Virus record (IMG/VR): IMGVR_UViG_3300044655_001909
Reading direction: 5' to 3' (one strand)
Length of the DNA stretch: 64,000 nucleotides
Source: an uncultured virus (IMG/VR IMGVR_UViG_3300044655_001909)
Taxonomy: Duplodnaviria; Heunggongvirae; Uroviricota; Caudoviricetes
The notes under the pieces were generated by a model. It did no database searches and had not been told where the DNA came from. It saw nothing but the letters and a program-made list of their open reading frames with translations. The position numbers and the translations under genes are program-made. Each line of letters opens with the position of its first letter. Positions within the stretch are counted from its first letter, which is position 1. Shown here one piece after another: positions 1 to 64,000 of the stretch.

Positions 1-1539
1 TTGGCAGAATCTTATGTGAACTATATATCTATCTCTAAACAAGATAGAACTAAACTATCCTATCTATCTCAAGATAGAATTGATGCTCTTGACCCTCAAG
101 AGTATTGGACTTCCACACGTAGATATATTGCAAAACCAGGTGCTTTTATCGCCAAAGTTTTTAATAATATTTCTGCTAAAGAAGTAGAGAAGTTTTCTAA
201 CCTTTTAAGATCTCAATCAGTGAAAGCTCCTTTCCGTTTTGAAGTTGTTAAAGGTGATGCAATCAAAGACTTTTATTACTACGAAAGTTATCACTCTAAT
301 GAGAGAGGTTCTTTAGGAGTTTCTTGCATGAAACACGAACATTGTCAAAAGTTCTTTGATTTATATACCGAGAATGAAGAAAACGTTTCTATGTTGGCTA
401 TGTTCAACGATAAAAATCGTTTGATCGGTCGTGCTCTTTTATGGGACTTTGAGTCTCACAAGATTATGGATAGAATCTATACATATAATGATGAAGAGTT
501 ATCATTCTACTTTAAACAATGGGCAACTGAAAAAGATTACTTCTATAAATCAGAACAAAACTGGTTCAATACTATGTTCTTTGAACAAATCGGTTCTGGT
601 AAAAAAGAGTTTAAACTTGAATTGAAGTTACCAAACATTAAACAACATTACTATCCATACATGGATACCTTCAAGTTCATTGATCTTGATAAAGGTATTT
701 TGTATAACTATATCCCAGAAGATACTTCTAGTTTAAAAACTTTAACATCTTCTGATGGTGGCAAACACCCATCTGATTACTTGGTATTCGACGAAGTTGA
801 CTTTGTAATGAGATACAGAAATGATGCCGCTTATATTACCTATCTTAACATTTGGACTGGTAGACAGAATGCAGTTTACTCTAACTATAATGATAAGTGG
901 ATACTTAAACAAGATTCTCGTTATGAAGAATTGCTTGATGATTATATTTTCAATGAAGCTCATAATGACAAGAATACTGAAAAGCTTCTTAAACTTATCG
1001 ATCAACGTAGAAAAGAAGAAGAAGCTAGACAAGAAGCTTATAAAAAATTAAAAGATAAAAAAGGTACTAAAGAGCTAATTGAAGAACTTGACGGAGTTGC
1101 AGCAACTTTGCGTGGTTGGGGAGATTTAACCTCGGTATATGGTGGTGGAGGTATACCAAATGGTGCAGAACTGCGTGATATGCTTAGACGTACTAGACCA
1201 CAAAGAACAAGACAAAATGAAGAAGAAGTTGCTAGACCTACAAGACTTGAGGAAGTTCCTACGGAAGGTCGTGTAGAAAGAGAAGTAGAAAGAGAAGTAC
1301 CTCGTGGTAATCGTGTTGCAATGAACTACTGGCAACCATTTGGTGGAACTACAGGAACTACAGAAAGTTTAGAAGGTCGTAATGTCGAACAGACACCAGA
1401 AGTTCCTATGGAACAATTTGTTCAGGAAGAAGCACCTGCAATTGAAGAAAGACCAACTCTTCGTAATAACTATTTTACAGATTGGTATAATGATTATGAT
1501 AATTATGTAACAGAAGATACAAGTGAAGACCCATTTTAA
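1..1539 (+). CDS. Conserved-looking phage protein (SCM / GRALLW / MDRIY motifs) with low-complexity acidic C-terminus; probably 5'-truncated by the window
   Basis: Long ORF open from base 1; motifs GSLGVSCM, LIGRALLW, MDRIY, YPYMDTF; function unknown. Confidence 0.6.
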   Translation: MAESYVNYISISKQDRTKLSYLSQDRIDALDPQEYWTSTRRYIAKPGAFIAKVFNNISAKEVEKFSNLLRSQSVKAPFRFEVVKGDAIKDFYYYESYHSNERGSLGVSCMKHEHCQKFFDLYTENEENVSMLAMFNDKNRLIGRALLWDFESHKIMDRIYTYNDEELSFYFKQWATEKDYFYKSEQNWFNTMFFEQIGSGKKEFKLELKLPNIKQHYYPYMDTFKFIDLDKGILYNYIPEDTSSLKTLTSSDGGKHPSDYLVFDEVDFVMRYRNDAAYITYLNIWTGRQNAVYSNYNDKWILKQDSRYEELLDDYIFNEAHNDKNTEKLLKLIDQRRKEEEARQEAYKKLKDKKGTKELIEELDGVAATLRGWGDLTSVYGGGGIPNGAELRDMLRRTRPQRTRQNEEEVARPTRLEEVPTEGRVEREVEREVPRGNRVAMNYWQPFGGTTGTTESLEGRNVEQTPEVPMEQFVQEEAPAIEERPTLRNNYFTDWYNDYDNYVTEDTSEDPF

Positions 1540-1550
1540 TGGGTCTTTTT
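1526..1550. terminator. Intrinsic terminator between convergent genes
   Basis: AAGACCCATT-TT-AATGGGTCTT hairpin followed by a T run. Confidence 0.7.
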
Positions 1551-2405
1551 TTATATAATATAATCTAAAATGTCTAAGTCTAAAGTTCTGTTGATAACAT
1601 CAATAGGAGTTTTATATTCCTCATAACAACTATCCTTTAATAAAATAAGTGTTGCTCTTACAATTGGTAGATTTTCATACTTAGTACCTTTTAACATTTT
1701 TTGAAATAACTTACCGTATAAAGATAATTGAACATAATAATGGCCTAACGCAGTATTAGGTAAGTCTTGATAAGGTTCATTCATTCTAACGGTCCATTTT
1801 GTTTCGACAAAGTTCTTCGGCTTGTTAGTCTTCCAATCTGTTACTACAATACCTAATTGAGTTTTCTCTTTATTAGCCACTAACCAAATCTTATCAGCTT
1901 GTCCAGTATATCCTAAATCAGGATCGCCCATTACAACCTCTGTGTCAATAAGAACTGCACCATTCTTAATCATCTTTTCATAGAACTCCACACCATAATT
2001 AATCATATGGTCTGACGTGATAATTTGTTCAAAATCACAATCAAACTCTGGTTCTCTTACTTCTTTATCTAATTCAAATCGTTCAATGATTTTCTTTTCT
2101 AAGAAATAGTGAACTCGACTACCGGTATTGTTGGCATAATCCGCCATTTGAGACCATTCTTTAATAAGTTTCTTTTGTAGAACTACATCACCTTTTGCTT
2201 TTTTAAGTGATGCTTCCTGAGTAGGAAATGGTGGGTAAAAACTTTTAAGTACTTTTGAAACAGATGGCCAATTACTTTTGGATTGACCTTGTTCATTGTT
2301 CATAAAGTATTTATGATTATCTTCTATAAAGTATAGATTTAGTTCTTTTCTTCTTTCTTCTAATAAAACTCTTATTTCATTAGCGATTTGGTATAAGTCT
2401 ATCAT
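1551..2405 (-). CDS. PD-(D/E)XK exonuclease (RecB/Cas4-like phage exonuclease)
   Basis: PSVSKVL, GSRVH, E..G.AD, DWKT and QLSLY motifs. Confidence 0.85.
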   Translation of the reverse strand: MIDLYQIANEIRVLLEERRKELNLYFIEDNHKYFMNNEQGQSKSNWPSVSKVLKSFYPPFPTQEASLKKAKGDVVLQKKLIKEWSQMADYANNTGSRVHYFLEKKIIERFELDKEVREPEFDCDFEQIITSDHMINYGVEFYEKMIKNGAVLIDTEVVMGDPDLGYTGQADKIWLVANKEKTQLGIVVTDWKTNKPKNFVETKWTVRMNEPYQDLPNTALGHYYVQLSLYGKLFQKMLKGTKYENLPIVRATLILLKDSCYEEYKTPIDVINRTLDLDILDYII

Positions 2406-2410
2406 TTTAT

Positions 2411-2437
2411 TTATATTGATTTTGAAATGAAAAGTTT
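2411..2437 (-). promoter_or_regulatory. Putative phage promoter AAAC-N18-TATAA
   Basis: Minus strand AAACTTTTCATTTCAAAATCAATATAA, 5 nt before the exonuclease start; same spacing recurs at other starts. Confidence 0.5.
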
Positions 2438-2450
2438 TATATATACTTAT

Positions 2451-3149
2451 ATGAAAAAGTATTTAGAGTTTATAAAGGAATCAAGTTATCTTAATGCAAT
2501 CAGTACAGAAACATTAGAAACTAAGTTAGAAGATCTTCAATTACAAATGACAGAACTTCAAGAAGAAATGGCTTCGATAAGAAGTATTCTTGAATATAGA
2601 AAAACTAATAGTGTTACAGAGTTTGCAAAAACTTTACCTGAAAGTATATTTGATTTTAATCAAGAACAATTAGATTTTATATTTGAACATCATGAAGGTG
2701 TAAATCAAAAACAATACGATTTGGCTAGAGAATTTTATCAAGAATTATTAGGTGTACATGATTATGGATATAATAGAGTTACAAATCAAACTACATTTGC
2801 AATAACAACATCACACTCATTTGATGATGATGATGAAGATTCCGCAGAAGGTTATCATGAAAATGAACAACAAGTTAATACTATAAAGTTTTTAGGAGAA
2901 AATCTTAAAAAAGTAGATACTAATAGTAGAGAACGTGGAGAGTATTTTGGTGTAGGTGATGCAGTTAAATTTTATGTGAGTTATTACTTTAGTACGGTAG
3001 ATTTAGACTTTGTACTTTATGTAAGTGAAACAGAATTATATATTACAAACTTATACGGTAGAAAAGTTAGATACAATAGTATTTCTAAAATGTTAGAAGA
3101 ACTTGTTGATGAGGATTTAAGTCATAAAGATAATGGATGGGAAAGATAA
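2451..3149 (+). CDS. Hypothetical protein with N-terminal capsid-targeting-like leader (MKKYLEFIKES)
   Basis: Likely start 2451, just after TTATATATAC; N-terminal coiled coil. Confidence 0.7.
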   Translation: MKKYLEFIKESSYLNAISTETLETKLEDLQLQMTELQEEMASIRSILEYRKTNSVTEFAKTLPESIFDFNQEQLDFIFEHHEGVNQKQYDLAREFYQELLGVHDYGYNRVTNQTTFAITTSHSFDDDDEDSAEGYHENEQQVNTIKFLGENLKKVDTNSRERGEYFGVGDAVKFYVSYYFSTVDLDFVLYVSETELYITNLYGRKVRYNSISKMLEELVDEDLSHKDNGWER

Positions 3150-3150
3150 T

Positions 3151-3178
3151 AAAAAAGAGAGCTTAGCTCTCTTTTTTT
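3151..3178. terminator. Bidirectional terminator, AGAGAGC/GCTCTCT family
   Basis: A-run AGAGAGC TTA GCTCTCT T-run between convergent genes. Confidence 0.8.
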
Positions 3179-3608
3179 ATAGGTGTAATCCTTTTTCTCT
3201 AATTATTTCTAAAACTTGTTCAGTTACATCGTGTTCATCTTTTAAGAAAACTACTTCTGTACTTCCAATAACCATATCAACTTCATTTTTCTCAGACCAT
3301 TCTTCAATAAATTGAGCTAACTCAGTATAAATATTTTTAGAAAGTTCATCATTCATCTTTCTCATTGTTGCTTTAAACTCTTCATCAACACCCATTGCAT
3401 ACTCTTGTAATTCATTAAATCTTGCTTGAGTTGCATCATCTAACTGTTCACCACCTTGTGATCTATTTATAATAGATTCTAATTCTTTTTTAAATGGCTC
3501 TAATTTTGCAATGAAATCCTTTTTAACATCAGTTATGTTAGTAATACCGTCTTGGTAGTTTTTATAATGTCTTGATAAGGTTTCAAAGTTTACTACTTTA
3601 ATTATCAT
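3177..3608 (-). CDS. OmpH/Skp-like chaperone lacking a signal peptide
   Basis: IKVVNFETL start strand, long coiled coil, EEWSEKNEVDMVI..EVVF....DVTEQVL C-terminus typical of Skp. Confidence 0.7.
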   Translation of the reverse strand: MIIKVVNFETLSRHYKNYQDGITNITDVKKDFIAKLEPFKKELESIINRSQGGEQLDDATQARFNELQEYAMGVDEEFKATMRKMNDELSKNIYTELAQFIEEWSEKNEVDMVIGSTEVVFLKDEHDVTEQVLEIIREKGLHL

Positions 3609-3634
3609 AATATATATTTTTATTGGTTATATAT

Positions 3635-4891
3635 TTATGATAACAATAAGTTTACTGCTATTACATATCTGTTATAAAGATTATTGTCTTCAGATAATTT
3701 TAAATCATCTTGGTCTATTATTACAGATTGTGTTGCACCAAATTTTTTAACTTCTAGAAAAGTTTTTCTAGTTTTAGTAATTCTAGCATACTCTCTATTC
3801 TTTATTAAATACTTATATTCGTCTGTATAAATACCTTCTTCAATGATTTGACCTAAATAATTATCCTTTGATAATTCTAATTCATAGTTAAGTATTCTAT
3901 ATTCTCCTGTTTTATTACCAAGTGAATCATATCTTGCCCTTTCATAGGTTGTAACTAAAAACTGTGTCGAGTGATCAGTTGTCATTTCAGTTCTATAAGA
4001 AGTAAATGGTAAAAATCCACCAGATTGAGTAACACCTATTAAACTTTGTAGATTATTTATATTCGAAGGTGCCTTATACAAAGTATCAATAGTTGCTATA
4101 CCTATTGAAAACCCAGTACCAGATGCAGTACCTAATTTATAACTCTGAGTACCTGTTTGTACTCCAAATCTAGTTGTAGTATCTGGAATTAAAACACCTC
4201 TTTGTTTTAATGTCACAGAACTAACCGTACCACCTGTTCCAACAACAATTTCTGCAGTAGGATATTCCCACTCTTTACCAGTAGGTGCTGACCAATAAGT
4301 ACCACCATTGTATTGTAATCTAACATTTGAGTATGTACCTGGTGTATAACCAGTACCTGGTGAGAATGTTGCAGATAGTGTTCTTATTTCTTTTGAACTA
4401 TTATCCCAAATAGCTTTTTTTATATCTAATTTATAAATACGATCATTCAAAATATTCATATTTATATAACTTTGTGTTGCTGTATTTACGTGATTAAATG
4501 AAATACCTTTAGAAAGATTAGTAGTCGAATATGTTGAAGATAATGGATTAGATAAAACTACAGTGAGTAGGTTTGTATCAGAACTATAAATATCAAAACC
4601 AGTTTGATAAACTAGTTTCTTATCATATAGTTTTTTTATTCTTTTATTCATACTACTATCTGTTTTGAATAGAACTTCTTTCCAAACACCCTTTTTAAAT
4701 GATTCATAGTTTTTTATATCATCAACTTTTGCAGAGTAATGAATATATAAACATTGTAGTAAATTATCATAATCACCAGTAGTAGATAAATCGTTGAAAT
4801 AATTACTAAACTCAAGGTAATTATCTTTACCTTTAAGTGCAATTTTATCTAATCTTGAACGAATACTTTCAATTCTTCTTGTATTTGTCAT
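3635..4891 (-). CDS. Putative virion structural protein
   Basis: Contains a GTGYTPGTYSNV..VGTGGTVSSVTL module also present in fibre 23524..28185. Confidence 0.55.
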   Translation of the reverse strand: MTNTRRIESIRSRLDKIALKGKDNYLEFSNYFNDLSTTGDYDNLLQCLYIHYSAKVDDIKNYESFKKGVWKEVLFKTDSSMNKRIKKLYDKKLVYQTGFDIYSSDTNLLTVVLSNPLSSTYSTTNLSKGISFNHVNTATQSYINMNILNDRIYKLDIKKAIWDNSSKEIRTLSATFSPGTGYTPGTYSNVRLQYNGGTYWSAPTGKEWEYPTAEIVVGTGGTVSSVTLKQRGVLIPDTTTRFGVQTGTQSYKLGTASGTGFSIGIATIDTLYKAPSNINNLQSLIGVTQSGGFLPFTSYRTEMTTDHSTQFLVTTYERARYDSLGNKTGEYRILNYELELSKDNYLGQIIEEGIYTDEYKYLIKNREYARITKTRKTFLEVKKFGATQSVIIDQDDLKLSEDNNLYNRYVIAVNLLLS

Positions 4892-5991
4892 TATGCTCCA
4901 CCTCCTATGGCTTTTTCGATTTCTTCAATTTTTTCCTTATTCGCAACAGGATCCATATATAATTTAGAAATATCATCTATCTTTTGAATTGCATCCACAT
5001 TTTTAGTTTTTAATTCTTTTAAAGTATTCGTTAGATCTTCCTGACCTTCAACAGTCGTAGCTTCTATTTTCATTAAAATATCTGATGTTAGTTTAGTGAA
5101 GTCAGCTCCTTCAAAGTTAACTTTTTCACCTTCTATTTTAGAAATCTTCTTAGTTCCAATTTCTTCTTTGGTCTCTAAATCATTTATTTTTCCTTCGTTT
5201 GGTTTTTTCTTATCATCATCAGTTAAGGCATCCCAATTAGCTTGGTTAAACTTTTCTCTTTTATAAATAACCATATCACCTATTTTATAATCACCACTCA
5301 CTTCAACACCTTTAGTTTTCAAATAAGCATTAACTTCATCCTCAGTTACTTCAGTTGCATACTTTTCTAATCTAGGAACTAATGTTTTGTTAACCCAATT
5401 AATTGTAGCATCTTTCTTTTTCTTATCATCAGTTGCAGCCTTTAATATCTTCTTAAAGTCAGGTAAGTGAGTTGCATCATCTAATCCTAATGTTTTCTTT
5501 TTAGGATCTAATTTAGCAGGTTCTCCTACTTTTAAATCAGGCCCACCTGCAAACTTATAATCTTTTATTGCTCTATCTCTAATTCTTTCCATATAATATT
5601 GAATTACATTAAGAGGACCAGTATTATTTCCAAATGCTTTAATTATTTGATCATAGAATGATTGCATACCTTGTTTACCTAATGCACCAGTTTCAGGATC
5701 TAATATACTATCTATAAGTGTTAAACAATCTTGATCATTTGCAGTTGGTTTTTTATTAAACTCTTCCATTACTGACTTCAATACATAAGTATCATCCGCA
5801 GGATTAAATGGGTTTTTCTCAATCCATTGATCTAATTGCTGTAATGATGGATTATCTCCTAATTTTTTTAACTCAGCGGTTGCTTTAGCCCACATATTTT
5901 TAAAAAAGTTAATTACTGCACCTAATAATTCTTCATTTACTGGTTGTAATTTCTTAGTTTTAAATGATTCGAAAGTATTTACATATTTCAT
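4891..5991 (-). CDS. Hypothetical protein with leader MKYVNTFESF (putative internal head protein)
   Basis: Likely start 5991, after AATATATAC on the minus strand. Confidence 0.7.
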   Translation of the reverse strand: MKYVNTFESFKTKKLQPVNEELLGAVINFFKNMWAKATAELKKLGDNPSLQQLDQWIEKNPFNPADDTYVLKSVMEEFNKKPTANDQDCLTLIDSILDPETGALGKQGMQSFYDQIIKAFGNNTGPLNVIQYYMERIRDRAIKDYKFAGGPDLKVGEPAKLDPKKKTLGLDDATHLPDFKKILKAATDDKKKKDATINWVNKTLVPRLEKYATEVTEDEVNAYLKTKGVEVSGDYKIGDMVIYKREKFNQANWDALTDDDKKKPNEGKINDLETKEEIGTKKISKIEGEKVNFEGADFTKLTSDILMKIEATTVEGQEDLTNTLKELKTKNVDAIQKIDDISKLYMDPVANKEKIEEIEKAIGGGA

Positions 5992-6035
5992 GTTGATAAC
6001 ATATTTTTTAGTATATATTAATTTCCTAATTTGTA

Positions 6036-6061
6036 AAACCATTTTTTAAAAATCGATATAA
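6036..6061 (+). promoter_or_regulatory. Putative phage promoter AAAC-N17-TATAA
   Basis: AAACCATTTTTTAAAAATCGATATAA, 20 nt before ATG 6082. Confidence 0.5.
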
Positions 6062-6081
6062 ATAATAAAATATATTTTTAA

Positions 6082-6552
6082 ATGGAACAAATAAATTCAC
6101 TAAATCAAGTAGCAGACTTTCACAGAACTTTTAACGCACCAATTCTTAATGAACCACAAATACCATCTTCTCAAAGATGTGAACTTCGTGTATCTTTATT
6201 ACAAGAAGAATTGAATGAATTAAAAGAAGCAATTGAGAATAATGATCTAGTAGAAATCGCAGATGCTTTAGCTGATTTACAATATGTTTTGAGTGGTGCC
6301 GTATTAGAGTTTGGACTAGGAGATAAGTTTGTTGAACTATTCAATGAAGTACAAAGAAGTAATATGTCTAAGGCTTGTAATAATGAATTAGAAGCACAAG
6401 CTACATTAGAACACTATAAACAAAAAGATGGTACTGAAGGTTACTATAAAGAAAATAATGGTAAATGGTTAGTTTACAGAAAAGAAGATGATAAAGTTTT
6501 AAAATCTGTGAATTATTCACCAGCAGATTTAAAAACAATTATCAATGAATAG
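6082..6552 (+). CDS. All-alpha NTP pyrophosphohydrolase (MazG-like / PRA-PH family)
   Basis: LLQEELNE, EIADALADLQYV, EVQRSNMSK, KVLKS motifs. Confidence 0.85.
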   Translation: MEQINSLNQVADFHRTFNAPILNEPQIPSSQRCELRVSLLQEELNELKEAIENNDLVEIADALADLQYVLSGAVLEFGLGDKFVELFNEVQRSNMSKACNNELEAQATLEHYKQKDGTEGYYKENNGKWLVYRKEDDKVLKSVNYSPADLKTIINE

Positions 6553-6886
6553 TTATTTTGTAAAAAAACTAAAAGATAAAGTAAACGCTAGACGAAAGAT
6601 AAATGGTTTAGAACTTTATACAACAGAACAAGTTAAAAAATTTCTTAAATATAAAGAAATAGGTAAGTATGAAATTGTTTGGGATAGAAACAATAACATT
6701 CTAGACCTTAATCAAATGCCTAATGATTGGAAGGTAACTCAAGAGAATGGTAGATATAGAATAGTAGGTAAAAACTCATTTAATAATGATTTTACTTTAA
6801 ATCTTTCTTCTTCTGAATATATTGAGTTTTCTTTACAAGAATTAAGAGAAATTAAATTAAATCAAATTTTACCAAAGTCAGAATAA
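6545..6886 (+). CDS. Hypothetical protein with C-terminal LREIKLNQIL motif
   Basis: Overlap-coupled ORF; shared C-terminal motif. Confidence 0.65.
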   Translation: MNSYFVKKLKDKVNARRKINGLELYTTEQVKKFLKYKEIGKYEIVWDRNNNILDLNQMPNDWKVTQENGRYRIVGKNSFNNDFTLNLSSSEYIEFSLQELREIKLNQILPKSE

Positions 6887-6892
6887 TTTTTG

Positions 6893-6900
6893 TATATTTG
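6893..6900 (+). promoter_or_regulatory. Bacteroidota-type -7 promoter element (TAnnTTTG)
   Basis: TATATTTG 4 nt before ATG 6905. Confidence 0.55.
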
Positions 6901-6904
6901 TGCT

Positions 6905-7225
6905 ATGTTAGAGAAGGAAAGAAAAAAGAGAAAACATAAAAAAGAGATGAAATCTCTTAGAAATAAAATGTCAAATCATTTAGTTTGGTTTGAATCACTA
7001 TCTCCGAAGAAACAATACGATATATTATTTCTTTGGAAACAAGAGAAACGATTTAACAATCTAACCGAACCAACAATAACTAAAACTAGTTGGGGAGATA
7101 TGACTAAATATCCACCTAATTTTAAACACTTTATAAATAAATTAAAGACACAACATAGATTTAAAGTGAATAAACAAACTTTAAGACAGAATGCAATAGA
7201 TTTAATTCTAAATAAAAATAATTAG
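6905..7225 (+). CDS. Hypothetical basic protein with C-terminal LRQNAIDLIL motif
   Basis: ORF; likely ATG at 6905. Confidence 0.6.
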   Translation: MLEKERKKRKHKKEMKSLRNKMSNHLVWFESLSPKKQYDILFLWKQEKRFNNLTEPTITKTSWGDMTKYPPNFKHFINKLKTQHRFKVNKQTLRQNAIDLILNKNN

Positions 7226-7229
7226 TATT

Positions 7230-8189
7230 ATGAAGATTTTCAGTGGAACATCAAACCCAGACCTTGCAGATAGTATCTGTGCAATTTTAAACAAAAAAAC
7301 ATTAGACAACTCTTTCACCAGAGGTCGATTAAAAATTGATAAATTTTCTGATGGTGAAATACTTCCATTGTTTGAAGAATCAGTTAGAGGAGAAGACATT
7401 CTCTTTGTACAATCAACTACATCATCCGATAACATTATGGAAACTTTATTAGTTATCGATGCAGCTAAACGTGCTGATTGTAAATCATTTACACTTATCT
7501 CACCTTTCCAAGGTTACTCACGACAAGACAAAACAGATCACTTACGTTCTTCTATTGGTTCTAAAATGTTAGCTGACATCTTAGAAACCGTTGGTATGTC
7601 TAGAATAATCACCGTGGACTTACACGCTTCTTCTATTCAAGGATTTTATGATGTACCAATCATTCACTTGAACGGTAATAAAATATTTATCGAACACATT
7701 AGAAAAAATCAAATAGAAGATTTAACTATCATTGCTCCTGACCAAGGTGCAGTGAAAAGAGCATCAGACTTCTGTAAAGCTTTCCCAGATTCTACATTTG
7801 CAATGATTAACAAGAAACGTGTTAAACCAAATGAAATTCATTCAATGGAATTAGTTGGTGACGTTGAAGGTAGAAATGTTGTTATTGTTGATGATATGGC
7901 AGATACATTAGGAACACTTAAAAAAGCTTCTGAACTTATTATGGCAAAAGGTGCAAAATCAGTAAGAGCTATTGCAACTCACGGTATTCTAAGTGGAGCT
8001 GCAATGGAGAACTTATACACATCACAACTAACAGAGTTAATGGTTTCAGATAGTATACCATCCGTTTTACAAAAAGAAAAAGATCAAGTAGGAGATAAAT
8101 TAAAAGTTATCTCTTGTGATAACATAATCGCGAGAACCATTTGGGGTCTAACAACTAAAAAGAGTATTCACGAAATAAATATGATATAA
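7230..8189 (+). CDS. prs: Ribose-phosphate pyrophosphokinase
   Basis: FSDGE, YSRQDK, DLHASSIQGFYD, APDQG, VIVDDMADTLGT, ATHG motifs; full length 319 aa. Confidence 0.95.
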   Translation: MKIFSGTSNPDLADSICAILNKKTLDNSFTRGRLKIDKFSDGEILPLFEESVRGEDILFVQSTTSSDNIMETLLVIDAAKRADCKSFTLISPFQGYSRQDKTDHLRSSIGSKMLADILETVGMSRIITVDLHASSIQGFYDVPIIHLNGNKIFIEHIRKNQIEDLTIIAPDQGAVKRASDFCKAFPDSTFAMINKKRVKPNEIHSMELVGDVEGRNVVIVDDMADTLGTLKKASELIMAKGAKSVRAIATHGILSGAAMENLYTSQLTELMVSDSIPSVLQKEKDQVGDKLKVISCDNIIARTIWGLTTKKSIHEINMI

Positions 8190-8770
8190 TGACAATGACA
8201 TTAAAGGCCTACGTAAGAGACATCAATTTGAATATGTTAACCGGTGGTTATGATGTTCAATATGATACCTCTAAAAGTAGAAGTAAATATCAATTTTTAA
8301 AACTTAACTGGAAACTGATTAAGTATGTCACCAATCTTGGTGGTGTACTAACAGGTTCTCGTGCTTTGAAGTGTTGTAGTATTAATGGTAAAGAAATGAT
8401 GGATAGAAGACCTAACGACTTTGACTTTTTAATAACCAAAGAAATGGCATTTCAAATATGTGATCATTTTAAATTCAAATATAATCTAACGGATCGTATT
8501 ATTTCAATTAAGAAACAAAGATGGACTTCCTATGATACATATAGTGATGATGTTACTAGATATGGTGCAGTTGATGTTCATTTAATTATTGTTGATGAAC
8601 TACCTGAGTTTATTGAACAAAATGGTATTAGAATTACACCATTCACTTATGTTATCAATGAGAAGTTGAAAATGATTGAGGATAATTCTACAAATAGAAA
8701 CGAGAAACAAAAACATGCAGACGACTTATCTGCTTTAACAATGAGATTTAACTTACTTATGCACATATAA
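8189..8770 (+). CDS. Minimal nucleotidyltransferase-fold protein
   Basis: VLTGSRAL ... RPNDFDF (GS...DxD) and C-terminal K..DD. Confidence 0.65.
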   Translation: MTMTLKAYVRDINLNMLTGGYDVQYDTSKSRSKYQFLKLNWKLIKYVTNLGGVLTGSRALKCCSINGKEMMDRRPNDFDFLITKEMAFQICDHFKFKYNLTDRIISIKKQRWTSYDTYSDDVTRYGAVDVHLIIVDELPEFIEQNGIRITPFTYVINEKLKMIEDNSTNRNEKQKHADDLSALTMRFNLLMHI

Positions 8771-9798
8771 TGAATAAATTTTTAGATGATTTTATAAAAG
8801 ACTTATCAATTAAAGATAAGAAAACACTTTCACAGAAAGGATTAAAACTTGCAGAAGAAGTAGGTGAATTAGCTCGTGCTATTCTACCATATGATTCTGC
8901 ACCAGGAACAAACCATAGATTTTCAGATAGAGAAAGAATACTTGAAGAAGTAGTGGATGTTTATTTATCAAACATTTCTATTGCACATTCATTGGGTTTC
9001 ACCGAGGAAGAGTTTAATGAAATGTTGAACAAGAAAACTGATAAGTGGGCTAAACTTCAATTAAAAGAAGAATCAGCAACATTTCCACTTCCATTTGAAA
9101 TTCATATTACGGTTAAAGCAGATATGTTATTCAACAAAAGTAAGTTAGACTTTAGTTGGACTTTTACCAATGATGAATTTATTGATGATTGTAAAGAAAT
9201 TGGTGTTAAACCAATTGTATTAGATTTAGAAATGAAAGAAGGAACCTTAAAAGATGTAATGACTAGTTCAAAGCACTTTGGAGATAATAGGAGTGCTTAT
9301 GAAGAAGCAAATCGTATTGCTAATGAACTAACATCACTTGGTTATAAAGTTGTCAGAAAGAAGATAGAAACAGTTCCTTGGCACCCTGCAGCACCAACTT
9401 TCAATACAGGAGAACCTATTCCAAATGGTTGTTACTTTGAAAGTCATATAGGAGTTGTTATTTCACCAGAAGAAAAACCTTATTTAGAAGGTTTCGTTGA
9501 AGAGTTAAATACAGGTTTCTTTTCACCGAGTAGAAGATTTAGTAGACCATCACAAATAGAATTAGGTGGTACTTGTAAATTATCACAAAATTTCTTTAAG
9601 AAGTCTAAGGATGGTAGTAAGTTTGTGAATATACTTACTTATAGAGATAATATGACTTGTAAAGAAGATTTTGAACGTGATGTTGAATTGATTAAGTTTT
9701 TACTTAATGAAGATAAATTTGGATTTGAAAAGGTTGAAGTCGAATATGCACTTTATGACACAAATGTAAACCACGATGCTAAATGGATTTTAGGATAA
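8770..9798 (+). CDS. MazG-like pyrophosphohydrolase fused to an uncharacterised domain
   Basis: N-terminal KLAEEVGEL..EEVVDV; C-terminal FEIHITV, RKKIE, YFESHI domain. Confidence 0.75.
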   Translation: MNKFLDDFIKDLSIKDKKTLSQKGLKLAEEVGELARAILPYDSAPGTNHRFSDRERILEEVVDVYLSNISIAHSLGFTEEEFNEMLNKKTDKWAKLQLKEESATFPLPFEIHITVKADMLFNKSKLDFSWTFTNDEFIDDCKEIGVKPIVLDLEMKEGTLKDVMTSSKHFGDNRSAYEEANRIANELTSLGYKVVRKKIETVPWHPAAPTFNTGEPIPNGCYFESHIGVVISPEEKPYLEGFVEELNTGFFSPSRRFSRPSQIELGGTCKLSQNFFKKSKDGSKFVNILTYRDNMTCKEDFERDVELIKFLLNEDKFGFEKVEVEYALYDTNVNHDAKWILG

Positions 9799-9825
9799 AA
9801 AAAGAGAGCCATTGCTCTCTTTTTT
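9797..9825. terminator. Bidirectional terminator, AGAGAGC/GCTCTCT family
   Basis: A-run AGAGAGC CATT GCTCTCT T-run. Confidence 0.8.
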
Positions 9826-9826
9826 A

Positions 9827-10384
9827 TTAGTATCTACTAGGAAATTCACTTTCTTTTCTAGAACGATAAAATGGTTCTTTATCGAAACATTTTTTTATCT
9901 CACAAGCTTTTTTCCAAGCAACAAATTCTGGACTATGTTCAGCAGGATTATCAAAATCATGATTTGAAAAGTTATTTTGATAATCTTTTAATTCATCATT
10001 CGATAAAGACATAAAGTATTTAAAGGTTCCTTTTGTATTTTCTTTATCCCAAGCACTTCTAAATAAATCCTTTTCTTTATCGTCCATAAATCTTAAATCA
10101 GGATTACCTTTATCAATAGTATCAACAATCTCATCTGAGGATTTACCTTTATATTTATCTCTTGCAATTTTAAGATAAGAATTTACTCTGACATCTCTAA
10201 AATGATCATCTAAACCTTCTTTTAAATCTTCATCTTCATCATAATCTTCACCAGTACATTGACAAGGTATACAATCACATTCAGTACAAACTTCTTCTTT
10301 TAAATCTTCTTCATTATTTAATTGAATAGGATTCCAACTCCCCATTGGATCTAACATTTCATTAAACTTTTTTAAGTATTTCAT
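9827..10384 (-). CDS. Hypothetical protein with leader MKYLKKFNE and CxxCxCxxCxC cluster
   Basis: Likely start 10384; CTECDCIPCQC; AATATATAC upstream. Confidence 0.7.
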   Translation of the reverse strand: MKYLKKFNEMLDPMGSWNPIQLNNEEDLKEEVCTECDCIPCQCTGEDYDEDEDLKEGLDDHFRDVRVNSYLKIARDKYKGKSSDEIVDTIDKGNPDLRFMDDKEKDLFRSAWDKENTKGTFKYFMSLSNDELKDYQNNFSNHDFDNPAEHSPEFVAWKKACEIKKCFDKEPFYRSRKESEFPSRY

Positions 10385-10423
10385 AATATACAAATTTTTT
10401 ATTAAAGTATATATTAAATAATA

Positions 10424-10449
10424 AAACTTATTTTTGTTTTTCTCTATAA
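10424..10449 (+). promoter_or_regulatory. Putative phage promoter AAAC-N17-TATAA
   Basis: AAACTTATTTTTGTTTTTCTCTATAA, 21 nt before ATG 10471. Confidence 0.5.
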
Positions 10450-10470
10450 ATAAGAAAATAATTAAATTAA

Positions 10471-11646
10471 ATGGGGAAATTAGCCTTAAATTTTATATGT
10501 AAAAATGAATCACATGTAATTGAAAGAATGCTTAATAGTGCCAAATCAATCACAGATTTGATTGTAGTTAATGACACTGGTTCTACTGATGGAACTCAAG
10601 ATATTATCAGAAAGTTTGGTGAAGAAAATAACATACCAACATATGTTTTTGAAAGACCTTTCGACGATTTTGAAAAAAGTCGTACTTGGGCAATGACAAA
10701 ATTATCAGAGGTTGTCGCTGAATTAAAATGGGATGCTGATAAAGTACACGGATACTGGTTTGATTGTGATGAACAATTAATTATCGATCCAACTTTTAAC
10801 AAAAATCAATTCACTGCAGACCTTTATATGATCAACACTTATATCGGTCAAATGAAATATACAAGAAATACTTTCTTTAAAGTTTCTAAACCCTTTAAGT
10901 GGTATGGCCCTGTGCATGAGTTCATTGTATGTGAGGATCAAAATATTACTTCTGGATTAGCTACGGGTATTCATGTAAATGTAAGTATGGATGGTGCCTC
11001 TTGGCAAGGTAAAATATCAGAAAAGTATTTATCTCACTCGCATAAGTTAGAAACTTATATCAATGAAAATCGTCAAGATCCAAGATGGATTTTCTATACC
11101 GCACAATCTTATCACGATTCAGCATCTATTCCAGATAACAAAGATGAGAATGAAGAAAGATTAAGACGTTCTTTGAAATACTACAAAGAAAGAACAGAAA
11201 GAACTGATGGTTATGTTGAAGAAATATATTACTCACACTATCGTATGGGTACTATTATGAGAAGTTTAGAACATCCTTGGAACCTAACATTACAACAATG
11301 TTTAAAAGCTTATGCAATTGATCCGTTAAGAGGTGAATCAATTAAAACAATTGTTGATTATTATTTACAAATGGGAGAATGGCATCTAGCTTACTTATAT
11401 ACTAAGTTTGGGTATGAAAATTTTCACGGTAAAAATCCTTATCCTAAGAAACTTTTATTCGTAGATGAATCACTTTACGTTTGGAAATTTGCAGAGGCAC
11501 ATGCTGCGGCTTGTTTCTATACAGGAAGAACTGATGAAGCTAAAAAAGTTTATACACAAATACTTGCAGCAGTTAAATCAAATCCTGGTTCATTTACACC
11601 AGATGATTTACAAAAAATTGAAATGAACGGACAATTCTTTAGATAA
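10471..11646 (+). CDS. Glycosyltransferase family 2 with C-terminal TPR-like repeats
   Basis: ICKNE, VNDTGSTDGT, FDCDE, GPVHE; helical repeats follow. Confidence 0.9.
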   Translation: MGKLALNFICKNESHVIERMLNSAKSITDLIVVNDTGSTDGTQDIIRKFGEENNIPTYVFERPFDDFEKSRTWAMTKLSEVVAELKWDADKVHGYWFDCDEQLIIDPTFNKNQFTADLYMINTYIGQMKYTRNTFFKVSKPFKWYGPVHEFIVCEDQNITSGLATGIHVNVSMDGASWQGKISEKYLSHSHKLETYINENRQDPRWIFYTAQSYHDSASIPDNKDENEERLRRSLKYYKERTERTDGYVEEIYYSHYRMGTIMRSLEHPWNLTLQQCLKAYAIDPLRGESIKTIVDYYLQMGEWHLAYLYTKFGYENFHGKNPYPKKLLFVDESLYVWKFAEAHAAACFYTGRTDEAKKVYTQILAAVKSNPGSFTPDDLQKIEMNGQFFR

Positions 11647-12065
11647 TGGGTAAGATGTACACACTAGCAATAGTAAGTAAAGCAGCACAAAGAGAAGCTA
11701 AGTTAGGGTCACTATTAAGTGACTCTGACGAAGTTTTTGATATACCATTTGAGTTTATTTGGTCAAAAAATGGTAAACTACAAAAAGAAATAAGTTTGAA
11801 AATAAAAGCTTATAAAACTTTAGGTGGTGCAACTAGAGAATGTGCCAAGATAAATAAAAAGTATGCTAATAAATCAATGAGATTAAATTATGGTATGAGT
11901 ATTGATAGGAAATGGGTAACATCTTTTAATTTTGATACATCACAATATGCTTTCGTAGTTATTGATATAACTGAAAAGTGGAATCAACACATAGATAGTG
12001 AAGTTATAAAAGAAACTGCTATATATAATAGAGCGGTTCAAAAATTAAATTCCTTAAAAGTATAA
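11646..12065 (+). CDS. Hypothetical protein with N-proximal QREAKLGSLL motif
   Basis: TAATG-coupled ORF. Confidence 0.65.
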   Translation: MGKMYTLAIVSKAAQREAKLGSLLSDSDEVFDIPFEFIWSKNGKLQKEISLKIKAYKTLGGATRECAKINKKYANKSMRLNYGMSIDRKWVTSFNFDTSQYAFVVIDITEKWNQHIDSEVIKETAIYNRAVQKLNSLKV

Positions 12066-12092
12066 AAAAAATCACTCAAATGAGTGATTTTT
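12064..12092. terminator. Bidirectional terminator
   Basis: AAAAATCACTCA-AA-TGAGTGATTTTT. Confidence 0.8.
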
Positions 12093-12831
12093 ATTTTTTT
12101 ATCCATTCTTTAAATCTGATAATAGATTCGTTTAATGTTTCCACAAAATCAAATTCTCTAAGAAAGTCACCAAAATCCTCAAGATAACCTTTTTTACTTT
12201 CATCAAACTTATCTTTAGTCCATTGCCAATTAAATGATAGAATATCAGGTGTCTTAAATCCAAAGAATCCCAATACTTCCTTTTCTAATGTTATTGCTTC
12301 TTTACCATTCCAGTTGTGACCAGTTGCAATAATACCACATTCTTTGTTTTTTAATAAATTAGATTCACCTAATGTAGCATGTCTGTTTTCTAACCAAGTT
12401 AATCTTTCAATTAATTCACCATAAATAGAATTCATTTTACCCCAACGTATAGATCCAAAAAATATTATTATATCCGCATCAAAAATAGCATTTGCGACCT
12501 TGTACATTTCATCAGTTTTATTGTTGAGTGCTGCCCAACATCTAATATTTCCAGTAGGATTTTTTTCTTTATCAATCAACTTTGCTTGTTTAAGACCACA
12601 AGTGTTTCCTCTTTTAGTTGATACATTTCCTTCACAAGGAAATATTTTAAGTTTTGAAACATTGATAAGATTAATATTATCAGAACCTAGTTTCTTTATC
12701 AATTCATCCGCAATCATGGATGATTTGGGTAGTTCTTTATCTCCCTCCCATCTGTTAGATGTGGTTAGAAAAAGTATTTTCTTTTTATTATTCTTTTTAA
12801 GATAGTTATAAAGTCTTTTTAATTTATCCAT
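12091..12831 (-). CDS. Flavodoxin-fold protein (NADPH-dependent FMN reductase / iron-sulfur flavoprotein-like)
   Basis: ILFLTTSNR, IFPCEG, ADIIIFFGSIRWG, LIERL, GIIATG motifs. Confidence 0.75.
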   Translation of the reverse strand: MDKLKRLYNYLKKNNKKKILFLTTSNRWEGDKELPKSSMIADELIKKLGSDNINLINVSKLKIFPCEGNVSTKRGNTCGLKQAKLIDKEKNPTGNIRCWAALNNKTDEMYKVANAIFDADIIIFFGSIRWGKMNSIYGELIERLTWLENRHATLGESNLLKNKECGIIATGHNWNGKEAITLEKEVLGFFGFKTPDILSFNWQWTKDKFDESKKGYLEDFGDFLREFDFVETLNESIIRFKEWIKK

Positions 12832-12842
12832 ACATTATATAT

Positions 12843-12878
12843 AAAAAAAGAAACATCACTTTTTCAAGTGATGTTTCT
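12843..12878 (-). terminator. Intrinsic terminator
   Basis: AGAAACATCACTT-loop-AAGTGATGTTTCT with adjacent A run (U tail on minus strand). Confidence 0.75.
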
Positions 12879-12894
12879 AAAAATAAATGTATTT

Positions 12895-13062
12895 TTATTT
12901 TTTTCTTTTGTTCAATACTGATAAAACAACACCAGTTAATGTAACTACTGCACCAATTGCTTCTTGGATTAAACCAGCTTCTAATAAACCATTAGTTAGT
13001 AAAACACCTCCAACAAATGTAAGAGTGTGTCTAAGTAAACCTAAAATTTCTTCTTTATTCAT
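12895..13062 (-). CDS. Small two-TM putative holin (55 aa; absent from the ORF track)
   Basis: Hand translation MNKEEILGLLRHTLTFVGGVLLTNGLLEAGLIQEAIGAVVTLTGVVLSVLNKRKK: two hydrophobic helices, basic C-terminus. Confidence 0.7.
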   Translation of the reverse strand: MNKEEILGLLRHTLTFVGGVLLTNGLLEAGLIQEAIGAVVTLTGVVLSVLNKRKK

Positions 13063-13239
13063 AGTTTTTATTTATTTTTTGTTATGAGTATGTGGTCACA
13101 TATTCACATTATCTATATATTTTACTCAAAAATAAGTGTTATGGAAGGATCATAAAAAACCAATTAAAAAGAAACACCACTTAAAAAATAAGTGGTGTCT
13201 GACCAGAAATGCTATTTCTGGTGGGGTTCTTAGCTTTAT

Positions 13240-13410
13240 TTAAGCATACGACCAATTACTTGAATCGTTGTGATCATCTAATTCATCTTCCTCAAGTTCG
13301 TTATGTTTTTTTTTAGCTTTTTGAATCATTTTAATTTTAGATTTTACTCTATCAAGAAATCTTTTTTTAATGTGATCAGATCTTAGAATTATTTTTACAA
13401 TTTTTCTCAT
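13240..13410 (-). CDS. Small bipolar (basic then acidic) protein, 56 aa (absent from the ORF track)
   Basis: Hand translation MRKIVKIILRSDHIKKRFLDRVKSKIKMIQKAKKKHNELEEDELDDHNDSSNWSYA; starts 10 nt after the upstream stop. Confidence 0.5.
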   Translation of the reverse strand: MRKIVKIILRSDHIKKRFLDRVKSKIKMIQKAKKKHNELEEDELDDHNDSSNWSYA

Positions 13411-13420
13411 TTTTAACTTT

Positions 13421-14449
13421 TTAATTTTTTAATTTTAATAACCATTGTAGTTTGGCTTTTATGTTATAAAATCCCAAACTAAAACTTTGTAACCAAGTAA
13501 TAAACCCTCTACATTTGTATGCAATTTTTAATTTTCTAACAATACCCTTGTGTGACGTCGGTGACACCTTCATAATCCAAGGCATCCAACTTATATCATC
13601 AGAAGCTACTATTGGAACTTTAGCTGTTACAAAGTCAGCTGTAACGATATTAAATGATTCAGAAAAAGATACTTGCATACCTATATCCATTTTAGATGCG
13701 GCTTCCAAAAATTCGGCATGTTTATACCATTTATGTTCAATAAGATCATGTTCAGAATGTTCGAATAACGCTTGAATGTTTCTTAATGCGTTGTCACCAG
13801 ATTGTTCTATTCTGGTTCCATTTATATGAAATCTTAATGTTTTACCTATTTGTTCAGCAAACTCTATTGCAGCCATTGCTTGTTGGTATGTATTCTTCAT
13901 AGGTCTAATTGCACCAAAAGAACCAATATCAACAAAGTCTTCACTTTTCACATGTTTTTCAGGTGTGAATGGTTTTGCTTTATAAATATTTGGTAAAAAT
14001 ATAAATTTACCTGATGGGAAACAATAAGTTAATTGTTCAGTAAGTTCTGTTGTGTTTGGAGCTATCTCAATTTTCAAATCTTTAATAGATGTATATTGTT
14101 TTATCCATCTAGTTGCAATACCTTCATTAGCTAAGAATGGTGCTTTTGAATGTAATCTAACTATCCATCTTCTATTTTTGTGTCTTTGTAATTGAAACAA
14201 CTCTTTGAACTTTGCGGGTGGAACCCAAATAGCTTCAATTATAACTACGTCTGGATTAAATTCAGTCACAACTCTATCAATTTGATTTGAGTCAACTACT
14301 GGTGTAATCTTAGCTTCAAAATCATTTTCATTTAGATAATTAACAACAAAACTAGCAGAATTAAATAACCCAGAAGTAACACCATAAGTGTCTTTTACTC
14401 TATCACATGTTATAAACTGTATACGTTTTTTTGGGGTTATTTGTTTCAT
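13421..14449 (-). CDS. GT-B fold glycosyltransferase (GT4-like)
   Basis: GSFGAIRPMKN, SFSESFNIVTAD, VPIVAS motifs. Confidence 0.8.
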   Translation of the reverse strand: MKQITPKKRIQFITCDRVKDTYGVTSGLFNSASFVVNYLNENDFEAKITPVVDSNQIDRVVTEFNPDVVIIEAIWVPPAKFKELFQLQRHKNRRWIVRLHSKAPFLANEGIATRWIKQYTSIKDLKIEIAPNTTELTEQLTYCFPSGKFIFLPNIYKAKPFTPEKHVKSEDFVDIGSFGAIRPMKNTYQQAMAAIEFAEQIGKTLRFHINGTRIEQSGDNALRNIQALFEHSEHDLIEHKWYKHAEFLEAASKMDIGMQVSFSESFNIVTADFVTAKVPIVASDDISWMPWIMKVSPTSHKGIVRKLKIAYKCRGFITWLQSFSLGFYNIKAKLQWLLKLKN

Positions 14450-14455
14450 TTAGAC

Positions 14456-14638
14456 TTAATTATTTTTTTCAATAAGTCTTTCAACTTGTTTAGTCATCGC
14501 GGCTATTCTTCCTTTGAGAGCATTTTTATCTGTTTTATCTATATCTAAGTTAAGACCTTCTAGTCTTTTCTTTAACAACATTAATGATTTTAATGTATCA
14601 TCATCTAATGATTCGTTGAAACTTTTAAAGTCTTTCAT
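14456..14638 (-). CDS. Small protein with leader MKDFKSFNES
   Basis: Leader motif; directly follows the upstream gene. Confidence 0.65.
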   Translation of the reverse strand: MKDFKSFNESLDDDTLKSLMLLKKRLEGLNLDIDKTDKNALKGRIAAMTKQVERLIEKNN

Positions 14639-14639
14639 T

Positions 14640-14969
14640 TTATTTACAACAATCTTTTATTACAGAAGTTATTTCTGCTTTAATTTTTCCTAACTCATTA
14701 TACTTAAATTCTTCACCAAATTTTTCTCCTTTTTTCTTAACAGTGATTTTCTCATCACGAAACATAACTTGTCCAATATGTTCTCCATCAAAATGAATTT
14801 CAAAATCATCTCCAACTTGTTTAGTTTTACACTCTTTATTTTTGATATGATCTTCAACTGCTTTTCTTAATTGGTCTTTCTTATCCTCCTTGGTTTTGTT
14901 ACCGTAAGGATTTTTAGAAGCTTTTTCAGCCTTACCTTCAAAAAGGTTAAATGATAATAGGTTTTTCAT
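14640..14969 (-). CDS. Protein with leader MKNLLSFNLFEG
   Basis: Leader motif; AATATATAA upstream. Confidence 0.7.
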   Translation of the reverse strand: MKNLLSFNLFEGKAEKASKNPYGNKTKEDKKDQLRKAVEDHIKNKECKTKQVGDDFEIHFDGEHIGQVMFRDEKITVKKKGEKFGEEFKYNELGKIKAEITSVIKDCCK

Positions 14970-15055
14970 TATTTATCTATTTTTTTACAAGTTATATATT
15001 AAATAATAAAACTACTTTTAGAACTTTATATCAATATTTTAAAAAAAATATGATA

Positions 15056-15090
15056 AAAAAAAATAGACACTTAAAAGTGTCTATTTTTTT
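15056..15090. terminator. Intrinsic terminator
   Basis: AAAAAATAGACACTT-AA-AAGTGTCTATTTTTT. Confidence 0.8.
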
Positions 15091-15727
15091 ATTTTGAGAG
15101 TAACTTGATTAAGTCTTCTGTGATTTTAGTGATTAGTAATTTATCATCTATTTTAATTTTAGATATGTTAGTTACTTTACTATACTTATCATTACCATCT
15201 ACACCAATTTTAGCAACTGCTTCACATATAGCTTTATTACCTCTATGTTTAGTGATATAATATGATTTTAACTCATTCACAAATTGATTAAGATCAACTC
15301 CTTCTTTATGATTATATTTAACCATTTGAAGTTCATCAGCTTGTGATTCAACCATAATATACCATATAGATTTTTTCGAGATCTTAACATTCTCAAGAAA
15401 ATTAAATGCTTTAGAAGCTTTTACACCATTAGGGAATTTTGCAACTCTACCATATGTTTTTACGTCCTCATTTTTAGGAGCTTCTGGATATTCATCATTC
15501 TCTTCATCTTGTTCAAAATCTTGATCGTGATCAGTAGGTTCAATGTTCTTTGGTGAAAAACGTTTTTCTACTTTATTTGTAGTTGAAGATACATTAGGAA
15601 TCATTGGTCTGTCAGAATCAGTCTGCGGAGCTAGATCCAATGAAGGATCAACCTCTTCTATTTTACTAGAACCAGCTTTAATATCTGAAAACTTCTTAAA
15701 GCCTACTATTTTTTTACTTTCTGCCAT
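15089..15727 (-). CDS. Hypothetical protein (N-terminal FKKF motif, acidic linker)
   Basis: ORF with WATATATA upstream. Confidence 0.65.
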   Translation of the reverse strand: MAESKKIVGFKKFSDIKAGSSKIEEVDPSLDLAPQTDSDRPMIPNVSSTTNKVEKRFSPKNIEPTDHDQDFEQDEENDEYPEAPKNEDVKTYGRVAKFPNGVKASKAFNFLENVKISKKSIWYIMVESQADELQMVKYNHKEGVDLNQFVNELKSYYITKHRGNKAICEAVAKIGVDGNDKYSKVTNISKIKIDDKLLITKITEDLIKLLSK

Positions 15728-15794
15728 GTTTAATTACTTTTTTATTGTTTATTATATATTATATATTAGAAATGGTTTTCTTTATTTTTCATTA

Positions 15795-16040
15795 TTATTT
15801 GTACCAATCTTTATCTACCATATAATTTTTGAAGTTTTTGATAATATTCATTCTATCAAATAAAGAAGCAACCAATGGTTGTAGTCTTGTTAGGAATCCA
15901 TTCATCATATTATTCTCATACATATAAGGAGAAAGGTTTCTACTTAATATAGTTTTCTCATAATCAACGAAATCATTGTCATTATCGTGTCTATGCTTCA
16001 TATAATAAAGTTCAGGTAGTTGTCTATCTCTATATAACAT
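15795..16040 (-). CDS. Small protein coupled to the baseplate wedge gene
   Basis: TAATG overlap with the gp6-like gene. Confidence 0.6.
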   Translation of the reverse strand: MLYRDRQLPELYYMKHRHDNDNDFVDYEKTILSRNLSPYMYENNMMNGFLTRLQPLVASLFDRMNIIKNFKNYMVDKDWYK

Positions 16041-17764
16041 TATGTATTAGGTCTATTTTTTGAATCAACCGTTCCTTTCTTAATAATGTTTACTGAACGT
16101 AAACCATTACCATCAACAGAATCAGAATAATAAACACCATTTCTATCATAGAAACCACCTCTTATTACAGGAATTTCATTTGGTTCAAAAATAATGTCTC
16201 CTAAGACAGGATCTAAACCTTGTACACTATAAGGGTTATAACCAGGTACTAAAGTCGCTGTAGAGATGTCTGTGTTGAAACTAGAAGCATATTTGTTTAC
16301 TTTGTTAGCAGCCATTGTCATATTCTCATTATGGTAATCTTCATTCTTTTTAGATATAAATTGAATATCAACTGAGTGAATGTCTGTAATTGTAGATAAT
16401 TCTCTAATAATATCTAATTTAGGAACTCTATCTATTCTCGATAGATCTAAGAAATACTCAGATATTTTATCTAAAATCTGTGCATTAACTGAATCATCAG
16501 TTGCATCAGAATAGCTTATTACAAATATATTTACAACATAATATGAAATAACTGGTGAAATTACTTTATACTTTCTTGTTAATTGAATATTACCACCTGT
16601 TCTTAAATATTTATCTATTTTAGATTTCTCATAGTTATCTAAAATAAAAGCAGCCATATCAATTGAAAAGTAGTCTGCATTTTGATTTTTAAATAATCTA
16701 ATATTTGGTGTTGCAACGATGAATATAGTTCCTGATTTCTCATAAGCATTAACGTGTGAGAATACACCAAGTCTTTTAATTGCATAAGCGTATTGTTGTG
16801 GTAAAGCTAATACAAAGTTATTAGAAGAGATTGGTAAAATGTTTTTAGTGAATAATAAACTTTCTTTATCAGCACCAAAGTTTATATCTGTATAAATTTC
16901 TATATTAAATACTTTATCAACATTGATTGCTTGACCATCTGCACTCAACATATCATCAATAAACTTAAAATCATTAGATGTTCTTCTAAATATGTTTCCT
17001 AATTGTCCGTCAGTAATTAAATATCTTACTTCAATGATAGAACCGATTGTAGGAATAGCACCAAATCCTTCATTACCAAATACAATATCAATACCACCAT
17101 CAAAACCAGTTCTAACAACACACGCCGTTTCACCTGGTAACATTTCCCATATATGGTTTTTAGTTGGCCAGAAATCACCGTTAACTAAAACTTGTACATT
17201 AAAGTTCTCTACATCTTTACGTCCAATTTCTTTAACTGAAAGGGTTTGTAATGCAGTACCATCACCAGTGTAGTTTTTTGTTTGCCATCTACCTTGAATA
17301 ATTGGTACAAAAAATTGATAGTTTGGTGTTATTCTATGTGTGATAACATCTGTTCCTAAGTTTAATGAATAATCTAATCCATTAGTTTTATTTTTAATAT
17401 TGTTTTTATTAATTAGTGTTATTCTACCACCTGGTATATCTGCTTCAATGTCAGCAGAAGATTTTAAAACAAACTTTAAAGTACCAGTTGCTGATATACC
17501 TCTACCTGGATTATGTCCAGCATATATAGCAGCATTTCTAATAACTCTTTCGTTATTAGAATTAACTTGACTTAAATCAAATTGATTTATTGCATTTTTT
17601 AAATAAAGTAATGATAACTGATGTAAGTTTTCTAGAACTAATAAGATTTGCCCATACGGACTCGCCGCAGTGAAAAGTATATTAGCTTTATTATATTCTT
17701 CTTTTAAAAAACGTTCTATCTCAGACTTAATATTTGAAAATGATATAGAGGTAAAATTTGACAT
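16040..17764 (-). CDS. Baseplate wedge subunit (T4 gp6 / baseplate J-like)
   Basis: N-terminal SFSNIKSEI..FLK, A..A...GHNP...SA, IVFGNEGFGAIP..GSIIEVRY.ITDG motifs. Confidence 0.8.
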   Translation of the reverse strand: MSNFTSISFSNIKSEIERFLKEEYNKANILFTAASPYGQILLVLENLHQLSLLYLKNAINQFDLSQVNSNNERVIRNAAIYAGHNPGRGISATGTLKFVLKSSADIEADIPGGRITLINKNNIKNKTNGLDYSLNLGTDVITHRITPNYQFFVPIIQGRWQTKNYTGDGTALQTLSVKEIGRKDVENFNVQVLVNGDFWPTKNHIWEMLPGETACVVRTGFDGGIDIVFGNEGFGAIPTIGSIIEVRYLITDGQLGNIFRRTSNDFKFIDDMLSADGQAINVDKVFNIEIYTDINFGADKESLLFTKNILPISSNNFVLALPQQYAYAIKRLGVFSHVNAYEKSGTIFIVATPNIRLFKNQNADYFSIDMAAFILDNYEKSKIDKYLRTGGNIQLTRKYKVISPVISYYVVNIFVISYSDATDDSVNAQILDKISEYFLDLSRIDRVPKLDIIRELSTITDIHSVDIQFISKKNEDYHNENMTMAANKVNKYASSFNTDISTATLVPGYNPYSVQGLDPVLGDIIFEPNEIPVIRGGFYDRNGVYYSDSVDGNGLRSVNIIKKGTVDSKNRPNT

Positions 17765-17769
17765 TTTTA

Positions 17770-18096
17770 TTAGTTATTTATTTTGTTAAGATAATCAGAA
17801 TCAAATCTATTTTTCTCTAAAACTTCTTGAACATCTGTTGAGAACATTTCAATTTTTGAAGTTCTTTCAACTAAGTCAGAACTCTCATTTAATGGGTTTG
17901 AAAAGTATGACCACTCAAATATATTTTTCTCAGCTTCAGTCTTTCTAAGAATAACTTTAACTTCTTTATTTCCCTCTAAAATTGATAGTTCAAAGTAGTT
18001 ACCTAATTTTAAATCAGACTTCTCTGTGATAGTTACCTCTTCAAATTTATTCTGAAGATCGAAGTGAACTTTGTTTATATTTTGTCTTAAACTCAT
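17770..18096 (-). CDS. Hypothetical protein
   Basis: First gene of the baseplate operon; AATATATAA upstream. Confidence 0.6.
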   Translation of the reverse strand: MSLRQNINKVHFDLQNKFEEVTITEKSDLKLGNYFELSILEGNKEVKVILRKTEAEKNIFEWSYFSNPLNESSDLVERTSKIEMFSTDVQEVLEKNRFDSDYLNKINN

Positions 18097-18224
18097 AATG
18101 ATTATTTAATTTTTATTATATATTAAATTATTTTATCCACTAACTAAAAAACGAATAAAATAAAGGTATTTTAATTTTTTACTTTTCAAATTTTATATAT
18201 AAAAAGACAAAATAATCATATTAG

Positions 18225-18944
18225 ATGAACTACACAGACTTAGTACCACTTGTTGAAAAACATGGGTTAAAAGGAATTTTAACTTCTGCCGTTTTATTTG
18301 GTATTTATACACTAATTAAAAGTAATTGGTTTGGAAATTTTATGGGTAAAATTTCCGATTGGTTTATTGATAAATTCATGTCAAATAAAGTTAAAGAGGT
18401 TGAATCATCTGTTAGAAAAATAAACATTTCTGATATAGATAATCATGATGTATTTAACTATATTGACTTCTGGACTTACTCAAAAGTTCCAACATTTCAA
18501 TTCTCAACAGAATATAGAACTGTGGTATTTAGAAAATACTTAACAATCTATCTTAAAAACTACAAGAGAAATATTGAGAAGTTCGTAGCAGGTAAAACAT
18601 ATGAAACAATGGATGAACCACAAATACTTAAAGCGTTTCTTAATCTAATAAATCAAACGGTTTATGACTATGAAAGAGAGATGGCTGAAGTTGGTATACC
18701 AGCAGTTATTATAGAGAAAATGAAAATTAAAAATAATGATAATATTCTTTTAACTATTGACTTAGTTGAAGGTATATGTTCATCTCAATTTTATGATAGT
18801 GAGAAAAACTTATTGAAAGTTTATTCTATACTAAATATTCTTATGTCAGTATTAGAAAACACTGTCAATGGATCAGAAAGTATTTGTAATACTATCAACG
18901 GTCAATTGAAAGGACTAACATTTGAAGGTAAAACTGAACCATAA
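18225..18944 (+). CDS. Hypothetical protein with N-terminal transmembrane helix
   Basis: GILTSAVLFGIYTLI; TATATATA upstream. Confidence 0.65.
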   Translation: MNYTDLVPLVEKHGLKGILTSAVLFGIYTLIKSNWFGNFMGKISDWFIDKFMSNKVKEVESSVRKINISDIDNHDVFNYIDFWTYSKVPTFQFSTEYRTVVFRKYLTIYLKNYKRNIEKFVAGKTYETMDEPQILKAFLNLINQTVYDYEREMAEVGIPAVIIEKMKIKNNDNILLTIDLVEGICSSQFYDSEKNLLKVYSILNILMSVLENTVNGSESICNTINGQLKGLTFEGKTEP

Positions 18945-18948
18945 TAAT

Positions 18949-18977
18949 AAAAAAGAGAGCAATTGCTCTCTTTTTTT
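18949..18977. terminator. Bidirectional terminator, AGAGAGC/GCTCTCT family
   Basis: AAAAAGAGAGCAATTGCTCTCTTTTT perfect palindrome. Confidence 0.85.
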
Positions 18978-19522
18978 TAATCTATTAGTGAATAAACATC
19001 ATCTGCTCCAAAGTCTGGATCTGTTATTCCTAAATCATAGTCAAAACTTTCTTTAAAATCTTCATCATCCGCATCTAATCTACGTTGTATTGAATCATTT
19101 TTATCTTGTCTATTATGTAATCTTTTTTCTCTAGTTTCTCTATCTATATTTAGATATACAACACAACATCCTTTTCGTAAATCAGCAGGTAAATCTCTAA
19201 ACTCACCAGGTGTCATAATAAAAATATCCGAATTATGAAACTCTTCAAGTGTAATACCATAATACCAAGTTTGTGGTTCTGAATCTTCAGGAGTTACTTC
19301 AAATTTTTGAAAAGATAAGAACTTATCTTCATTTAAGGTTTGAAGAAATAACTCTTCATTTATAAAATTATAATTGATACCTTGTTTTTCAAATTTTCTT
19401 ATAGGTCTTGTGGTCCACTTTAGACAAGGCTTCATACCTTTCTCTGCTAATTTTCTCATTAAGTAATCTTTTCCCGATCCAGAACCGCCAAGCAAGATCA
19501 CTTTCTCTTTCTTAATATGCAT
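18977..19522 (-). CDS. gmk: Guanylate kinase-like protein
   Basis: GGSGSGKD P-loop, WTTRPIRKFEKQGINYNF, WYYG, RRLDAD. Confidence 0.85.
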   Translation of the reverse strand: MHIKKEKVILLGGSGSGKDYLMRKLAEKGMKPCLKWTTRPIRKFEKQGINYNFINEELFLQTLNEDKFLSFQKFEVTPEDSEPQTWYYGITLEEFHNSDIFIMTPGEFRDLPADLRKGCCVVYLNIDRETREKRLHNRQDKNDSIQRRLDADDEDFKESFDYDLGITDPDFGADDVYSLID

Positions 19523-19553
19523 TATTATAGTTAATATTTTTTATTTATACAAA

Positions 19554-20537
19554 TTATTTTTCAATTTGTTTATATCTCCATATAAAACCTCCTGCAGTTT
19601 TACTTAAATTATTACAACATGCCCATATAGTTTTAATTCCGGTTTCATTTACAGCATCAGTAATTGACTCAAATGTATTTAATTCATTTAGACTTTTATC
19701 AAACTGAATTACTGATCTTTTCTGTCTATCTATTCTTTTTATAGAATCACCACTACTATATTTCCATATAAAACCACCTGCCGTTATACTTATCCCTTTA
19801 CAACAAGAACATATATTTGAAGAAGGTATAGTAGTTTTATTTGATGCTTCTTTAATTGACTCAAATCTATTTAGTTCAATCAGATTACCATCATATTGTA
19901 TTACTGACTTTTTAGCCAACATAATTGTTTCTATTACTAATTCCTTATCATCATCATATTTCCATACAAATCCTCTATGGTGTTTTCTAATACCTTTACA
20001 ACAATTAGAGATTTTACTTCTTGAGAATAATCCATTACTCTCATCAACTGCATCTTTTACACACTTATACCTTTTAATTTCATTATATCGAAGATCATAT
20101 TGTATGATTGGTTTATAACTAGCAACATTACTTGTACCTGTGAGTGTATCTTTAATCTTTTGTTTTGTCTCCTCTTTACAAGGAACTCCTTTATTATGTG
20201 GGATATTTCCTTTTTTCCAGGATCCATTATTACCAAAAGTTGCTCCATCTCCACCAGTAGTATAGTTAAGTAAATTAAATCCAAATGTTTTGTATAGAGA
20301 AATATAAAAACGTTCCCAGTATTGCCAATTATCAATTGGTACTTCATCAAGTATAAGTAACTCTGGTCTTAAACCATCTTTCCTTACATTATTTATCCAA
20401 TTTCGTTTGTGTGTGTCTTTATCTCTTGCAGAATTATTATGAGCTCTATATCTATCATCTGGATTATTTGCTTTACCAATATATCTTACTTGGTTATCTC
20501 TTGGGTCAATTAGAGCATATATATAAACATTTTTCAT
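19554..20537 (-). CDS. Free-standing GIY-YIG homing endonuclease with three NUMOD1 repeats
   Basis: VYIYAL..VRYIGKA..RY..H, WE..YI, LLN; three QYD..F.S..EA..CC.G..GGFIWKY repeats. Confidence 0.85.
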   Translation of the reverse strand: MKNVYIYALIDPRDNQVRYIGKANNPDDRYRAHNNSARDKDTHKRNWINNVRKDGLRPELLILDEVPIDNWQYWERFYISLYKTFGFNLLNYTTGGDGATFGNNGSWKKGNIPHNKGVPCKEETKQKIKDTLTGTSNVASYKPIIQYDLRYNEIKRYKCVKDAVDESNGLFSRSKISNCCKGIRKHHRGFVWKYDDDKELVIETIMLAKKSVIQYDGNLIELNRFESIKEASNKTTIPSSNICSCCKGISITAGGFIWKYSSGDSIKRIDRQKRSVIQFDKSLNELNTFESITDAVNETGIKTIWACCNNLSKTAGGFIWRYKQIEK

Positions 20538-20598
20538 AAGTTATATATTAAAAACACCTGTTCCTCTTTTACCTAAAATGATAATTTTTTCATTTATT

Positions 20599-21084
20599 TT
20601 AAAATCTCTTAATAAAGCGTTGGAACATATTAGGTTCTTTATCTAATTGTTTAATTGTTAAGTTAAACTTACCATCATATAATTTAGTATTTAAAGATGG
20701 TTCAGTTGATTTTGTTCTTACTTTAGTATAAGCACCTATATTTTCATCAGGAACTAACTCTTCATACTCATAAGTAACATCTATGATTTTCCACTTACGT
20801 TTCATATAATCAACAAAGGTTTGTATTTCATTTGAAATATCTGAATACTTAACACCATCTCGACCATATTTATTTTCGTTAGGAACTCTAACTCTTACTT
20901 CTACATATTTATTAGGATCTTTAGAATACTCACTATAAATAACACTAGTTTCTACCGTAAATCCATCATCTAATAAATTTACAAATAAAGTTTCTGCAAA
21001 TTGTTTTATATCATCTTCTTCAATAGATTGTTGTTCCCATCTATCGTGTATATGTATGTCCTCAAATGTTTTAATATATCTCAT
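20599..21084 (-). CDS. LxDDGF-family protein with leader MRYIKTFED
   Basis: FVNLLDDGF; DYMKRKW. Confidence 0.7.
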   Translation of the reverse strand: MRYIKTFEDIHIHDRWEQQSIEEDDIKQFAETLFVNLLDDGFTVETSVIYSEYSKDPNKYVEVRVRVPNENKYGRDGVKYSDISNEIQTFVDYMKRKWKIIDVTYEYEELVPDENIGAYTKVRTKSTEPSLNTKLYDGKFNLTIKQLDKEPNMFQRFIKRF

Positions 21085-21573
21085 TTATTTACGTAATAAT
21101 TTATTTAATAATCCTATTGAATTATCTTTTTTTATACTTATATTAAAACTATTAATTCTATCATCTGACTTAGGTGGATTTTTTGAATTATTATCAGAAA
21201 ATGATGGGCCAAAACTTCTAATATCCATTGGAAAACGATTGAATGGATTTTTCATATTTACTTTGTTTAATTTCTTATAAATATATTTTATAAGTAATTT
21301 ATCACCCCATTTCTTTTTGATATAATCAATTAACATTAGAACTTTATCTTCTATTTGAGAATATGTAAATACCGTATCTTCTGAATCCCATTCTGGTTCA
21401 TCATTATGAATTATAACAAGTAATTTTTCCCAACCTAATGTAGTATCTACAATAAACCCATCATCTTCTAAATCAATAAAAATTCCTTCTATTGAATCGA
21501 TAATTCTTTGTTCATCCTCATCATAGATTACACCAGATGACTCAAATTTCTTAAATGAACTTAGATGTTTCAT
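21085..21573 (-). CDS. LxDDGF-family protein with leader MKHLSSFKKFES
   Basis: FIDLEDDGF; DYIKKKWG. Confidence 0.7.
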   Translation of the reverse strand: MKHLSSFKKFESSGVIYDEDEQRIIDSIEGIFIDLEDDGFIVDTTLGWEKLLVIIHNDEPEWDSEDTVFTYSQIEDKVLMLIDYIKKKWGDKLLIKYIYKKLNKVNMKNPFNRFPMDIRSFGPSFSDNNSKNPPKSDDRINSFNISIKKDNSIGLLNKLLRK

Positions 21574-22061
21574 TATTTCTTAATAGTATTTATTTCATCT
21601 TTAGTGAAGTTATCAAAGTTCATAACTTTTTTCTCACCTTCTTGTCTTTGGAAGTCTTTTCTTTTAGCTAGTGCAGTTTTTAAAGCTTTGATGTCAAGTT
21701 TTTTCTCTCTTGACTTTTTACCGGTTCTAGGACCGTGATCTTTACTCATCACCGGAATTCTTTGCATCATTCTGTCAGCACCACCTGGGTTATAAGGTGC
21801 ATTGATATAACTTTTATCATCTCCACCACCTGACGCCCATTTAGGACCAAGTGGAGTTCTACCTAAATCAACTGGGTTACCAGTCATTCCACCACCTCCA
21901 CCAACAACGGGACCACCGGTTGCTGAAGTATCTTCAAATATTTTATCTTCAATTGATTTAATTGATTCTAAAACTTCAAACCATAATGGCTCTTCAGTCA
22001 TCGATTCTTTAATTAAACGACTTTTAATTTGATATAATTCTATTAAAGATAAATTTTCCAT
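21573..22061 (-). CDS. Hypothetical protein with Gly-rich centre
   Basis: IKES/IFED sites and C-terminal MNFDNF; TATATAG upstream. Confidence 0.65.
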   Translation of the reverse strand: MENLSLIELYQIKSRLIKESMTEEPLWFEVLESIKSIEDKIFEDTSATGGPVVGGGGGMTGNPVDLGRTPLGPKWASGGGDDKSYINAPYNPGGADRMMQRIPVMSKDHGPRTGKKSREKKLDIKALKTALAKRKDFQRQEGEKKVMNFDNFTKDEINTIKK

Positions 22062-22114
22062 AAACTATATATAATTTTTTTCAAATCAAAAGATAACTTT
22101 AGAATATATAGTTT

Positions 22115-22729
22115 ATGAATCGTTTACAATACTTACAAACTAAAAAGTTATTTAAAGAATTAGACTATATAGAATCTGATTTTGAGTATCGAAACGAAAT
22201 AATCAGTGAGGCTGATTCCGAGTTTATTACACAAGTAAACAACTTCTTAGAAGAACATCCACAACTTAAAGAAATATATGATGAAAAGATAGATAATCAT
22301 ATTCAACAAAGTATTCTTAGAAATACTGAAGAAGTTATTGAATTATTTGAAGAAGAAGAACTAGAGATGGAACAAGTGATTACTTATGAAGATCCTAAAC
22401 TACCTAAAGTTAAAAAGCTTTATCGTGAGATTGTTAAACTAACACATCCAGATAAAGTTAGTATGAAAAGTTTAAATGATTTATACTTAATGGCAACAAA
22501 GTATTATGATAACAATGATAAGATTGGTATCTACAAAGTTTGTACTGAATTAGAAATCGACTATGACTTAGATGACGACGACAATCAAATAATTGAATCT
22601 AAGATTGAAGATCTTAAAAGAAGAATACAATTCTTAGAAAGTACATTTACTTGGCAATGGATCAATACTAACGGTGAAAAAGAGAAAACTGAAATGCTTC
22701 TTAATTTTATTAAATTAAGATTACAATAG
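22115..22729 (+). CDS. J-domain-like (DnaJ HPD) co-chaperone
   Basis: VKKLYREIVKLTHPDKV. Confidence 0.7.
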   Translation: MNRLQYLQTKKLFKELDYIESDFEYRNEIISEADSEFITQVNNFLEEHPQLKEIYDEKIDNHIQQSILRNTEEVIELFEEEELEMEQVITYEDPKLPKVKKLYREIVKLTHPDKVSMKSLNDLYLMATKYYDNNDKIGIYKVCTELEIDYDLDDDDNQIIESKIEDLKRRIQFLESTFTWQWINTNGEKEKTEMLLNFIKLRLQ

Positions 22730-23521
22730 TTATTCAAATATATCTTTCAAAACAGACGCTTTTGTTCCTAAATAAGAACTACCTAATGCAAAGTATTCTA
22801 TACCACCAGTAAAAAAACGAGCAGGAGTACCAGATAAATTCCAAGCAAATAAAGTTAGCTCAAAAGAACTTAATGTTGTTGATGAATACGTAGTAGAAGC
22901 AGTTAAAGAACCATTTACATAATAACTATGTGTAAGTCCATTTTTTACATGTAATATGTGTGAGTTATCTGTAAATGTATTTATACTACCACCTCCGGTT
23001 GAAACACATAATTGTGCAGTATCCGCACCAGACAAATCAGCTTTTCTAATAACAAAATTATTTCCAGAACCATTTCTTGTACCAGCAACAACCCCAAATG
23101 ACTCATCATAGGTTTTAAAGAAAACACCCATATCGTTTAATAAAGCATTACTGGCATTTACAGAAGGAATATAATTAGTAGAAAAGTAAGTAGAGTTAGT
23201 AAAACTACCTTTAAATCCTTTATCTGGTTCAAAAACTGGTGCTATTAAAGGATTACTTTGTGTTGCATTATAAACACCTGGATTTACCCAATTTATTTTA
23301 CAAAAGTCTTCTAATCCAGATTGCTGTTTGAAATTATATAATATATCTAATTCCGTAAAAATACCTTCAGACTTCAATTGTTTAATCTTCTTATTATTTA
23401 AGAAATTTTGATTTCTTTTCGGTGTAGTATAACCATTACTTATAGCATATTGTAATATGGCCTCATACTCAGGCTCATAATTAATAATTGCACCAAACTC
23501 GTAATATATATTATTAAACAT
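22730..23521 (-). CDS. Putative virion/fibre-associated protein
   Basis: Follows the fibre gene; resembles the C-terminal domain of 44566..48024 (GYT.P, LK..G, INW.NP). Confidence 0.6.
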   Translation of the reverse strand: MFNNIYYEFGAIINYEPEYEAILQYAISNGYTTPKRNQNFLNNKKIKQLKSEGIFTELDILYNFKQQSGLEDFCKINWVNPGVYNATQSNPLIAPVFEPDKGFKGSFTNSTYFSTNYIPSVNASNALLNDMGVFFKTYDESFGVVAGTRNGSGNNFVIRKADLSGADTAQLCVSTGGGSINTFTDNSHILHVKNGLTHSYYVNGSLTASTTYSSTTLSSFELTLFAWNLSGTPARFFTGGIEYFALGSSYLGTKASVLKDIFE

Positions 23522-23523
23522 AA

Positions 23524-26500
23524 TTAAGCATTATTTATTCTTAAATAATCAGTTGTACCATAACTCAATAAAGTTGCAGTAGAACCAGCTACACCATTTA
23601 ATACTACCGTACCATCAACTTGAACTAATGTTCTACCTGAACCTTGTACAAACGTAACACTTGCCGTACCATGTTTTAAATATGTTGAACTGAAACCTGT
23701 AGCACCATTCACGGTTAAATTGATACTATATGTTCCATTATCTATAATAATACATCTACCTCGTTGGCTTAGTCCATTTATATCTAATGTGTCAGTTGTT
23801 ATATTTGATGATGTTGCTATTACACCTAATGCAAATGATGCAGTCCAAGAAGCAACACCATTAGTATCAGATGTAAGAATATATCCATTTCCTTGTGTTC
23901 CATCTGCTATTACAACTGAGCCTTTTAAATATGTTCTTGTAATATCATCATTACCTAAAGTAACAGAGTTTGAACCATTACCAGTTGCACCATAACCAAT
24001 TACTATTTGATTTGATTGACTAGCAGCTTGTGGTCTTGTATCATAACCTATAAATACAGAATTACTTGAATTAGTAGCACCAGAAGTTGTTCCTGACATA
24101 AAATGACCCGCAAAGTAACCAAGTGCCGTATTATTACCACCAGTTGTATTCAGATATAATGATTCTACTCCAATTGCAGTATTATAAGCACCAGTTGTAT
24201 TTGAATACAATGCGAAATCACCAAGTGCTACATTATTATCACCTATTGTATTTGAAAATAATGAGCCATAACCAATTGCAGTATTATAATCACCGGAATT
24301 TAAGGAACTAACTGATACTGAAAAAGTTACTCCTGTACCTAAATTAGCACCCATAACTGTTGTAGTATCTTTAAATCCACTTCCATTTGTAACTAATGTT
24401 ACTGTACTTACTGTACCACCTGTTCCAACATAAACTGTTACTATTGGGTATGTAGTTGCAGTACTACCTGATATATATGATAACTGAACATTTGAGAATG
24501 TGCTACTCATAGTATATCCTGAGCCACCATTAGTTATATTAATTGTAGAAACCACTGTTGTATTTGAAAATAATGAGCCATAACCAATTGCAGTATTAGC
24601 AACAGCTGCTGTATTATAAACTAGTGATTGTAAGCCAATTGCAGTATTATAAGAACCTATTGTATTTGATAATAATGAATTCCAACCAATTGCAGTATTA
24701 GATTCACCGGTTGTATTTAATTTAAGTGATTGAAATCCAATTGCAGTATTGGCCTCACCAGTTGTATTTGAATACAAGGATTGATAACCAATTGCAGTAT
24801 TATATAATGATGCAGTTGTAGTTAATAATGCTTGATAACCAATTGCAGTATTATTTAATGATGCAGTTCCATTTAATAATGCTTGATAACCATATATAGT
24901 ATTACTTGAACCTCTTGATGTATTATAAACGCTACCATTTTGATCAACTACTAATGAAGTAACTAAACTTACACCAGTAGTTTCTCTTGTTGAAAATTTA
25001 ATTCCACCAATAGAAACTGCATTATTACCAGTTATTGCATATCCAGTTATTAGTGCATATCTATGACCAACACTATAAGGTGATAATGCACCTGGTTGTC
25101 CATTTTGTGAGAATGCTATTTCAGATATAGAATCAAATGTTCCAGTATCACCATTATATAAATCCAACATAACATTACTACCAATTGTAGTTGATGATGT
25201 ACTTGATTGTATAAATAATTTACTACCACTCATAGCAGTTGCACTATTTATATTAACATTACCAGATACACCTATTCTCATTCTTTCTTGTAATTGAGCA
25301 GTTTGTGTGCCATATTCATCTACATAACCTGCTCTAAATACAATATCAGATGCATTATTAGTAAAGTAAATACCTGATCTAACATTACCATGATTTAGTG
25401 ATGCACCTTGAATACCACTAATAAAACTTGCATTAGTACTACCAACTATAAATGTTAGTAAATTAGGATTTGAACTATTTAGACCATAGTTTGCATTACC
25501 CGGTCCAATTATAAAAACACCTTGTACACCACTAGCTGGTGCGGCGGCGGAATTACTATCTCCTAATATTATTTGACCATTATTTAAAACTTTTAATAAT
25601 TGTGTATTTGAACTATTTTCAACTAATAAAGAATTACCCGATACACTTGAAGTTCCTTTTATATGTAATGATGCTGAAGCACCACTTGTTCCTATACTAA
25701 CAACACCACTATTATTAATTTCAAATATACTTTGACTATTACTCCAAGTTGCACCAGTTCCAACAACCTTCATAATACTTGCGGTAGTACCTTTAACAAA
25801 TAATGTACTTTGTTGACTTGCAGGTGAACCATATCCTGCAAAAACATAACTTGATCCAATCCATAAATTTCCTATTGTACCCATTGTATTTTGTACCTCT
25901 ATTGGATTACCCCATAAGTTTGTTATTTGATAACGATTAAATTTCCATCCATAGTTATAATTATAAGTTAACAATCTATCAGCACCAATTACTATTTCTG
26001 CATCATTTGGTGAATATATTGAAGTCTTTGTTCCAAATAAAATTGAACCTGCAGGTATACTAGAGTTACTTGGAAATGTTGTGCCTATTATTTTTGTATC
26101 ACCTCTAAAAACAGAATCTCCACTTTCACTTACATAGAATGATGTAGTACCACCAGAAGATGAAACTACAAATCTACTATCACTGGCAGTTCCTGTTCCT
26201 ATACTAACAGCACCTGTTTTATTTACTGAGAAAGTAGTTACACCATTATTTGCACCAACATAGTTTAATCCGGTTGAAGTACTATTAGAATAAATACCAA
26301 TTCCAGAAGATGTGTTTTCAGATTTGATACCCATACCATCATTACCATTTATTGATTCTAAAGCACTTGAAGAAGGATTAGTATTATAATTTTGTACAAC
26401 AACACTTGTTAAAAATCCAGTATTTGTAAAAGTTTTTATTCCTGATATAGATTCATCACCAGTTTTATGAACTACATTTGAATCCGTTGCATAAATTGAT

Positions 26501-28185
26501 GCGGTCCAAGTAGCAACACCATTTGCATCTGATGTAAGAATATATCCATTTCCTTGTGTTCCATCTTCTAATCTAAAAGCACCGGATTGTGTTGCATAAA
26601 TATGTAATGTTGTAGATGGTGCCGTTAAACCTATACCAACATTACCAGTAGATGTAATTCTCATTTTTTCTGTGTAAGTTAGACCAGTATTAAATGAAGT
26701 ATATCCTGCAGATTCAATACTTAATCCTACTGTGTTAGTAGATTGTATTTGTCCTAATTGAAATGTCTGAGGATTACCCAGAATAAAATTCATTGTTGAT
26801 TGTGATCTAGTCAATGTTAACCATGTATTTCCTCCTGATATAAAAGAAACATATTGAGTTGTTGTTCCATAAAAACCATTTACTCCATTATCACTAAATC
26901 TGCTATTACCCAATGAACTTGTACCTGTAAACTTAGGTATATAACTTGCACTTCCACTAATTCCAACACTTGATAGTGGTGTCCAAGAAGCAACACCATT
27001 TGAATCTGATTTTAGTATATAATCATTTTGTTCGGTTCCATCTTGTAATCTAAATGCACCGGATTGTGTTGCATAAACATGTAACGTAGTAGAAGGAGAT
27101 GCTGTACCAATACCAACATATTTTTTAGTAGTATCTACTAACATGGTTGTTTCTCCAGAACTAATACCATAATTATTATTAGTAAATCTTATTGTACTAC
27201 TTGTACCATATGTAAAAAAATCTAATCCAGTATTCTTTTTAATTCCATTATAACCAACACCATCAAAAATAATAGCATTTGATACCTCTGTAACATTTGT
27301 ATAAAAAAAACTAGTAACTTGTGCATTACCATACACTTTAAGTGCATATGATGTTAGTGCACCACCGATACTTACTCCACCATTCTCACCAACAACTAAA
27401 GAAGTAGTACCACCAGAAGATGAAACAACAAATCTACTATCACTAGCAGTTCCTGTTCCTATATTTAAAGAACCAGTTCTATAAATTGCGGTTGTTGAAT
27501 TAGTTGCAGATACCGTACCACCTATATTATAAAATATATCTTGTAAAGTAGAACCAGTCGCACCTGAAACACCCGGTGATCCTGTCGCACCCTGTGGTCC
27601 AACATCACCTTTTAATGAAATTATATCCCAACAAGCTGTATTAGTATCAGGTGATAATGTTTCTGTACCAACCGTACTAGCTATACAAACATAAGAAGAA
27701 CCATTATAATAAACAGCATCACGAACATCATAAACATTTATTATCCAATCACCTATCCAATTTATTCCAATAGGACCTTGAGGACCTTGAAGACCTTGTG
27801 AACCAGTACCACCTTGTGAACCAGGAGAACCCTGTGCAGCCAATAAAGTCCAGTGTGTAGTATCTAAATCAGGACCAGGATTACTAGGTGATCCATTAAT
27901 TGGAGATATACACCACCAAGAAGCTGAAGCATATCCTACTGCATAGTTTTGGGAATAACTTTGAGTAGCCATCCAATAACCTGACCAAGTTAAACCTGCC
28001 GGACCAACAGGACCTGGAGGACCTTGTGGACCACCGACTCCGGCACCAACTAAGGTAACAACCCCTAAATGATCTTTTTGTTTTAAAGCACCATCTAAAT
28101 CATATGCAACAATATAAGATCCAACCTCTAAAGGTGGATCAATTGCAAACATATCTACTCTATATCCGAAACTAATTAATGCCAT
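23524..28185 (-). CDS. Large mosaic tail-fibre-like protein (1553 aa)
   Basis: Collagen G-x-y runs, VGIGT.SP..TLH repeats, DGTQGNGYILTSD.NGVA.W repeats, 14-aa NTAIG repeats, VVHKTGDE motif; S/T/G rich. Confidence 0.8.
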   Translation of the reverse strand: MALISFGYRVDMFAIDPPLEVGSYIVAYDLDGALKQKDHLGVVTLVGAGVGGPQGPPGPVGPAGLTWSGYWMATQSYSQNYAVGYASASWWCISPINGSPSNPGPDLDTTHWTLLAAQGSPGSQGGTGSQGLQGPQGPIGINWIGDWIINVYDVRDAVYYNGSSYVCIASTVGTETLSPDTNTACWDIISLKGDVGPQGATGSPGVSGATGSTLQDIFYNIGGTVSATNSTTAIYRTGSLNIGTGTASDSRFVVSSSGGTTSLVVGENGGVSIGGALTSYALKVYGNAQVTSFFYTNVTEVSNAIIFDGVGYNGIKKNTGLDFFTYGTSSTIRFTNNNYGISSGETTMLVDTTKKYVGIGTASPSTTLHVYATQSGAFRLQDGTEQNDYILKSDSNGVASWTPLSSVGISGSASYIPKFTGTSSLGNSRFSDNGVNGFYGTTTQYVSFISGGNTWLTLTRSQSTMNFILGNPQTFQLGQIQSTNTVGLSIESAGYTSFNTGLTYTEKMRITSTGNVGIGLTAPSTTLHIYATQSGAFRLEDGTQGNGYILTSDANGVATWTASIYATDSNVVHKTGDESISGIKTFTNTGFLTSVVVQNYNTNPSSSALESINGNDGMGIKSENTSSGIGIYSNSTSTGLNYVGANNGVTTFSVNKTGAVSIGTGTASDSRFVVSSSGGTTSFYVSESGDSVFRGDTKIIGTTFPSNSSIPAGSILFGTKTSIYSPNDAEIVIGADRLLTYNYNYGWKFNRYQITNLWGNPIEVQNTMGTIGNLWIGSSYVFAGYGSPASQQSTLFVKGTTASIMKVVGTGATWSNSQSIFEINNSGVVSIGTSGASASLHIKGTSSVSGNSLLVENSSNTQLLKVLNNGQIILGDSNSAAAPASGVQGVFIIGPGNANYGLNSSNPNLLTFIVGSTNASFISGIQGASLNHGNVRSGIYFTNNASDIVFRAGYVDEYGTQTAQLQERMRIGVSGNVNINSATAMSGSKLFIQSSTSSTTIGSNVMLDLYNGDTGTFDSISEIAFSQNGQPGALSPYSVGHRYALITGYAITGNNAVSIGGIKFSTRETTGVSLVTSLVVDQNGSVYNTSRGSSNTIYGYQALLNGTASLNNTAIGYQALLTTTASLYNTAIGYQSLYSNTTGEANTAIGFQSLKLNTTGESNTAIGWNSLLSNTIGSYNTAIGLQSLVYNTAAVANTAIGYGSLFSNTTVVSTINITNGGSGYTMSSTFSNVQLSYISGSTATTYPIVTVYVGTGGTVSTVTLVTNGSGFKDTTTVMGANLGTGVTFSVSVSSLNSGDYNTAIGYGSLFSNTIGDNNVALGDFALYSNTTGAYNTAIGVESLYLNTTGGNNTALGYFAGHFMSGTTSGATNSSNSVFIGYDTRPQAASQSNQIVIGYGATGNGSNSVTLGNDDITRTYLKGSVVIADGTQGNGYILTSDTNGVASWTASFALGVIATSSNITTDTLDINGLSQRGRCIIIDNGTYSINLTVNGATGFSSTYLKHGTASVTFVQGSGRTLVQVDGTVVLNGVAGSTATLLSYGTTDYLRINNA
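24120..24900 (-). repeat. Array of 42-nt (14-aa NTAIGxxSL) repeats within the fibre gene
   Basis: Recurring CCAATTGCAGTATT at ~42-nt spacing, interrupted by one inserted domain. Confidence 0.85.
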
Positions 28186-28186
28186 A

Positions 28187-28822
28187 TTATAATATATTTA
28201 CTTTTATGTTTCTTTCCGCTAAGAAATCTTGTAACTCTTCTTTTCTAAAAACTCTTTTATAAATGTCGTTTTCTTTTTCAACATTTTGTAATACCCACTC
28301 ATTTCCATTCGCAGTAACATAGATAAAATTTTCATCACCATCTATTAACTCAATAGTTCTTGAAGATAATTTATCATAAAACTTCTTAACGTCATCATTC
28401 ACTTTATATAATTTTACGTCATCCCACTTCTCTAAAGTTTCTTGCCAAGATTGGAACAATAAATATTCTGGGTTTTCTAATTCATTTCTATTAATACCAT
28501 AAATAAACATAAACTTACAAGGTTTATTTATGAAGGTGGAGTAGTCATCCGAATATTGTAGAACTGACTTCTTCAATGCAATTGAAGATAAAGAGTTAAT
28601 AAACTCAACGTGATCTTCCAAAAAGTCTAAATCTAATTTATCTTTATATTCTTCTACTGGTAAATTAAAAGTTTCATATATATCAACTTCTTCAGCAGCA
28701 ATTGAACTAAGAAGTGCATCATGCCAAATTGTTAATGATTCTAATAGTTCAACCATATTTTGAAACATTAAATCTACCATAATAGATTCTTTGTATGTTG
28801 TGTATTTTTTTAAGTATTTCAT
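28187..28822 (-). CDS. Protein with leader MKYLKKYTTYKES
   Basis: Leader motif; shares a (TA)n box with the divergent gene. Confidence 0.7.
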   Translation of the reverse strand: MKYLKKYTTYKESIMVDLMFQNMVELLESLTIWHDALLSSIAAEEVDIYETFNLPVEEYKDKLDLDFLEDHVEFINSLSSIALKKSVLQYSDDYSTFINKPCKFMFIYGINRNELENPEYLLFQSWQETLEKWDDVKLYKVNDDVKKFYDKLSSRTIELIDGDENFIYVTANGNEWVLQNVEKENDIYKRVFRKEELQDFLAERNIKVNIL

Positions 28823-28879
28823 AAAATTATTTTTGAATAATAAATTTTAATATATATATAAAAAAATTAACACGAATAA

Positions 28880-30253
28880 ATGAAGTGGTTAAGAAATTTT
28901 GAATTATTTAAAGAAGCTAAGACATATTCTAACAAAAACCTTATCACAGAAATCTGTGTTAGTATGGTACTTATAAACAATGAGTTCTTAGATTCAATTT
29001 TAGATAGAGGTTTAAAAGCTAGATACTCAGAAAACTCAAGTATATTTTTAACAGATTTAAAAAATTTGTTATTGGCTAAAAACAGATTACAATTAGGAAA
29101 ATTTGTTGAAGGAAAATGTGTAGAAGATGACGAAACATCGAAAATAAACGGCTTATTTGATGAAGTTGAGTTCGACATCGAAAAAGATTGGAACGTTCTT
29201 GTAAACGCACGTATTACAGCGAGGAACATCATTGACAAACTTTTACCTGATACAAAATTAGTTTCAGAAGAAATTAAAACAATTTTTTGGTTAGGACCGA
29301 ATAAAGATGATGACCACGAGGAAGATCTTATTATTGAATTAGATAATGGTAATCAATACTCTTTCTTTTTAAATAAAAACTTATCCTCTCAAAAAACTGC
29401 TTCGTTCAATACATTTGCAGAAGAATTGATTGGACAAGATTTAGATTTATTATTCAAACAAGAATACTTACCTAAATGGGATAAATTAACTCAAGAATGG
29501 GTTAGAATTTTATATGAGAATGCAAATAAAAACATTCAATTACACATTGAAAAGTTTATTGATTCTAAAAGAATTGAAAGTTTAGGTTACTTTGAGTATT
29601 TTGATTTAAGACACTCAGATCATAAATACAAACACTTAGGTGAGTTTATTAAAGATTTCAATAAAAACATTCTTAAATTCCCTGATTTAATGAGTGAGAT
29701 ATGGAAAAATAGAGAAAATTGTTTTATGGATCCGGAAAGAGTCTACCAGGAATGGATGGAGACTAAGATTGTTATTTTAAACTCTAAGATTTTAGAAAAC
29801 TTATTTACAACATCATTAAAATCTAATTTTGTAGATGACATTAAAAAGTTAGATGACGGATTCAAATCAGCTGAAGGTGCAGTTAAAATGAAATTATTTA
29901 AAGTACTTATTGATAAGATGGGTTGTACTGAAAGACCAGTTTATTATTTAAGTGGTAATGGTAATATATTCAACTATTTACCAGAGAGAGATTTCTTCCG
30001 TACAAATTATGATGATTTAAAGATTAAGTTTGATTATCACGTAAACTTTACGGTTAGTGAAGAAGAAGAGAATAATGATTTTAAAGTTAAAATGATTTTA
30101 GGATTAGATGATAAAAAATTATTAGAGATGACAATCGTAGTTAAGTTTAGTCACGAGATGTCGGGTAGATTAACTGCTAAATATAAGTTTGATCTATCAA
30201 GTAGATTTAACTATATGATTTCAACAAAGAAAACAGAAGGATTAGAAGATTAA
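28880..30253 (+). CDS. Protein with leader MKWLRNFELFKEA
   Basis: 457-aa ORF; AATATATA upstream. Confidence 0.7.
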   Translation: MKWLRNFELFKEAKTYSNKNLITEICVSMVLINNEFLDSILDRGLKARYSENSSIFLTDLKNLLLAKNRLQLGKFVEGKCVEDDETSKINGLFDEVEFDIEKDWNVLVNARITARNIIDKLLPDTKLVSEEIKTIFWLGPNKDDDHEEDLIIELDNGNQYSFFLNKNLSSQKTASFNTFAEELIGQDLDLLFKQEYLPKWDKLTQEWVRILYENANKNIQLHIEKFIDSKRIESLGYFEYFDLRHSDHKYKHLGEFIKDFNKNILKFPDLMSEIWKNRENCFMDPERVYQEWMETKIVILNSKILENLFTTSLKSNFVDDIKKLDDGFKSAEGAVKMKLFKVLIDKMGCTERPVYYLSGNGNIFNYLPERDFFRTNYDDLKIKFDYHVNFTVSEEEENNDFKVKMILGLDDKKLLEMTIVVKFSHEMSGRLTAKYKFDLSSRFNYMISTKKTEGLED

Positions 30254-30281
30254 AAAAAAGAGAACATTAGTTCTCTTTTTT
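30253..30281. terminator. Bidirectional terminator, AGAGAAC/GTTCTCT variant
   Basis: A-run AGAGAAC ATTA GTTCTCT T-run. Confidence 0.8.
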
Positions 30282-31575
30282 ATTTTACATATTTTTCACA
30301 CGCTAAAGTTACTATACGTGACATTCTTTTTTTATACTTTTGTATTCTTCTACTTATATCTTTTTCAAAGAATTTTATTACTTTTTCTATTTCTAACTTT
30401 TCTCTATCAGTAAATAACTTAAACCTAATTTTTATATTTTTCTTTATGTCTGCAGCCAAGTAACTAAGAAAATCTAAATAAGGATTTTTAAAAGTTTTTC
30501 TTGAATGTTCTGAAATAATATAATTAAATACAACTTTTAATTCACCTTCATCAACAAACCTATCAAAAGTAAAATCATAGTCACTTGCCACAGTATACCA
30601 ACTAAATGTAGGATCTCCAGCCCATTTTTTATAATCAAAAAATAGTTCTCTTATTTCATTTGTAGTAAAATCTTTATTCTGTTTTGATAAAAATATATCA
30701 AACGATTTATAAAAAGATGTATATTTAGACTGAAACTCATTCTCATCATAGATATAAAAAATATGCTCTAATAATTCTAAAGTTCTTTTACTAACTTTTT
30801 TCTCATCACTATTAGATATAGATCTTTGCATTCTATCATAAATATTTTTAGTTTTACCTTTCTTTCTTAAATAATAATCTAAATGTTTAACTTCATGTAA
30901 TAATGTAGATTCATCCTCTCTATTTTTTAAATGTATCTCTAAATCACCTATGTAGGTAGGAGATCCTGTAAAAAAACCTTCTGAACTTATCTTTGAGTCA
31001 ATAACTAATTTGAAAAAGTAATTACCTAAATCACATTGATAAAGTAATTTAAACGTCTTAGAAATAGGTCTTTCTCTAATAGTTTTCATATAACCTTCAA
31101 CTTGTTGTTCCATGTTTTGAATTATACCTAATCTCTCATCAATTTTTTTTGGTGTTGAATTTACTTTTTTTACCGTTATTTGAAATTCTGTTACTTTTTT
31201 TAGTTCACCAAGATAATTTAGGTTTGTACTATCTTCAAAAGAAGCAGATAAGTTCGAGTTTTCATTATAAACTTCATATTTTACTTCAACATCACCCCAT
31301 TGTTTTTTCAAATAATCAACTGCTGTTAAAAAACGATCTATATAATCTTCTGAAATAAAGAACTCTTTCTTTATCGTCCACTCACCAATTCTATTAGTAG
31401 AATCTTGAACATGTATTTCTAAGCCAATTGGGTTTGGAAGACCACCACCTAACCAATCTATAGCAACTTCTAATCCATCATCATATAAATCAACTAGTAT
31501 ACCTTCAATGTTATCTTCAATCTCTTGTTTATCGAGACCTTTAAATCTACCCTCAAACGTTTTTAAATACTTCAT
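30280..31575 (-). CDS. Leader + LxDDG domain + HExxH zincin-like domain
   Basis: MKYLKTFEG; LVDLYDDGL; TLLHEVKH with downstream DENE. Confidence 0.7.
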   Translation of the reverse strand: MKYLKTFEGRFKGLDKQEIEDNIEGILVDLYDDGLEVAIDWLGGGLPNPIGLEIHVQDSTNRIGEWTIKKEFFISEDYIDRFLTAVDYLKKQWGDVEVKYEVYNENSNLSASFEDSTNLNYLGELKKVTEFQITVKKVNSTPKKIDERLGIIQNMEQQVEGYMKTIRERPISKTFKLLYQCDLGNYFFKLVIDSKISSEGFFTGSPTYIGDLEIHLKNREDESTLLHEVKHLDYYLRKKGKTKNIYDRMQRSISNSDEKKVSKRTLELLEHIFYIYDENEFQSKYTSFYKSFDIFLSKQNKDFTTNEIRELFFDYKKWAGDPTFSWYTVASDYDFTFDRFVDEGELKVVFNYIISEHSRKTFKNPYLDFLSYLAADIKKNIKIRFKLFTDREKLEIEKVIKFFEKDISRRIQKYKKRMSRIVTLACEKYVK

Positions 31576-31622
31576 AACTTATATATTATTTTAGGAATAC
31601 CTTTTCTTTGAATATATAGTTC

Positions 31623-34600
31623 ATGGGATTATCAGCACAGTATCCGTATTATGGACCACTCGGTAGTGGAAACTACAATGTATCATTAGCTTTCTTTGGA
31701 CCTCTTAGTGAGGCATCCAAGTCAATTGGACTAAACTCTTCAACAGGTTTGGTACTACCAAACACAGATTATATTCAAAAGTTTGCAGAAGGAGATTTAG
31801 GAATCAGTGATTCTTTTATCAAGAATATGTTATTCAAAAATATGAATAGTCCTCTAGCTTCTAAAAATGAAGAAATATTTAAACAATTTGCTAAACAAAA
31901 TAAAATAGACGTTAGTGATATAAGTAAGTTTAAGAAAGGAAATAAGTTTGTAATACCAAAAGATCAAATTAAAATACCAGAAGAGTTTAGTATGACTGGG
32001 TTTAAAGCATTTGAGAAAACTACTTTACAATCTATCTTTGACACACAAAAACCATTTATGGAAATTGTCGGTGTTGCCATTGGTTCTGTTGCTAAGGCAG
32101 AAGATGTTATTGCAAGAGTGATGCCTTTCTTTGGTGATCCTTTAACGGTTAAGTCAAGAAAGCCTAAAGGTAATGCAGGTTCTGGAAAATCGAGACCTAA
32201 AGCAATTGGATATAAAGGTGCTGCAGAGACAAAAGAAAAGTTACAGAAACTTAATTCAATTCAAGCAAGTACTAAACCAAAAGAAACTAAACCACAAAAT
32301 GCAGCCAGTTCAAATCCTAATGATATTGGTTTAGATATTAAAAATCAAAACACAAATACAAGTGGATTTAATAGTCAAAGTTGGAAAGTTATTTCTACCG
32401 TTTATTCAACGGGAACATTTGAACCGAATGTTGACTATACTTATACTTATATAAACTTACCTGCAGATGAACCTTTACCGGAAGTTGATCCAGTACAAAT
32501 TGAAGATACTGATCCTTATGATAATTATAAACCAAAGTCAATGATTTTTGGTATTTATAATTCTAAAGGAGAAGCAATTGACCCTAGTGAATATTTAAAA
32601 ACTATTGGTTTAAAAGGTAATGATAGAACTGAAGAAGTAACACCATTTAAAAGAGCAGATTGGATTTTAAGATCACCAAAGTGGAAACTACCACAAGGAG
32701 TAATAGAATGGCCTAACTTTGGTACACCTAATTATGTTTGGGTAAATCCATTTGGTGGAACAAGAGTTAGTAAAAGGAATCCAGGTACTGGTTACTCAGT
32801 TAAGAGATATAGAGCAGGTGATAAAAATATTCTAACGGGAAACCCGGCAATACCGAAAGATCCTGTAATACAAAGTTTTGATGCAGTTGAATCTGAAAGT
32901 CATAAGAAATACTATAATGACTTAATTGATATTGGTTTAAATGGTACTGATCTTTCTAAAGAAGAAAAAGTACAAACTAATAAAGATATAAATGAACGTT
33001 TAGATATAAAACCTCAAATAGAGTTATCTTTTTTATATGGACATAGTAAAGCATCAATTTATAAGAAAGTAAATAATAAAATTGCTTTCCCTGAAGAGAT
33101 GAAGAAATCTTATAAACCTTATCAAATATTTGTACCTGATGCAGCAAAAGATCCAGAATTGGCTAAATTAGCAGTACAAAGGGGTACTAAGGCAGGTATG
33201 ATTTGGATTGATCCAGAAGCAGATTACGATATGAAAGTAATTCGTGTTGATCCAGTTACTTCTATTGAGTATTTAGATGCAGTGGGTGAACCTGAAGTAA
33301 GAACAAGTATTAGAAAGTTTGTTAAGAATAGAACTAAATTTTCTTTTTCTAATGGTGCAACTTTTAGTTTAAGTATATCAAAGAATGGTGCTGATACTCA
33401 AACATTTGAAAATATAGGTGATTATACATTTGAGAATTGGAACTATGAAAATAATACAATTAAAAATACAAATAAGTTTAATATAAGTGTTTGGTCTGAT
33501 GTAGCACCCGCTAAATTTACTAGAAATCACTACCAATGGACAGTTGATAGACCACCAAAAAAGATATTGGGGATTGATGGTGCGTCAATATCACAAACAC
33601 AACCACCTGATAGATATAGTATTACTAAAATAAATGGTATTTGGCGTTATTCATCAACTGCAGATAATTATATTAGAAATGGTGTGAATTATTTAGGTGA
33701 TACAAAGGCAGCAATTTATTCAGAGGATGGTATAATTAAAAGATGGTATTATATTTATGATGAAGAATTTAAAGGACCTAATACTGGTAGAAATCTACCA
33801 CCATTTGGTATAGAAAGAAATATTATCATAAATTATGAAAAAGATACTATTGATTTTAAAGATAAAACAATACCTATTTGGGGATTAAAGATTGATGATA
33901 GATATAGTAATTCTAAAATTATTGATCCATCTCAAGTTACTAATAACTTTTTAACAACAGCCGATTTATTTATTAAAGAAGACTGGTATGGACACGGAGC
34001 ACCTGATGATCCACAAACATTAGGTATAATAAAAAGATATGCTTTAACTGATTTAGATGAGGAATCATACTATATTGTAGAAGGTATATTAAAAATAGAT
34101 AACGAATTTGACACTGATGATAATGGCAAAAGATTAAACAATGGTCGTGGTAAAGGTGGTGGCGGTGGTTGGTACAGACTACCTCACGCGATTGGTGCTT
34201 GTGGAGTATTTATTAGATTACTTATTGATATAGGAGTTAAATTACTTCCTAAGATTAGTAAGTTGATGACACTCTTTCAAAATCCAGCAAAGTTTGTAAC
34301 AGATATAATGTCTGAAAAACTAAGTAAAAACTTTGAGTTTTTAACACCTGATGCCATATCAACATTTCAAAAGGCAGGACAATTAAAAAGTCAAATTTCT
34401 GGACAATTTAGTGGAATAGAAGATATAAATAAACAAATTGATTCCATTAGAGTTGATGCAAGTAGAACCGCAGGTAAAATCTTAGGTGAATCTTCTAATA
34501 AGAGTTATTTAGAGTTTACACAAGCACAGAAAATGGCAACAGATGTACAAAAGAAAGCAGAAGAGAATGTTAAAAGTTTACAAAAAGTAGTAGATAAAAA

Positions 34601-36068
34601 GAAAGAATTGGCAAATAAACTAACTAACTTTTATAAAAACTCAATACTAGCTAACTATGCTTATTTAGATGAAAGCAACCTTTCTACTATATTTACATTA
34701 GATGGTGCTGCAACAATTCCGTTAACGGTACTTGGTAAGAAATTAAACTTTGGTATGGCAATGAATATGGCAGATGTTCCTAAAAAACCACCATTGAAGT
34801 TAATTTTCCCAGATACAAAAGGTATTTTTAAAAATGTTCGATATTTAATGGATAATGCAAAACCAACCGCTAAGAATACAAATCAACCATTTAATACCGT
34901 TAAAAAACAAGAGATAACTGATTTAAAAACTCCTGTTCAAAGTCAGTTGTCTGCATTAGATAAACAACCACCATTTAAGAATCAAACAATTAATCCTAAT
35001 GAAGATGTTAATAAAGTTCAGATAAAGTTTGAGGATGGTTCAGTAACATATATTCCTAAAGATTCGGTACAGACTTTTGTTTTAACTAATCAGAATAAGT
35101 ATAACTTTATTTATGTTACTGAAGAATTAAATACAACTCTTGCTGATGTAGATGAGTTGTTACAAAGTGGTACACAAGAAGACTTAGATAAAGCAAGTGA
35201 AAAATTAGACGAAGCTAAGAAAAACTTTCCTAATGATTCAGTTATTGATGATAAAAAGAAAGAGTTAAACGAAAAGAATAATGATCTTGCAAAAAATATA
35301 CAACCTTTATTAAAAGCAATTTTAGGTATAACAACCTTTCCTATAAAGGTAGTTGCAGATATAATAAAGTGGATGTTTGACTTCTTTAAGAGTTTAACAA
35401 ATCCTATGACATTGGCTAGTAAAATGAAAGAGTTTTTATCTTTTCAATGGATTCTTAAATTTTTCACACCAACTGGTATCTTAGATATATTTGGAGTTAA
35501 GTTTAACCCGCTTACTTTAATACCTTATGCTGCAATTGCTGCGTCTGCTAAAGGTAAGTTTAATGTTGGAAAACCACCTGTCGCAGATTTAAGTAAGTAT
35601 ATAAGTCTTAATATGATTCCACCTTTACCAAATTATACTCCTGATCAATATAAGGATTTATTAAAAGGTATACAACCACTCAGACTATTAGTAATCTTTC
35701 AAATGTTACAAAAGTTTATTAATGGTGTTATCGATTTTATTTGGTCTTTATTTGGTATTGAAGCTTTAATTAAAGCACCACACATAAAAATAGTACCTGA
35801 AGATACTACAAGTATGTCACCTGAAGACATTAAAAAGGTTTTAGATGGTATTGAACCAAAAGGTGCGACAAGTAGTAATGGTAATAACATACCAAATCCA
35901 ATTACTGGTTCAAATACAAACGCAGTTGATACTTTAAATCCAGCAGTTCAAGGATTTATGTATGAGGTTAAATTACCAGATGGTACAACAAAGTCATTCT
36001 TGAATAGAGAAGACTTAGATATTTTCATTGAACAGAATAAAGAACTTAATTATGAGTTTACATTTTAA
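31623..36068 (+). CDS. Very large hypothetical protein (1481 aa), probably virion/baseplate associated
   Basis: AATATATAG upstream; Pro/Gly-rich N-terminal half, coiled-coil and amphipathic C-terminal half. Confidence 0.6.
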   Translation: MGLSAQYPYYGPLGSGNYNVSLAFFGPLSEASKSIGLNSSTGLVLPNTDYIQKFAEGDLGISDSFIKNMLFKNMNSPLASKNEEIFKQFAKQNKIDVSDISKFKKGNKFVIPKDQIKIPEEFSMTGFKAFEKTTLQSIFDTQKPFMEIVGVAIGSVAKAEDVIARVMPFFGDPLTVKSRKPKGNAGSGKSRPKAIGYKGAAETKEKLQKLNSIQASTKPKETKPQNAASSNPNDIGLDIKNQNTNTSGFNSQSWKVISTVYSTGTFEPNVDYTYTYINLPADEPLPEVDPVQIEDTDPYDNYKPKSMIFGIYNSKGEAIDPSEYLKTIGLKGNDRTEEVTPFKRADWILRSPKWKLPQGVIEWPNFGTPNYVWVNPFGGTRVSKRNPGTGYSVKRYRAGDKNILTGNPAIPKDPVIQSFDAVESESHKKYYNDLIDIGLNGTDLSKEEKVQTNKDINERLDIKPQIELSFLYGHSKASIYKKVNNKIAFPEEMKKSYKPYQIFVPDAAKDPELAKLAVQRGTKAGMIWIDPEADYDMKVIRVDPVTSIEYLDAVGEPEVRTSIRKFVKNRTKFSFSNGATFSLSISKNGADTQTFENIGDYTFENWNYENNTIKNTNKFNISVWSDVAPAKFTRNHYQWTVDRPPKKILGIDGASISQTQPPDRYSITKINGIWRYSSTADNYIRNGVNYLGDTKAAIYSEDGIIKRWYYIYDEEFKGPNTGRNLPPFGIERNIIINYEKDTIDFKDKTIPIWGLKIDDRYSNSKIIDPSQVTNNFLTTADLFIKEDWYGHGAPDDPQTLGIIKRYALTDLDEESYYIVEGILKIDNEFDTDDNGKRLNNGRGKGGGGGWYRLPHAIGACGVFIRLLIDIGVKLLPKISKLMTLFQNPAKFVTDIMSEKLSKNFEFLTPDAISTFQKAGQLKSQISGQFSGIEDINKQIDSIRVDASRTAGKILGESSNKSYLEFTQAQKMATDVQKKAEENVKSLQKVVDKKKELANKLTNFYKNSILANYAYLDESNLSTIFTLDGAATIPLTVLGKKLNFGMAMNMADVPKKPPLKLIFPDTKGIFKNVRYLMDNAKPTAKNTNQPFNTVKKQEITDLKTPVQSQLSALDKQPPFKNQTINPNEDVNKVQIKFEDGSVTYIPKDSVQTFVLTNQNKYNFIYVTEELNTTLADVDELLQSGTQEDLDKASEKLDEAKKNFPNDSVIDDKKKELNEKNNDLAKNIQPLLKAILGITTFPIKVVADIIKWMFDFFKSLTNPMTLASKMKEFLSFQWILKFFTPTGILDIFGVKFNPLTLIPYAAIAASAKGKFNVGKPPVADLSKYISLNMIPPLPNYTPDQYKDLLKGIQPLRLLVIFQMLQKFINGVIDFIWSLFGIEALIKAPHIKIVPEDTTSMSPEDIKKVLDGIEPKGATSSNGNNIPNPITGSNTNAVDTLNPAVQGFMYEVKLPDGTTKSFLNREDLDIFIEQNKELNYEFTF

Positions 36069-36092
36069 ACTATTTTAGTAAATCACATATAA
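36067..36092 (+). promoter_or_regulatory. Putative phage promoter AAAC-N17-TATAA
   Basis: AAACTATTTTAGTAAATCACATATAA, 21 nt before ATG 36114. Confidence 0.5.
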
Positions 36093-36113
36093 ATAAAAAT
36101 TAAAATTATAATT

Positions 36114-36479
36114 ATGCCGAAATCTAAAGCAAGAAAGAATCACAAAAGTAAAGTGGCTGCACGTAATGTAGCAGTTAAAAACGAAAGTGCTAGAGTTCAA
36201 AAAGCACAGAAAGAATTCATTATGAATTTGATTAAACAAGAACAGGAAAAAGGTTTATTTGATAATGCTCAAGCAGGACCTATGATGAGTGGACCTATGA
36301 TGAGTGGACCTATGATTGGTGGTGGACCTTTATCTTTTGATGGAGATTTATTAACATTTGATGGACCAACATTTGATGGACCAATTGTAGATAGTGTTAT
36401 TGATGTACCTGTAGTAGATGAGACAGCACCTCAATCAGAGACTGAGGAAACAACTGAGGAAGTAAAAGAAAATAATTAA
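36114..36479 (+). CDS. Basic N-terminal / acidic C-terminal protein with GPMMS and TFDGP repeats
   Basis: ORF translation; 15-nt tandem repeats. Confidence 0.65.
   Translation: MPKSKARKNHKSKVAARNVAVKNESARVQKAQKEFIMNLIKQEQEKGLFDNAQAGPMMSGPMMSGPMIGGGPLSFDGDLLTFDGPTFDGPIVDSVIDVPVVDETAPQSETEETTEEVKENN
36276..36383 (+). repeat. 15-bp tandem repeats
   Basis: GGACCTATGATGAGT x3 (36276-36320, third degenerate) and ACATTTGATGGACCA x2 (36354-36383). Confidence 0.9.
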
Positions 36480-36691
36480 AAGTTTGTAATTAAAAACAAA
36501 CTAAGAACTACAAAAGCTTTACTTGTAAGTGAAGTACGACCTGTACTATTTCTTTCAACTAGAGCTTTGTTTATTCTTTTTGCTAAGTATTTTCTAACCG
36601 TTTCGGTTCTAGGACAATAGGGTTTTTGTAATTTACATCCTGTAAAATACAAATTCACCATTAGGATAGAATCTAATTCTGCTTTTCTCAT
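36476..36691 (-). CDS. Small hypothetical protein
   Basis: Only ORF filling the gap; no recognisable motif. Confidence 0.4.
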   Translation of the reverse strand: MRKAELDSILMVNLYFTGCKLQKPYCPRTETVRKYLAKRINKALVERNSTGRTSLTSKAFVVLSLFLITNF

Positions 36692-36753
36692 AAAAATGTA
36701 ATAGTTTATAGTTTATATTATAATCTATATATAAAAAGAAAAAACCATTTTTT

Positions 36754-37836
36754 ATGAAATCCGTAAAAAAAAATACAAAACTATCAATAAATATAAGCAA
36801 TGAGGGAGATGATAACAACTTTCTTTATTGTTGGAATATATTTGAGAATAGACCAAACAAAATAAAAATCTATCAAAACTACTCAAAAAATCATTTTAAT
36901 GAGGTTATTGATAAATATACATTAGAAAAAAGTTTCTCAAGTGAGGTAATTCCTGCAGATGACTTTGACATTATCAATGATGTTTACTTTATTAAAGTAT
37001 CTGAAACTATTTATATTTCCTATATTTTATTAGATAGAGAAAGTGATTCATCATTCATACACGAAATAAGTTTCTACTTTAAAAGTTATCAAGATGATTC
37101 AAAATTAGTTGATGAAATAACAAATGCCCTAATAGATTGTCAAGTTGACTTTGAAGATGAAGAAGAAACTTGTAGTAAACTAAATACAATCTATATTGCA
37201 CCAACTGGTTTAGAAATTGAACCAATCTCAAGAGTCAATTTAGATGATAATATAGAACTTTTCTTTAATGAGAAAACATTAAAGTCAGTTAATAAATTAT
37301 GTAAGACAATTAAAAAATCTGATAAAGGATTAAGTATTATTTATGGTGAAAGAGGTACTGGTAAAACTAGTATCGTTAGTTATATCACTGATAAAGTTGA
37401 TAGAATGGTTATTTATATACCAAATAGTTTATTAGAAGCTACTTTAAATAACTCAGAGTTTAGAAGTTTTTTAAGAAAATTTCATAGACCAATCATTGTT
37501 ATTGACGATTGTGAAATGATTTTCAATGAACTATTTACAAAATCTAATATATACGTTAATAATCTTTTACAAATGGTAGAAGGACTTTTATCAGATTCGA
37601 TACAAGTCAATATTATAACAATTTTTAATGTTGAAGATGAGAGTGAAATTGATCACGCTTTATTGGAATGTAATTCTTTAATAGATGTAATTGAGTTTGA
37701 ATACTTAAATGACGAAGAATCTAATGATCTAAGTAAACACTTAGGACACAATAAGAAATACAAAAACAAAACAAAATTAATTGATATAATTAGGAAGACC
37801 AATAGTAAAGAATATAAAAAAATAGGATTACAATAA
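36754..37836 (+). CDS. AAA+ ATPase-domain protein
   Basis: Walker A GERGTGKT, Walker B IIVIDDCE, IDHALL. Confidence 0.8.
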   Translation: MKSVKKNTKLSINISNEGDDNNFLYCWNIFENRPNKIKIYQNYSKNHFNEVIDKYTLEKSFSSEVIPADDFDIINDVYFIKVSETIYISYILLDRESDSSFIHEISFYFKSYQDDSKLVDEITNALIDCQVDFEDEEETCSKLNTIYIAPTGLEIEPISRVNLDDNIELFFNEKTLKSVNKLCKTIKKSDKGLSIIYGERGTGKTSIVSYITDKVDRMVIYIPNSLLEATLNNSEFRSFLRKFHRPIIVIDDCEMIFNELFTKSNIYVNNLLQMVEGLLSDSIQVNIITIFNVEDESEIDHALLECNSLIDVIEFEYLNDEESNDLSKHLGHNKKYKNKTKLIDIIRKTNSKEYKKIGLQ

Positions 37837-38183
37837 TGAAAATTTCAGAGTTAAATGATGAAGATGTACTTAACTTTTTAATGACAAGTGAGTTTACGGA
37901 AGGTGATTATTCACCTTCAGAGTTCAGGTATCTTCTTACCAAATGGAGATACTTTCATAGATTCTTTCAAGGTAGAAATGAACAAACTAAAATGAGTTTA
38001 GAAGATTCTATAAAGAATTTAGAAGAACAACTTGAAGCTAAAAATAAGAGTGAGTTTGATTTACAAGTTAAGATTGCAGACAAGGATAACCTAATAAACT
38101 CTTTAAAGAGTAGAAAACTAACGTACAAAGAGCGTTGGTCAGGAAAAATAATATTAACAGAAGATGAAAATAGAAAAGTTTAA
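37836..38183 (+). CDS. Coiled-coil hypothetical protein
   Basis: TAATG-coupled ORF. Confidence 0.6.
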   Translation: MKISELNDEDVLNFLMTSEFTEGDYSPSEFRYLLTKWRYFHRFFQGRNEQTKMSLEDSIKNLEEQLEAKNKSEFDLQVKIADKDNLINSLKSRKLTYKERWSGKIILTEDENRKV

Positions 38184-39255
38184 AGAATTAGAAAAGAAAA
38201 TCAATGGACAAAACTTTAACCAAAGTTATAAAACTATAAATATAGTTTTAACCGTTCTTTCATATTTTGGACATATTGCTTCCATATTTTTGGCGTACTT
38301 TATGTTGACAAAAGTAATTGAAGGAGCAATGACTGGTAACATAGTTATTGCCGGAGTTGCATCAGTTATTTTGTTAGGCGGATTAGAACTTTTGAAGAGG
38401 GACATGTTCGATAAATTTAGTATTTCTTATTTAAAATTAAAAGGAATAACAAAAGAAGTCTTACCACTATTCTTTATAAGTTTAACAATAATAAGTCTTT
38501 CTTTTTATGCGTCTATTAAAGGAGCAAGTGAGTTCTCATCAAAAAGTGCTGAGATTGAAGTAAAAGGTAAAGAAACTATCAAAACATATAACGATAGTTT
38601 AACTAAAGTTTATGGTGATGAAATTAAAGGATTAGAAGATTCATTCAAATCTAAAGATGAAACATTAACAAACTTACAAAATTTAGCTTTAACACAAAGA
38701 TTGTCTAAAGATCAAAGAACAACTATCTCTGATTTAAGTACACAAAAGAAAGAAATACAACAACAAGTTACCGATAAGAAAACAGAATTGGCAACTAAAA
38801 TAAAAGAACATGAAACTGGTATAACAACTGAAGCAGCAAGTAAGAAAGAAGATAATAGTAAAAATTCATTAATGTTCATTATTATATCTACTTTAATTGA
38901 ATTAACAATTCTTGCCGGTGTATTCTTTAATGAATACTATAAGTTTAGAAGTTACAATGAGTTTAGAGATAAAATAGAAAAAGATCCTAACTACCAAAAG
39001 TGGTTACTATACGAGGAAATGTTACAAGTTATCTTTACAGAAGATACTAAGATCAATCAAAAATTACCTTCTAACAAATCTATAATTGATATGTGTAAAG
39101 CCTCAGACATTATTGTACTTCCAAAAGATGTTATTAACTTTGTAAAAGTAATGGCAAATCTTAACATCATAAGAGTAAGTGGTTCTGCTAAATACTTTGG
39201 TAAACAAAGAGATATGGCTTTTGAAACATTAAGAAAACACTTTAATATAGAGTAA
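38164..39255 (+). CDS. Membrane protein (about 4 TM) with a long coiled coil
   Basis: Hydrophobic segments flanking a coiled-coil region. Confidence 0.7.
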   Translation: MKIEKFKELEKKINGQNFNQSYKTINIVLTVLSYFGHIASIFLAYFMLTKVIEGAMTGNIVIAGVASVILLGGLELLKRDMFDKFSISYLKLKGITKEVLPLFFISLTIISLSFYASIKGASEFSSKSAEIEVKGKETIKTYNDSLTKVYGDEIKGLEDSFKSKDETLTNLQNLALTQRLSKDQRTTISDLSTQKKEIQQQVTDKKTELATKIKEHETGITTEAASKKEDNSKNSLMFIIISTLIELTILAGVFFNEYYKFRSYNEFRDKIEKDPNYQKWLLYEEMLQVIFTEDTKINQKLPSNKSIIDMCKASDIIVLPKDVINFVKVMANLNIIRVSGSAKYFGKQRDMAFETLRKHFNIE

Positions 39256-40106
39256 TGATAGAAACTCCATTTAACTATACGGGAAGCAAATTTAAACTTC
39301 TAGAACAACTACTACCTGAGTTTGACAAAACAAAATCAACATTTGTTGATGTCTTCACAGGTGGTGGTTCTGTTTATACTAATGTTTTAGATAAATATGA
39401 AAAAGTAATAGTAAATGATATAATCACTGACCTAATTGGAATACACAAAGGTTTACTTTATTCTGATGAAATAATAACTAAAACTAAAGAATTATGTCCT
39501 GGTAAAAGCAATCCTGAAGGTTTTGGGACACTTAGAAGTAATTATAATGATAATCCTTCACCAGAGGGATTATGGGCTCTTATGTTATCGTGTACTAACA
39601 ATATGATGAGATTCAATCAAAAGTTTAAATTCAATCAAACTTATGGTGATCGTGGGTTTTCGGATGCAACACAAAGAAAAGTAAATAATTTCACCAAACA
39701 TATTAGGAAGTTCAAAGATAATTTATTACATTTATCTACACCATTTGAAAACATTGAAGTTCAATCTGATATGATGGTTTATTTAGATCCACCATATGGT
39801 AGAATTAAAAATGAAGATGGTTCAATTGGGAAGAAACAAATCTCAGAAGCAGGTTACAACGCTTTTTGGAAACAAGAAGATGATATGAAACTTTATGATT
39901 TTATTAAGAAGATTGATTCAGTTGGTGCTTCGTTTATGGTATCTGGAGTTCTTTATCACGATGGTAAAACTTGTTGGATGTTAGATAAGCTAATTGCGGA
40001 CGGTTTTAAATGGAAAGAGATTGAATACGATTACAACAAAGTATCGAGAAAAGGAAATAAAGAAACAACAGAAATAATAATTACAAATTATGTGGAACAA
40101 AATTAA
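39255..40106 (+). CDS. dam: DNA adenine methyltransferase (Dam/D12 class)
   Basis: PFNYTGSK, DVFTGGGSV, VND, YLDPPY, EIIITNY. Confidence 0.9.
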   Translation: MIETPFNYTGSKFKLLEQLLPEFDKTKSTFVDVFTGGGSVYTNVLDKYEKVIVNDIITDLIGIHKGLLYSDEIITKTKELCPGKSNPEGFGTLRSNYNDNPSPEGLWALMLSCTNNMMRFNQKFKFNQTYGDRGFSDATQRKVNNFTKHIRKFKDNLLHLSTPFENIEVQSDMMVYLDPPYGRIKNEDGSIGKKQISEAGYNAFWKQEDDMKLYDFIKKIDSVGASFMVSGVLYHDGKTCWMLDKLIADGFKWKEIEYDYNKVSRKGNKETTEIIITNYVEQN

Positions 40107-40194
40107 AAGATTTAATTGGACGTTTTTAATAACGTGGACAATAATAATTTTTATTGGTTATAAATTATGGTCATGGGTGCTTTCATTAGTATAA
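40090..40194 (+). CDS. 34-aa single-TM peptide (absent from the ORF track)
   Basis: MWNKIKRFNWTFLITWTIIIFIGYKLWSWVLSLV; overlaps the dam stop and ends just before the terminator. Confidence 0.5.
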   Translation: MWNKIKRFNWTFLITWTIIIFIGYKLWSWVLSLV

Positions 40195-40197
40195 AAC

Positions 40198-40226
40198 AAA
40201 AAGAGAACATTTAGTTCTCTTTTTTT
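40198..40226. terminator. Bidirectional terminator, AGAGAAC/GTTCTCT variant
   Basis: A-run AGAGAAC ATTTA GTTCTCT T-run. Confidence 0.8.
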
Positions 40227-40461
40227 ATTTTTCTTTTCTTATTAATTCTAACTCGTTTAATATTTCATCAATTGCTGATTTAGTTTTTAAGTCATGTTCT
40301 TGCCACCATTTATCTTGAGCTACAGTAGAACCGTCATAATCATCATCAAACTCCATAGTTCTATCTTTGTTATAAGCCATTGTTATAGCATCTTTTAGTT
40401 CTTGTAATGAGAATGTATCTTCATTAGTGAAAGTTTCATTATATTTCTTTAAGTGTTTCAT
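40225..40461 (-). CDS. Small protein with leader MKHLKKYNE
   Basis: Leader motif. Confidence 0.7.
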   Translation of the reverse strand: MKHLKKYNETFTNEDTFSLQELKDAITMAYNKDRTMEFDDDYDGSTVAQDKWWQEHDLKTKSAIDEILNELELIRKEK

Positions 40462-41078
40462 TATCTAACATTTACTTTAACACCAACTTTATTATTTACA
40501 ATTGGTTTTCTTTGTTGTTGTCTAGTCTCATTAAGAGCAACGGTTACTTTCTTAGAAAGTTTTACTTTGAATGTATCTTCCCAAGGTATAAATAAATTAC
40601 CTTCGGCAACTACTTCTAGTTTAATTGTACCCATTTCTCCTTCTTTTAAGATTCCTAATTTCTTAATAGGAACGATACATTTGCCATTTCTAATTTCACC
40701 TGGGAACATTAAAGACCACTCATCAGATTCAACAATAATTCTAGCGTAAGTATCTTCAGGAGAAGAACCTTCGATTGCAATATCACAAACGAACTCTTCA
40801 TTTATATCTTTGTAAAGTTTATAGAAGTTATCATCAACTGATTCAGTTGTTGGTACAAACTCTTCAATATGAGTTCCCATAACTTCTTCAGTTTCTTCAT
40901 ACTCAGGTTGTTTTTCTTCTTTTGGTTCTGGTAACTCTTTCTCAGCAACTGGTGCATTAAACTTTGTTACTTCAGTTGGCACTTCTTCTTCTTCTTTAAC
41001 AGACTCTTTAATGATTGGTTTTGTTGAACCTCCACTTAAAAACTCGTCAAAATTAAAAACATCTTCCATACTTTTCAT
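40461..41078 (-). CDS. Hypothetical protein (acidic N-terminal region, beta-rich C-terminal domain)
   Basis: FNFDEF, IKES and LNET sites; AATATATAC upstream. Confidence 0.65.
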   Translation of the reverse strand: MKSMEDVFNFDEFLSGGSTKPIIKESVKEEEEVPTEVTKFNAPVAEKELPEPKEEKQPEYEETEEVMGTHIEEFVPTTESVDDNFYKLYKDINEEFVCDIAIEGSSPEDTYARIIVESDEWSLMFPGEIRNGKCIVPIKKLGILKEGEMGTIKLEVVAEGNLFIPWEDTFKVKLSKKVTVALNETRQQQRKPIVNNKVGVKVNVR

Positions 41079-41104
41079 TATTTTTGTTTTAGTATATATT
41101 AAAA

Positions 41105-41452
41105 TTAAAAATTAACTTTTATACTTATTGATTCGCTTATACTTGTTTTAATAAACTGTTCAAACTCAGATGCAGTTACTTTAACTTTACTTTCATTTAT
41201 TTCAACTGATTTATCATATTCGATACCTTTATAGTTACAATAAAGTTTAATAACTCGTTTAGCTTTTTCTTCACCTAAATCTTTTCTAACTTGTTCCCAC
41301 GGGTTTCCTTTGACATAAGCCGCGTAATCTCCACCACCTCTACGAACGGCTTGTTCTATCTCAATAAGAATGGCAACATCTTCCCAAAGGTAATTTGTTT
41401 CTTCCCAGACAGAGTCAACCTCTTCCCATTTCAAGTATTTTTTTTGTGACAT
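41105..41452 (-). CDS. Hypothetical protein
   Basis: AATATATAG upstream; INES/ISES sites. Confidence 0.6.
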   Translation of the reverse strand: MSQKKYLKWEEVDSVWEETNYLWEDVAILIEIEQAVRRGGGDYAAYVKGNPWEQVRKDLGEEKAKRVIKLYCNYKGIEYDKSVEINESKVKVTASEFEQFIKTSISESISIKVNF

Positions 41453-41501
41453 AATCTATATATTTTTAAAATTACAGGACCTTTCTAATTATATATACAT
41501 T

Positions 41502-43511
41502 ATGAGTAATAATTTAATGGGCACCACCGTCTCTGGTACATATGGACGTTTAGTACAAGTAGTTGGTGGTTTATATTATGATGGAAACGGTAATTTATTA
41601 GACTTAGGTGCGGATGGTTTACAAGGTCCTCAAGGTCCAACAGGAGCGGATGGTTTACAAGGTCCTCAAGGTGCAACAGGGGCAGATGGTGTAGCTGGAT
41701 CATTTAATGGAGATGTTGCAACTTTTAGTTCAATTACTGCAACTAATTCTAGTTTTATTAATGTGTATATAGAAACAGGTCTTACTATGTCATCAGGAGC
41801 AACAATAAACTTTGATAATGGTTCATTTATTGGAACTGGTCTAACAGGAATTAATGGCATTGCTTTAAATAGTGAAAACTATGAGTGGAAGTGGGAAGCA
41901 GGAGAAGCTTACTTAACTACTCTTAGTGGTAACATTGTTGAACTTAAACAATATGCAAGAGCAATACCATTAGAAAATGATGATGTAACAAAAGGTTTTA
42001 GTAGTGGTTCTTATTGGCTTACTTTAGGTGGTCAAATATATCAATGTCAAGATGCAACTGAAGGTGCTGCTGTATGGGTTTCAGCAGAAGATTATGGTAA
42101 CTTACAATTAGTTACTGATAATGGAGCAACAACTACAAACTCTATCACAGCAGATGGTGGTTTCATTACAACTTGGGAATTAGGTTCATTTCAAGCATCA
42201 CCAAATGGATTTGATTATAATAAGTCACAAATAGTAGATGATGAAGAAAGGTCAATAAATCTGGTTGGTAATTGTGAGACTGGATTTCAAATGAATTATA
42301 CCAATGCTACAACTGCAATTCAATCATATATCTATAATAAAAATGATGTTACTCTTGGAATAAACCAAACTATAGATGATGTTCTTGTAAGTAATACTGT
42401 TACTGTATTGCCAACAGATACTACATTTACTAAGGAGATTAAAGTACCAAAAGTTTTTTTACTTGATGGAGAAAATAGTACTTATAGTTCTTTAGTATTA
42501 AATGATAATTCACTTACATTTAGGGATGAAGCTGATGTTGCACAGATTGCTTTTGAACCAGGATCATTAGGTTTTATCAATAGTGATAATCATTATGCTA
42601 ATTTTAATAGTAATGGTTTATTATCAGATTCAAGATCTTATACATTACCAGATGCAAGTGGAACAATTGCTTTAACATCACAAATCCCAACATCTTTAGA
42701 TGAACTGAGCGATGTTGTTATTACAGGAGCAACAGCAGGTCAGGTATTACAATATAATGGAACAAATTGGATAAACTCATCTTCTATTCAATCACAAATA
42801 GATAGTTTAGTTGAACTTAACTTTTTAAGACAAAATGTAGGTTATATACAACCTTCAGGTTTAGTGAATGTACAACCTAGTTTTAATGTGTCACCAAATA
42901 TATCTTCTTGGGCATTAGTTCTATCAGGCAATACAGCCACTGGTGGTATTGGTGGTTTTGTTAGGTTTGATACAACAGCAACTGCTGGTACATTAGCTTT
43001 TAGAAGAGGTAGTTTTGGAATAATTTTAGGAGGTTATCAATTTGAATATACCCAAAAAGTAAGATTCCAAACTAATTTAACAGGTCAAAGAGGTCTTTGG
43101 GGATTGTCAGCAGGTTACTCTTTTGCATCACCAACAAATGTTGAACCAAATACAAATATAAATGTAGTTGGAGTTTGTCAATTATCTACATCTACTAACC
43201 TACATATTTTACACAATGATGGAACTGGTACAGCAACAACTGTTGATTTAGGTGCTAACTATCCTTGTAATACAAATATATATACTTATTATATAAGAAT
43301 AAAAAGAACAACTGCTGATTATACTATAACTGTTGAAAGACTTACTAATAGTGATAATACAACTATATCTACTATTTATACAACATCAACTAATATACCA
43401 GCAATAGGAGTTGCAAGTTTTTCACCAATAAATTATATTACAAATAATGCACAATCAGCAACAGCATCATACTTTGATGGTGGTTGTATAGCAAAAATAA
43501 CACATCAATAA
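41502..43511 (+). CDS. Collagen-repeat tail-fibre-like protein
   Basis: GADGLQGPQG repeats (36-nt tandem ~41607-41690), LQLVTDNGATTT, YTLPDASGTIALTS, LDELSDV..GQVLQYNGTNWIN. Confidence 0.8.
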   Translation: MSNNLMGTTVSGTYGRLVQVVGGLYYDGNGNLLDLGADGLQGPQGPTGADGLQGPQGATGADGVAGSFNGDVATFSSITATNSSFINVYIETGLTMSSGATINFDNGSFIGTGLTGINGIALNSENYEWKWEAGEAYLTTLSGNIVELKQYARAIPLENDDVTKGFSSGSYWLTLGGQIYQCQDATEGAAVWVSAEDYGNLQLVTDNGATTTNSITADGGFITTWELGSFQASPNGFDYNKSQIVDDEERSINLVGNCETGFQMNYTNATTAIQSYIYNKNDVTLGINQTIDDVLVSNTVTVLPTDTTFTKEIKVPKVFLLDGENSTYSSLVLNDNSLTFRDEADVAQIAFEPGSLGFINSDNHYANFNSNGLLSDSRSYTLPDASGTIALTSQIPTSLDELSDVVITGATAGQVLQYNGTNWINSSSIQSQIDSLVELNFLRQNVGYIQPSGLVNVQPSFNVSPNISSWALVLSGNTATGGIGGFVRFDTTATAGTLAFRRGSFGIILGGYQFEYTQKVRFQTNLTGQRGLWGLSAGYSFASPTNVEPNTNINVVGVCQLSTSTNLHILHNDGTGTATTVDLGANYPCNTNIYTYYIRIKRTTADYTITVERLTNSDNTTISTIYTTSTNIPAIGVASFSPINYITNNAQSATASYFDGGCIAKITHQ

Positions 43512-43513
43512 AT

Positions 43514-43888
43514 ATGAATTACTTTAAAACAAAATATGGAACAATTGTAAATGAAAATAATGTAGTAATACCAATGGAGGAAGGTAATCCATTGTATATT
43601 GATTACATTGAATACTTAACAAATGAAGGTGAAGTTTTTGAAACTGATTTAGTAAATAGTTTTGATAACATCTATTTAACTCAAGAAGCACTAAAAATTG
43701 ATTTAGAATATACAGGTCTTATCTCTGATCTTTTAAGAAAACATATTGAGAAGTTAAGTATTGATTTAGTGCCAATACCACAAGCAGCAATTGATGAAAG
43801 AGATAGGTTGAGAGCGGAATGCAATGAAAAAATTATGGATTTAGGGATAACTAATTTTAGTTACAGACAACAGAATATAAGATTATAA
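43514..43888 (+). CDS. Putative tail-fibre assembly/companion protein
   Basis: IPMEEGNPLYIDYIEYL; immediately follows the fibre gene. Confidence 0.6.
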   Translation: MNYFKTKYGTIVNENNVVIPMEEGNPLYIDYIEYLTNEGEVFETDLVNSFDNIYLTQEALKIDLEYTGLISDLLRKHIEKLSIDLVPIPQAAIDERDRLRAECNEKIMDLGITNFSYRQQNIRL

Positions 43889-43956
43889 AAAGTTTAAAAC
43901 ATTTAAAATACTACTTAATTAATAGAGAGCTTGTTAATCTAAATATATAAATCATA

Positions 43957-44010
43957 AAAAATAATAAAATACTATGGAATATTTAGATAAATATGACCAA
44001 TTAGTTAAAA
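43957..44010 (+). repeat. 54-bp direct repeat, copy 1 (start of the Hc1-like gene)
   Basis: Identical to 48301-48354. Confidence 0.95.
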
Positions 44011-44034
44011 ACTTGCCGAATCTTGAGTGTATAA

Positions 44035-44466
44035 ACTATCTTAGGAACAGATGTTATCAATAATAATGCAGTTGCTAATACAATACAAGATGTAACAGGA
44101 CTATCATTCCCTGTGCTTACAGGTAAAGCTTATTATTTTAAGTTTTATATAAACTATAGCACTGCACTTACAACAACTGGTTCAAGATGGTCTATATCAG
44201 GACCATCATTTACATCATTGTGTTTCATGAGTGAGTATTCACTTGCAGCAACTACAACAACAAGAAATGCTAATGTTATTACTTACGATTTACCTGCTAC
44301 TTCTAATACATCATCAGGACAATTAGTTGGTAATAATGCAGTTATAGAAGGATATATTATACCATCAGTTGATGGAACAGTTATAGCAAGATGTGCAAGT
44401 GAAGTGGCTAACTCAGCTATTACAGCAAAGGCTGGATCAGTATGTTTTTATCAACAATTGACATAG
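44035..44466 (+). pseudogene. Decapitated C-terminal fragment of a fibre/tail protein
   Basis: Frame opens after TAA 44032-44034 with TILGTDVINNNAVANTIQDVTGLSF, upstream of the first possible start codon (GTG 44113). Confidence 0.6.
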
Positions 44467-44565
44467 TAAAATTGGTTATCAAGATAGAGTGACATTTAAT
44501 AATTATTCAATTGATAGAGGTGGTTCTGCATTAACTGATAGAGAAAGGTAAATTATATATACTAA

Positions 44566-47500
44566 ATGGCAATAAGAAGATTAATGATGATGGGTCTTAC
44601 AAACTATATAAGATCTTTAATAAAAACATTTGAAACACAAGTTAATTCAAATCAAGGACAGTTTGAAGCAGAGGATTGTATATACAGTACGTTAGATTCA
44701 TTAAATAAAATTAATTTATTAGAGAGTGCTTACACTATATTAACACCTAATTCATTTTTCGAAGGTGAAGTAGCAGGACTTTATCCCACTATTACTAACA
44801 CACCTATTGTTAATAGATTATCATATACAAATCTATTTCATACAGGTTGGAGCAATGGATTTACAAGTTTTAGTACTGTTTCTTTAACTAATCCATTTGG
44901 TGGAACTTATTCAAATCAAGTAGTAGAAACCGCATCATCGGGTGTTCATTATATGGGACAATCAATAGATGTCCTAATTGGTGTTTCTTATACATTTAGT
45001 ATCTACTTAAAGAAAGGAAATGGTGCAACATCACCAGATATTATGCAATTATACTTTGCAAATAATGGATTCAATGCGACACTATGTGGTAACTTTAATA
45101 TTAATACAGGTGTAGTAACCGCACAGACGGGTCTTAGTGCATCAATAGTGAGTGCAGGAAATAGTTGGTGGAGATGTTCTATCACTGCCGCCGCGTCAAG
45201 TACTTCTATCGCCACAGTAGCAGGTATAACCTTTGTTAATAATAATGCTAGTGCTACTAAAAATCCATCTTATTTAGGAGTTATAACTTCTAATACTTAT
45301 GCATACGGTGCACAGGTAGAAGTGGGAACATTAACTACATATCAAGAAATTGATTTTACAGCTCCGATTGTAAATAATTATGCAGGATTCGTGAGAGGTT
45401 CTTCTTTATATACATCTAGAACTAATAGCTTAGGTGTGGTTGAAACCATACCTTGGAATATTACACAATATAGTGAAGATATATCTTTTTGGACTTTAAA
45501 TGGAGTTACAAGTACACAAAGGGCTGAATATTCTCCTATAAATACATTAACTGCAACAAGAGTAATAGAAACTACTGGGAATCAAACACACTTTGTAAAT
45601 CCAACAACAGTAACACTTAGAGAAATTGTTCCTTTGACATGTTCTATTTATATGAAGAAAGGAATAGGTGCATCAGCATCAAACTGGATGCAGTTAACAT
45701 TAATTAATGCGGCAGTTGCAGGTACACAAAGAGTAAACTTCAATATCGATACCGGAACAGTAGGAACATTTTCAGTGGTGACAACTCCAATTATAACTGA
45801 TGTAGGTAATGGTTGGTGGTATTGTCAAGCAACGTTTATACCAGCCACTATTACAAGTGCAACTAATATTGCAGTATATTTTACAAATAATAGTAGTACT
45901 GCAGCTAGAGCATTTTCTTATACTGGAAATATAAATTCTGATGTTTATTTGTGGGGAGCACAGTGTGTTGAAGGTAATACATCTTTACCATATCTACCGA
46001 CTACAAATAGACAAAACTTCCCAAGATTAAATTATTATGATACAAATCCAAATACAATCATTACTTGTCCAACATTTTTGTTGGAATCCAGTATTACTAA
46101 TTTACTTTTAAATAGTGAGGTTTTTTCATCAACATGGATAACTTCAAATATGACAGTTACTCCTGATACGGCTATTTCACCAAACGGTATACAAGCAGGT
46201 GATACTCTAACCGCAACATCTAGTAACGCATATATAACTCAAAGTGCACAAGGTACAACATCAAATGTAGCTAGAATATTTTCAGTTTGGCTAAAACGTA
46301 AAACTGGTAGTGGTAATATTTCTCTACAATCTGGTGATGTATCTCAAGTTGTAACTATAAATAGTTTAAGTTGGACAAGATGTTGGATAACTAATAATTT
46401 GATGTCAGGAACTTATAGCTCATCAGGAACATCATATGCAGTAACTACAACGTCACCACACGGTCTAATCACTGGTGATTCAATACGATTTGATTCTACT
46501 AGTGGCTCAGCCTCAGATCAAAGTATATCATCTATAACGGTTACCTCTATTACACAATTCACATTTACTGGAACAAGTGCCACTACATCAGGAAGTTGCA
46601 TTATTATAAGTAATTCTTGTAAAATAATAATTGCATCAAATGGTGATGAAGTTTATGTGTGGGGTGCACAGCTTGAAGCATCTATGTCATTAAATATACA
46701 AAACACTTCAAATATTATACCAACATCTTATATATCAACAGGAACGACTACTGTTACTAGAAGTGCAGATACAGTAATAGCAAAAAACCCAGCAACTTCT
46801 CAAGTATCGTTTTATGTTAGAATTAAACGATTAGCTGGAACAAATAATTCAGCATCTCCATTTATTTTATTTTCGGATGGATCATCTACTGGAACATCAA
46901 TAAATAGTATACATTGTGTAGGTCTCGTATCAGGTTTAATAAATTGGTATTATCGTTTAAACAATTCAACTGTATCACTAGCAACAAATGCAATATATTC
47001 ACCAGATGAAGAAGACTTTTTTACTATTCTAATCACGGGAGATAGTAGTGCATCATATAAGTTTAATATTTGGATGAATGGAAGTTTAATAATATCATCA
47101 ACTGCATCAATAGATATATCGGCATTAAGGTATACCTCATTTGGATTGACACAACCTACTACATTTCTAGATAAATATATTACATGGGATAGAGTTTTAA
47201 CAAATGATGAAATAACTGCGTTATTTTCATATCCATATTATAATACTGGTTATACTACAACTAATGTAGAATTACAACATGTGATAAATAGAGCATATGC
47301 AGAGGGATTTACATTACCTTCAACATCCACATTAGCATATTGTGATACATTAATTACGGAAATGAAAAATGATGGTGTATGGAATCTATCTGATGTATAT
47401 CTTAATTTTGCATATAATGATACTAATTTATCAGGATTTTCCAGAATAAATTGGAAGAATCCTTACGGTGCATTAGGATTGGCAACAGTTTTTGGAACAA

Positions 47501-48024
47501 TAACACTAACTACACAAGGTTTTTCTAATGATGGTACTACTTATAATTACATTAATACAAACTTTAATCCTGCAAATATTCAAGCAAATTATACGTTAAA
47601 TAATGCTGGTAGATTATTTGTGATTGCCAGTGATTTAACTTTTATTGTTAGTAGGTACTATGATTCTGCAAATACTTCTGCAAACAGAATACTTAGAGCA
47701 TCTACATCAAACATTACAATAAATGCAACTACATTAACGGGTGAAAATATATCTACTTCTGGTGTAGGTTTAAAATCTCTAATGAGAGATGATTCAACAA
47801 ATGTTAGATTCCAAAATGGTTCGACTGTCTATAACAGAACATCAACATCAACATCGGTATCAAATACTACACAAGTAATTGGAGGTCAAAATGGATCAGC
47901 TTCGGCAGATGCGGTATATGCAAACTATTGGATGGGTGGATCTTTAACTAATTCACAAATTGACAATTTTAGAACATACTATAATCAATATTTGGTTAAT
48001 ATAGGATTAACAGCATTCGCATAA
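44566..48024 (+). CDS. Large virion fibre/spike protein with repeated beta-sandwich (carbohydrate-binding-like) domains
   Basis: Three (Y/W)GAQ(V/C/L)xE-type repeats, GN.WW.C, TSYISTGTTTVTRSAD; S/T/N rich. Confidence 0.75.
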   Translation: MAIRRLMMMGLTNYIRSLIKTFETQVNSNQGQFEAEDCIYSTLDSLNKINLLESAYTILTPNSFFEGEVAGLYPTITNTPIVNRLSYTNLFHTGWSNGFTSFSTVSLTNPFGGTYSNQVVETASSGVHYMGQSIDVLIGVSYTFSIYLKKGNGATSPDIMQLYFANNGFNATLCGNFNINTGVVTAQTGLSASIVSAGNSWWRCSITAAASSTSIATVAGITFVNNNASATKNPSYLGVITSNTYAYGAQVEVGTLTTYQEIDFTAPIVNNYAGFVRGSSLYTSRTNSLGVVETIPWNITQYSEDISFWTLNGVTSTQRAEYSPINTLTATRVIETTGNQTHFVNPTTVTLREIVPLTCSIYMKKGIGASASNWMQLTLINAAVAGTQRVNFNIDTGTVGTFSVVTTPIITDVGNGWWYCQATFIPATITSATNIAVYFTNNSSTAARAFSYTGNINSDVYLWGAQCVEGNTSLPYLPTTNRQNFPRLNYYDTNPNTIITCPTFLLESSITNLLLNSEVFSSTWITSNMTVTPDTAISPNGIQAGDTLTATSSNAYITQSAQGTTSNVARIFSVWLKRKTGSGNISLQSGDVSQVVTINSLSWTRCWITNNLMSGTYSSSGTSYAVTTTSPHGLITGDSIRFDSTSGSASDQSISSITVTSITQFTFTGTSATTSGSCIIISNSCKIIIASNGDEVYVWGAQLEASMSLNIQNTSNIIPTSYISTGTTTVTRSADTVIAKNPATSQVSFYVRIKRLAGTNNSASPFILFSDGSSTGTSINSIHCVGLVSGLINWYYRLNNSTVSLATNAIYSPDEEDFFTILITGDSSASYKFNIWMNGSLIISSTASIDISALRYTSFGLTQPTTFLDKYITWDRVLTNDEITALFSYPYYNTGYTTTNVELQHVINRAYAEGFTLPSTSTLAYCDTLITEMKNDGVWNLSDVYLNFAYNDTNLSGFSRINWKNPYGALGLATVFGTITLTTQGFSNDGTTYNYINTNFNPANIQANYTLNNAGRLFVIASDLTFIVSRYYDSANTSANRILRASTSNITINATTLTGENISTSGVGLKSLMRDDSTNVRFQNGSTVYNRTSTSTSVSNTTQVIGGQNGSASADAVYANYWMGGSLTNSQIDNFRTYYNQYLVNIGLTAFA

Positions 48025-48040
48025 AAAATAAATTATTATT

Positions 48041-48298
48041 ATGTACATATTTAGAAAATATGAATTTCCATCAGAGGAAATTTTTGACAATTTAGTTACG
48101 AAATATGAAGGAAACCCATATCATACATTCGTTAAGTTAGGTATTCTTAGAAATAACATGTTTTCAGTTGACGTTCTTTGGTATGGTGGCACTGATTTTG
48201 AGTGGATAGAATATGAAATCTATGATGTTGAGGGAAACGGATCACACACATTTGGAGGATTTGATTTTAATAGAGAAGATAATAATATAAATATATAA
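48041..48298 (+). CDS. Small companion protein of the upstream fibre
   Basis: FRKYEF, SVDVLW, G.HTF.G; position. Confidence 0.6.
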   Translation: MYIFRKYEFPSEEIFDNLVTKYEGNPYHTFVKLGILRNNMFSVDVLWYGGTDFEWIEYEIYDVEGNGSHTFGGFDFNREDNNINI

Positions 48299-48300
48299 AT

Positions 48301-48354
48301 AAAAATAATAAAATACTATGGAATATTTAGATAAATATGACCAATTAGTTAAAA
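48301..48354 (+). repeat. 54-bp direct repeat, copy 2
   Basis: Identical to 43957-44010. Confidence 0.95.
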
Positions 48355-48533
48355 TTCTTACTGAAGAAGTAGAAGTAGATGGAAAGAAATTTAACTTGAA
48401 GGATGACTTTGAGAAGTTTTTCATCAGAGGTAACAAAACTGCAGGCACTCGTATAAGAAAGGTTATGCAGGAACTTAAAAGATTATCACAAGAAGTACGA
48501 ACAGATGTTCAAGAGTACAAAGGTAAAATCTAA
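48318..48533 (+). CDS. Histone H1-like (Hc1-family) small DNA-binding protein
   Basis: GNKTAGTRIRK..QELK...QEVR motif. Confidence 0.8.
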   Translation: MEYLDKYDQLVKILTEEVEVDGKKFNLKDDFEKFFIRGNKTAGTRIRKVMQELKRLSQEVRTDVQEYKGKI

Positions 48534-48537
48534 TATG

Positions 48538-48566
48538 AAAAATCAAGTTTTTAACTTGATTTTTTT
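48538..48566 (+). terminator. Intrinsic terminator
   Basis: AAAAATCAAGTT-loop-AACTTGATTTTT. Confidence 0.7.
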
Positions 48567-48578
48567 TATATATACATT

Positions 48579-49247
48579 ATGAAAAACTTAAAAACATTTG
48601 AAGATTATTCTGATCTTGATAAACAAGATAAAGAAAGAGCTGAAAGAAACCAGATTTCTAACTTCCCTCATAGTGCCAAAGAAGAAGCGAAGAAAAGAGA
48701 AAAAATAGAAAAAAGATCTCATAAAGAAGATCCAGACGGAATGTATCCAAGAGATGATAAACGTTATGATTATAGTAACGATAGCAGAGGTGGTTGGCAA
48801 GATGGTATGGGTAAACCTTCTTGGTTAGGAGAATCTTTTGAAGATGAAGACTTAATACTATCTCTAATGAAAGATAAAGGATGGGGAGATTTAAGTTATA
48901 ATAGAATTGAGGATTTTAAAAATTCCGGTTACTATAAAGATCCAATTGATGAGAATGAATTTGTTGAACAATTTGATGATTATCTATATTCTCAAGAAAT
49001 AAGTGAATCCGTTGCAGAAGATTACTTAAAGAGATTTAATGAAAATAAAGAAACTTTTACTGTTCTATATGAAGTAGAAGATTATGAAGCAGATTTACAT
49101 CTTGATAATACTTTTGATTTTGAGCCAGTAGAAACTGGTTATAGTGATGGTGATATGGTTACTATGAAAGCAAAGGTGTTTGCAAATAGTCAAGAAGAAG
49201 CAGACAAACATGTTTTAAGTAGATATGAAACTGCAATTCTAAGATAA
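48579..49247 (+). CDS. Acidic protein with leader MKNLKTFED and internal xES sites
   Basis: Leader; LGES, ISES, LKRFNE. Confidence 0.7.
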   Translation: MKNLKTFEDYSDLDKQDKERAERNQISNFPHSAKEEAKKREKIEKRSHKEDPDGMYPRDDKRYDYSNDSRGGWQDGMGKPSWLGESFEDEDLILSLMKDKGWGDLSYNRIEDFKNSGYYKDPIDENEFVEQFDDYLYSQEISESVAEDYLKRFNENKETFTVLYEVEDYEADLHLDNTFDFEPVETGYSDGDMVTMKAKVFANSQEEADKHVLSRYETAILR

Positions 49248-49262
49248 AAAATAATTAAACAA

Positions 49263-49823
49263 ATGAAAAAATTTAGTAATATATCAAATTACTCAGTTGG
49301 TGAAAAACCAGCAGAAGTAGAATATAAAATAGATGAAGCAGATCTTTTTAGATTAAAAGTAATCAATCTATTAGAACAATTTTTATCAATTGAAACTTAT
49401 GGTCCTGTTGATAGATACTTGAGAGCAGGATCACTTACAATAAAAGGAAAAGAAATGGCAGCAGATGCGATTTTAAGCTTATTAGACGAGAAAACTGTTA
49501 AAGAACAAGCAAAACTATTAGAAAGTTTAAAAAGTGAAGTAAAAGACTGGGAAGCGATTGATAATAAAATTGAAGATCTAAATGAAAAACTAATTGGTGA
49601 TAAGTTCAAAACTATTCATAAAGTTAAAAGTTTATTAGAAAAATATGATGAAGAGATTTTAATCGGAGTATTAGAAAATAAAATACAATCAGTAAATAAA
49701 GTTGAAACATTACAATCTTACTTAGAAGCATTTAATACAATCGGAACATTAAATCAAGAAACATTACAAAAGATAAATAAGATTTATACAGATAAAATAG
49801 AACAAATAAAAAACCCATCATAA
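49263..49823 (+). CDS. Helical hypothetical protein
   Basis: ORF; LLES site. Confidence 0.6.
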   Translation: MKKFSNISNYSVGEKPAEVEYKIDEADLFRLKVINLLEQFLSIETYGPVDRYLRAGSLTIKGKEMAADAILSLLDEKTVKEQAKLLESLKSEVKDWEAIDNKIEDLNEKLIGDKFKTIHKVKSLLEKYDEEILIGVLENKIQSVNKVETLQSYLEAFNTIGTLNQETLQKINKIYTDKIEQIKNPS

Positions 49824-49834
49824 GATGGGTTTTT
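49808..49834. terminator. Bidirectional terminator
   Basis: AAAAACCCATC-ATAA-GATGGGTTTTT. Confidence 0.8.
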
Positions 49835-49837
49835 GTT

Positions 49838-50236
49838 TTATACTTTTTCTACTGTTTCATCTACAACAACTACTGGAGTTCTTTTAATCAACTTATCATT
49901 GATTGCATCTAACAAATTACATTTGTTTTTAAAGATCTCATTACGACGAGCAATTCTTCTACGAATTGTTTCTGTCTTAACAACTTTTTTGTATGCGTCA
50001 AGTATTGTTTCTGAATACCTTTCAATAACTACAAATCCGTGATTACTAAATTGAACACCATTACCATCAATAAGCATGAAGTATTGTTCTTTTTCTAGAC
50101 ACAACATATAATCCATATTATCAGGATTGACCTCAATAATACAATCAGGTTGTATAAGAAGATTGGTGATGACATTATACATCTTAGTCTCATCTTCCGT
50201 CATTTTAGGTAATTTATCAGATTTTCCGAACCACAT
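49838..50236 (-). CDS. Hypothetical protein
   Basis: ORF with TATCTTTG (50264-50271, minus) upstream. Confidence 0.65.
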   Translation of the reverse strand: MWFGKSDKLPKMTEDETKMYNVITNLLIQPDCIIEVNPDNMDYMLCLEKEQYFMLIDGNGVQFSNHGFVVIERYSETILDAYKKVVKTETIRRRIARRNEIFKNKCNLLDAINDKLIKRTPVVVVDETVEKV

Positions 50237-50338
50237 AATTTTTTTAGTTTTTAATTTATTCTACAAAGATACGATATTATTTATAATAACCAAATATTAT
50301 TAAAAAACTTTACAGTAATATACTTATATAAATTATCT

Positions 50339-50827
50339 ATGAATAGTTTACAAGAATTAAATGAGTGGATTGAAAAAATTAAAAACTTAAATGTTGATGA
50401 TGATAATATCGATTTACTCAATAACTTCATCCGATTCTCACCAGAGAAGTTCGCAGATAAATTAGGATTAGAAAGAGAACCACTAGTAAAAGAGTTTGAT
50501 AAACATAAGAAAGAAGTTCACAATAAAGTAATCATTTACAATCGTGTAAAAGTTTTAAAAAAAAGAAAGTTAGAAACATTTACCTTTAAATATAATGGTA
50601 AGCCATATCCAACAAAGTTTTGTGTTTGTACAAAATTTCTTCAAGTAAAGTCAAATGCAAAGTTCTATCCAACTATAACTTATCTATATTGTGAACTAGA
50701 AGGATTCTTCGCAAATGAAAACTTAGTAGTGTTTGCAGAGAATCAAAAAGTTTATATAACAGAAAATGAATTTAATGAAAACTTTATTGATTTAAGAGAA
50801 TATAAAATCAATTCAATTATTAACTAA
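50339..50827 (+). CDS. Hypothetical protein with C-terminal LREYKINSII motif
   Basis: Shared motif; AAAC-N18-TATAA at 50305-50331. Confidence 0.65.
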   Translation: MNSLQELNEWIEKIKNLNVDDDNIDLLNNFIRFSPEKFADKLGLEREPLVKEFDKHKKEVHNKVIIYNRVKVLKKRKLETFTFKYNGKPYPTKFCVCTKFLQVKSNAKFYPTITYLYCELEGFFANENLVVFAENQKVYITENEFNENFIDLREYKINSIIN

Positions 50828-50840
50828 TACCTAAATTTTT

Positions 50841-51572
50841 ATGATACAAAAAATAAATGATCGACTAAATGAATATTTAGAGTTCGATAATTCTATTTTA
50901 TTCTTTGATCCACTAATTAGAATCTTTGGTGGTGCTATCCGTGATAGTATTGCAGATGAAAAAATCAATGATGTCGACATCCTATGTGGTGCACAATCTA
51001 TTAGAAGATTAGAATCTATTTTAGAACAAAATGGTTATCATCGCTTTGAAAAACTTACATCTGTTGACATTACTAATCTTTATTCAACAATACACGTTAT
51101 ATCCGAACCACATACTTGGATTAAAGGAACTAAAGTAGTTCAATTGATTAGACCTAGATTACAAGTTGTGCGAGAAAAACGCGAAAATGAATCAGAACAA
51201 CAAAACTATACAGATAATTTTAAAGAACTTATTGAGAATGTAGATTTAAGTTGTTGTGGAGTTAGTTGGTCAAAAGGAATTCTCTTTGAAAATTGTGAGT
51301 CTGCAATACTTCATTGTTTAAATAAACAATATAATGTAAATCAAGGTGCTAGAATGTACTCATATGAAAGAGCAACACATAGAAGAGCCAAACTAGAAAG
51401 TAGAGGTTGGGAAGAAGTTTCTAAAAATAGAGTTCAAAGAAGAGATTTGAAGATTGACTTTATCTTACAGAATAAAGAAGAGTTTGAGTTTACTAAAGAA
51501 TGGAGTGAGGTAAGTAAACCACTATTGAAAGGTGAAGATCCACCATTTAGTAGAGGTAAAGTATGGAACTAA
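50841..51572 (+). CDS. Nucleotidyltransferase (polyA polymerase/CCA-enzyme head-like)
   Basis: IFGGAIRD...NDVDI; RRDLKIDFIL near the C-terminus. Confidence 0.75.
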   Translation: MIQKINDRLNEYLEFDNSILFFDPLIRIFGGAIRDSIADEKINDVDILCGAQSIRRLESILEQNGYHRFEKLTSVDITNLYSTIHVISEPHTWIKGTKVVQLIRPRLQVVREKRENESEQQNYTDNFKELIENVDLSCCGVSWSKGILFENCESAILHCLNKQYNVNQGARMYSYERATHRRAKLESRGWEEVSKNRVQRRDLKIDFILQNKEEFEFTKEWSEVSKPLLKGEDPPFSRGKVWN

Positions 51573-51586
51573 AAAATAAAGACGAA

Positions 51587-52144
51587 CTATTTAAGTAGTT
51601 CGTCTATTTTTTTATCTCTTCGTGAAGGAACATCTAAAAATCCATCCCATTTCCTAATTTCATCATTCTTAGCTTTAATTAGTTCAGCTCTTTTACTATC
51701 ATCTAATTGATTTTTATAAAGCCAATCTAAATGAGATTTAACACTATCAGATATATATTTTATAGTACGACCACTAGTATCTATATCTACTAAATCATCT
51801 ACAGTGAAGATATTCTGTCTATATAAGAAAAGTTTTTTCTTACCTATTACTGATGGGAAATAACCTAACTCAGAATGATAAATCCATTTTATATTTCTAT
51901 ATCTCTTAAAATTCCAAATATAGTTAAAGATACTTTTCTTCCCATCCATTATAGCACCACCTATAAGACCATTTGTTATTAAATTCCATATCAGAAAGAA
52001 AAACAAACTTGAAAAAAATACTGCACTAATATTAGTAGAATCTATAAGACACATTTTTCCAAACCAAGTACATAAAACTGCACCAAAAACAACCAAACTA
52101 ATTCCAAAAAAATGGAATAAAACATTTTTTAATTTACTACTCAT
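51587..52144 (-). CDS. Two-TM membrane protein with C-terminal RRDKKIDELL motif
   Basis: Hydrophobic N-terminus; shared motif. Confidence 0.7.
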   Translation of the reverse strand: MSSKLKNVLFHFFGISLVVFGAVLCTWFGKMCLIDSTNISAVFFSSLFFFLIWNLITNGLIGGAIMDGKKSIFNYIWNFKRYRNIKWIYHSELGYFPSVIGKKKLFLYRQNIFTVDDLVDIDTSGRTIKYISDSVKSHLDWLYKNQLDDSKRAELIKAKNDEIRKWDGFLDVPSRRDKKIDELLK

Positions 52145-52397
52145 TATTTATTCTTTTAATTTTTTTGTCTCTCATTTCACTTAAAGTAAGTGGACTAACT
52201 CTTTTATTACAACATTCACAAACAAAAACTACATCATCAACATCTATACCTATCGAAGATAATAAAGTTACTTTATGTTTAAGATCGACTGTACTTGTTA
52301 AACAATTTGGACAATACATATATTTTCTACACAAATCATTTAGATTTGTATAAATACTATCATTCTCAATTGGATATATTTTAAATGGTCTTCTCAT
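52137..52397 (-). CDS. Zinc-ribbon protein with C-terminal MRDKKIKRI motif
   Basis: CPNC ... CECC; likely start 52397 (TAATG overlap). Confidence 0.65.
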   Translation of the reverse strand: MRRPFKIYPIENDSIYTNLNDLCRKYMYCPNCLTSTVDLKHKVTLLSSIGIDVDDVVFVCECCNKRVSPLTLSEMRDKKIKRINNE

Positions 52398-53101
52398 TAT
52401 TTTAATACTCCAGTCATTTGTAACCATCTTGTCTTAACAAAACTAAAGTAATCACTTGGTGTCAAACCATAATTACCAACAGACCAACCATCATTAATCT
52501 CAATAAGATAGTTAGTTCCTTTACTATCAATACCAATATCTAATGTGTAACTATTTTGATCTAAATTAGATTTTGATAATTGATATATCTCGTCGACAAA
52601 TGATTTATCAGGTACAATGTAAGGATCACCTAAATAATGTTTAACTCCTAAGATACCTCTATCTTTATGAATGTAAACTCTATACTCAGAATCAAACTCA
52701 ACAATCTCTTGACAAGAAATATTATCTTTAAAGTCTTGTGTGAATAACTTAGCTTCTCTTACATCATTAACTATAATTCCGGTGAAAGCTTTAATATGTT
52801 TATAAGGTTTTATAAAACAAGGATATTCAGTTATTGCATCAATAGTTGTAATAACTTCTTTTCTTTTCTTAAAGTCAGTAGCCCACTTATCATCAATAGC
52901 TGAAATGTTATAACACAACCACTCTAAAGATTCTTCTACAGTAGTTACAACAATATTATAAGGGTTCATATTGACTTCTTTTATATCAGAGAAAGCAATA
53001 CATTCTATTCCAGCATCATTGGCACCTATGGCTGCATCCGAACAAAAGTTATCGAACGGTACTCCATTTTCGTCTACTCTATAATATAATTTTGGTTTCA
53101 T
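52397..53101 (-). CDS. ATP-grasp protein (DUF4343 / R2K-like)
   Basis: PCFIKP, K.FTG, SEYRVYI, YTLDIG, LIEIND.W..G.YG. Confidence 0.8.
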   Translation of the reverse strand: MKPKLYYRVDENGVPFDNFCSDAAIGANDAGIECIAFSDIKEVNMNPYNIVVTTVEESLEWLCYNISAIDDKWATDFKKRKEVITTIDAITEYPCFIKPYKHIKAFTGIIVNDVREAKLFTQDFKDNISCQEIVEFDSEYRVYIHKDRGILGVKHYLGDPYIVPDKSFVDEIYQLSKSNLDQNSYTLDIGIDSKGTNYLIEINDGWSVGNYGLTPSDYFSFVKTRWLQMTGVLK

Positions 53102-53304
53102 TTTAGTATTTCATTTATTTTATCTTCTCTACGTTTTGCAATTTCTTTATCACATTGAATTATATAAGCTTCCCACATACCATTTTCTTGATATGCACTA
53201 TCTAGTGTATTTTTAAGTTCAACTAAATCCCAGAAAGGTAATGTTTCTATTAGAGAAACTCTTTCAACTGGTGATAAACTAGAAAAGTGTAGTATATTCT
53301 TCAT
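53098..53304 (-). CDS. Small protein with C-terminal RREDKINEIL motif
   Basis: Likely start 53304; TATATTTG at 53317-53324 (minus). Confidence 0.65.
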   Translation of the reverse strand: MKNILHFSSLSPVERVSLIETLPFWDLVELKNTLDSAYQENGMWEAYIIQCDKEIAKRREDKINEILK

Positions 53305-53360
53305 AATTATTATATGCAAATATATGTAAAAATATTTAATCTATTTAAAATTATTTTTAT

Positions 53361-53368
53361 TATATTTG
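53361..53368 (+). promoter_or_regulatory. Bacteroidota-type -7 element; divergent partner at 53317-53324 (minus)
   Basis: TATATTTG 4 nt before ATG 53373. Confidence 0.6.
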
Positions 53369-53372
53369 CTAT

Positions 53373-53708
53373 ATGAAAACATTTACTCACACATTTGAAA
53401 TTTCTGACGAAGCTTATGTGCTTTTACTTTCTATTCAAAAAGAAGGTTACGCAGAGTATAGAGATACTCGTTGGGAATCATTAGAAGATTTTCGTGCAGA
53501 TGATGAAACAGGGTTTCGTTCAGAGGATAGTTTTTTAAAACGTAATCACGGTGGTACTTACTACCTAACTTCAGAACTATTAAAATACAATCTAATAGAT
53601 CATGTTGAAGATTCTTGGCACATAACTTATGAGCTAACTGATTTTGCTAAAGAAATGTTATCATTACAAAATCTCAGAAATGGAAAACTTATTGAACTTT
53701 TAAAATAA
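53373..53708 (+). CDS. Small protein (possible winged helix) with C-terminal LRNGKLIELL motif
   Basis: ELLKYNLI..YELTDFAK; shared motif. Confidence 0.65.
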   Translation: MKTFTHTFEISDEAYVLLLSIQKEGYAEYRDTRWESLEDFRADDETGFRSEDSFLKRNHGGTYYLTSELLKYNLIDHVEDSWHITYELTDFAKEMLSLQNLRNGKLIELLK

Positions 53709-53713
53709 TATAT

Positions 53714-53914
53714 ATGAAACTAAACATTGGTGACTTAGTTATCTTGAAATCAAATCCATTTGAAGTAGGAGAATTTCTTATGTGTGGTGAGAAGTTGATT
53801 GTAGATATAAAAGATACTTCTGATCTAACTGGAGAAACTTCAAGCTTATGGGTTATGATAGAAGGTTATAATGATTGGATAGATAGCACTTGGTTTACAA
53901 AAAAAAATAATTAA
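53714..53914 (+). CDS. Small hypothetical protein (SH3/KOW-like start)
   Basis: MKLNIGDLVILK. Confidence 0.55.
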   Translation: MKLNIGDLVILKSNPFEVGEFLMCGEKLIVDIKDTSDLTGETSSLWVMIEGYNDWIDSTWFTKKNN

Positions 53915-53915
53915 T

Positions 53916-54257
53916 ATGGGATTAACAAAGGCATTAAATAATAGAATACTTTATCATTTACATTTAGAACCAGATGGTAACACCAACTTCAAACATTGTT
54001 ACGAAGGTTTCATAAGTAAAACCCAACCTTGTTATGAAGAAATAATACGTTATCATAAAGAACAAACTGGTAATGATCGATTAGATGCAGTCGTTAGATT
54101 GGCAACACCACTTTATATTAAAATACATACGGATAACAACATTATGTTTACTTTATCATTAAATGATAGAGAATTATGTTTCTTAGGTGAATTAGACTTG
54201 AATGCAATATTCAGAACAGAAATTAGAGAATATAATATCGATTATATTTTTGGATAA
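53916..54257 (+). CDS. Hypothetical protein with C-terminal IREYNIDYIF motif
   Basis: Shared motif. Confidence 0.6.
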   Translation: MGLTKALNNRILYHLHLEPDGNTNFKHCYEGFISKTQPCYEEIIRYHKEQTGNDRLDAVVRLATPLYIKIHTDNNIMFTLSLNDRELCFLGELDLNAIFRTEIREYNIDYIFG

Positions 54258-54304
54258 TTTTCAAATATGTCGTATATTTGTATTAGAAATTTAATATATA
54301 ATTT

Positions 54305-54604
54305 ATGATTGATTTTACTGAATACAAGTACGGTACAAAGCTAAATATGACACTATCTGATGATAATTCAGATGTTCATGTTGCTGCTATTATTGAAGAG
54401 ATCGAGTGGTCTCCTAACAGATTACCTTTTCTAGTACACATTAGATTAGATGAAAGTGAAGATACTTCTAAATGGCCAAACAAATCTAAAATTGTTTTAG
54501 AAGTGAAGTGTGATGAAGATAAAGAACAAATGTTTCTTTTAGATTGTCCTGCACAATTAGGAAGAAAAACTTTACGTTGCAAAGCAAAAATACATTTAAA
54601 CTAA
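54305..54604 (+). CDS. Hypothetical protein
   Basis: TATATTTG at 54273-54280 upstream. Confidence 0.6.
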   Translation: MIDFTEYKYGTKLNMTLSDDNSDVHVAAIIEEIEWSPNRLPFLVHIRLDESEDTSKWPNKSKIVLEVKCDEDKEQMFLLDCPAQLGRKTLRCKAKIHLN

Positions 54605-54675
54605 AATAAGTTCTAAATAGGATTAAAGTCTGAGAGGTCGAAAGACAGGACATATATCTGGTACAGTTTAGACAC

Positions 54676-54705
54676 AAAAAAGAGAGCAATTGCTCTCTTT
54701 TTTTA
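54676..54705 (+). terminator. Terminator, AGAGAGC/GCTCTCT family
   Basis: Same AAAAAGAGAGCAATTGCTCTCTTTTT palindrome as at 18949. Confidence 0.85.
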
Positions 54706-54745
54706 TTTTATTACGTTTTTGTTTATAAAACTTAATATATACAAT

Positions 54746-56020
54746 ATGAAATTAAATGAAGCAAAATATAGAAGCCCTAAGTGGTTAAGAAACTATGTTG
54801 ACTTTGAAGTTAATACAGGTGACGATATTAAAGGTGAACCTTCTAAAAGAAAGGCCGCTAAACTTGAAAAAGAAAGACAAGACAAACTTAAAGCCGAAAG
54901 ACTTAAAAAACAAGCAGAAGAAGAGAAAGAGAGAGCTCGTCAAGCTATGTATGATGAGTGGAAAAAAGAAGCTAAGAAAAAATCAGAACAAGATCAAATT
55001 GAAAGAGAACTTAATACCCTTTACCAATCGATGATTTCTGACTTTAGTGCTAATCGTTATTCAGATAAGATTTCTACACCACAAAGAAATGGTAAAACTG
55101 CTTGTTACTATACATTTGAAAATGGTAAAGTTCTAAAGATATATAAAAATACAACTGATGCTAGATTTTGTGTAGAATGGGAAAGTACTATCTATACAAT
55201 TGGTTTAGAATGGACAAATAAATTCATAGGTTTATGTAATGAAATGATTAAAAAAGGTGGTCCTAGACCAAAAAGATCTGGTTATGATAGATATGATAGT
55301 TATGGTAAAGGTTCTAGTCAAAGTTCAGGTAGTTCAGGATATAAACAAAGTTCTTCTTCTGGACAAAGAAAAGCAGATAATACACCACCAAAATGGAGAG
55401 ATCATCCAAAAGGTGGAATGTATCAAACTTTAAAAGATACGGTTAAGTTAAGAGAAGAACAATTAAAGAAAGCAACTGGTTCAGATAAAGAAGCACTTCA
55501 GAACGAGTTAACCGCAGCTAAGAGAATGTTAGACAATCTTAATAAAAAATATAACTTTGAAAGTAATATACAAAACTTTATTCAATTCAATCAAATCTTT
55601 GAGAAAAGTAAATTTGTTGATACTGATGAGTTTAATGATTTATTAGATAAGATTAATGACGGTGGTATAACATCTTTAACTGATATAGAAAAGAAAAGAT
55701 TAGACCTATTCTCAATGGATGATGAACCTATCTTAGATGTAATTGAAAGAATGGGAGATTTAACTGCTCAATTTAAAATTATAAATAAAAAGTTAAAAGA
55801 CTTACAAAGTCAAGGTAGAATAGTAGATGCAAAAAACTTATTTAGAGATGAATGGGGACCTTTAAATGATGAAATGACAAAACTTGAGAGAATAATTCAA
55901 GAATATGGTATTGACTTAGGGGATGAAACATTTATGTCAATGATGAATAAACACAGAGCTGATGTTTATGGATATGATCCTGATAACGAAGGTGATGATA
56001 AATTAGAGATGGATATGTAA
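54746..56020 (+). CDS. Multi-segment hypothetical protein with short leader (MKLNEA) and internal leader-like FIQFNQIFE
   Basis: Likely start 54746 after AATATATAC. Confidence 0.65.
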   Translation: MKLNEAKYRSPKWLRNYVDFEVNTGDDIKGEPSKRKAAKLEKERQDKLKAERLKKQAEEEKERARQAMYDEWKKEAKKKSEQDQIERELNTLYQSMISDFSANRYSDKISTPQRNGKTACYYTFENGKVLKIYKNTTDARFCVEWESTIYTIGLEWTNKFIGLCNEMIKKGGPRPKRSGYDRYDSYGKGSSQSSGSSGYKQSSSSGQRKADNTPPKWRDHPKGGMYQTLKDTVKLREEQLKKATGSDKEALQNELTAAKRMLDNLNKKYNFESNIQNFIQFNQIFEKSKFVDTDEFNDLLDKINDGGITSLTDIEKKRLDLFSMDDEPILDVIERMGDLTAQFKIINKKLKDLQSQGRIVDAKNLFRDEWGPLNDEMTKLERIIQEYGIDLGDETFMSMMNKHRADVYGYDPDNEGDDKLEMDM

Positions 56021-56021
56021 T

Positions 56022-56504
56022 ATGAAATATGTAAAAACATTTGAATCTTTAAAAGAAGATAAAGAAGAATTAGAACAATTAAGAGAAACAATCAAAATGA
56101 TTTTTGTTGATTTAATTGATGAAGGATTTTCTACACAAATACTAACATCACAAAGAGAAAAGGTAGAAGGACTTCAATATAGTGCTCGTCAAGGTAAAGC
56201 AGATAAGTATAGTAAGTGTAATGTTGTTTATGTTAGGTTAGTAAGATTTAAAGATAACGATGATGAGACATCTTTCCGTGTACATAATAACAGATCAGAA
56301 ATCTATAGACACAAAATAACTGATTGTTTTCACACTTTACTATCAATTTTAGATAGAAAATGGGGTGGTGCTAAATTAGAGAAAATAGTTAGAGAAGATG
56401 CAATTACATCAGATGATACTTACTTTCATAATATAGATGAAGAAAAAATATGGAGTAGAGACTTTATATCAATTGCAATTACAATAGTAAAAAAAGATTT
56501 ATAA
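56022..56504 (+). CDS. LxDEGF-family protein with leader MKYVKTFES
   Basis: IFVDLIDEGF; LDRKWG. Confidence 0.7.
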   Translation: MKYVKTFESLKEDKEELEQLRETIKMIFVDLIDEGFSTQILTSQREKVEGLQYSARQGKADKYSKCNVVYVRLVRFKDNDDETSFRVHNNRSEIYRHKITDCFHTLLSILDRKWGGAKLEKIVREDAITSDDTYFHNIDEEKIWSRDFISIAITIVKKDL

Positions 56505-56899
56505 TGAGATACTTAAAACTATTTGAAGGTGGTATAAACCAAGATATAATTGATAAAGATTATATTGAAATGTGTTTCGTTGATTTTATTGATGAAGGTA
56601 ACTTCCGTTTATATTTAGGATATGATAAAAAAACATGTTCAATTACTATTAATCGTGAATCTATCTCTAACCGTGATAAAAGAGGTACAATAAAGGATTT
56701 TAAAGAAAGATCTAAACTAAACTATGAACTATTTGATAAAATAGAAGAGTGTCTACCAAAAGTTAAGCTTCAATACCCTTACATGCAATATAAAATACAT
56801 GACCATTCTGGGGCAGATGAAGAGGAGATTAGAGTAGATTTAGCACTAGATACTGCAGCTTCAGTAATTCGTGAACCACGAATTTGGTTTCCACTTTAA
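56504..56899 (+). CDS. LxDEG-family protein with leader MRYLKLFEG
   Basis: CFVDFIDEGNF. Confidence 0.7.
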   Translation: MRYLKLFEGGINQDIIDKDYIEMCFVDFIDEGNFRLYLGYDKKTCSITINRESISNRDKRGTIKDFKERSKLNYELFDKIEECLPKVKLQYPYMQYKIHDHSGADEEEIRVDLALDTAASVIREPRIWFPL

Positions 56900-57708
56900 A
56901 TAAAATCATATAACCATTTATATCCACGTGCGGTTTTAGTTATACCACAAGCACACATTGTTATATTACCAGTGCTACAACCTAGTTCTAACGCAGCAAT
57001 CTTAGCACATTCCCAAGTTTTTATAAAATCACCATCTAATGTATATTGATGTACCTGTTTTCTCTGTTTGGAAATAAAACCGGTTTTACCTGTATTCCAA
57101 CTCTTGTTTCCTTTTTTCCATCTTGTAGATAATCCACTCTTGATCACACTATTATTTATATTGGCATTTTCTATAATAGTATTAAGTTCGTCTTTAGTAA
57201 TAATACTATATACTTTCTCATATAACCAAATATAACCACCAGATGTTTTTCTTTTACCAATTAAAACATTATATATTCTTTTACCACAAAACTCTCTACC
57301 TTCTTTTATGGAATTAAAAGTATTTACATACTCACCACTTTTTGTTAAACAAACTACCTTTACTGGTGGTTTTCCCTTTAAACTACCACTATTACCAAAG
57401 GTTGCTCCATTTCCACCACCACATATATTAAATAATTTAATACCATTTTCTTTAAATTGTCTAACATAAAACTTTTCTTTAGTCTTCCACTCAGCAACAT
57501 CTACTTCTTCAATAATCTCTAATATAGGCAAAAGACCCTGATCTAATAAACTTTTAATCCATACATTTTTAGCAGTGTTATCTCCTGTATTTGTATCACC
57601 TAAACTTTTATGTTTTCTAAATCTACCTTTAGGGTCATTTGCCTTACCAACGTATTTCACTTGTCCATCTAGTGGACAAACCAGTGAATAAATAAATGTT
57701 TTCTTCAT
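56896..57708 (-). CDS. Free-standing GIY-YIG homing endonuclease with NUMOD1 repeats
   Basis: FIYSL..VKYVGKA..RF..H, KE..YV, LFN; two NUMOD1-like repeats (GGYIWLY, RGYKWLY). Confidence 0.85.
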   Translation of the reverse strand: MKKTFIYSLVCPLDGQVKYVGKANDPKGRFRKHKSLGDTNTGDNTAKNVWIKSLLDQGLLPILEIIEEVDVAEWKTKEKFYVRQFKENGIKLFNICGGGNGATFGNSGSLKGKPPVKVVCLTKSGEYVNTFNSIKEGREFCGKRIYNVLIGKRKTSGGYIWLYEKVYSIITKDELNTIIENANINNSVIKSGLSTRWKKGNKSWNTGKTGFISKQRKQVHQYTLDGDFIKTWECAKIAALELGCSTGNITMCACGITKTARGYKWLYDFI

Positions 57709-57789
57709 ATTGTATATATTAAAAATAATCCACCCTCTCCTGTGATTATTAGTATTTTTTTATTATCTTTGTAAAACAAATAAAAAAAT

Positions 57790-58512
57790 ATGACAAAAGA
57801 GATAAACCCCGTAGAAACTACAGTAGCGACCAATTTTACAATTAATCAAAAGTTTAATTTCTTAGATAGTTTGACTACAATGGTAGTTGAAAATGTCACT
57901 CCATCTATCTTGGTTTTAGGATCTGGTGGCCTAGGAAAAACTCACTCTGTTACTACAACAATACAAGACAACAACTTAGAAGAGAAAGATTATATATTCA
58001 TCAAAGGTTATTCAACCGCGAGAGGACTTTATAATACTTTATACGATAATAATGGTAAACTAATCATCTTTGACGACTGTGACTCAGTTTTAGATGATAG
58101 AGTAGCAATAAACATCTTAAAGTCAGCACTTGACTCATACGAAACAAGAACAATCACTTGGTCTGCACGTATGAATAAAGCTGATGTTTATCCACAATCG
58201 TTTAACTTTACTGGTAGAATAATCTTTATCTCTAACAAAGATAAAGCAAAAATTGACGGAGCAATCTTATCAAGAAGTTTAACTGTTGATTTAAGTATGA
58301 CACCAGACGAGAAAATACAAAGAATGGAATATATCTTACCTAACATCTTACCTGACTACGAGTTAGAAGTAAAGAAAGATGCACTTGGTTTCTTATCAAA
58401 GAATAAAGAAAGTGATAACTTGAACCTTAGAACATTAATAATGATTTCTAAAATCAGACATTCTTACGAAGATAGTTGGGAAAACTTAGCAACTTATATG
58501 ATTAATTCATAA
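57790..58512 (+). CDS. Phage P-loop ATPase (AAA-like)
   Basis: GSGGLGKT, LIIFDDCD, LKSALD, F.GRIIFISN, AILSR; TATCTTTG at 57764-57771 upstream. Confidence 0.8.
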   Translation: MTKEINPVETTVATNFTINQKFNFLDSLTTMVVENVTPSILVLGSGGLGKTHSVTTTIQDNNLEEKDYIFIKGYSTARGLYNTLYDNNGKLIIFDDCDSVLDDRVAINILKSALDSYETRTITWSARMNKADVYPQSFNFTGRIIFISNKDKAKIDGAILSRSLTVDLSMTPDEKIQRMEYILPNILPDYELEVKKDALGFLSKNKESDNLNLRTLIMISKIRHSYEDSWENLATYMINS

Positions 58513-58513
58513 T

Positions 58514-58759
58514 ATGACAAAACGAGAGGCATATAAAACCTTTACCGTTGAATGTATCGACGACTTTTATGATACGCTTACCTTAGGTAAGTTGTATCAA
58601 GTCGGTATTTATGATATAATAGAACAAGGTTCTCCCGAAGAAAGTTATATTATTGAAAATGATTTAGGTTATACAGAATGTTTTTATAGTGATAGTTTCA
58701 AAATTGTAAACAAAGCTGAAGAACGTGATATAAAGTTAAAGGAATTATTCAATGAATAG
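58514..58759 (+). CDS. Small protein (LT.GK.Y..I.ND.G type) with C-terminal ERDIKLKELF motif
   Basis: Paralogous with 59042..59254. Confidence 0.65.
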   Translation: MTKREAYKTFTVECIDDFYDTLTLGKLYQVGIYDIIEQGSPEESYIIENDLGYTECFYSDSFKIVNKAEERDIKLKELFNE

Positions 58760-59045
58760 AAATTATAAACTAGAACGATTACAAAACGGAGAAACCTTTG
58801 TCACTAAAGAGACCGGTAACTCTATGGTTCCACTAATCAAATCTAAACAAGAACACGTTCTATCTCCTGTACTTATTGAAGATGTAGTACCAGGTGACAT
58901 CGTTTATTGTAAAGTAAAAGGTAACTGGTATACTCACTTAGTTAAAGCAATTGACCCTTTAAAAGGTTGTTTGATTGGTAATAACAAAGGTAATATAAAT
59001 GGTTGGACGAAACAAGTTTATGGGAAAGTAATAGAGGTTTTATGA
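58752..59045 (+). CDS. S24/S26 peptidase-like small domain
   Basis: GNSMVPLI, PGDIVYC, THLVK, YGKV. Confidence 0.65.
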   Translation: MNRNYKLERLQNGETFVTKETGNSMVPLIKSKQEHVLSPVLIEDVVPGDIVYCKVKGNWYTHLVKAIDPLKGCLIGNNKGNINGWTKQVYGKVIEVL

Positions 59046-59254
59046 GAGTAAAGTGTATTAAATACTATGGTAATTTGACTAAGTCACATGGACTGACATT
59101 AAATACTTATTATCAATTAACTGATATAGATAAACACGGCTATCGAGTAATTGACGACTTAGGCAGAAATTACTGGTTTACTAAAGAATGTTTTGAACCA
59201 ATAGAAGAAGCAAGAGATAACATATTAAATGAATTACTAAATGATATTTTTTAA
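59042..59254 (+). CDS. Small protein with C-terminal ARDNILNELL motif
   Basis: MRVKCIK..LTLNTYY..VIDDLG..F; ATGA overlap at 59042. Confidence 0.65.
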   Translation: MRVKCIKYYGNLTKSHGLTLNTYYQLTDIDKHGYRVIDDLGRNYWFTKECFEPIEEARDNILNELLNDIF

Positions 59255-59561
59255 TGATACCGGAGAAATGATTGATGTTCTTATAGAGAACACTGCATTT
59301 AAACCTACACTATATACTAAAGTTGGTGAGTTCTTAGCTCAAGATATATTTGATATTCTTATAGAAGAAAAAACAGGTTTGAATGATTATGATAATATAA
59401 AGATAACAAGAATTATTGAAATATTATGTAAAAAAGTTAAATACTATCAAGTACATATATCTTGTACTCATAATGGATTTATGGTAGGTGGATCAGAACA
59501 TATTGAAGATTTACCTCAAAAGATTAGACAAAGAAAATTAGAAAAGATTTTAAACCAGTGA
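59241..59561 (+). CDS. Hypothetical protein with C-terminal IRQRKLEKIL motif
   Basis: Shared motif. Confidence 0.6.
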   Translation: MIFFNDTGEMIDVLIENTAFKPTLYTKVGEFLAQDIFDILIEEKTGLNDYDNIKITRIIEILCKKVKYYQVHISCTHNGFMVGGSEHIEDLPQKIRQRKLEKILNQ

Positions 59562-60212
59562 TAAACCATTAATATTACCGATACTACCAGAATTAACACC
59601 ATTGATTTTACCATATGTTGATACACCATCTGGTGCAATAGAAATAGGTGCCACATATTCTAAATAAGGGCGGAGTGCCAATGAACCCGTATTATACCAG
59701 TAAGTTAATTGATTAAAAGAACTAGGAGTTACATTCATAAAATCATATGTATAATCTATCACTGCTAAACTAAGCTCACCATTAAGTACCGCATCAGATA
59801 TAGCAGTAGAGTTTAATGATATTGTATACAAACCATTTGCAGGAGTATATACTTCAGAATTACTATAATTACTTGCGGTATAACCATTGAAAAGATTAAA
59901 GTGACTTGTATTTAGGTTCTCTGCATTTGTTTTTAATGATTTTAATGCTATAACAGAAGTAGTTCCTGTAGTATAATTAACATTTATTTTTAAATCTAAT
60001 GATGTAATAGTTAATCCACTTAACACAGAAGTGTCAAATGATAAATATGTCCTATCCATTTCTAGAAATCCTCCACCTCCATTAACAGCCTTTAGTTGAG
60101 CAGAGGAATTACTAACAATTAAAGCGGTATATGAAGATCTAAGTGTAGACCAGTTAGAGTTGTATTGTATTAAAGTTCCACCGTTTGTTTGATTAGCCAA
60201 AATTGTTCCCAT
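59550..60212 (-). CDS. Putative virion surface protein
   Basis: S/T/N rich, RTYLSFDTS, RPYLEY, KINGV..I..INGL C-terminus; TATATATAA upstream. Confidence 0.6.
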   Translation of the reverse strand: MGTILANQTNGGTLIQYNSNWSTLRSSYTALIVSNSSAQLKAVNGGGGFLEMDRTYLSFDTSVLSGLTITSLDLKINVNYTTGTTSVIALKSLKTNAENLNTSHFNLFNGYTASNYSNSEVYTPANGLYTISLNSTAISDAVLNGELSLAVIDYTYDFMNVTPSSFNQLTYWYNTGSLALRPYLEYVAPISIAPDGVSTYGKINGVNSGSIGNINGLSLV

Positions 60213-60352
60213 ATATTATATATAAAGTTATCGAAACGATAATAAAATCAAAATGTCGATGGCCGACATTTATATATTTATTAGTTATATATCATGATGT
60301 TACATGTTTTTGAAATTACTAAACTTATTTAAAATAAATTATATATCTTTGT

Positions 60353-60538
60353 ATGATAATAACTTGTATAAAAAATTGTTGGGTCGGTAGATACTACCGA
60401 ATAGGTGACAGCATAAACATCACAGAAAGACAATTCCTCAGTGAACACTACGTTCATAACGGACATATGTTTCCTAAAGAAAAGTTCCTAACAATCGAAG
60501 AATTAAGAGATTACAAAATTAAAAAAATATGCGAATAG
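60353..60538 (+). CDS. Small protein with C-terminal LRDYKIKKI motif
   Basis: Shared motif; TATCTTTG at 60344-60351. Confidence 0.6.
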   Translation: MIITCIKNCWVGRYYRIGDSINITERQFLSEHYVHNGHMFPKEKFLTIEELRDYKIKKICE

Positions 60539-60945
60539 TATTCACGGATATCGACGGTGTTCTTAATCCACATTGGAAAACAAAGTGGAGTAAGATAGCT
60601 ATTGACCAATATAACAAGGTTTGTAGAGACTTTGACCTAACTCCTGTAATAACTTCTACCTGGCGACTAAATCACACCTTAGAAGAGCTACAAGAGATTT
60701 TTACTAAACAAGGTATAACAACTCCAATTTATGATTTTACACCTCATATAGATCAAGCTGATAGAGGAATAGAAATAAAAGAATGGTTGAATAATAATGC
60801 TGTTGATAACTTTGTTATCATAGATGATAAAACTTCAGACATAGAACGACATATAAATAATGTGGTAAAGTGTCGAAGTTGGATTGGTTTATCACCAGAC
60901 GAATATAATGAAATTAAAAATATATTAGATGAAAGTAATTTGTAA
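60529..60945 (+). CDS. HAD-family phosphatase (HAD_SAK_2-like)
   Basis: FTDIDGVLN, ITSTWR, RGIEIKEWL, FVIIDD. Confidence 0.85.
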   Translation: MRIVFTDIDGVLNPHWKTKWSKIAIDQYNKVCRDFDLTPVITSTWRLNHTLEELQEIFTKQGITTPIYDFTPHIDQADRGIEIKEWLNNNAVDNFVIIDDKTSDIERHINNVVKCRSWIGLSPDEYNEIKNILDESNL

Positions 60946-61159
60946 CATAGGATATGAAGCTACTCACAAATGTGAGACTGGACCCGTTAGAATTATCTTT
61001 GAAAAAGGTAAAGTTTATGATACGTTATCAGAGTATGATAATTGTTATTTATTTTTAATAAATCACGACATTTATATTATAAAGAAACTTTACTTTCTAA
61101 CACTTGAAGAAGTGGCTAAGAGAAAGAAGTTCTCATTTAATCAACAGTTTAGGGGTTAA
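60929..61159 (+). CDS. Small hypothetical protein
   Basis: MKVIC..FEKGKVY..YFLTLEE; resembles 60353..60538. Confidence 0.55.
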   Translation: MKVICNIGYEATHKCETGPVRIIFEKGKVYDTLSEYDNCYLFLINHDIYIIKKLYFLTLEEVAKRKKFSFNQQFRG

Positions 61160-61658
61160 GCAAACTTTCTTCTACCTTTGAAATAGGTAATCTCATTATC
61201 TTTATACGTATTTCCTCAAAAATCTGGCTACGTGGATTATTATAAGAATTCCAATTATAATAATGAGGATCTCTTTTCTCATCTAATAAATCCTTTATTC
61301 TTGCAGCACCTTCTCTAGTGTATGATAAACTACTGCCTAAACGTTCAGTAAAAAATGTAACCACCGCAATAGTATACCTTCTATCTAACATAATCAAATA
61401 AGGTAACATATAATCTTTTATTTGATTCCAAGTAAACTGTTCTTTATCTAAATTAGGATCACGACCAGTATAAAAAGGTGTATCACCTTTTCTAATTCTA
61501 ATTACTTCATAAACATCAGATGTAAAATCACCTGAGTTGACCTGGAATTTAAAACCATCATCCGTAAGATAAGCCAAATAATCATTAGTAAAATCCAATA
61601 ACTCTTCAGTCCTATCTGGTTGTTCCCACTTCTCTTCAAATAACTTTATATACTTCAT
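61149..61658 (-). CDS. LAYLxDDGF-family protein with leader MKYIKLFEE
   Basis: DFTNDYLAYLTDDGF..FTWNQIKDYMLPYL. Confidence 0.75.
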   Translation of the reverse strand: MKYIKLFEEKWEQPDRTEELLDFTNDYLAYLTDDGFKFQVNSGDFTSDVYEVIRIRKGDTPFYTGRDPNLDKEQFTWNQIKDYMLPYLIMLDRRYTIAVVTFFTERLGSSLSYTREGAARIKDLLDEKRDPHYYNWNSYNNPRSQIFEEIRIKIMRLPISKVEESLLNP

Positions 61659-62092
61659 TTCTTCTTATCATTTATTGTTATAGAGATCTTATCGAGTATT
61701 AAATATTTTAATTCTTCTTCATCAAATAAATCTTGTAACGAATAACAAATACCACTCATACTTTCATCATATATTACATACGGTTTATCTGACCTATTAC
61801 GTGATGAGTCTTCTAATTCATATCTTCTTTCCAATAGTTGTAAAAATGGTAAAACCTTATCCTTTATTAAATCCCAAGAAGTACCTTCATCTTTCTTTAT
61901 ACTTATGTTTATACATCTACTATCAACTGGTATATAACCTTTTTTAGTATTCCAAATACTAAAATCTATTTCCCAACCTTCATCAACTAAATAAGCTAAC
62001 GATTGTTCAGTAAAATCTTTTACTTCATCTAAAAGATTATCGTAATACAATTCAACATCTTTCCAACCTTCAAATAAATTTATATATCTCAT
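61655..62092 (-). CDS. LAYLxDEG-family protein with leader MRYINLFEG
   Basis: DFTEQSLAYLVDEGW..WDLIKDKVLPFL. Confidence 0.75.
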   Translation of the reverse strand: MRYINLFEGWKDVELYYDNLLDEVKDFTEQSLAYLVDEGWEIDFSIWNTKKGYIPVDSRCINISIKKDEGTSWDLIKDKVLPFLQLLERRYELEDSSRNRSDKPYVIYDESMSGICYSLQDLFDEEELKYLILDKISITINDKKK

Positions 62093-62934
62093 CCTTTAAC
62101 TATTATTCTTATCATAGTATAAAACTTATTGATAAGCCACTGATCAGCTTCACCACTTACAAGTTCTTCTATGTCTTTTCTAGTATCATATTGGTACTGT
62201 CTTCCACCATTTTGATAAAATACTATTTCTAAAATATGATACTCTTTATTCAACATATAAATAAATGGTGAAAACCTATCTACAATTTCTTCCCAAGTGA
62301 AACCCGAACGCTTAACTATTGCAATCTTTGTACAACCACCACCGTAATTATGTGAATCATATGTACTGATTTCAAAATTATCATCTATTAGATAAGCTAA
62401 ACGATCCTGAGTAAACTCAAGAACATCATCTTTAAGACTTTCATTAGTTCTCAGTTGCCAAGAATACTGACCAACACTATGATCTAATACAACTATTTTA
62501 ACAGAACTAATTACAGTAGCCTGTTCATAAGAAAGATTTTTATAAACTTTAGTTACAGTGAAAATCTTTTCTTTTACTTTGTCGTCGATAACATCTTGAA
62601 AACTCATCTTAACTTGAGCAACTCCAATTCCTCTAATTTGAAAGAAAATCAAATGATCTTTTATATCATACTGCTTATCTAACATCTTTAAAAAAGGAAT
62701 AAAACTATCTTTTATCTGATCCCAATCCATCCAATCTACTGATATATGTTCGACATCTGTTTTGGGTTTAACAAAATCTATTTGAGTTACTCTACCATTT
62801 TCCCAAAAAGCCAAAGCATAACCATCATCTAACAAATAAGCTAGATACATCTCACAAAAATCTTTTAAATCCTCTTGTGATATAGCTTCATTAAATGGCT
62901 TTAAGTATTTCATACAACTCTTTAAGTATCTCAT
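62089..62934 (-). CDS. Double-domain LAYLxDD-family protein with tandem leader (MRYLKSC-MKYLKPFNEA)
   Basis: Two domain copies (LAYLLDDGY, LAYLIDDNF) joined at TNES. Confidence 0.75.
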   Translation of the reverse strand: MRYLKSCMKYLKPFNEAISQEDLKDFCEMYLAYLLDDGYALAFWENGRVTQIDFVKPKTDVEHISVDWMDWDQIKDSFIPFLKMLDKQYDIKDHLIFFQIRGIGVAQVKMSFQDVIDDKVKEKIFTVTKVYKNLSYEQATVISSVKIVVLDHSVGQYSWQLRTNESLKDDVLEFTQDRLAYLIDDNFEISTYDSHNYGGGCTKIAIVKRSGFTWEEIVDRFSPFIYMLNKEYHILEIVFYQNGGRQYQYDTRKDIEELVSGEADQWLINKFYTMIRIIVKG

Positions 62935-63356
62935 TTGTTCTCTAACATTATTTCAATATATTGTATCTCATCATCATCTTCATACCATTTATCTACAACT
63001 CTTATAAACTTCTCATAAGTAAACTCTCTTGATTCAAGTCTCTGACGAATCTCAATCACCGAACCATTATCAGAACCATCAGTATCAAACTTATAATTCT
63101 TATGTAATTGTATCACAAATGGAACAACATGATCTTTGACCTCACCCCACTCGAAATTAGTTCTCATAACCTCATGACCCATATTGATAGTCTTACACAA
63201 AATAACACAAACAAATCGAGAAGGTTTCTTCCAATCAGTATCTTCAATTCTTATCTCAAAGTCAGGATCATCCAACAAGTAAGCTAAGTTCATCTCACAG
63301 AAATCTCTCAACTCATCTTTATCTAAACTCTCAAAAATCTTCTTTAAATACTTCAT
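62931..63356 (-). CDS. LAYLxDD-family protein with leader MKYLKKIFES
   Basis: DFCEMNLAYLLDD..WGEVKDHVVPFV; likely start 63356. Confidence 0.75.
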   Translation of the reverse strand: MKYLKKIFESLDKDELRDFCEMNLAYLLDDPDFEIRIEDTDWKKPSRFVCVILCKTINMGHEVMRTNFEWGEVKDHVVPFVIQLHKNYKFDTDGSDNGSVIEIRQRLESREFTYEKFIRVVDKWYEDDDEIQYIEIMLENK

Positions 63357-63357
63357 A

Positions 63358-63645
63358 CTATTCTTTTGTTTTAAGTGAATCAATAAACTTAGCCAATTGA
63401 CGGTCTAATTCCGTAATTTCCTTTTTATCATGTGTAAATAAAGTAATTTCTAACTGAAATCCTTTATGTATTTTACAATCTGGATGATGGTTTACCTCAT
63501 CAGCATATTCAGCAACTTTTAATAAAAATTGAGCTAATTCAGTTTGTGATTCAAACTTGAAGTTACTTACTAATTTACCATCAATCTCTTTGAAAGAACT
63601 CACACTCTTATCTAAACTCTCAAAAATCTTTTTTAAATATTTCAT
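63358..63645 (-). CDS. Pterin-4a-carbinolamine dehydratase (PCD/PhhB-like) with leader MKYLKKIFES
   Basis: L...FKF...F...VA..A...NHHPD, I.LFTHD..ITELD..LA..ID. Confidence 0.85.
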   Translation of the reverse strand: MKYLKKIFESLDKSVSSFKEIDGKLVSNFKFESQTELAQFLLKVAEYADEVNHHPDCKIHKGFQLEITLFTHDKKEITELDRQLAKFIDSLKTKE

Positions 63646-63995
63646 TTCTTATCTTCTTTTTCTGTTAAAATAATTTGTAATCTAATCGCAGTATCGTTTA
63701 TTACAACTGAGTTAGTCACTGTCTTGAAAGACATCACAATCTTTTTACTAACAAACTTATCAGATAAACTTAATAGAAGCTTATCAGCAGCATCCTGTGC
63801 GAAAAACTCAACCTGATTCAATATATCAGATCTAAAATTAGATAACGGAACCGGTGGTTTAAATTGACTAGCAGTAAATACCTTCATCGGTTCAGATCTC
63901 ACACCAATTATTACATTCTCATATTGAATACCAGTTCTTAAAATTGATTGCCACTCATCAGTAGTAAGCTTTCTCTCCATAGAAATTGCTGTCAT
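63642..63995 (-). CDS. Hypothetical protein (may extend beyond the window)
   Basis: ORF at the window edge. Confidence 0.5.
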   Translation of the reverse strand: MTAISMERKLTTDEWQSILRTGIQYENVIIGVRSEPMKVFTASQFKPPVPLSNFRSDILNQVEFFAQDAADKLLLSLSDKFVSKKIVMSFKTVTNSVVINDTAIRLQIILTEKEDKK

Positions 63996-64000
63996 TGGTT

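What the first reader, a model, noticed from the sequence alone, without database searches (positions are those of the whole stretch)
6545..60538. A shared R-[DEQN]-x-K-[IL]-x-x-[IL]-L helical tag on ~16 unrelated small proteins: candidate undescribed docking/addressing system
Seen: the same 9-residue pattern ends proteins with no other similarity. C-terminal or near-C-terminal: LREIKLNQIL (6545), LRQNAIDLIL (6905), LREYKINSII (50339), RRDLKIDFIL (50841 NTase), RRDKKIDELL (51587 membrane protein), MRDKKIKRI (52137 Zn ribbon), RREDKINEIL (53098), LRNGKLIELL (53373), IREYNIDYIF (53916), ERDIKLKELF (58514), ARDNILNELL (59042), IRQRKLEKIL (59241), LRDYKIKKI (60353). N-proximal: VRDINLNML (8189 NTase), QREAKLGSLL (11646), NRNYKLERL (58752). 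The encoding DNA is not visibly conserved, so selection appears to act on the peptide. No carrier has the MKYLK leader, and carriers cluster behind host-type or AAAC-TATAA boxes. Inference: a short linear motif that docks many early accessory proteins onto one hub (a phage scaffold/compartment, an AAA+ ATPase, or a host protease/adaptor), or a common oligomerisation helix. I know of no function described for it.
Basis: partly seen in the sequence, partly recalled or inferred. Interest (0 to 1): 0.9.

Follow-up and report, generated by a model that had tools for sequence, protein, structure and literature searches.

The report
Shared C-terminal helix tag in megaphages
About one in six proteins of this huge Bacteroidetes-type phage and its relatives, otherwise unrelated small proteins, end in the same short arginine-centred helix, which looks like an undescribed address or docking label whose receiver is still unknown.

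Summary
In the window, 12 of 87 proteins end in the motif (shuffles give 0.3). In the related 635-kb phage LR745206, 153 of 973 predicted genes (about 30% of the 80-150-aa proteins) carry it within 12 residues of the stop. Their bodies are unrelated by BLAST and phmmer and have no Pfam or PHROG family. Codon use at motif positions matches the genome, so selection acts on the peptide. The tag is a helix of about 15 residues: [ST]-K-[SQ]-E-h-R-[DEN]-x-K-[IL]-x-x-[IL]-[LG]. More distant megaphages carry their own versions, R-K-x-[KI]-I-x-[DE]-L-L in LR756504 and R-T-K-L-I-D-K-M-L in LR756501. That pattern suggests co-evolution with one partner per lineage. It never co-occurs with the N-terminal MKYLKxF leader (0 of 78) and is enriched behind host-type promoter boxes. 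Best reading: a docking or addressing helix on fast-evolving early accessory proteins. The hub is not identified. No Pfam family, PDB sequence or paper searched matched.

The parts
6830..6874 (+). C-terminal tag of ORF 6545-6886 (113 aa): ...FSLQEL-REIKLNQIL-PKSE*
   Evidence: 24.7 bits with the LR745206-trained matrix. It is among the most conserved segments in 21 aligned homologues. AF2 predicts a helix at 97-108 after a beta-rich body.
7169..7213 (+). C-terminal tag of ORF 6890-7225 (111 aa; the true start is probably the ATG at 6905): ...NKQTL-RQNAIDLIL-NKNN*
   Evidence: 16.5 bits. R, I, D and L are invariant down to 42% identity. AF2 predicts a helix at 90-104 on an alpha-helical body.
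50780..50824 (+). C-terminal tag of ORF 50339-50827 (162 aa): ...FIDL-REYKINSII-N*
   Evidence: 16.7 bits.
51426..51470 (+). Near-C-terminal tag in NTase 50841-51572 (243 aa), 34 aa from the end: RDLKIDFIL
   Evidence: 9.8 bits and a strict-regex hit. Pfam PolyA_pol head domain. The orthologue in LR745206 (336 aa) has the tag 19 aa from its end.
51590..51634 (-). C-terminal tag of ORF 51587-52144 (185 aa): ...PSR-RDKKIDELL-K*
   Evidence: 21.2 bits.
52143..52187 (-). C-terminal tag of ORF 52137-52427 (96 aa): ...LSEM-RDKKIKRIN-NE*
   Evidence: 23.1 bits.
53101..53145 (-). C-terminal tag of ORF 53098-53319 (73 aa): ...IAKR-REDKINEIL-K*
   Evidence: 22.8 bits.
53661..53705 (+). C-terminal tag of ORF 53373-53708 (111 aa): ...LQNL-RNGKLIELL-K*
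   Evidence: 12.5 bits. A host-type TAnnTTTG box lies 12 nt upstream of its start.
54210..54254 (+). C-terminal tag of ORF 53916-54257 (113 aa): ...RTEI-REYNIDYIF-G*
   Evidence: 14.2 bits.
58709..58753 (+). C-terminal tag of ORF 58514-58759 (81 aa): ...KAEE-RDIKLKELF-NE*
   Evidence: 25.5 bits. It lies in the operon headed by 57790, which has a host-type box.
59198..59242 (+). C-terminal tag of ORF 59003-59254 (83 aa, start uncertain): ...IEEA-RDNILNELL-NDIF*
   Evidence: 21.0 bits.
59511..59555 (+). C-terminal tag of ORF 59241-59561 (106 aa): ...PQKI-RQRKLEKIL-NQ*
   Evidence: 18.1 bits. The gene end converges on a minus-strand gene, so the tag is not tied to a downstream start.
60491..60535 (+). 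C-terminal tag of ORF 60353-60538 (61 aa): ...IEEL-RDYKIKKIC-E*
   Evidence: 18.2 bits.
8201..8245 (+). N-proximal copy of the motif in ORF 8189-8770 (193 aa): RDINLNMLT at residue 10
   Evidence: 16.1 bits. The orthologue in LR745206 keeps it at residue 13.
11676..11720 (+). N-proximal copy in ORF 11646-12065 (139 aa): REAKLGSLL at residue 16
   Evidence: 19.6 bits. Homologues in LR745206 (71455 and 357716) keep it at residue 16.

Best explanation
The motif is a peptide-level C-terminal tag. It is a single amphipathic helix of about 13-15 residues: an N-cap [ST], then K-[SQ]-E-h-R-[DEN]-x-K-[IL]-x-x-[IL]-[L, or G followed by I/L], usually followed by 0-2 polar residues and the stop. It sits on small, cytosolic, mostly acidic accessory proteins that evolve fast and are otherwise unrelated. 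These make up about 14% of the window's genes and 16% of LR745206's. Shown: it is real, selected as peptide, helical in two models, conserved within orthologous families, and lineage-specific in sequence. Inferred from helix geometry, with no model contacts inspected: all conserved residues (K-4, S-3, R0, D1, K3, h4, h7, L8) fall on one helix face, with the invariant arginine in the middle of the hydrophobic stripe. Inferred mechanism: that face docks into a groove with an acidic pocket on one common partner per phage lineage, so many different effector-like proteins are brought to the same place or machine. Rough split of what the partner does: hand-over to a remodelling, chaperone or protease machine, including use as a timed degron (about 40% of this reading; the candidates, the phage's own Hsp70/DnaJ, an AAA+ ATPase or a host protease, are my guesses); targeting to a phage-made compartment or scaffold (about 30%); a replisome or clamp-type platform (about 15%); loading into the capsid (about 15%).
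For: 1. Enrichment and position. Window: 12 of 87 proteins against 0.3 in shuffles. LR745206: 180 matrix hits against 1-2 in shuffles, with 153 of 973 genes tagged within 12 aa of the stop. LR756502: 84 HMM matches, and 30 of 111 genes in its first 50 kb.
2. Peptide, not DNA. Codon use at motif positions tracks genome-wide use. For example R is AGA 109, AGG 26, CGN 17 against expected 115, 18, 19, and the smallest p over 12 tests is 0.008.
3. Unrelated bodies. With the tails removed, 153 bodies fall into 151 blastp clusters, and phmmer finds only 2 pairs. Of the 100 longest motif-bearing proteins, 5 have any Pfam family; the three strong ones carry the motif internally and the other two matches are weak and below Pfam's own cut-offs. 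The 12 window carriers searched have no PHROG family. The two AF2 bodies differ: one helical, one beta-rich.
4. No conservation upstream of position -10.
5. Purifying selection. Tag columns score 0.93 against 0.81-0.82 for the body in two families of 21 sequences each.
6. Concerted lineage variants at positions the search pattern left free. Position 1 is D/E/N 80% in LR745206, K 49% in LR756504 and T/S 85% in LR756501. Position 3 is K 67%, K/I 78% and L 76%. Position 7 is I/L, L 74% and M 62%.
7. The tag works in other positions: N-proximal copies are kept in orthologues, two helicases carry internal copies at 24 bits, and two proteins carry two tags.
8. Mutual exclusion with the MKYLKxF leader: 0 of 78, where about 12 would be expected.
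9. Carriers are enriched in operons with a host-type TAnnTTTG box (29% against 5% for leader proteins and 10% for large proteins; Fisher p 3e-4 and 2e-4). Three operon heads in the window have such a box.
Against: No partner is identified, so docking rests on inference.
The helix follows the last strand or helix of the body with almost no linker, and G/P are depleted from -10 to -1. It could therefore pack on its own domain.
In LR756501 the tagged proteins sit in three gene clusters. Their last 25-40 residues, sometimes including a CxxC knuckle, are similar enough for BLAST to detect. That fits common descent of at least part of the set.
Concerted variants would also arise if each lineage expanded its own founder gene.
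The promoter classes come from crude regular expressions, and 45% of carriers fall in no class.
Hsp70 co-occurs with the tag in 4 of 4 tagged records, but it is also present as a split copy in tag-less Lak-C1, and the comparison is confounded by relatedness.
Confidence: 0.5

Rival explanations
1. One hugely expanded and diverged paralogous family. All carriers descend from one small gene, the bodies have diverged beyond recognition, and the C-terminal helix is kept because it completes the fold or caps the domain, not because it binds a shared partner.
For: Carriers form arrays: 47 adjacent pairs against 24 expected. Seven consecutive LG[IL]-ending genes lie at 374.6-376.4 kb of LR745206. In LR756501 and LR756504 neighbouring tagged genes share BLAST-detectable or visibly similar tails of 20-40 residues. 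The helix abuts the body without a linker.
Against: Lengths range from 35 to 731 aa. There is no residual similarity in 151 of 153 bodies. The two modelled bodies have different secondary structure. One carrier is a Pol-beta-type NTase. The motif also occurs N-terminally and inside two helicases. A merely structural helix would not be expected to keep an invariant Arg plus D and K on one face across unrelated bodies.
Confidence: 0.22
2. The tag is a self- or cross-association helix. Tagged proteins oligomerise or co-assemble with one another through their tails into bundles, a lattice or a condensate, with no separate hub.
For: It is an amphipathic helix. Concerted lineage variants are also expected if the tails must fit each other. 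Carriers are co-expressed in arrays.
Against: By helix geometry (inference), 13 residues with an arginine in the centre of the hydrophobic face make a poor self-pairing surface. The acidic partner residue sits at a different position in each lineage (1, 6, 2/5). I ran no test of this rival.
Confidence: 0.1
3. The conserved unit is a DNA or RNA signal at gene 3' ends (a coupling site, terminator, promoter of the next gene or recombination site), and the peptide is a by-product.
For: 48% of carriers overlap the next gene's start, against 28% of other small genes. TGA stops are more frequent in carriers (45 of 153 against 191 of 973).
Against: Synonymous codons are used as in the rest of the genome. 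25% of carriers have no co-directional downstream gene, and window genes 51587 and 59241 end at convergent junctions. N-terminal and internal copies exist. The reversed amino-acid pattern gives 0 hits.
Confidence: 0.02
4. Chance in a K/I/L/N-rich proteome.
For: The genome is 29% G+C and rich in K, I, L and N.
Against: Composition-matched shuffles give 0.08 strict hits against 8 in the window, and 1-2 matrix hits against 180 in LR745206. The reversed motif gives 0 hits. 85% of hits lie within 12 residues of the stop.
Confidence: 0.005

Closest known systems
PIP-box / clamp-binding motifs (consensus Q-x-x-[ILM]-x-x-[FY]-[FY], recalled, from no call)
   Same: A short helical motif, mostly at the extreme C-terminus but also N-terminal or internal, on many unrelated proteins that dock onto one hub. 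The spacing is the same: polar at position 1, hydrophobic at 4, hydrophobic pair at 7 and 8, with basic residues flanking. Two helicases carry internal copies.
   Different: D/E/N (or K or T in other lineages) replaces Q, and aliphatic residues replace the aromatic pair. There is an invariant Arg before the motif. Neither the gp45 C-terminal domain (PF09116) nor the beta-clamp C-terminal domain (PF02768), the only two clamp Pfam models searched, was found in five megaphage records. The carriers are ORFan early proteins, not replication enzymes.
MIM helices of ESCRT-III binding the MIT domain of the Vps4 AAA ATPase (MIM1 consensus recalled, from no call)
   Same: A C-terminal amphipathic helix with a key Arg and Leu/Ile stripe that docks many proteins onto the N-domain of a classic-clade AAA ATPase. 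The window encodes a PF00004-type AAA with an uncharacterised 170-aa N-domain (36754-37836).
   Different: The pattern does not match MIM1. No MIT family was found in 36754. No binding is shown.
Cargo-loading peptides of encapsulins and the capsid-targeting sequence of T4 internal proteins (recalled)
   Same: A short terminal peptide shared by unrelated cargo proteins that addresses them to the inside of an HK97-fold shell. The relatives have a T4-type gp23 capsid protein and gp20 portal.
   Different: The sequences are unrelated. The T4 signal is N-terminal. Carriers here lean towards host-type (early) promoter boxes, whereas the N-terminal MKYLKxF leader sits on proteins behind the TATATA box that dominates large proteins. 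That leader is the better candidate for a virion signal.
Adaptor and degron tails of AAA+ proteases (SspB XB tail, ssrA and MuA-type C-motifs; recalled)
   Same: Short C-terminal peptides with basic and hydrophobic residues that tether proteins to an unfoldase.
   Different: Those act at or very near the free carboxylate or on a flexible tail. Here 0-8 variable residues follow the motif, and the motif is a structured helix abutting the domain.
Conserved trafficking motifs on fast-evolving effectors (e.g. the RxLR or PEXEL type; recalled)
   Same: A short conserved address on hundreds of otherwise unrelated, rapidly turning-over small proteins encoded in arrays.
   Different: Those are eukaryotic N-terminal export signals. 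There is no evidence here for export: 7% of carriers have a hydrophobic stretch.

Membership tests
PIP-box / sliding-clamp-binding motif | Q-x-x-[ILM]-x-x-[FY]-[FY] core (recalled consensus) | tested here: not met
   The spacing fits, but position 1 is D43/E19/N18%, with Q rare. Positions 7 and 8 are I/L and L/G/I, with F 12% at position 8 only.
PIP-box / sliding-clamp-binding motif | A sliding clamp encoded by the phage or host that binds the motif | tested here: inconclusive
   PF09116 and PF02768 give 0 matches in 5 megaphage records. A divergent phage clamp or the host clamp was not tested.
MIM-MIT (Vps4-type) docking | An MIT three-helix domain on the AAA ATPase | tested here: not met
   Pfam on 36754-37836 finds only AAA-type families at residues 155-335 and nothing in the N-domain. 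PDB phmmer gives nothing.
MIM-MIT (Vps4-type) docking | (D/E)xxLxxRLxxL(K/R) at the C-terminus (recalled) | tested here: not met
   The logo places R three to four residues before the first Leu/Ile, not between two of them.
Encapsulin cargo-loading peptide / T4 capsid-targeting sequence | Carriers are virion or shell cargo made with the late structural genes | tested here: inconclusive
   The crude promoter classes put carriers more often behind host-type boxes than leader or large proteins. No proteomics exists for these uncultured phages.
SAP / HeH / Rho_N helix-extension-helix (considered because of the ...L-G-I ending) | A match to the Pfam models, and a second helix after the G-[IL] turn | tested here: not met
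   None of 106 tails matches SAP, HeH or Rho_N even at E up to 10. The proteins stop right after G-[IL].
C-terminal degron of ssrA/ClpX type | Recognition of the last 2-3 residues and the free carboxylate | tested here: not met
   0 to 8 variable residues follow the motif. Functional internal and N-terminal copies exist.
Hsp70/DnaK client motif | A hydrophobic core of 4-5 residues flanked by basic residues, with acidic residues disfavoured (recalled) | tested here: inconclusive
   Basic flanks and an I/L core are present, but the core is interrupted by polar residues and D/E is conserved at position 1. The phages encode Hsp70 and DnaJ. Binding was not tested.
Any curated protein family or solved structure | A profile match of the tail | tested here: not met
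   A profile of 106 tails against PDB sequences gives one hit at E = 1. Pfam on the tails gives 7 single-member weak hits. Foldseek of the 6890-family model gives nothing at E <= 0.001.

The most novel reading that the evidence does not exclude
These megaphages run a two-label sorting code over about a quarter of their proteome. An N-terminal MKYLKxF leader marks proteins behind phage-type TATATA boxes. A mutually exclusive C-terminal arginine helix marks more than 100 fast-evolving early effectors. The helix plugs each effector into one phage-lineage-specific receptor, either a remodelling machine such as the phage's own Hsp70/DnaJ or an AAA+ ATPase, or a phage-built compartment. The receptor and all the tags have co-evolved into at least three dialects. 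This would be the first proteome-scale address system described in a bacterial virus.
Probability: 0.25. Interest if true: 0.92.

Novelty: new variant of a known kind. Interest (0 to 1): 0.8.

Why it matters
Huge phages are mostly genetic dark matter. Here a single 15-residue label organises about a sixth of that dark matter into one functional class. If the label is a docking or address signal, finding its receptor would assign a shared pathway to hundreds of ORFans per genome at once. It would show how a 640-kb phage coordinates its early takeover proteins. It would also give a portable tag for targeting proteins in infected Bacteroidetes cells. The lineage-specific dialects offer a natural co-evolution experiment for locating the receptor. 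The motif is a cheap marker for recognising fragments of this phage clade in metagenomes: 25 of 80 IMG/VR loci picked by one codon pattern carried three or more tags.

Tried and rejected
- Co-fold of the AAA+ ATPase 36754 (alignment A6) with the tagged 6545 family (A5): no verdict, score 0.00 in two runs. This counts neither for nor against binding.
- Clamp hypothesis: no gp45 or beta-clamp Pfam domain in five megaphage records. ORF 38164 has the size of a beta-clamp, but Pfam and PDB searches give only low-complexity hits.
- Tail profile against PDB sequences and Pfam: nothing.
- ESM Atlas on carrier 53373: only unnamed clusters below 0.9.
- Foldseek of the 6890-family model: nothing.
Replaced by a codon-pattern scan.
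- ATP-grasp 52397 and ATPase 57790 as hubs: rejected, because neither has an orthologue in tag-rich LR745206.
- The N-proximal motif of 58752: treated as chance. The protein looks like a small S24-type peptidase (weak Pfam match, E 0.03, below the cut-off), and the motif is absent from its LR756504 orthologue.
- Cultured relatives as a model system: Tenacibaculum pT24 and PTm1, Flavobacterium MaF61 and Chryseobacterium MA9V-1 have no tags.
- Phyletic profiling for the hub: abandoned, because even tag-poor LR756501 has about 20 tags, so absence patterns cannot discriminate.
- Alignment A1 had wrong window coordinates and was replaced by A2.
- Literature: seven searches or look-ups found no description of this motif. 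For PMC7162821 and PMC7824862 I saw passages only. Their supplements were not read.


Full report
What the window is. The window is 29% G+C. It encodes T4-like baseplate and tail-fibre proteins, nucleotide-metabolism enzymes, two GIY-YIG endonucleases and long arrays of small ORFans. Its baseplate-wedge protein is 75% and 71% identical to those of two uncultured phages of 635 and 642 kb, LR745206 and LR756502. It is 41%, 38% and 32% identical to those of LR756504, LR756501 and LR756500, and 28% identical to the Lak phages. Passages of Al-Shayeb et al. 2020 (PMC7162821) place the genomes above 634 kb in the 'Mahaphage' clade with predicted Bacteroidetes hosts. No whole genome is held for the window. 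I therefore fetched LR745206, LR756504 and LR756501 completely, plus 50-kb samples of six other phages.

The observation in the window. The strict pattern R[DEQN].K[IL]..[IL][IL] occurs 8 times in my 86-gene set, and 6 of those are in the last 15 residues. In 300 composition-preserving shuffles the means are 0.08 and 0, and the reversed pattern gives 0 hits. A position matrix trained only on LR745206 finds 14 window hits at 12 bits or more, 12 of them within 4 residues of the stop, among 87 proteins. Shuffles give 0.3, and no ORF outside the gene set scores. The NTase copy is 34 residues from the end. Of the N-proximal copies, 8189 and 11646 are convincing and are kept in orthologues. The copy in 58752 is probably chance.

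The true scale. In LR745206 the strict pattern gives 74 hits, 63 within 6 residues of the stop. The iterated matrix gives 176-180 hits against 1-2 in shuffled proteins, and 153 of 973 predicted genes carry the tag within 12 residues of the C-terminus. That is 28-33% of proteins of 80-150 aa and almost none above 300 aa. LR756502 has 84 HMM matches, and 30 tagged genes among the 111 in its first 50 kb. Of the 80 loci fetched, 25 hold three or more tagged genes within 12 kb (up to 17 of 28 genes), 19 hold one or two, and 36 hold none. The tag is therefore common in an environmental clade of large phages.

Anatomy. Aligned on the arginine, information is confined to positions -5 to +9, with weak signals at -10 (acidic) and -9 (hydrophobic) and nothing further upstream. 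The consensus is [ST/F]-K-[SQ]-[EY]-[IL]-R-[DEN]-x-K-[IL]-[NKD]-x-[IL]-[L/G]-x. About 20% end in G-[IL], a helix C-cap. Usually 0-2 residues follow, with a range of 0-8. AlphaFold2 models of two window families both make the tag a helix, on different bodies. The 6890 family (pLDDT 86.9) has long helices plus a hairpin, with the tag at 90-104. The 6545 family (pLDDT 65.9, moderate) has a beta-rich body, with the tag at 97-108. On a helical wheel, which is my geometry and not a tool result, K-4, S-3, R0, D1, K3, h4, h7 and L8 share one face with R0 at its centre. The variable positions lie on the other face.

Peptide or nucleic acid. Codon use at each conserved residue follows genome-wide use. 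The smallest p among 12 tests is 0.008, for the Ile at position 7, which leans to ATA. A quarter of carriers have no co-directional downstream gene. Two window carriers end at convergent junctions. A DNA or RNA signal is therefore very unlikely.

Are the carriers related? With tails removed, 153 bodies form 151 blastp clusters at E < 1e-3, and phmmer finds only the same two pairs. Pfam finds families in 5 of the 100 longest motif-bearing proteins: the three strong ones (SpoVR and two SF2 helicases) carry the motif internally, and two C-terminal carriers have only weak matches below Pfam's cut-offs (DUF7277, Fe-S_assembly). None of the 12 window carriers searched has a PHROG. One window carrier is a Pol-beta-type NTase. 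Against this, carriers cluster in arrays (47 adjacent pairs against 24 expected). In LR756501 the tagged genes sit in three clusters and share 25-40 C-terminal residues that BLAST detects, sometimes with a CxxC knuckle. Part of the set therefore arose by duplication. What is conserved afterwards is only the tail.

Selection and turnover. The 6890 and 6545 families have 30 and 41 metagenomic homologues. In both, the 14 tag columns are among the most conserved windows: 0.93 against 0.81-0.82 for the body, ranking 3 of 93 and 9 of 100. By contrast only 2 of 13 window carriers have a blastp match in LR745206, against 34 of the 74 other proteins, although the core genes are syntenic. The carriers are the fast-changing accessory fraction.

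Dialects. Using a pattern that fixes only R0 and the hydrophobic positions 4, 7 and 8, C-terminal hits number 166 in LR745206, 97 in LR756504 and 21 in LR756501. From the internal rate, 3-4 would be expected. The free positions differ by genome in a concerted way. Position 1 is D/E/N, K, or T/S. Position 3 is K, K/I, or L. Position 5 is N/K/D, E/K/N, or D at 81%. Position 7 is I/L, L, or M. LR756500, Lak-C1 and four cultured Bacteroidetes jumbo phages show none. Either all tags track one lineage-specific partner, or each lineage expanded its own founder gene.

Context. In LR745206, 78 genes begin with an MKYLKxF-type leader and none carries the C-tag, where about 12 would be expected. The window shows the same exclusion. 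Two upstream box types are enriched. One is TATATA, 20-40 nt before starts. The other is TAnnTTTG, which I recall as the Bacteroidetes -7 element. Carriers lie in operons with the host-type box more often than other classes: 29%, against 5% of leader proteins and 10% of proteins of 300 aa or more (Fisher p 3e-4 and 2e-4). In the window the operon heads 53373, 57790 and 60353 have such boxes. This crude test suggests early expression, and it argues mildly against capsid loading. Carrier bodies are cytosolic (7% have a hydrophobic stretch) and mostly acidic (median pI 5.3), much like other small proteins.

Search for the partner. The tail profile matches nothing in PDB sequences or Pfam. The spacing equals that of a PIP-box (recalled), but the residues differ and no clamp family was found in five records. 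The window's classic-type AAA ATPase (36754) belongs to a large conserved family with 609 homologues and has an unassigned 170-residue N-domain. A Pfam survey of 110 large LR745206 proteins shows a complete Hsp70 and a complete DnaJ, the latter flanked by tagged genes, besides the gp23 capsid protein, gp20 portal, PrkA/SpoVR and many aminoacyl-tRNA synthetases. Hsp70 is present in all four tag-bearing records. It is absent from LR756500 and the four cultured phages, but a split copy is present in tag-less Lak-C1. This is a lead confounded by relatedness, not evidence of binding.

Verdict. The finding is real, highly non-random and far more extensive than reported. The best-supported reading is a docking or addressing helix on early accessory proteins that recognises one lineage-specific partner (confidence about 0.5). 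The main rival is a diverged paralogous family with a structurally required terminal helix (about 0.22). Next is tail-to-tail association (about 0.1). Nucleic-acid and chance explanations are effectively excluded. Seven literature queries and the passages read from two papers describe nothing like it. As a kind, a shared terminal address peptide is known; this one, its scale and its dialects are not.

Noticed in passing
window 9827-10393(-), 14456-14969(-), 20599-21573(-), 28187-28822(-), 28880-30253, 30280-31575(-), 40225-40461(-), 48579-49247, 56022-56899, 61149-63645(-): A second shared label. About 15 window proteins, and 78 of 973 in LR745206, begin with M-[KR]-x-[LIV]-[KRN]-x-[FY], typically MKYLKxFE. 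It never co-occurs with the C-tag and lies mostly behind TATATA boxes. It could be a propeptide or a virion-targeting leader.
   Followed up: partly
LR745206 record 473,636-475,507 (+) and 460,831-461,910 (-): The relative encodes a full-length Hsp70 (E 3e-250) and a full three-domain DnaJ. Hsp70 is also in LR756502, LR756504 and LR756501, and is split in two pieces in Lak-C1.
   Followed up: partly
window 50841-51572, 52397-53101(-), 60529-60945: An RNA-repair-like set lies among the tagged genes: a PolyA_pol-head NTase, an R2K-clade ATP-grasp and a HAD_SAK_2 phosphatase. LR745206 also has RlaP, two RNA ligases and a 2'-5' RNA ligase/RNase T fusion.
   Followed up: no
window 58752-59045: A 97-aa protein with a GNSM...GDIV pattern gives a weak Peptidase_S24 match (E 0.03). 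It is conserved in LR745206 (76%), LR756501 (62%) and LR756504 (39%) and sits inside a tagged-gene operon.
   Followed up: partly
window 19554-20537(-) and 56896-57708(-): Two GIY-YIG/NUMOD homing-endonuclease genes. Neither has an orthologue in LR745206.
   Followed up: no
LR745206 upstream regions; window e.g. 50310-50338, 57709-57789: Two upstream box types: TATATA[AT], 20-40 nt before many starts, and TAnnTTTG. They have different gene clienteles.
   Followed up: partly
window about 54650-54700 (between 54604 and 54719): A perfect G+C-containing inverted repeat followed by a T run, which looks like a terminator, appears in the upstream string of gene 54719.
   Followed up: no
LR745206 120,830-122,440(-) and 235,077-236,744(+); 88,587-89,294 and 194,897-195,382: Two SF2 helicases carry the motif internally at about 24 bits. 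Two small proteins carry two copies each, as if two tagged modules had fused.
   Followed up: no
window 36754-39255: An operon of overlapping genes: the AAA ATPase (360 aa), a 115-aa protein and a 363-aa protein with a low-complexity centre. The 363-aa protein has matches in LR745206 and LR756504 but not in LR756501.
   Followed up: partly
window 6082-8189, 8770-9798, 18977-19522, 39255-40106: Nucleotide-metabolism and modification genes: PRA-PH/MazG-like pyrophosphatases, PRPP synthetase, a guanylate-kinase-like protein and a Dam-type methylase.
   Followed up: no
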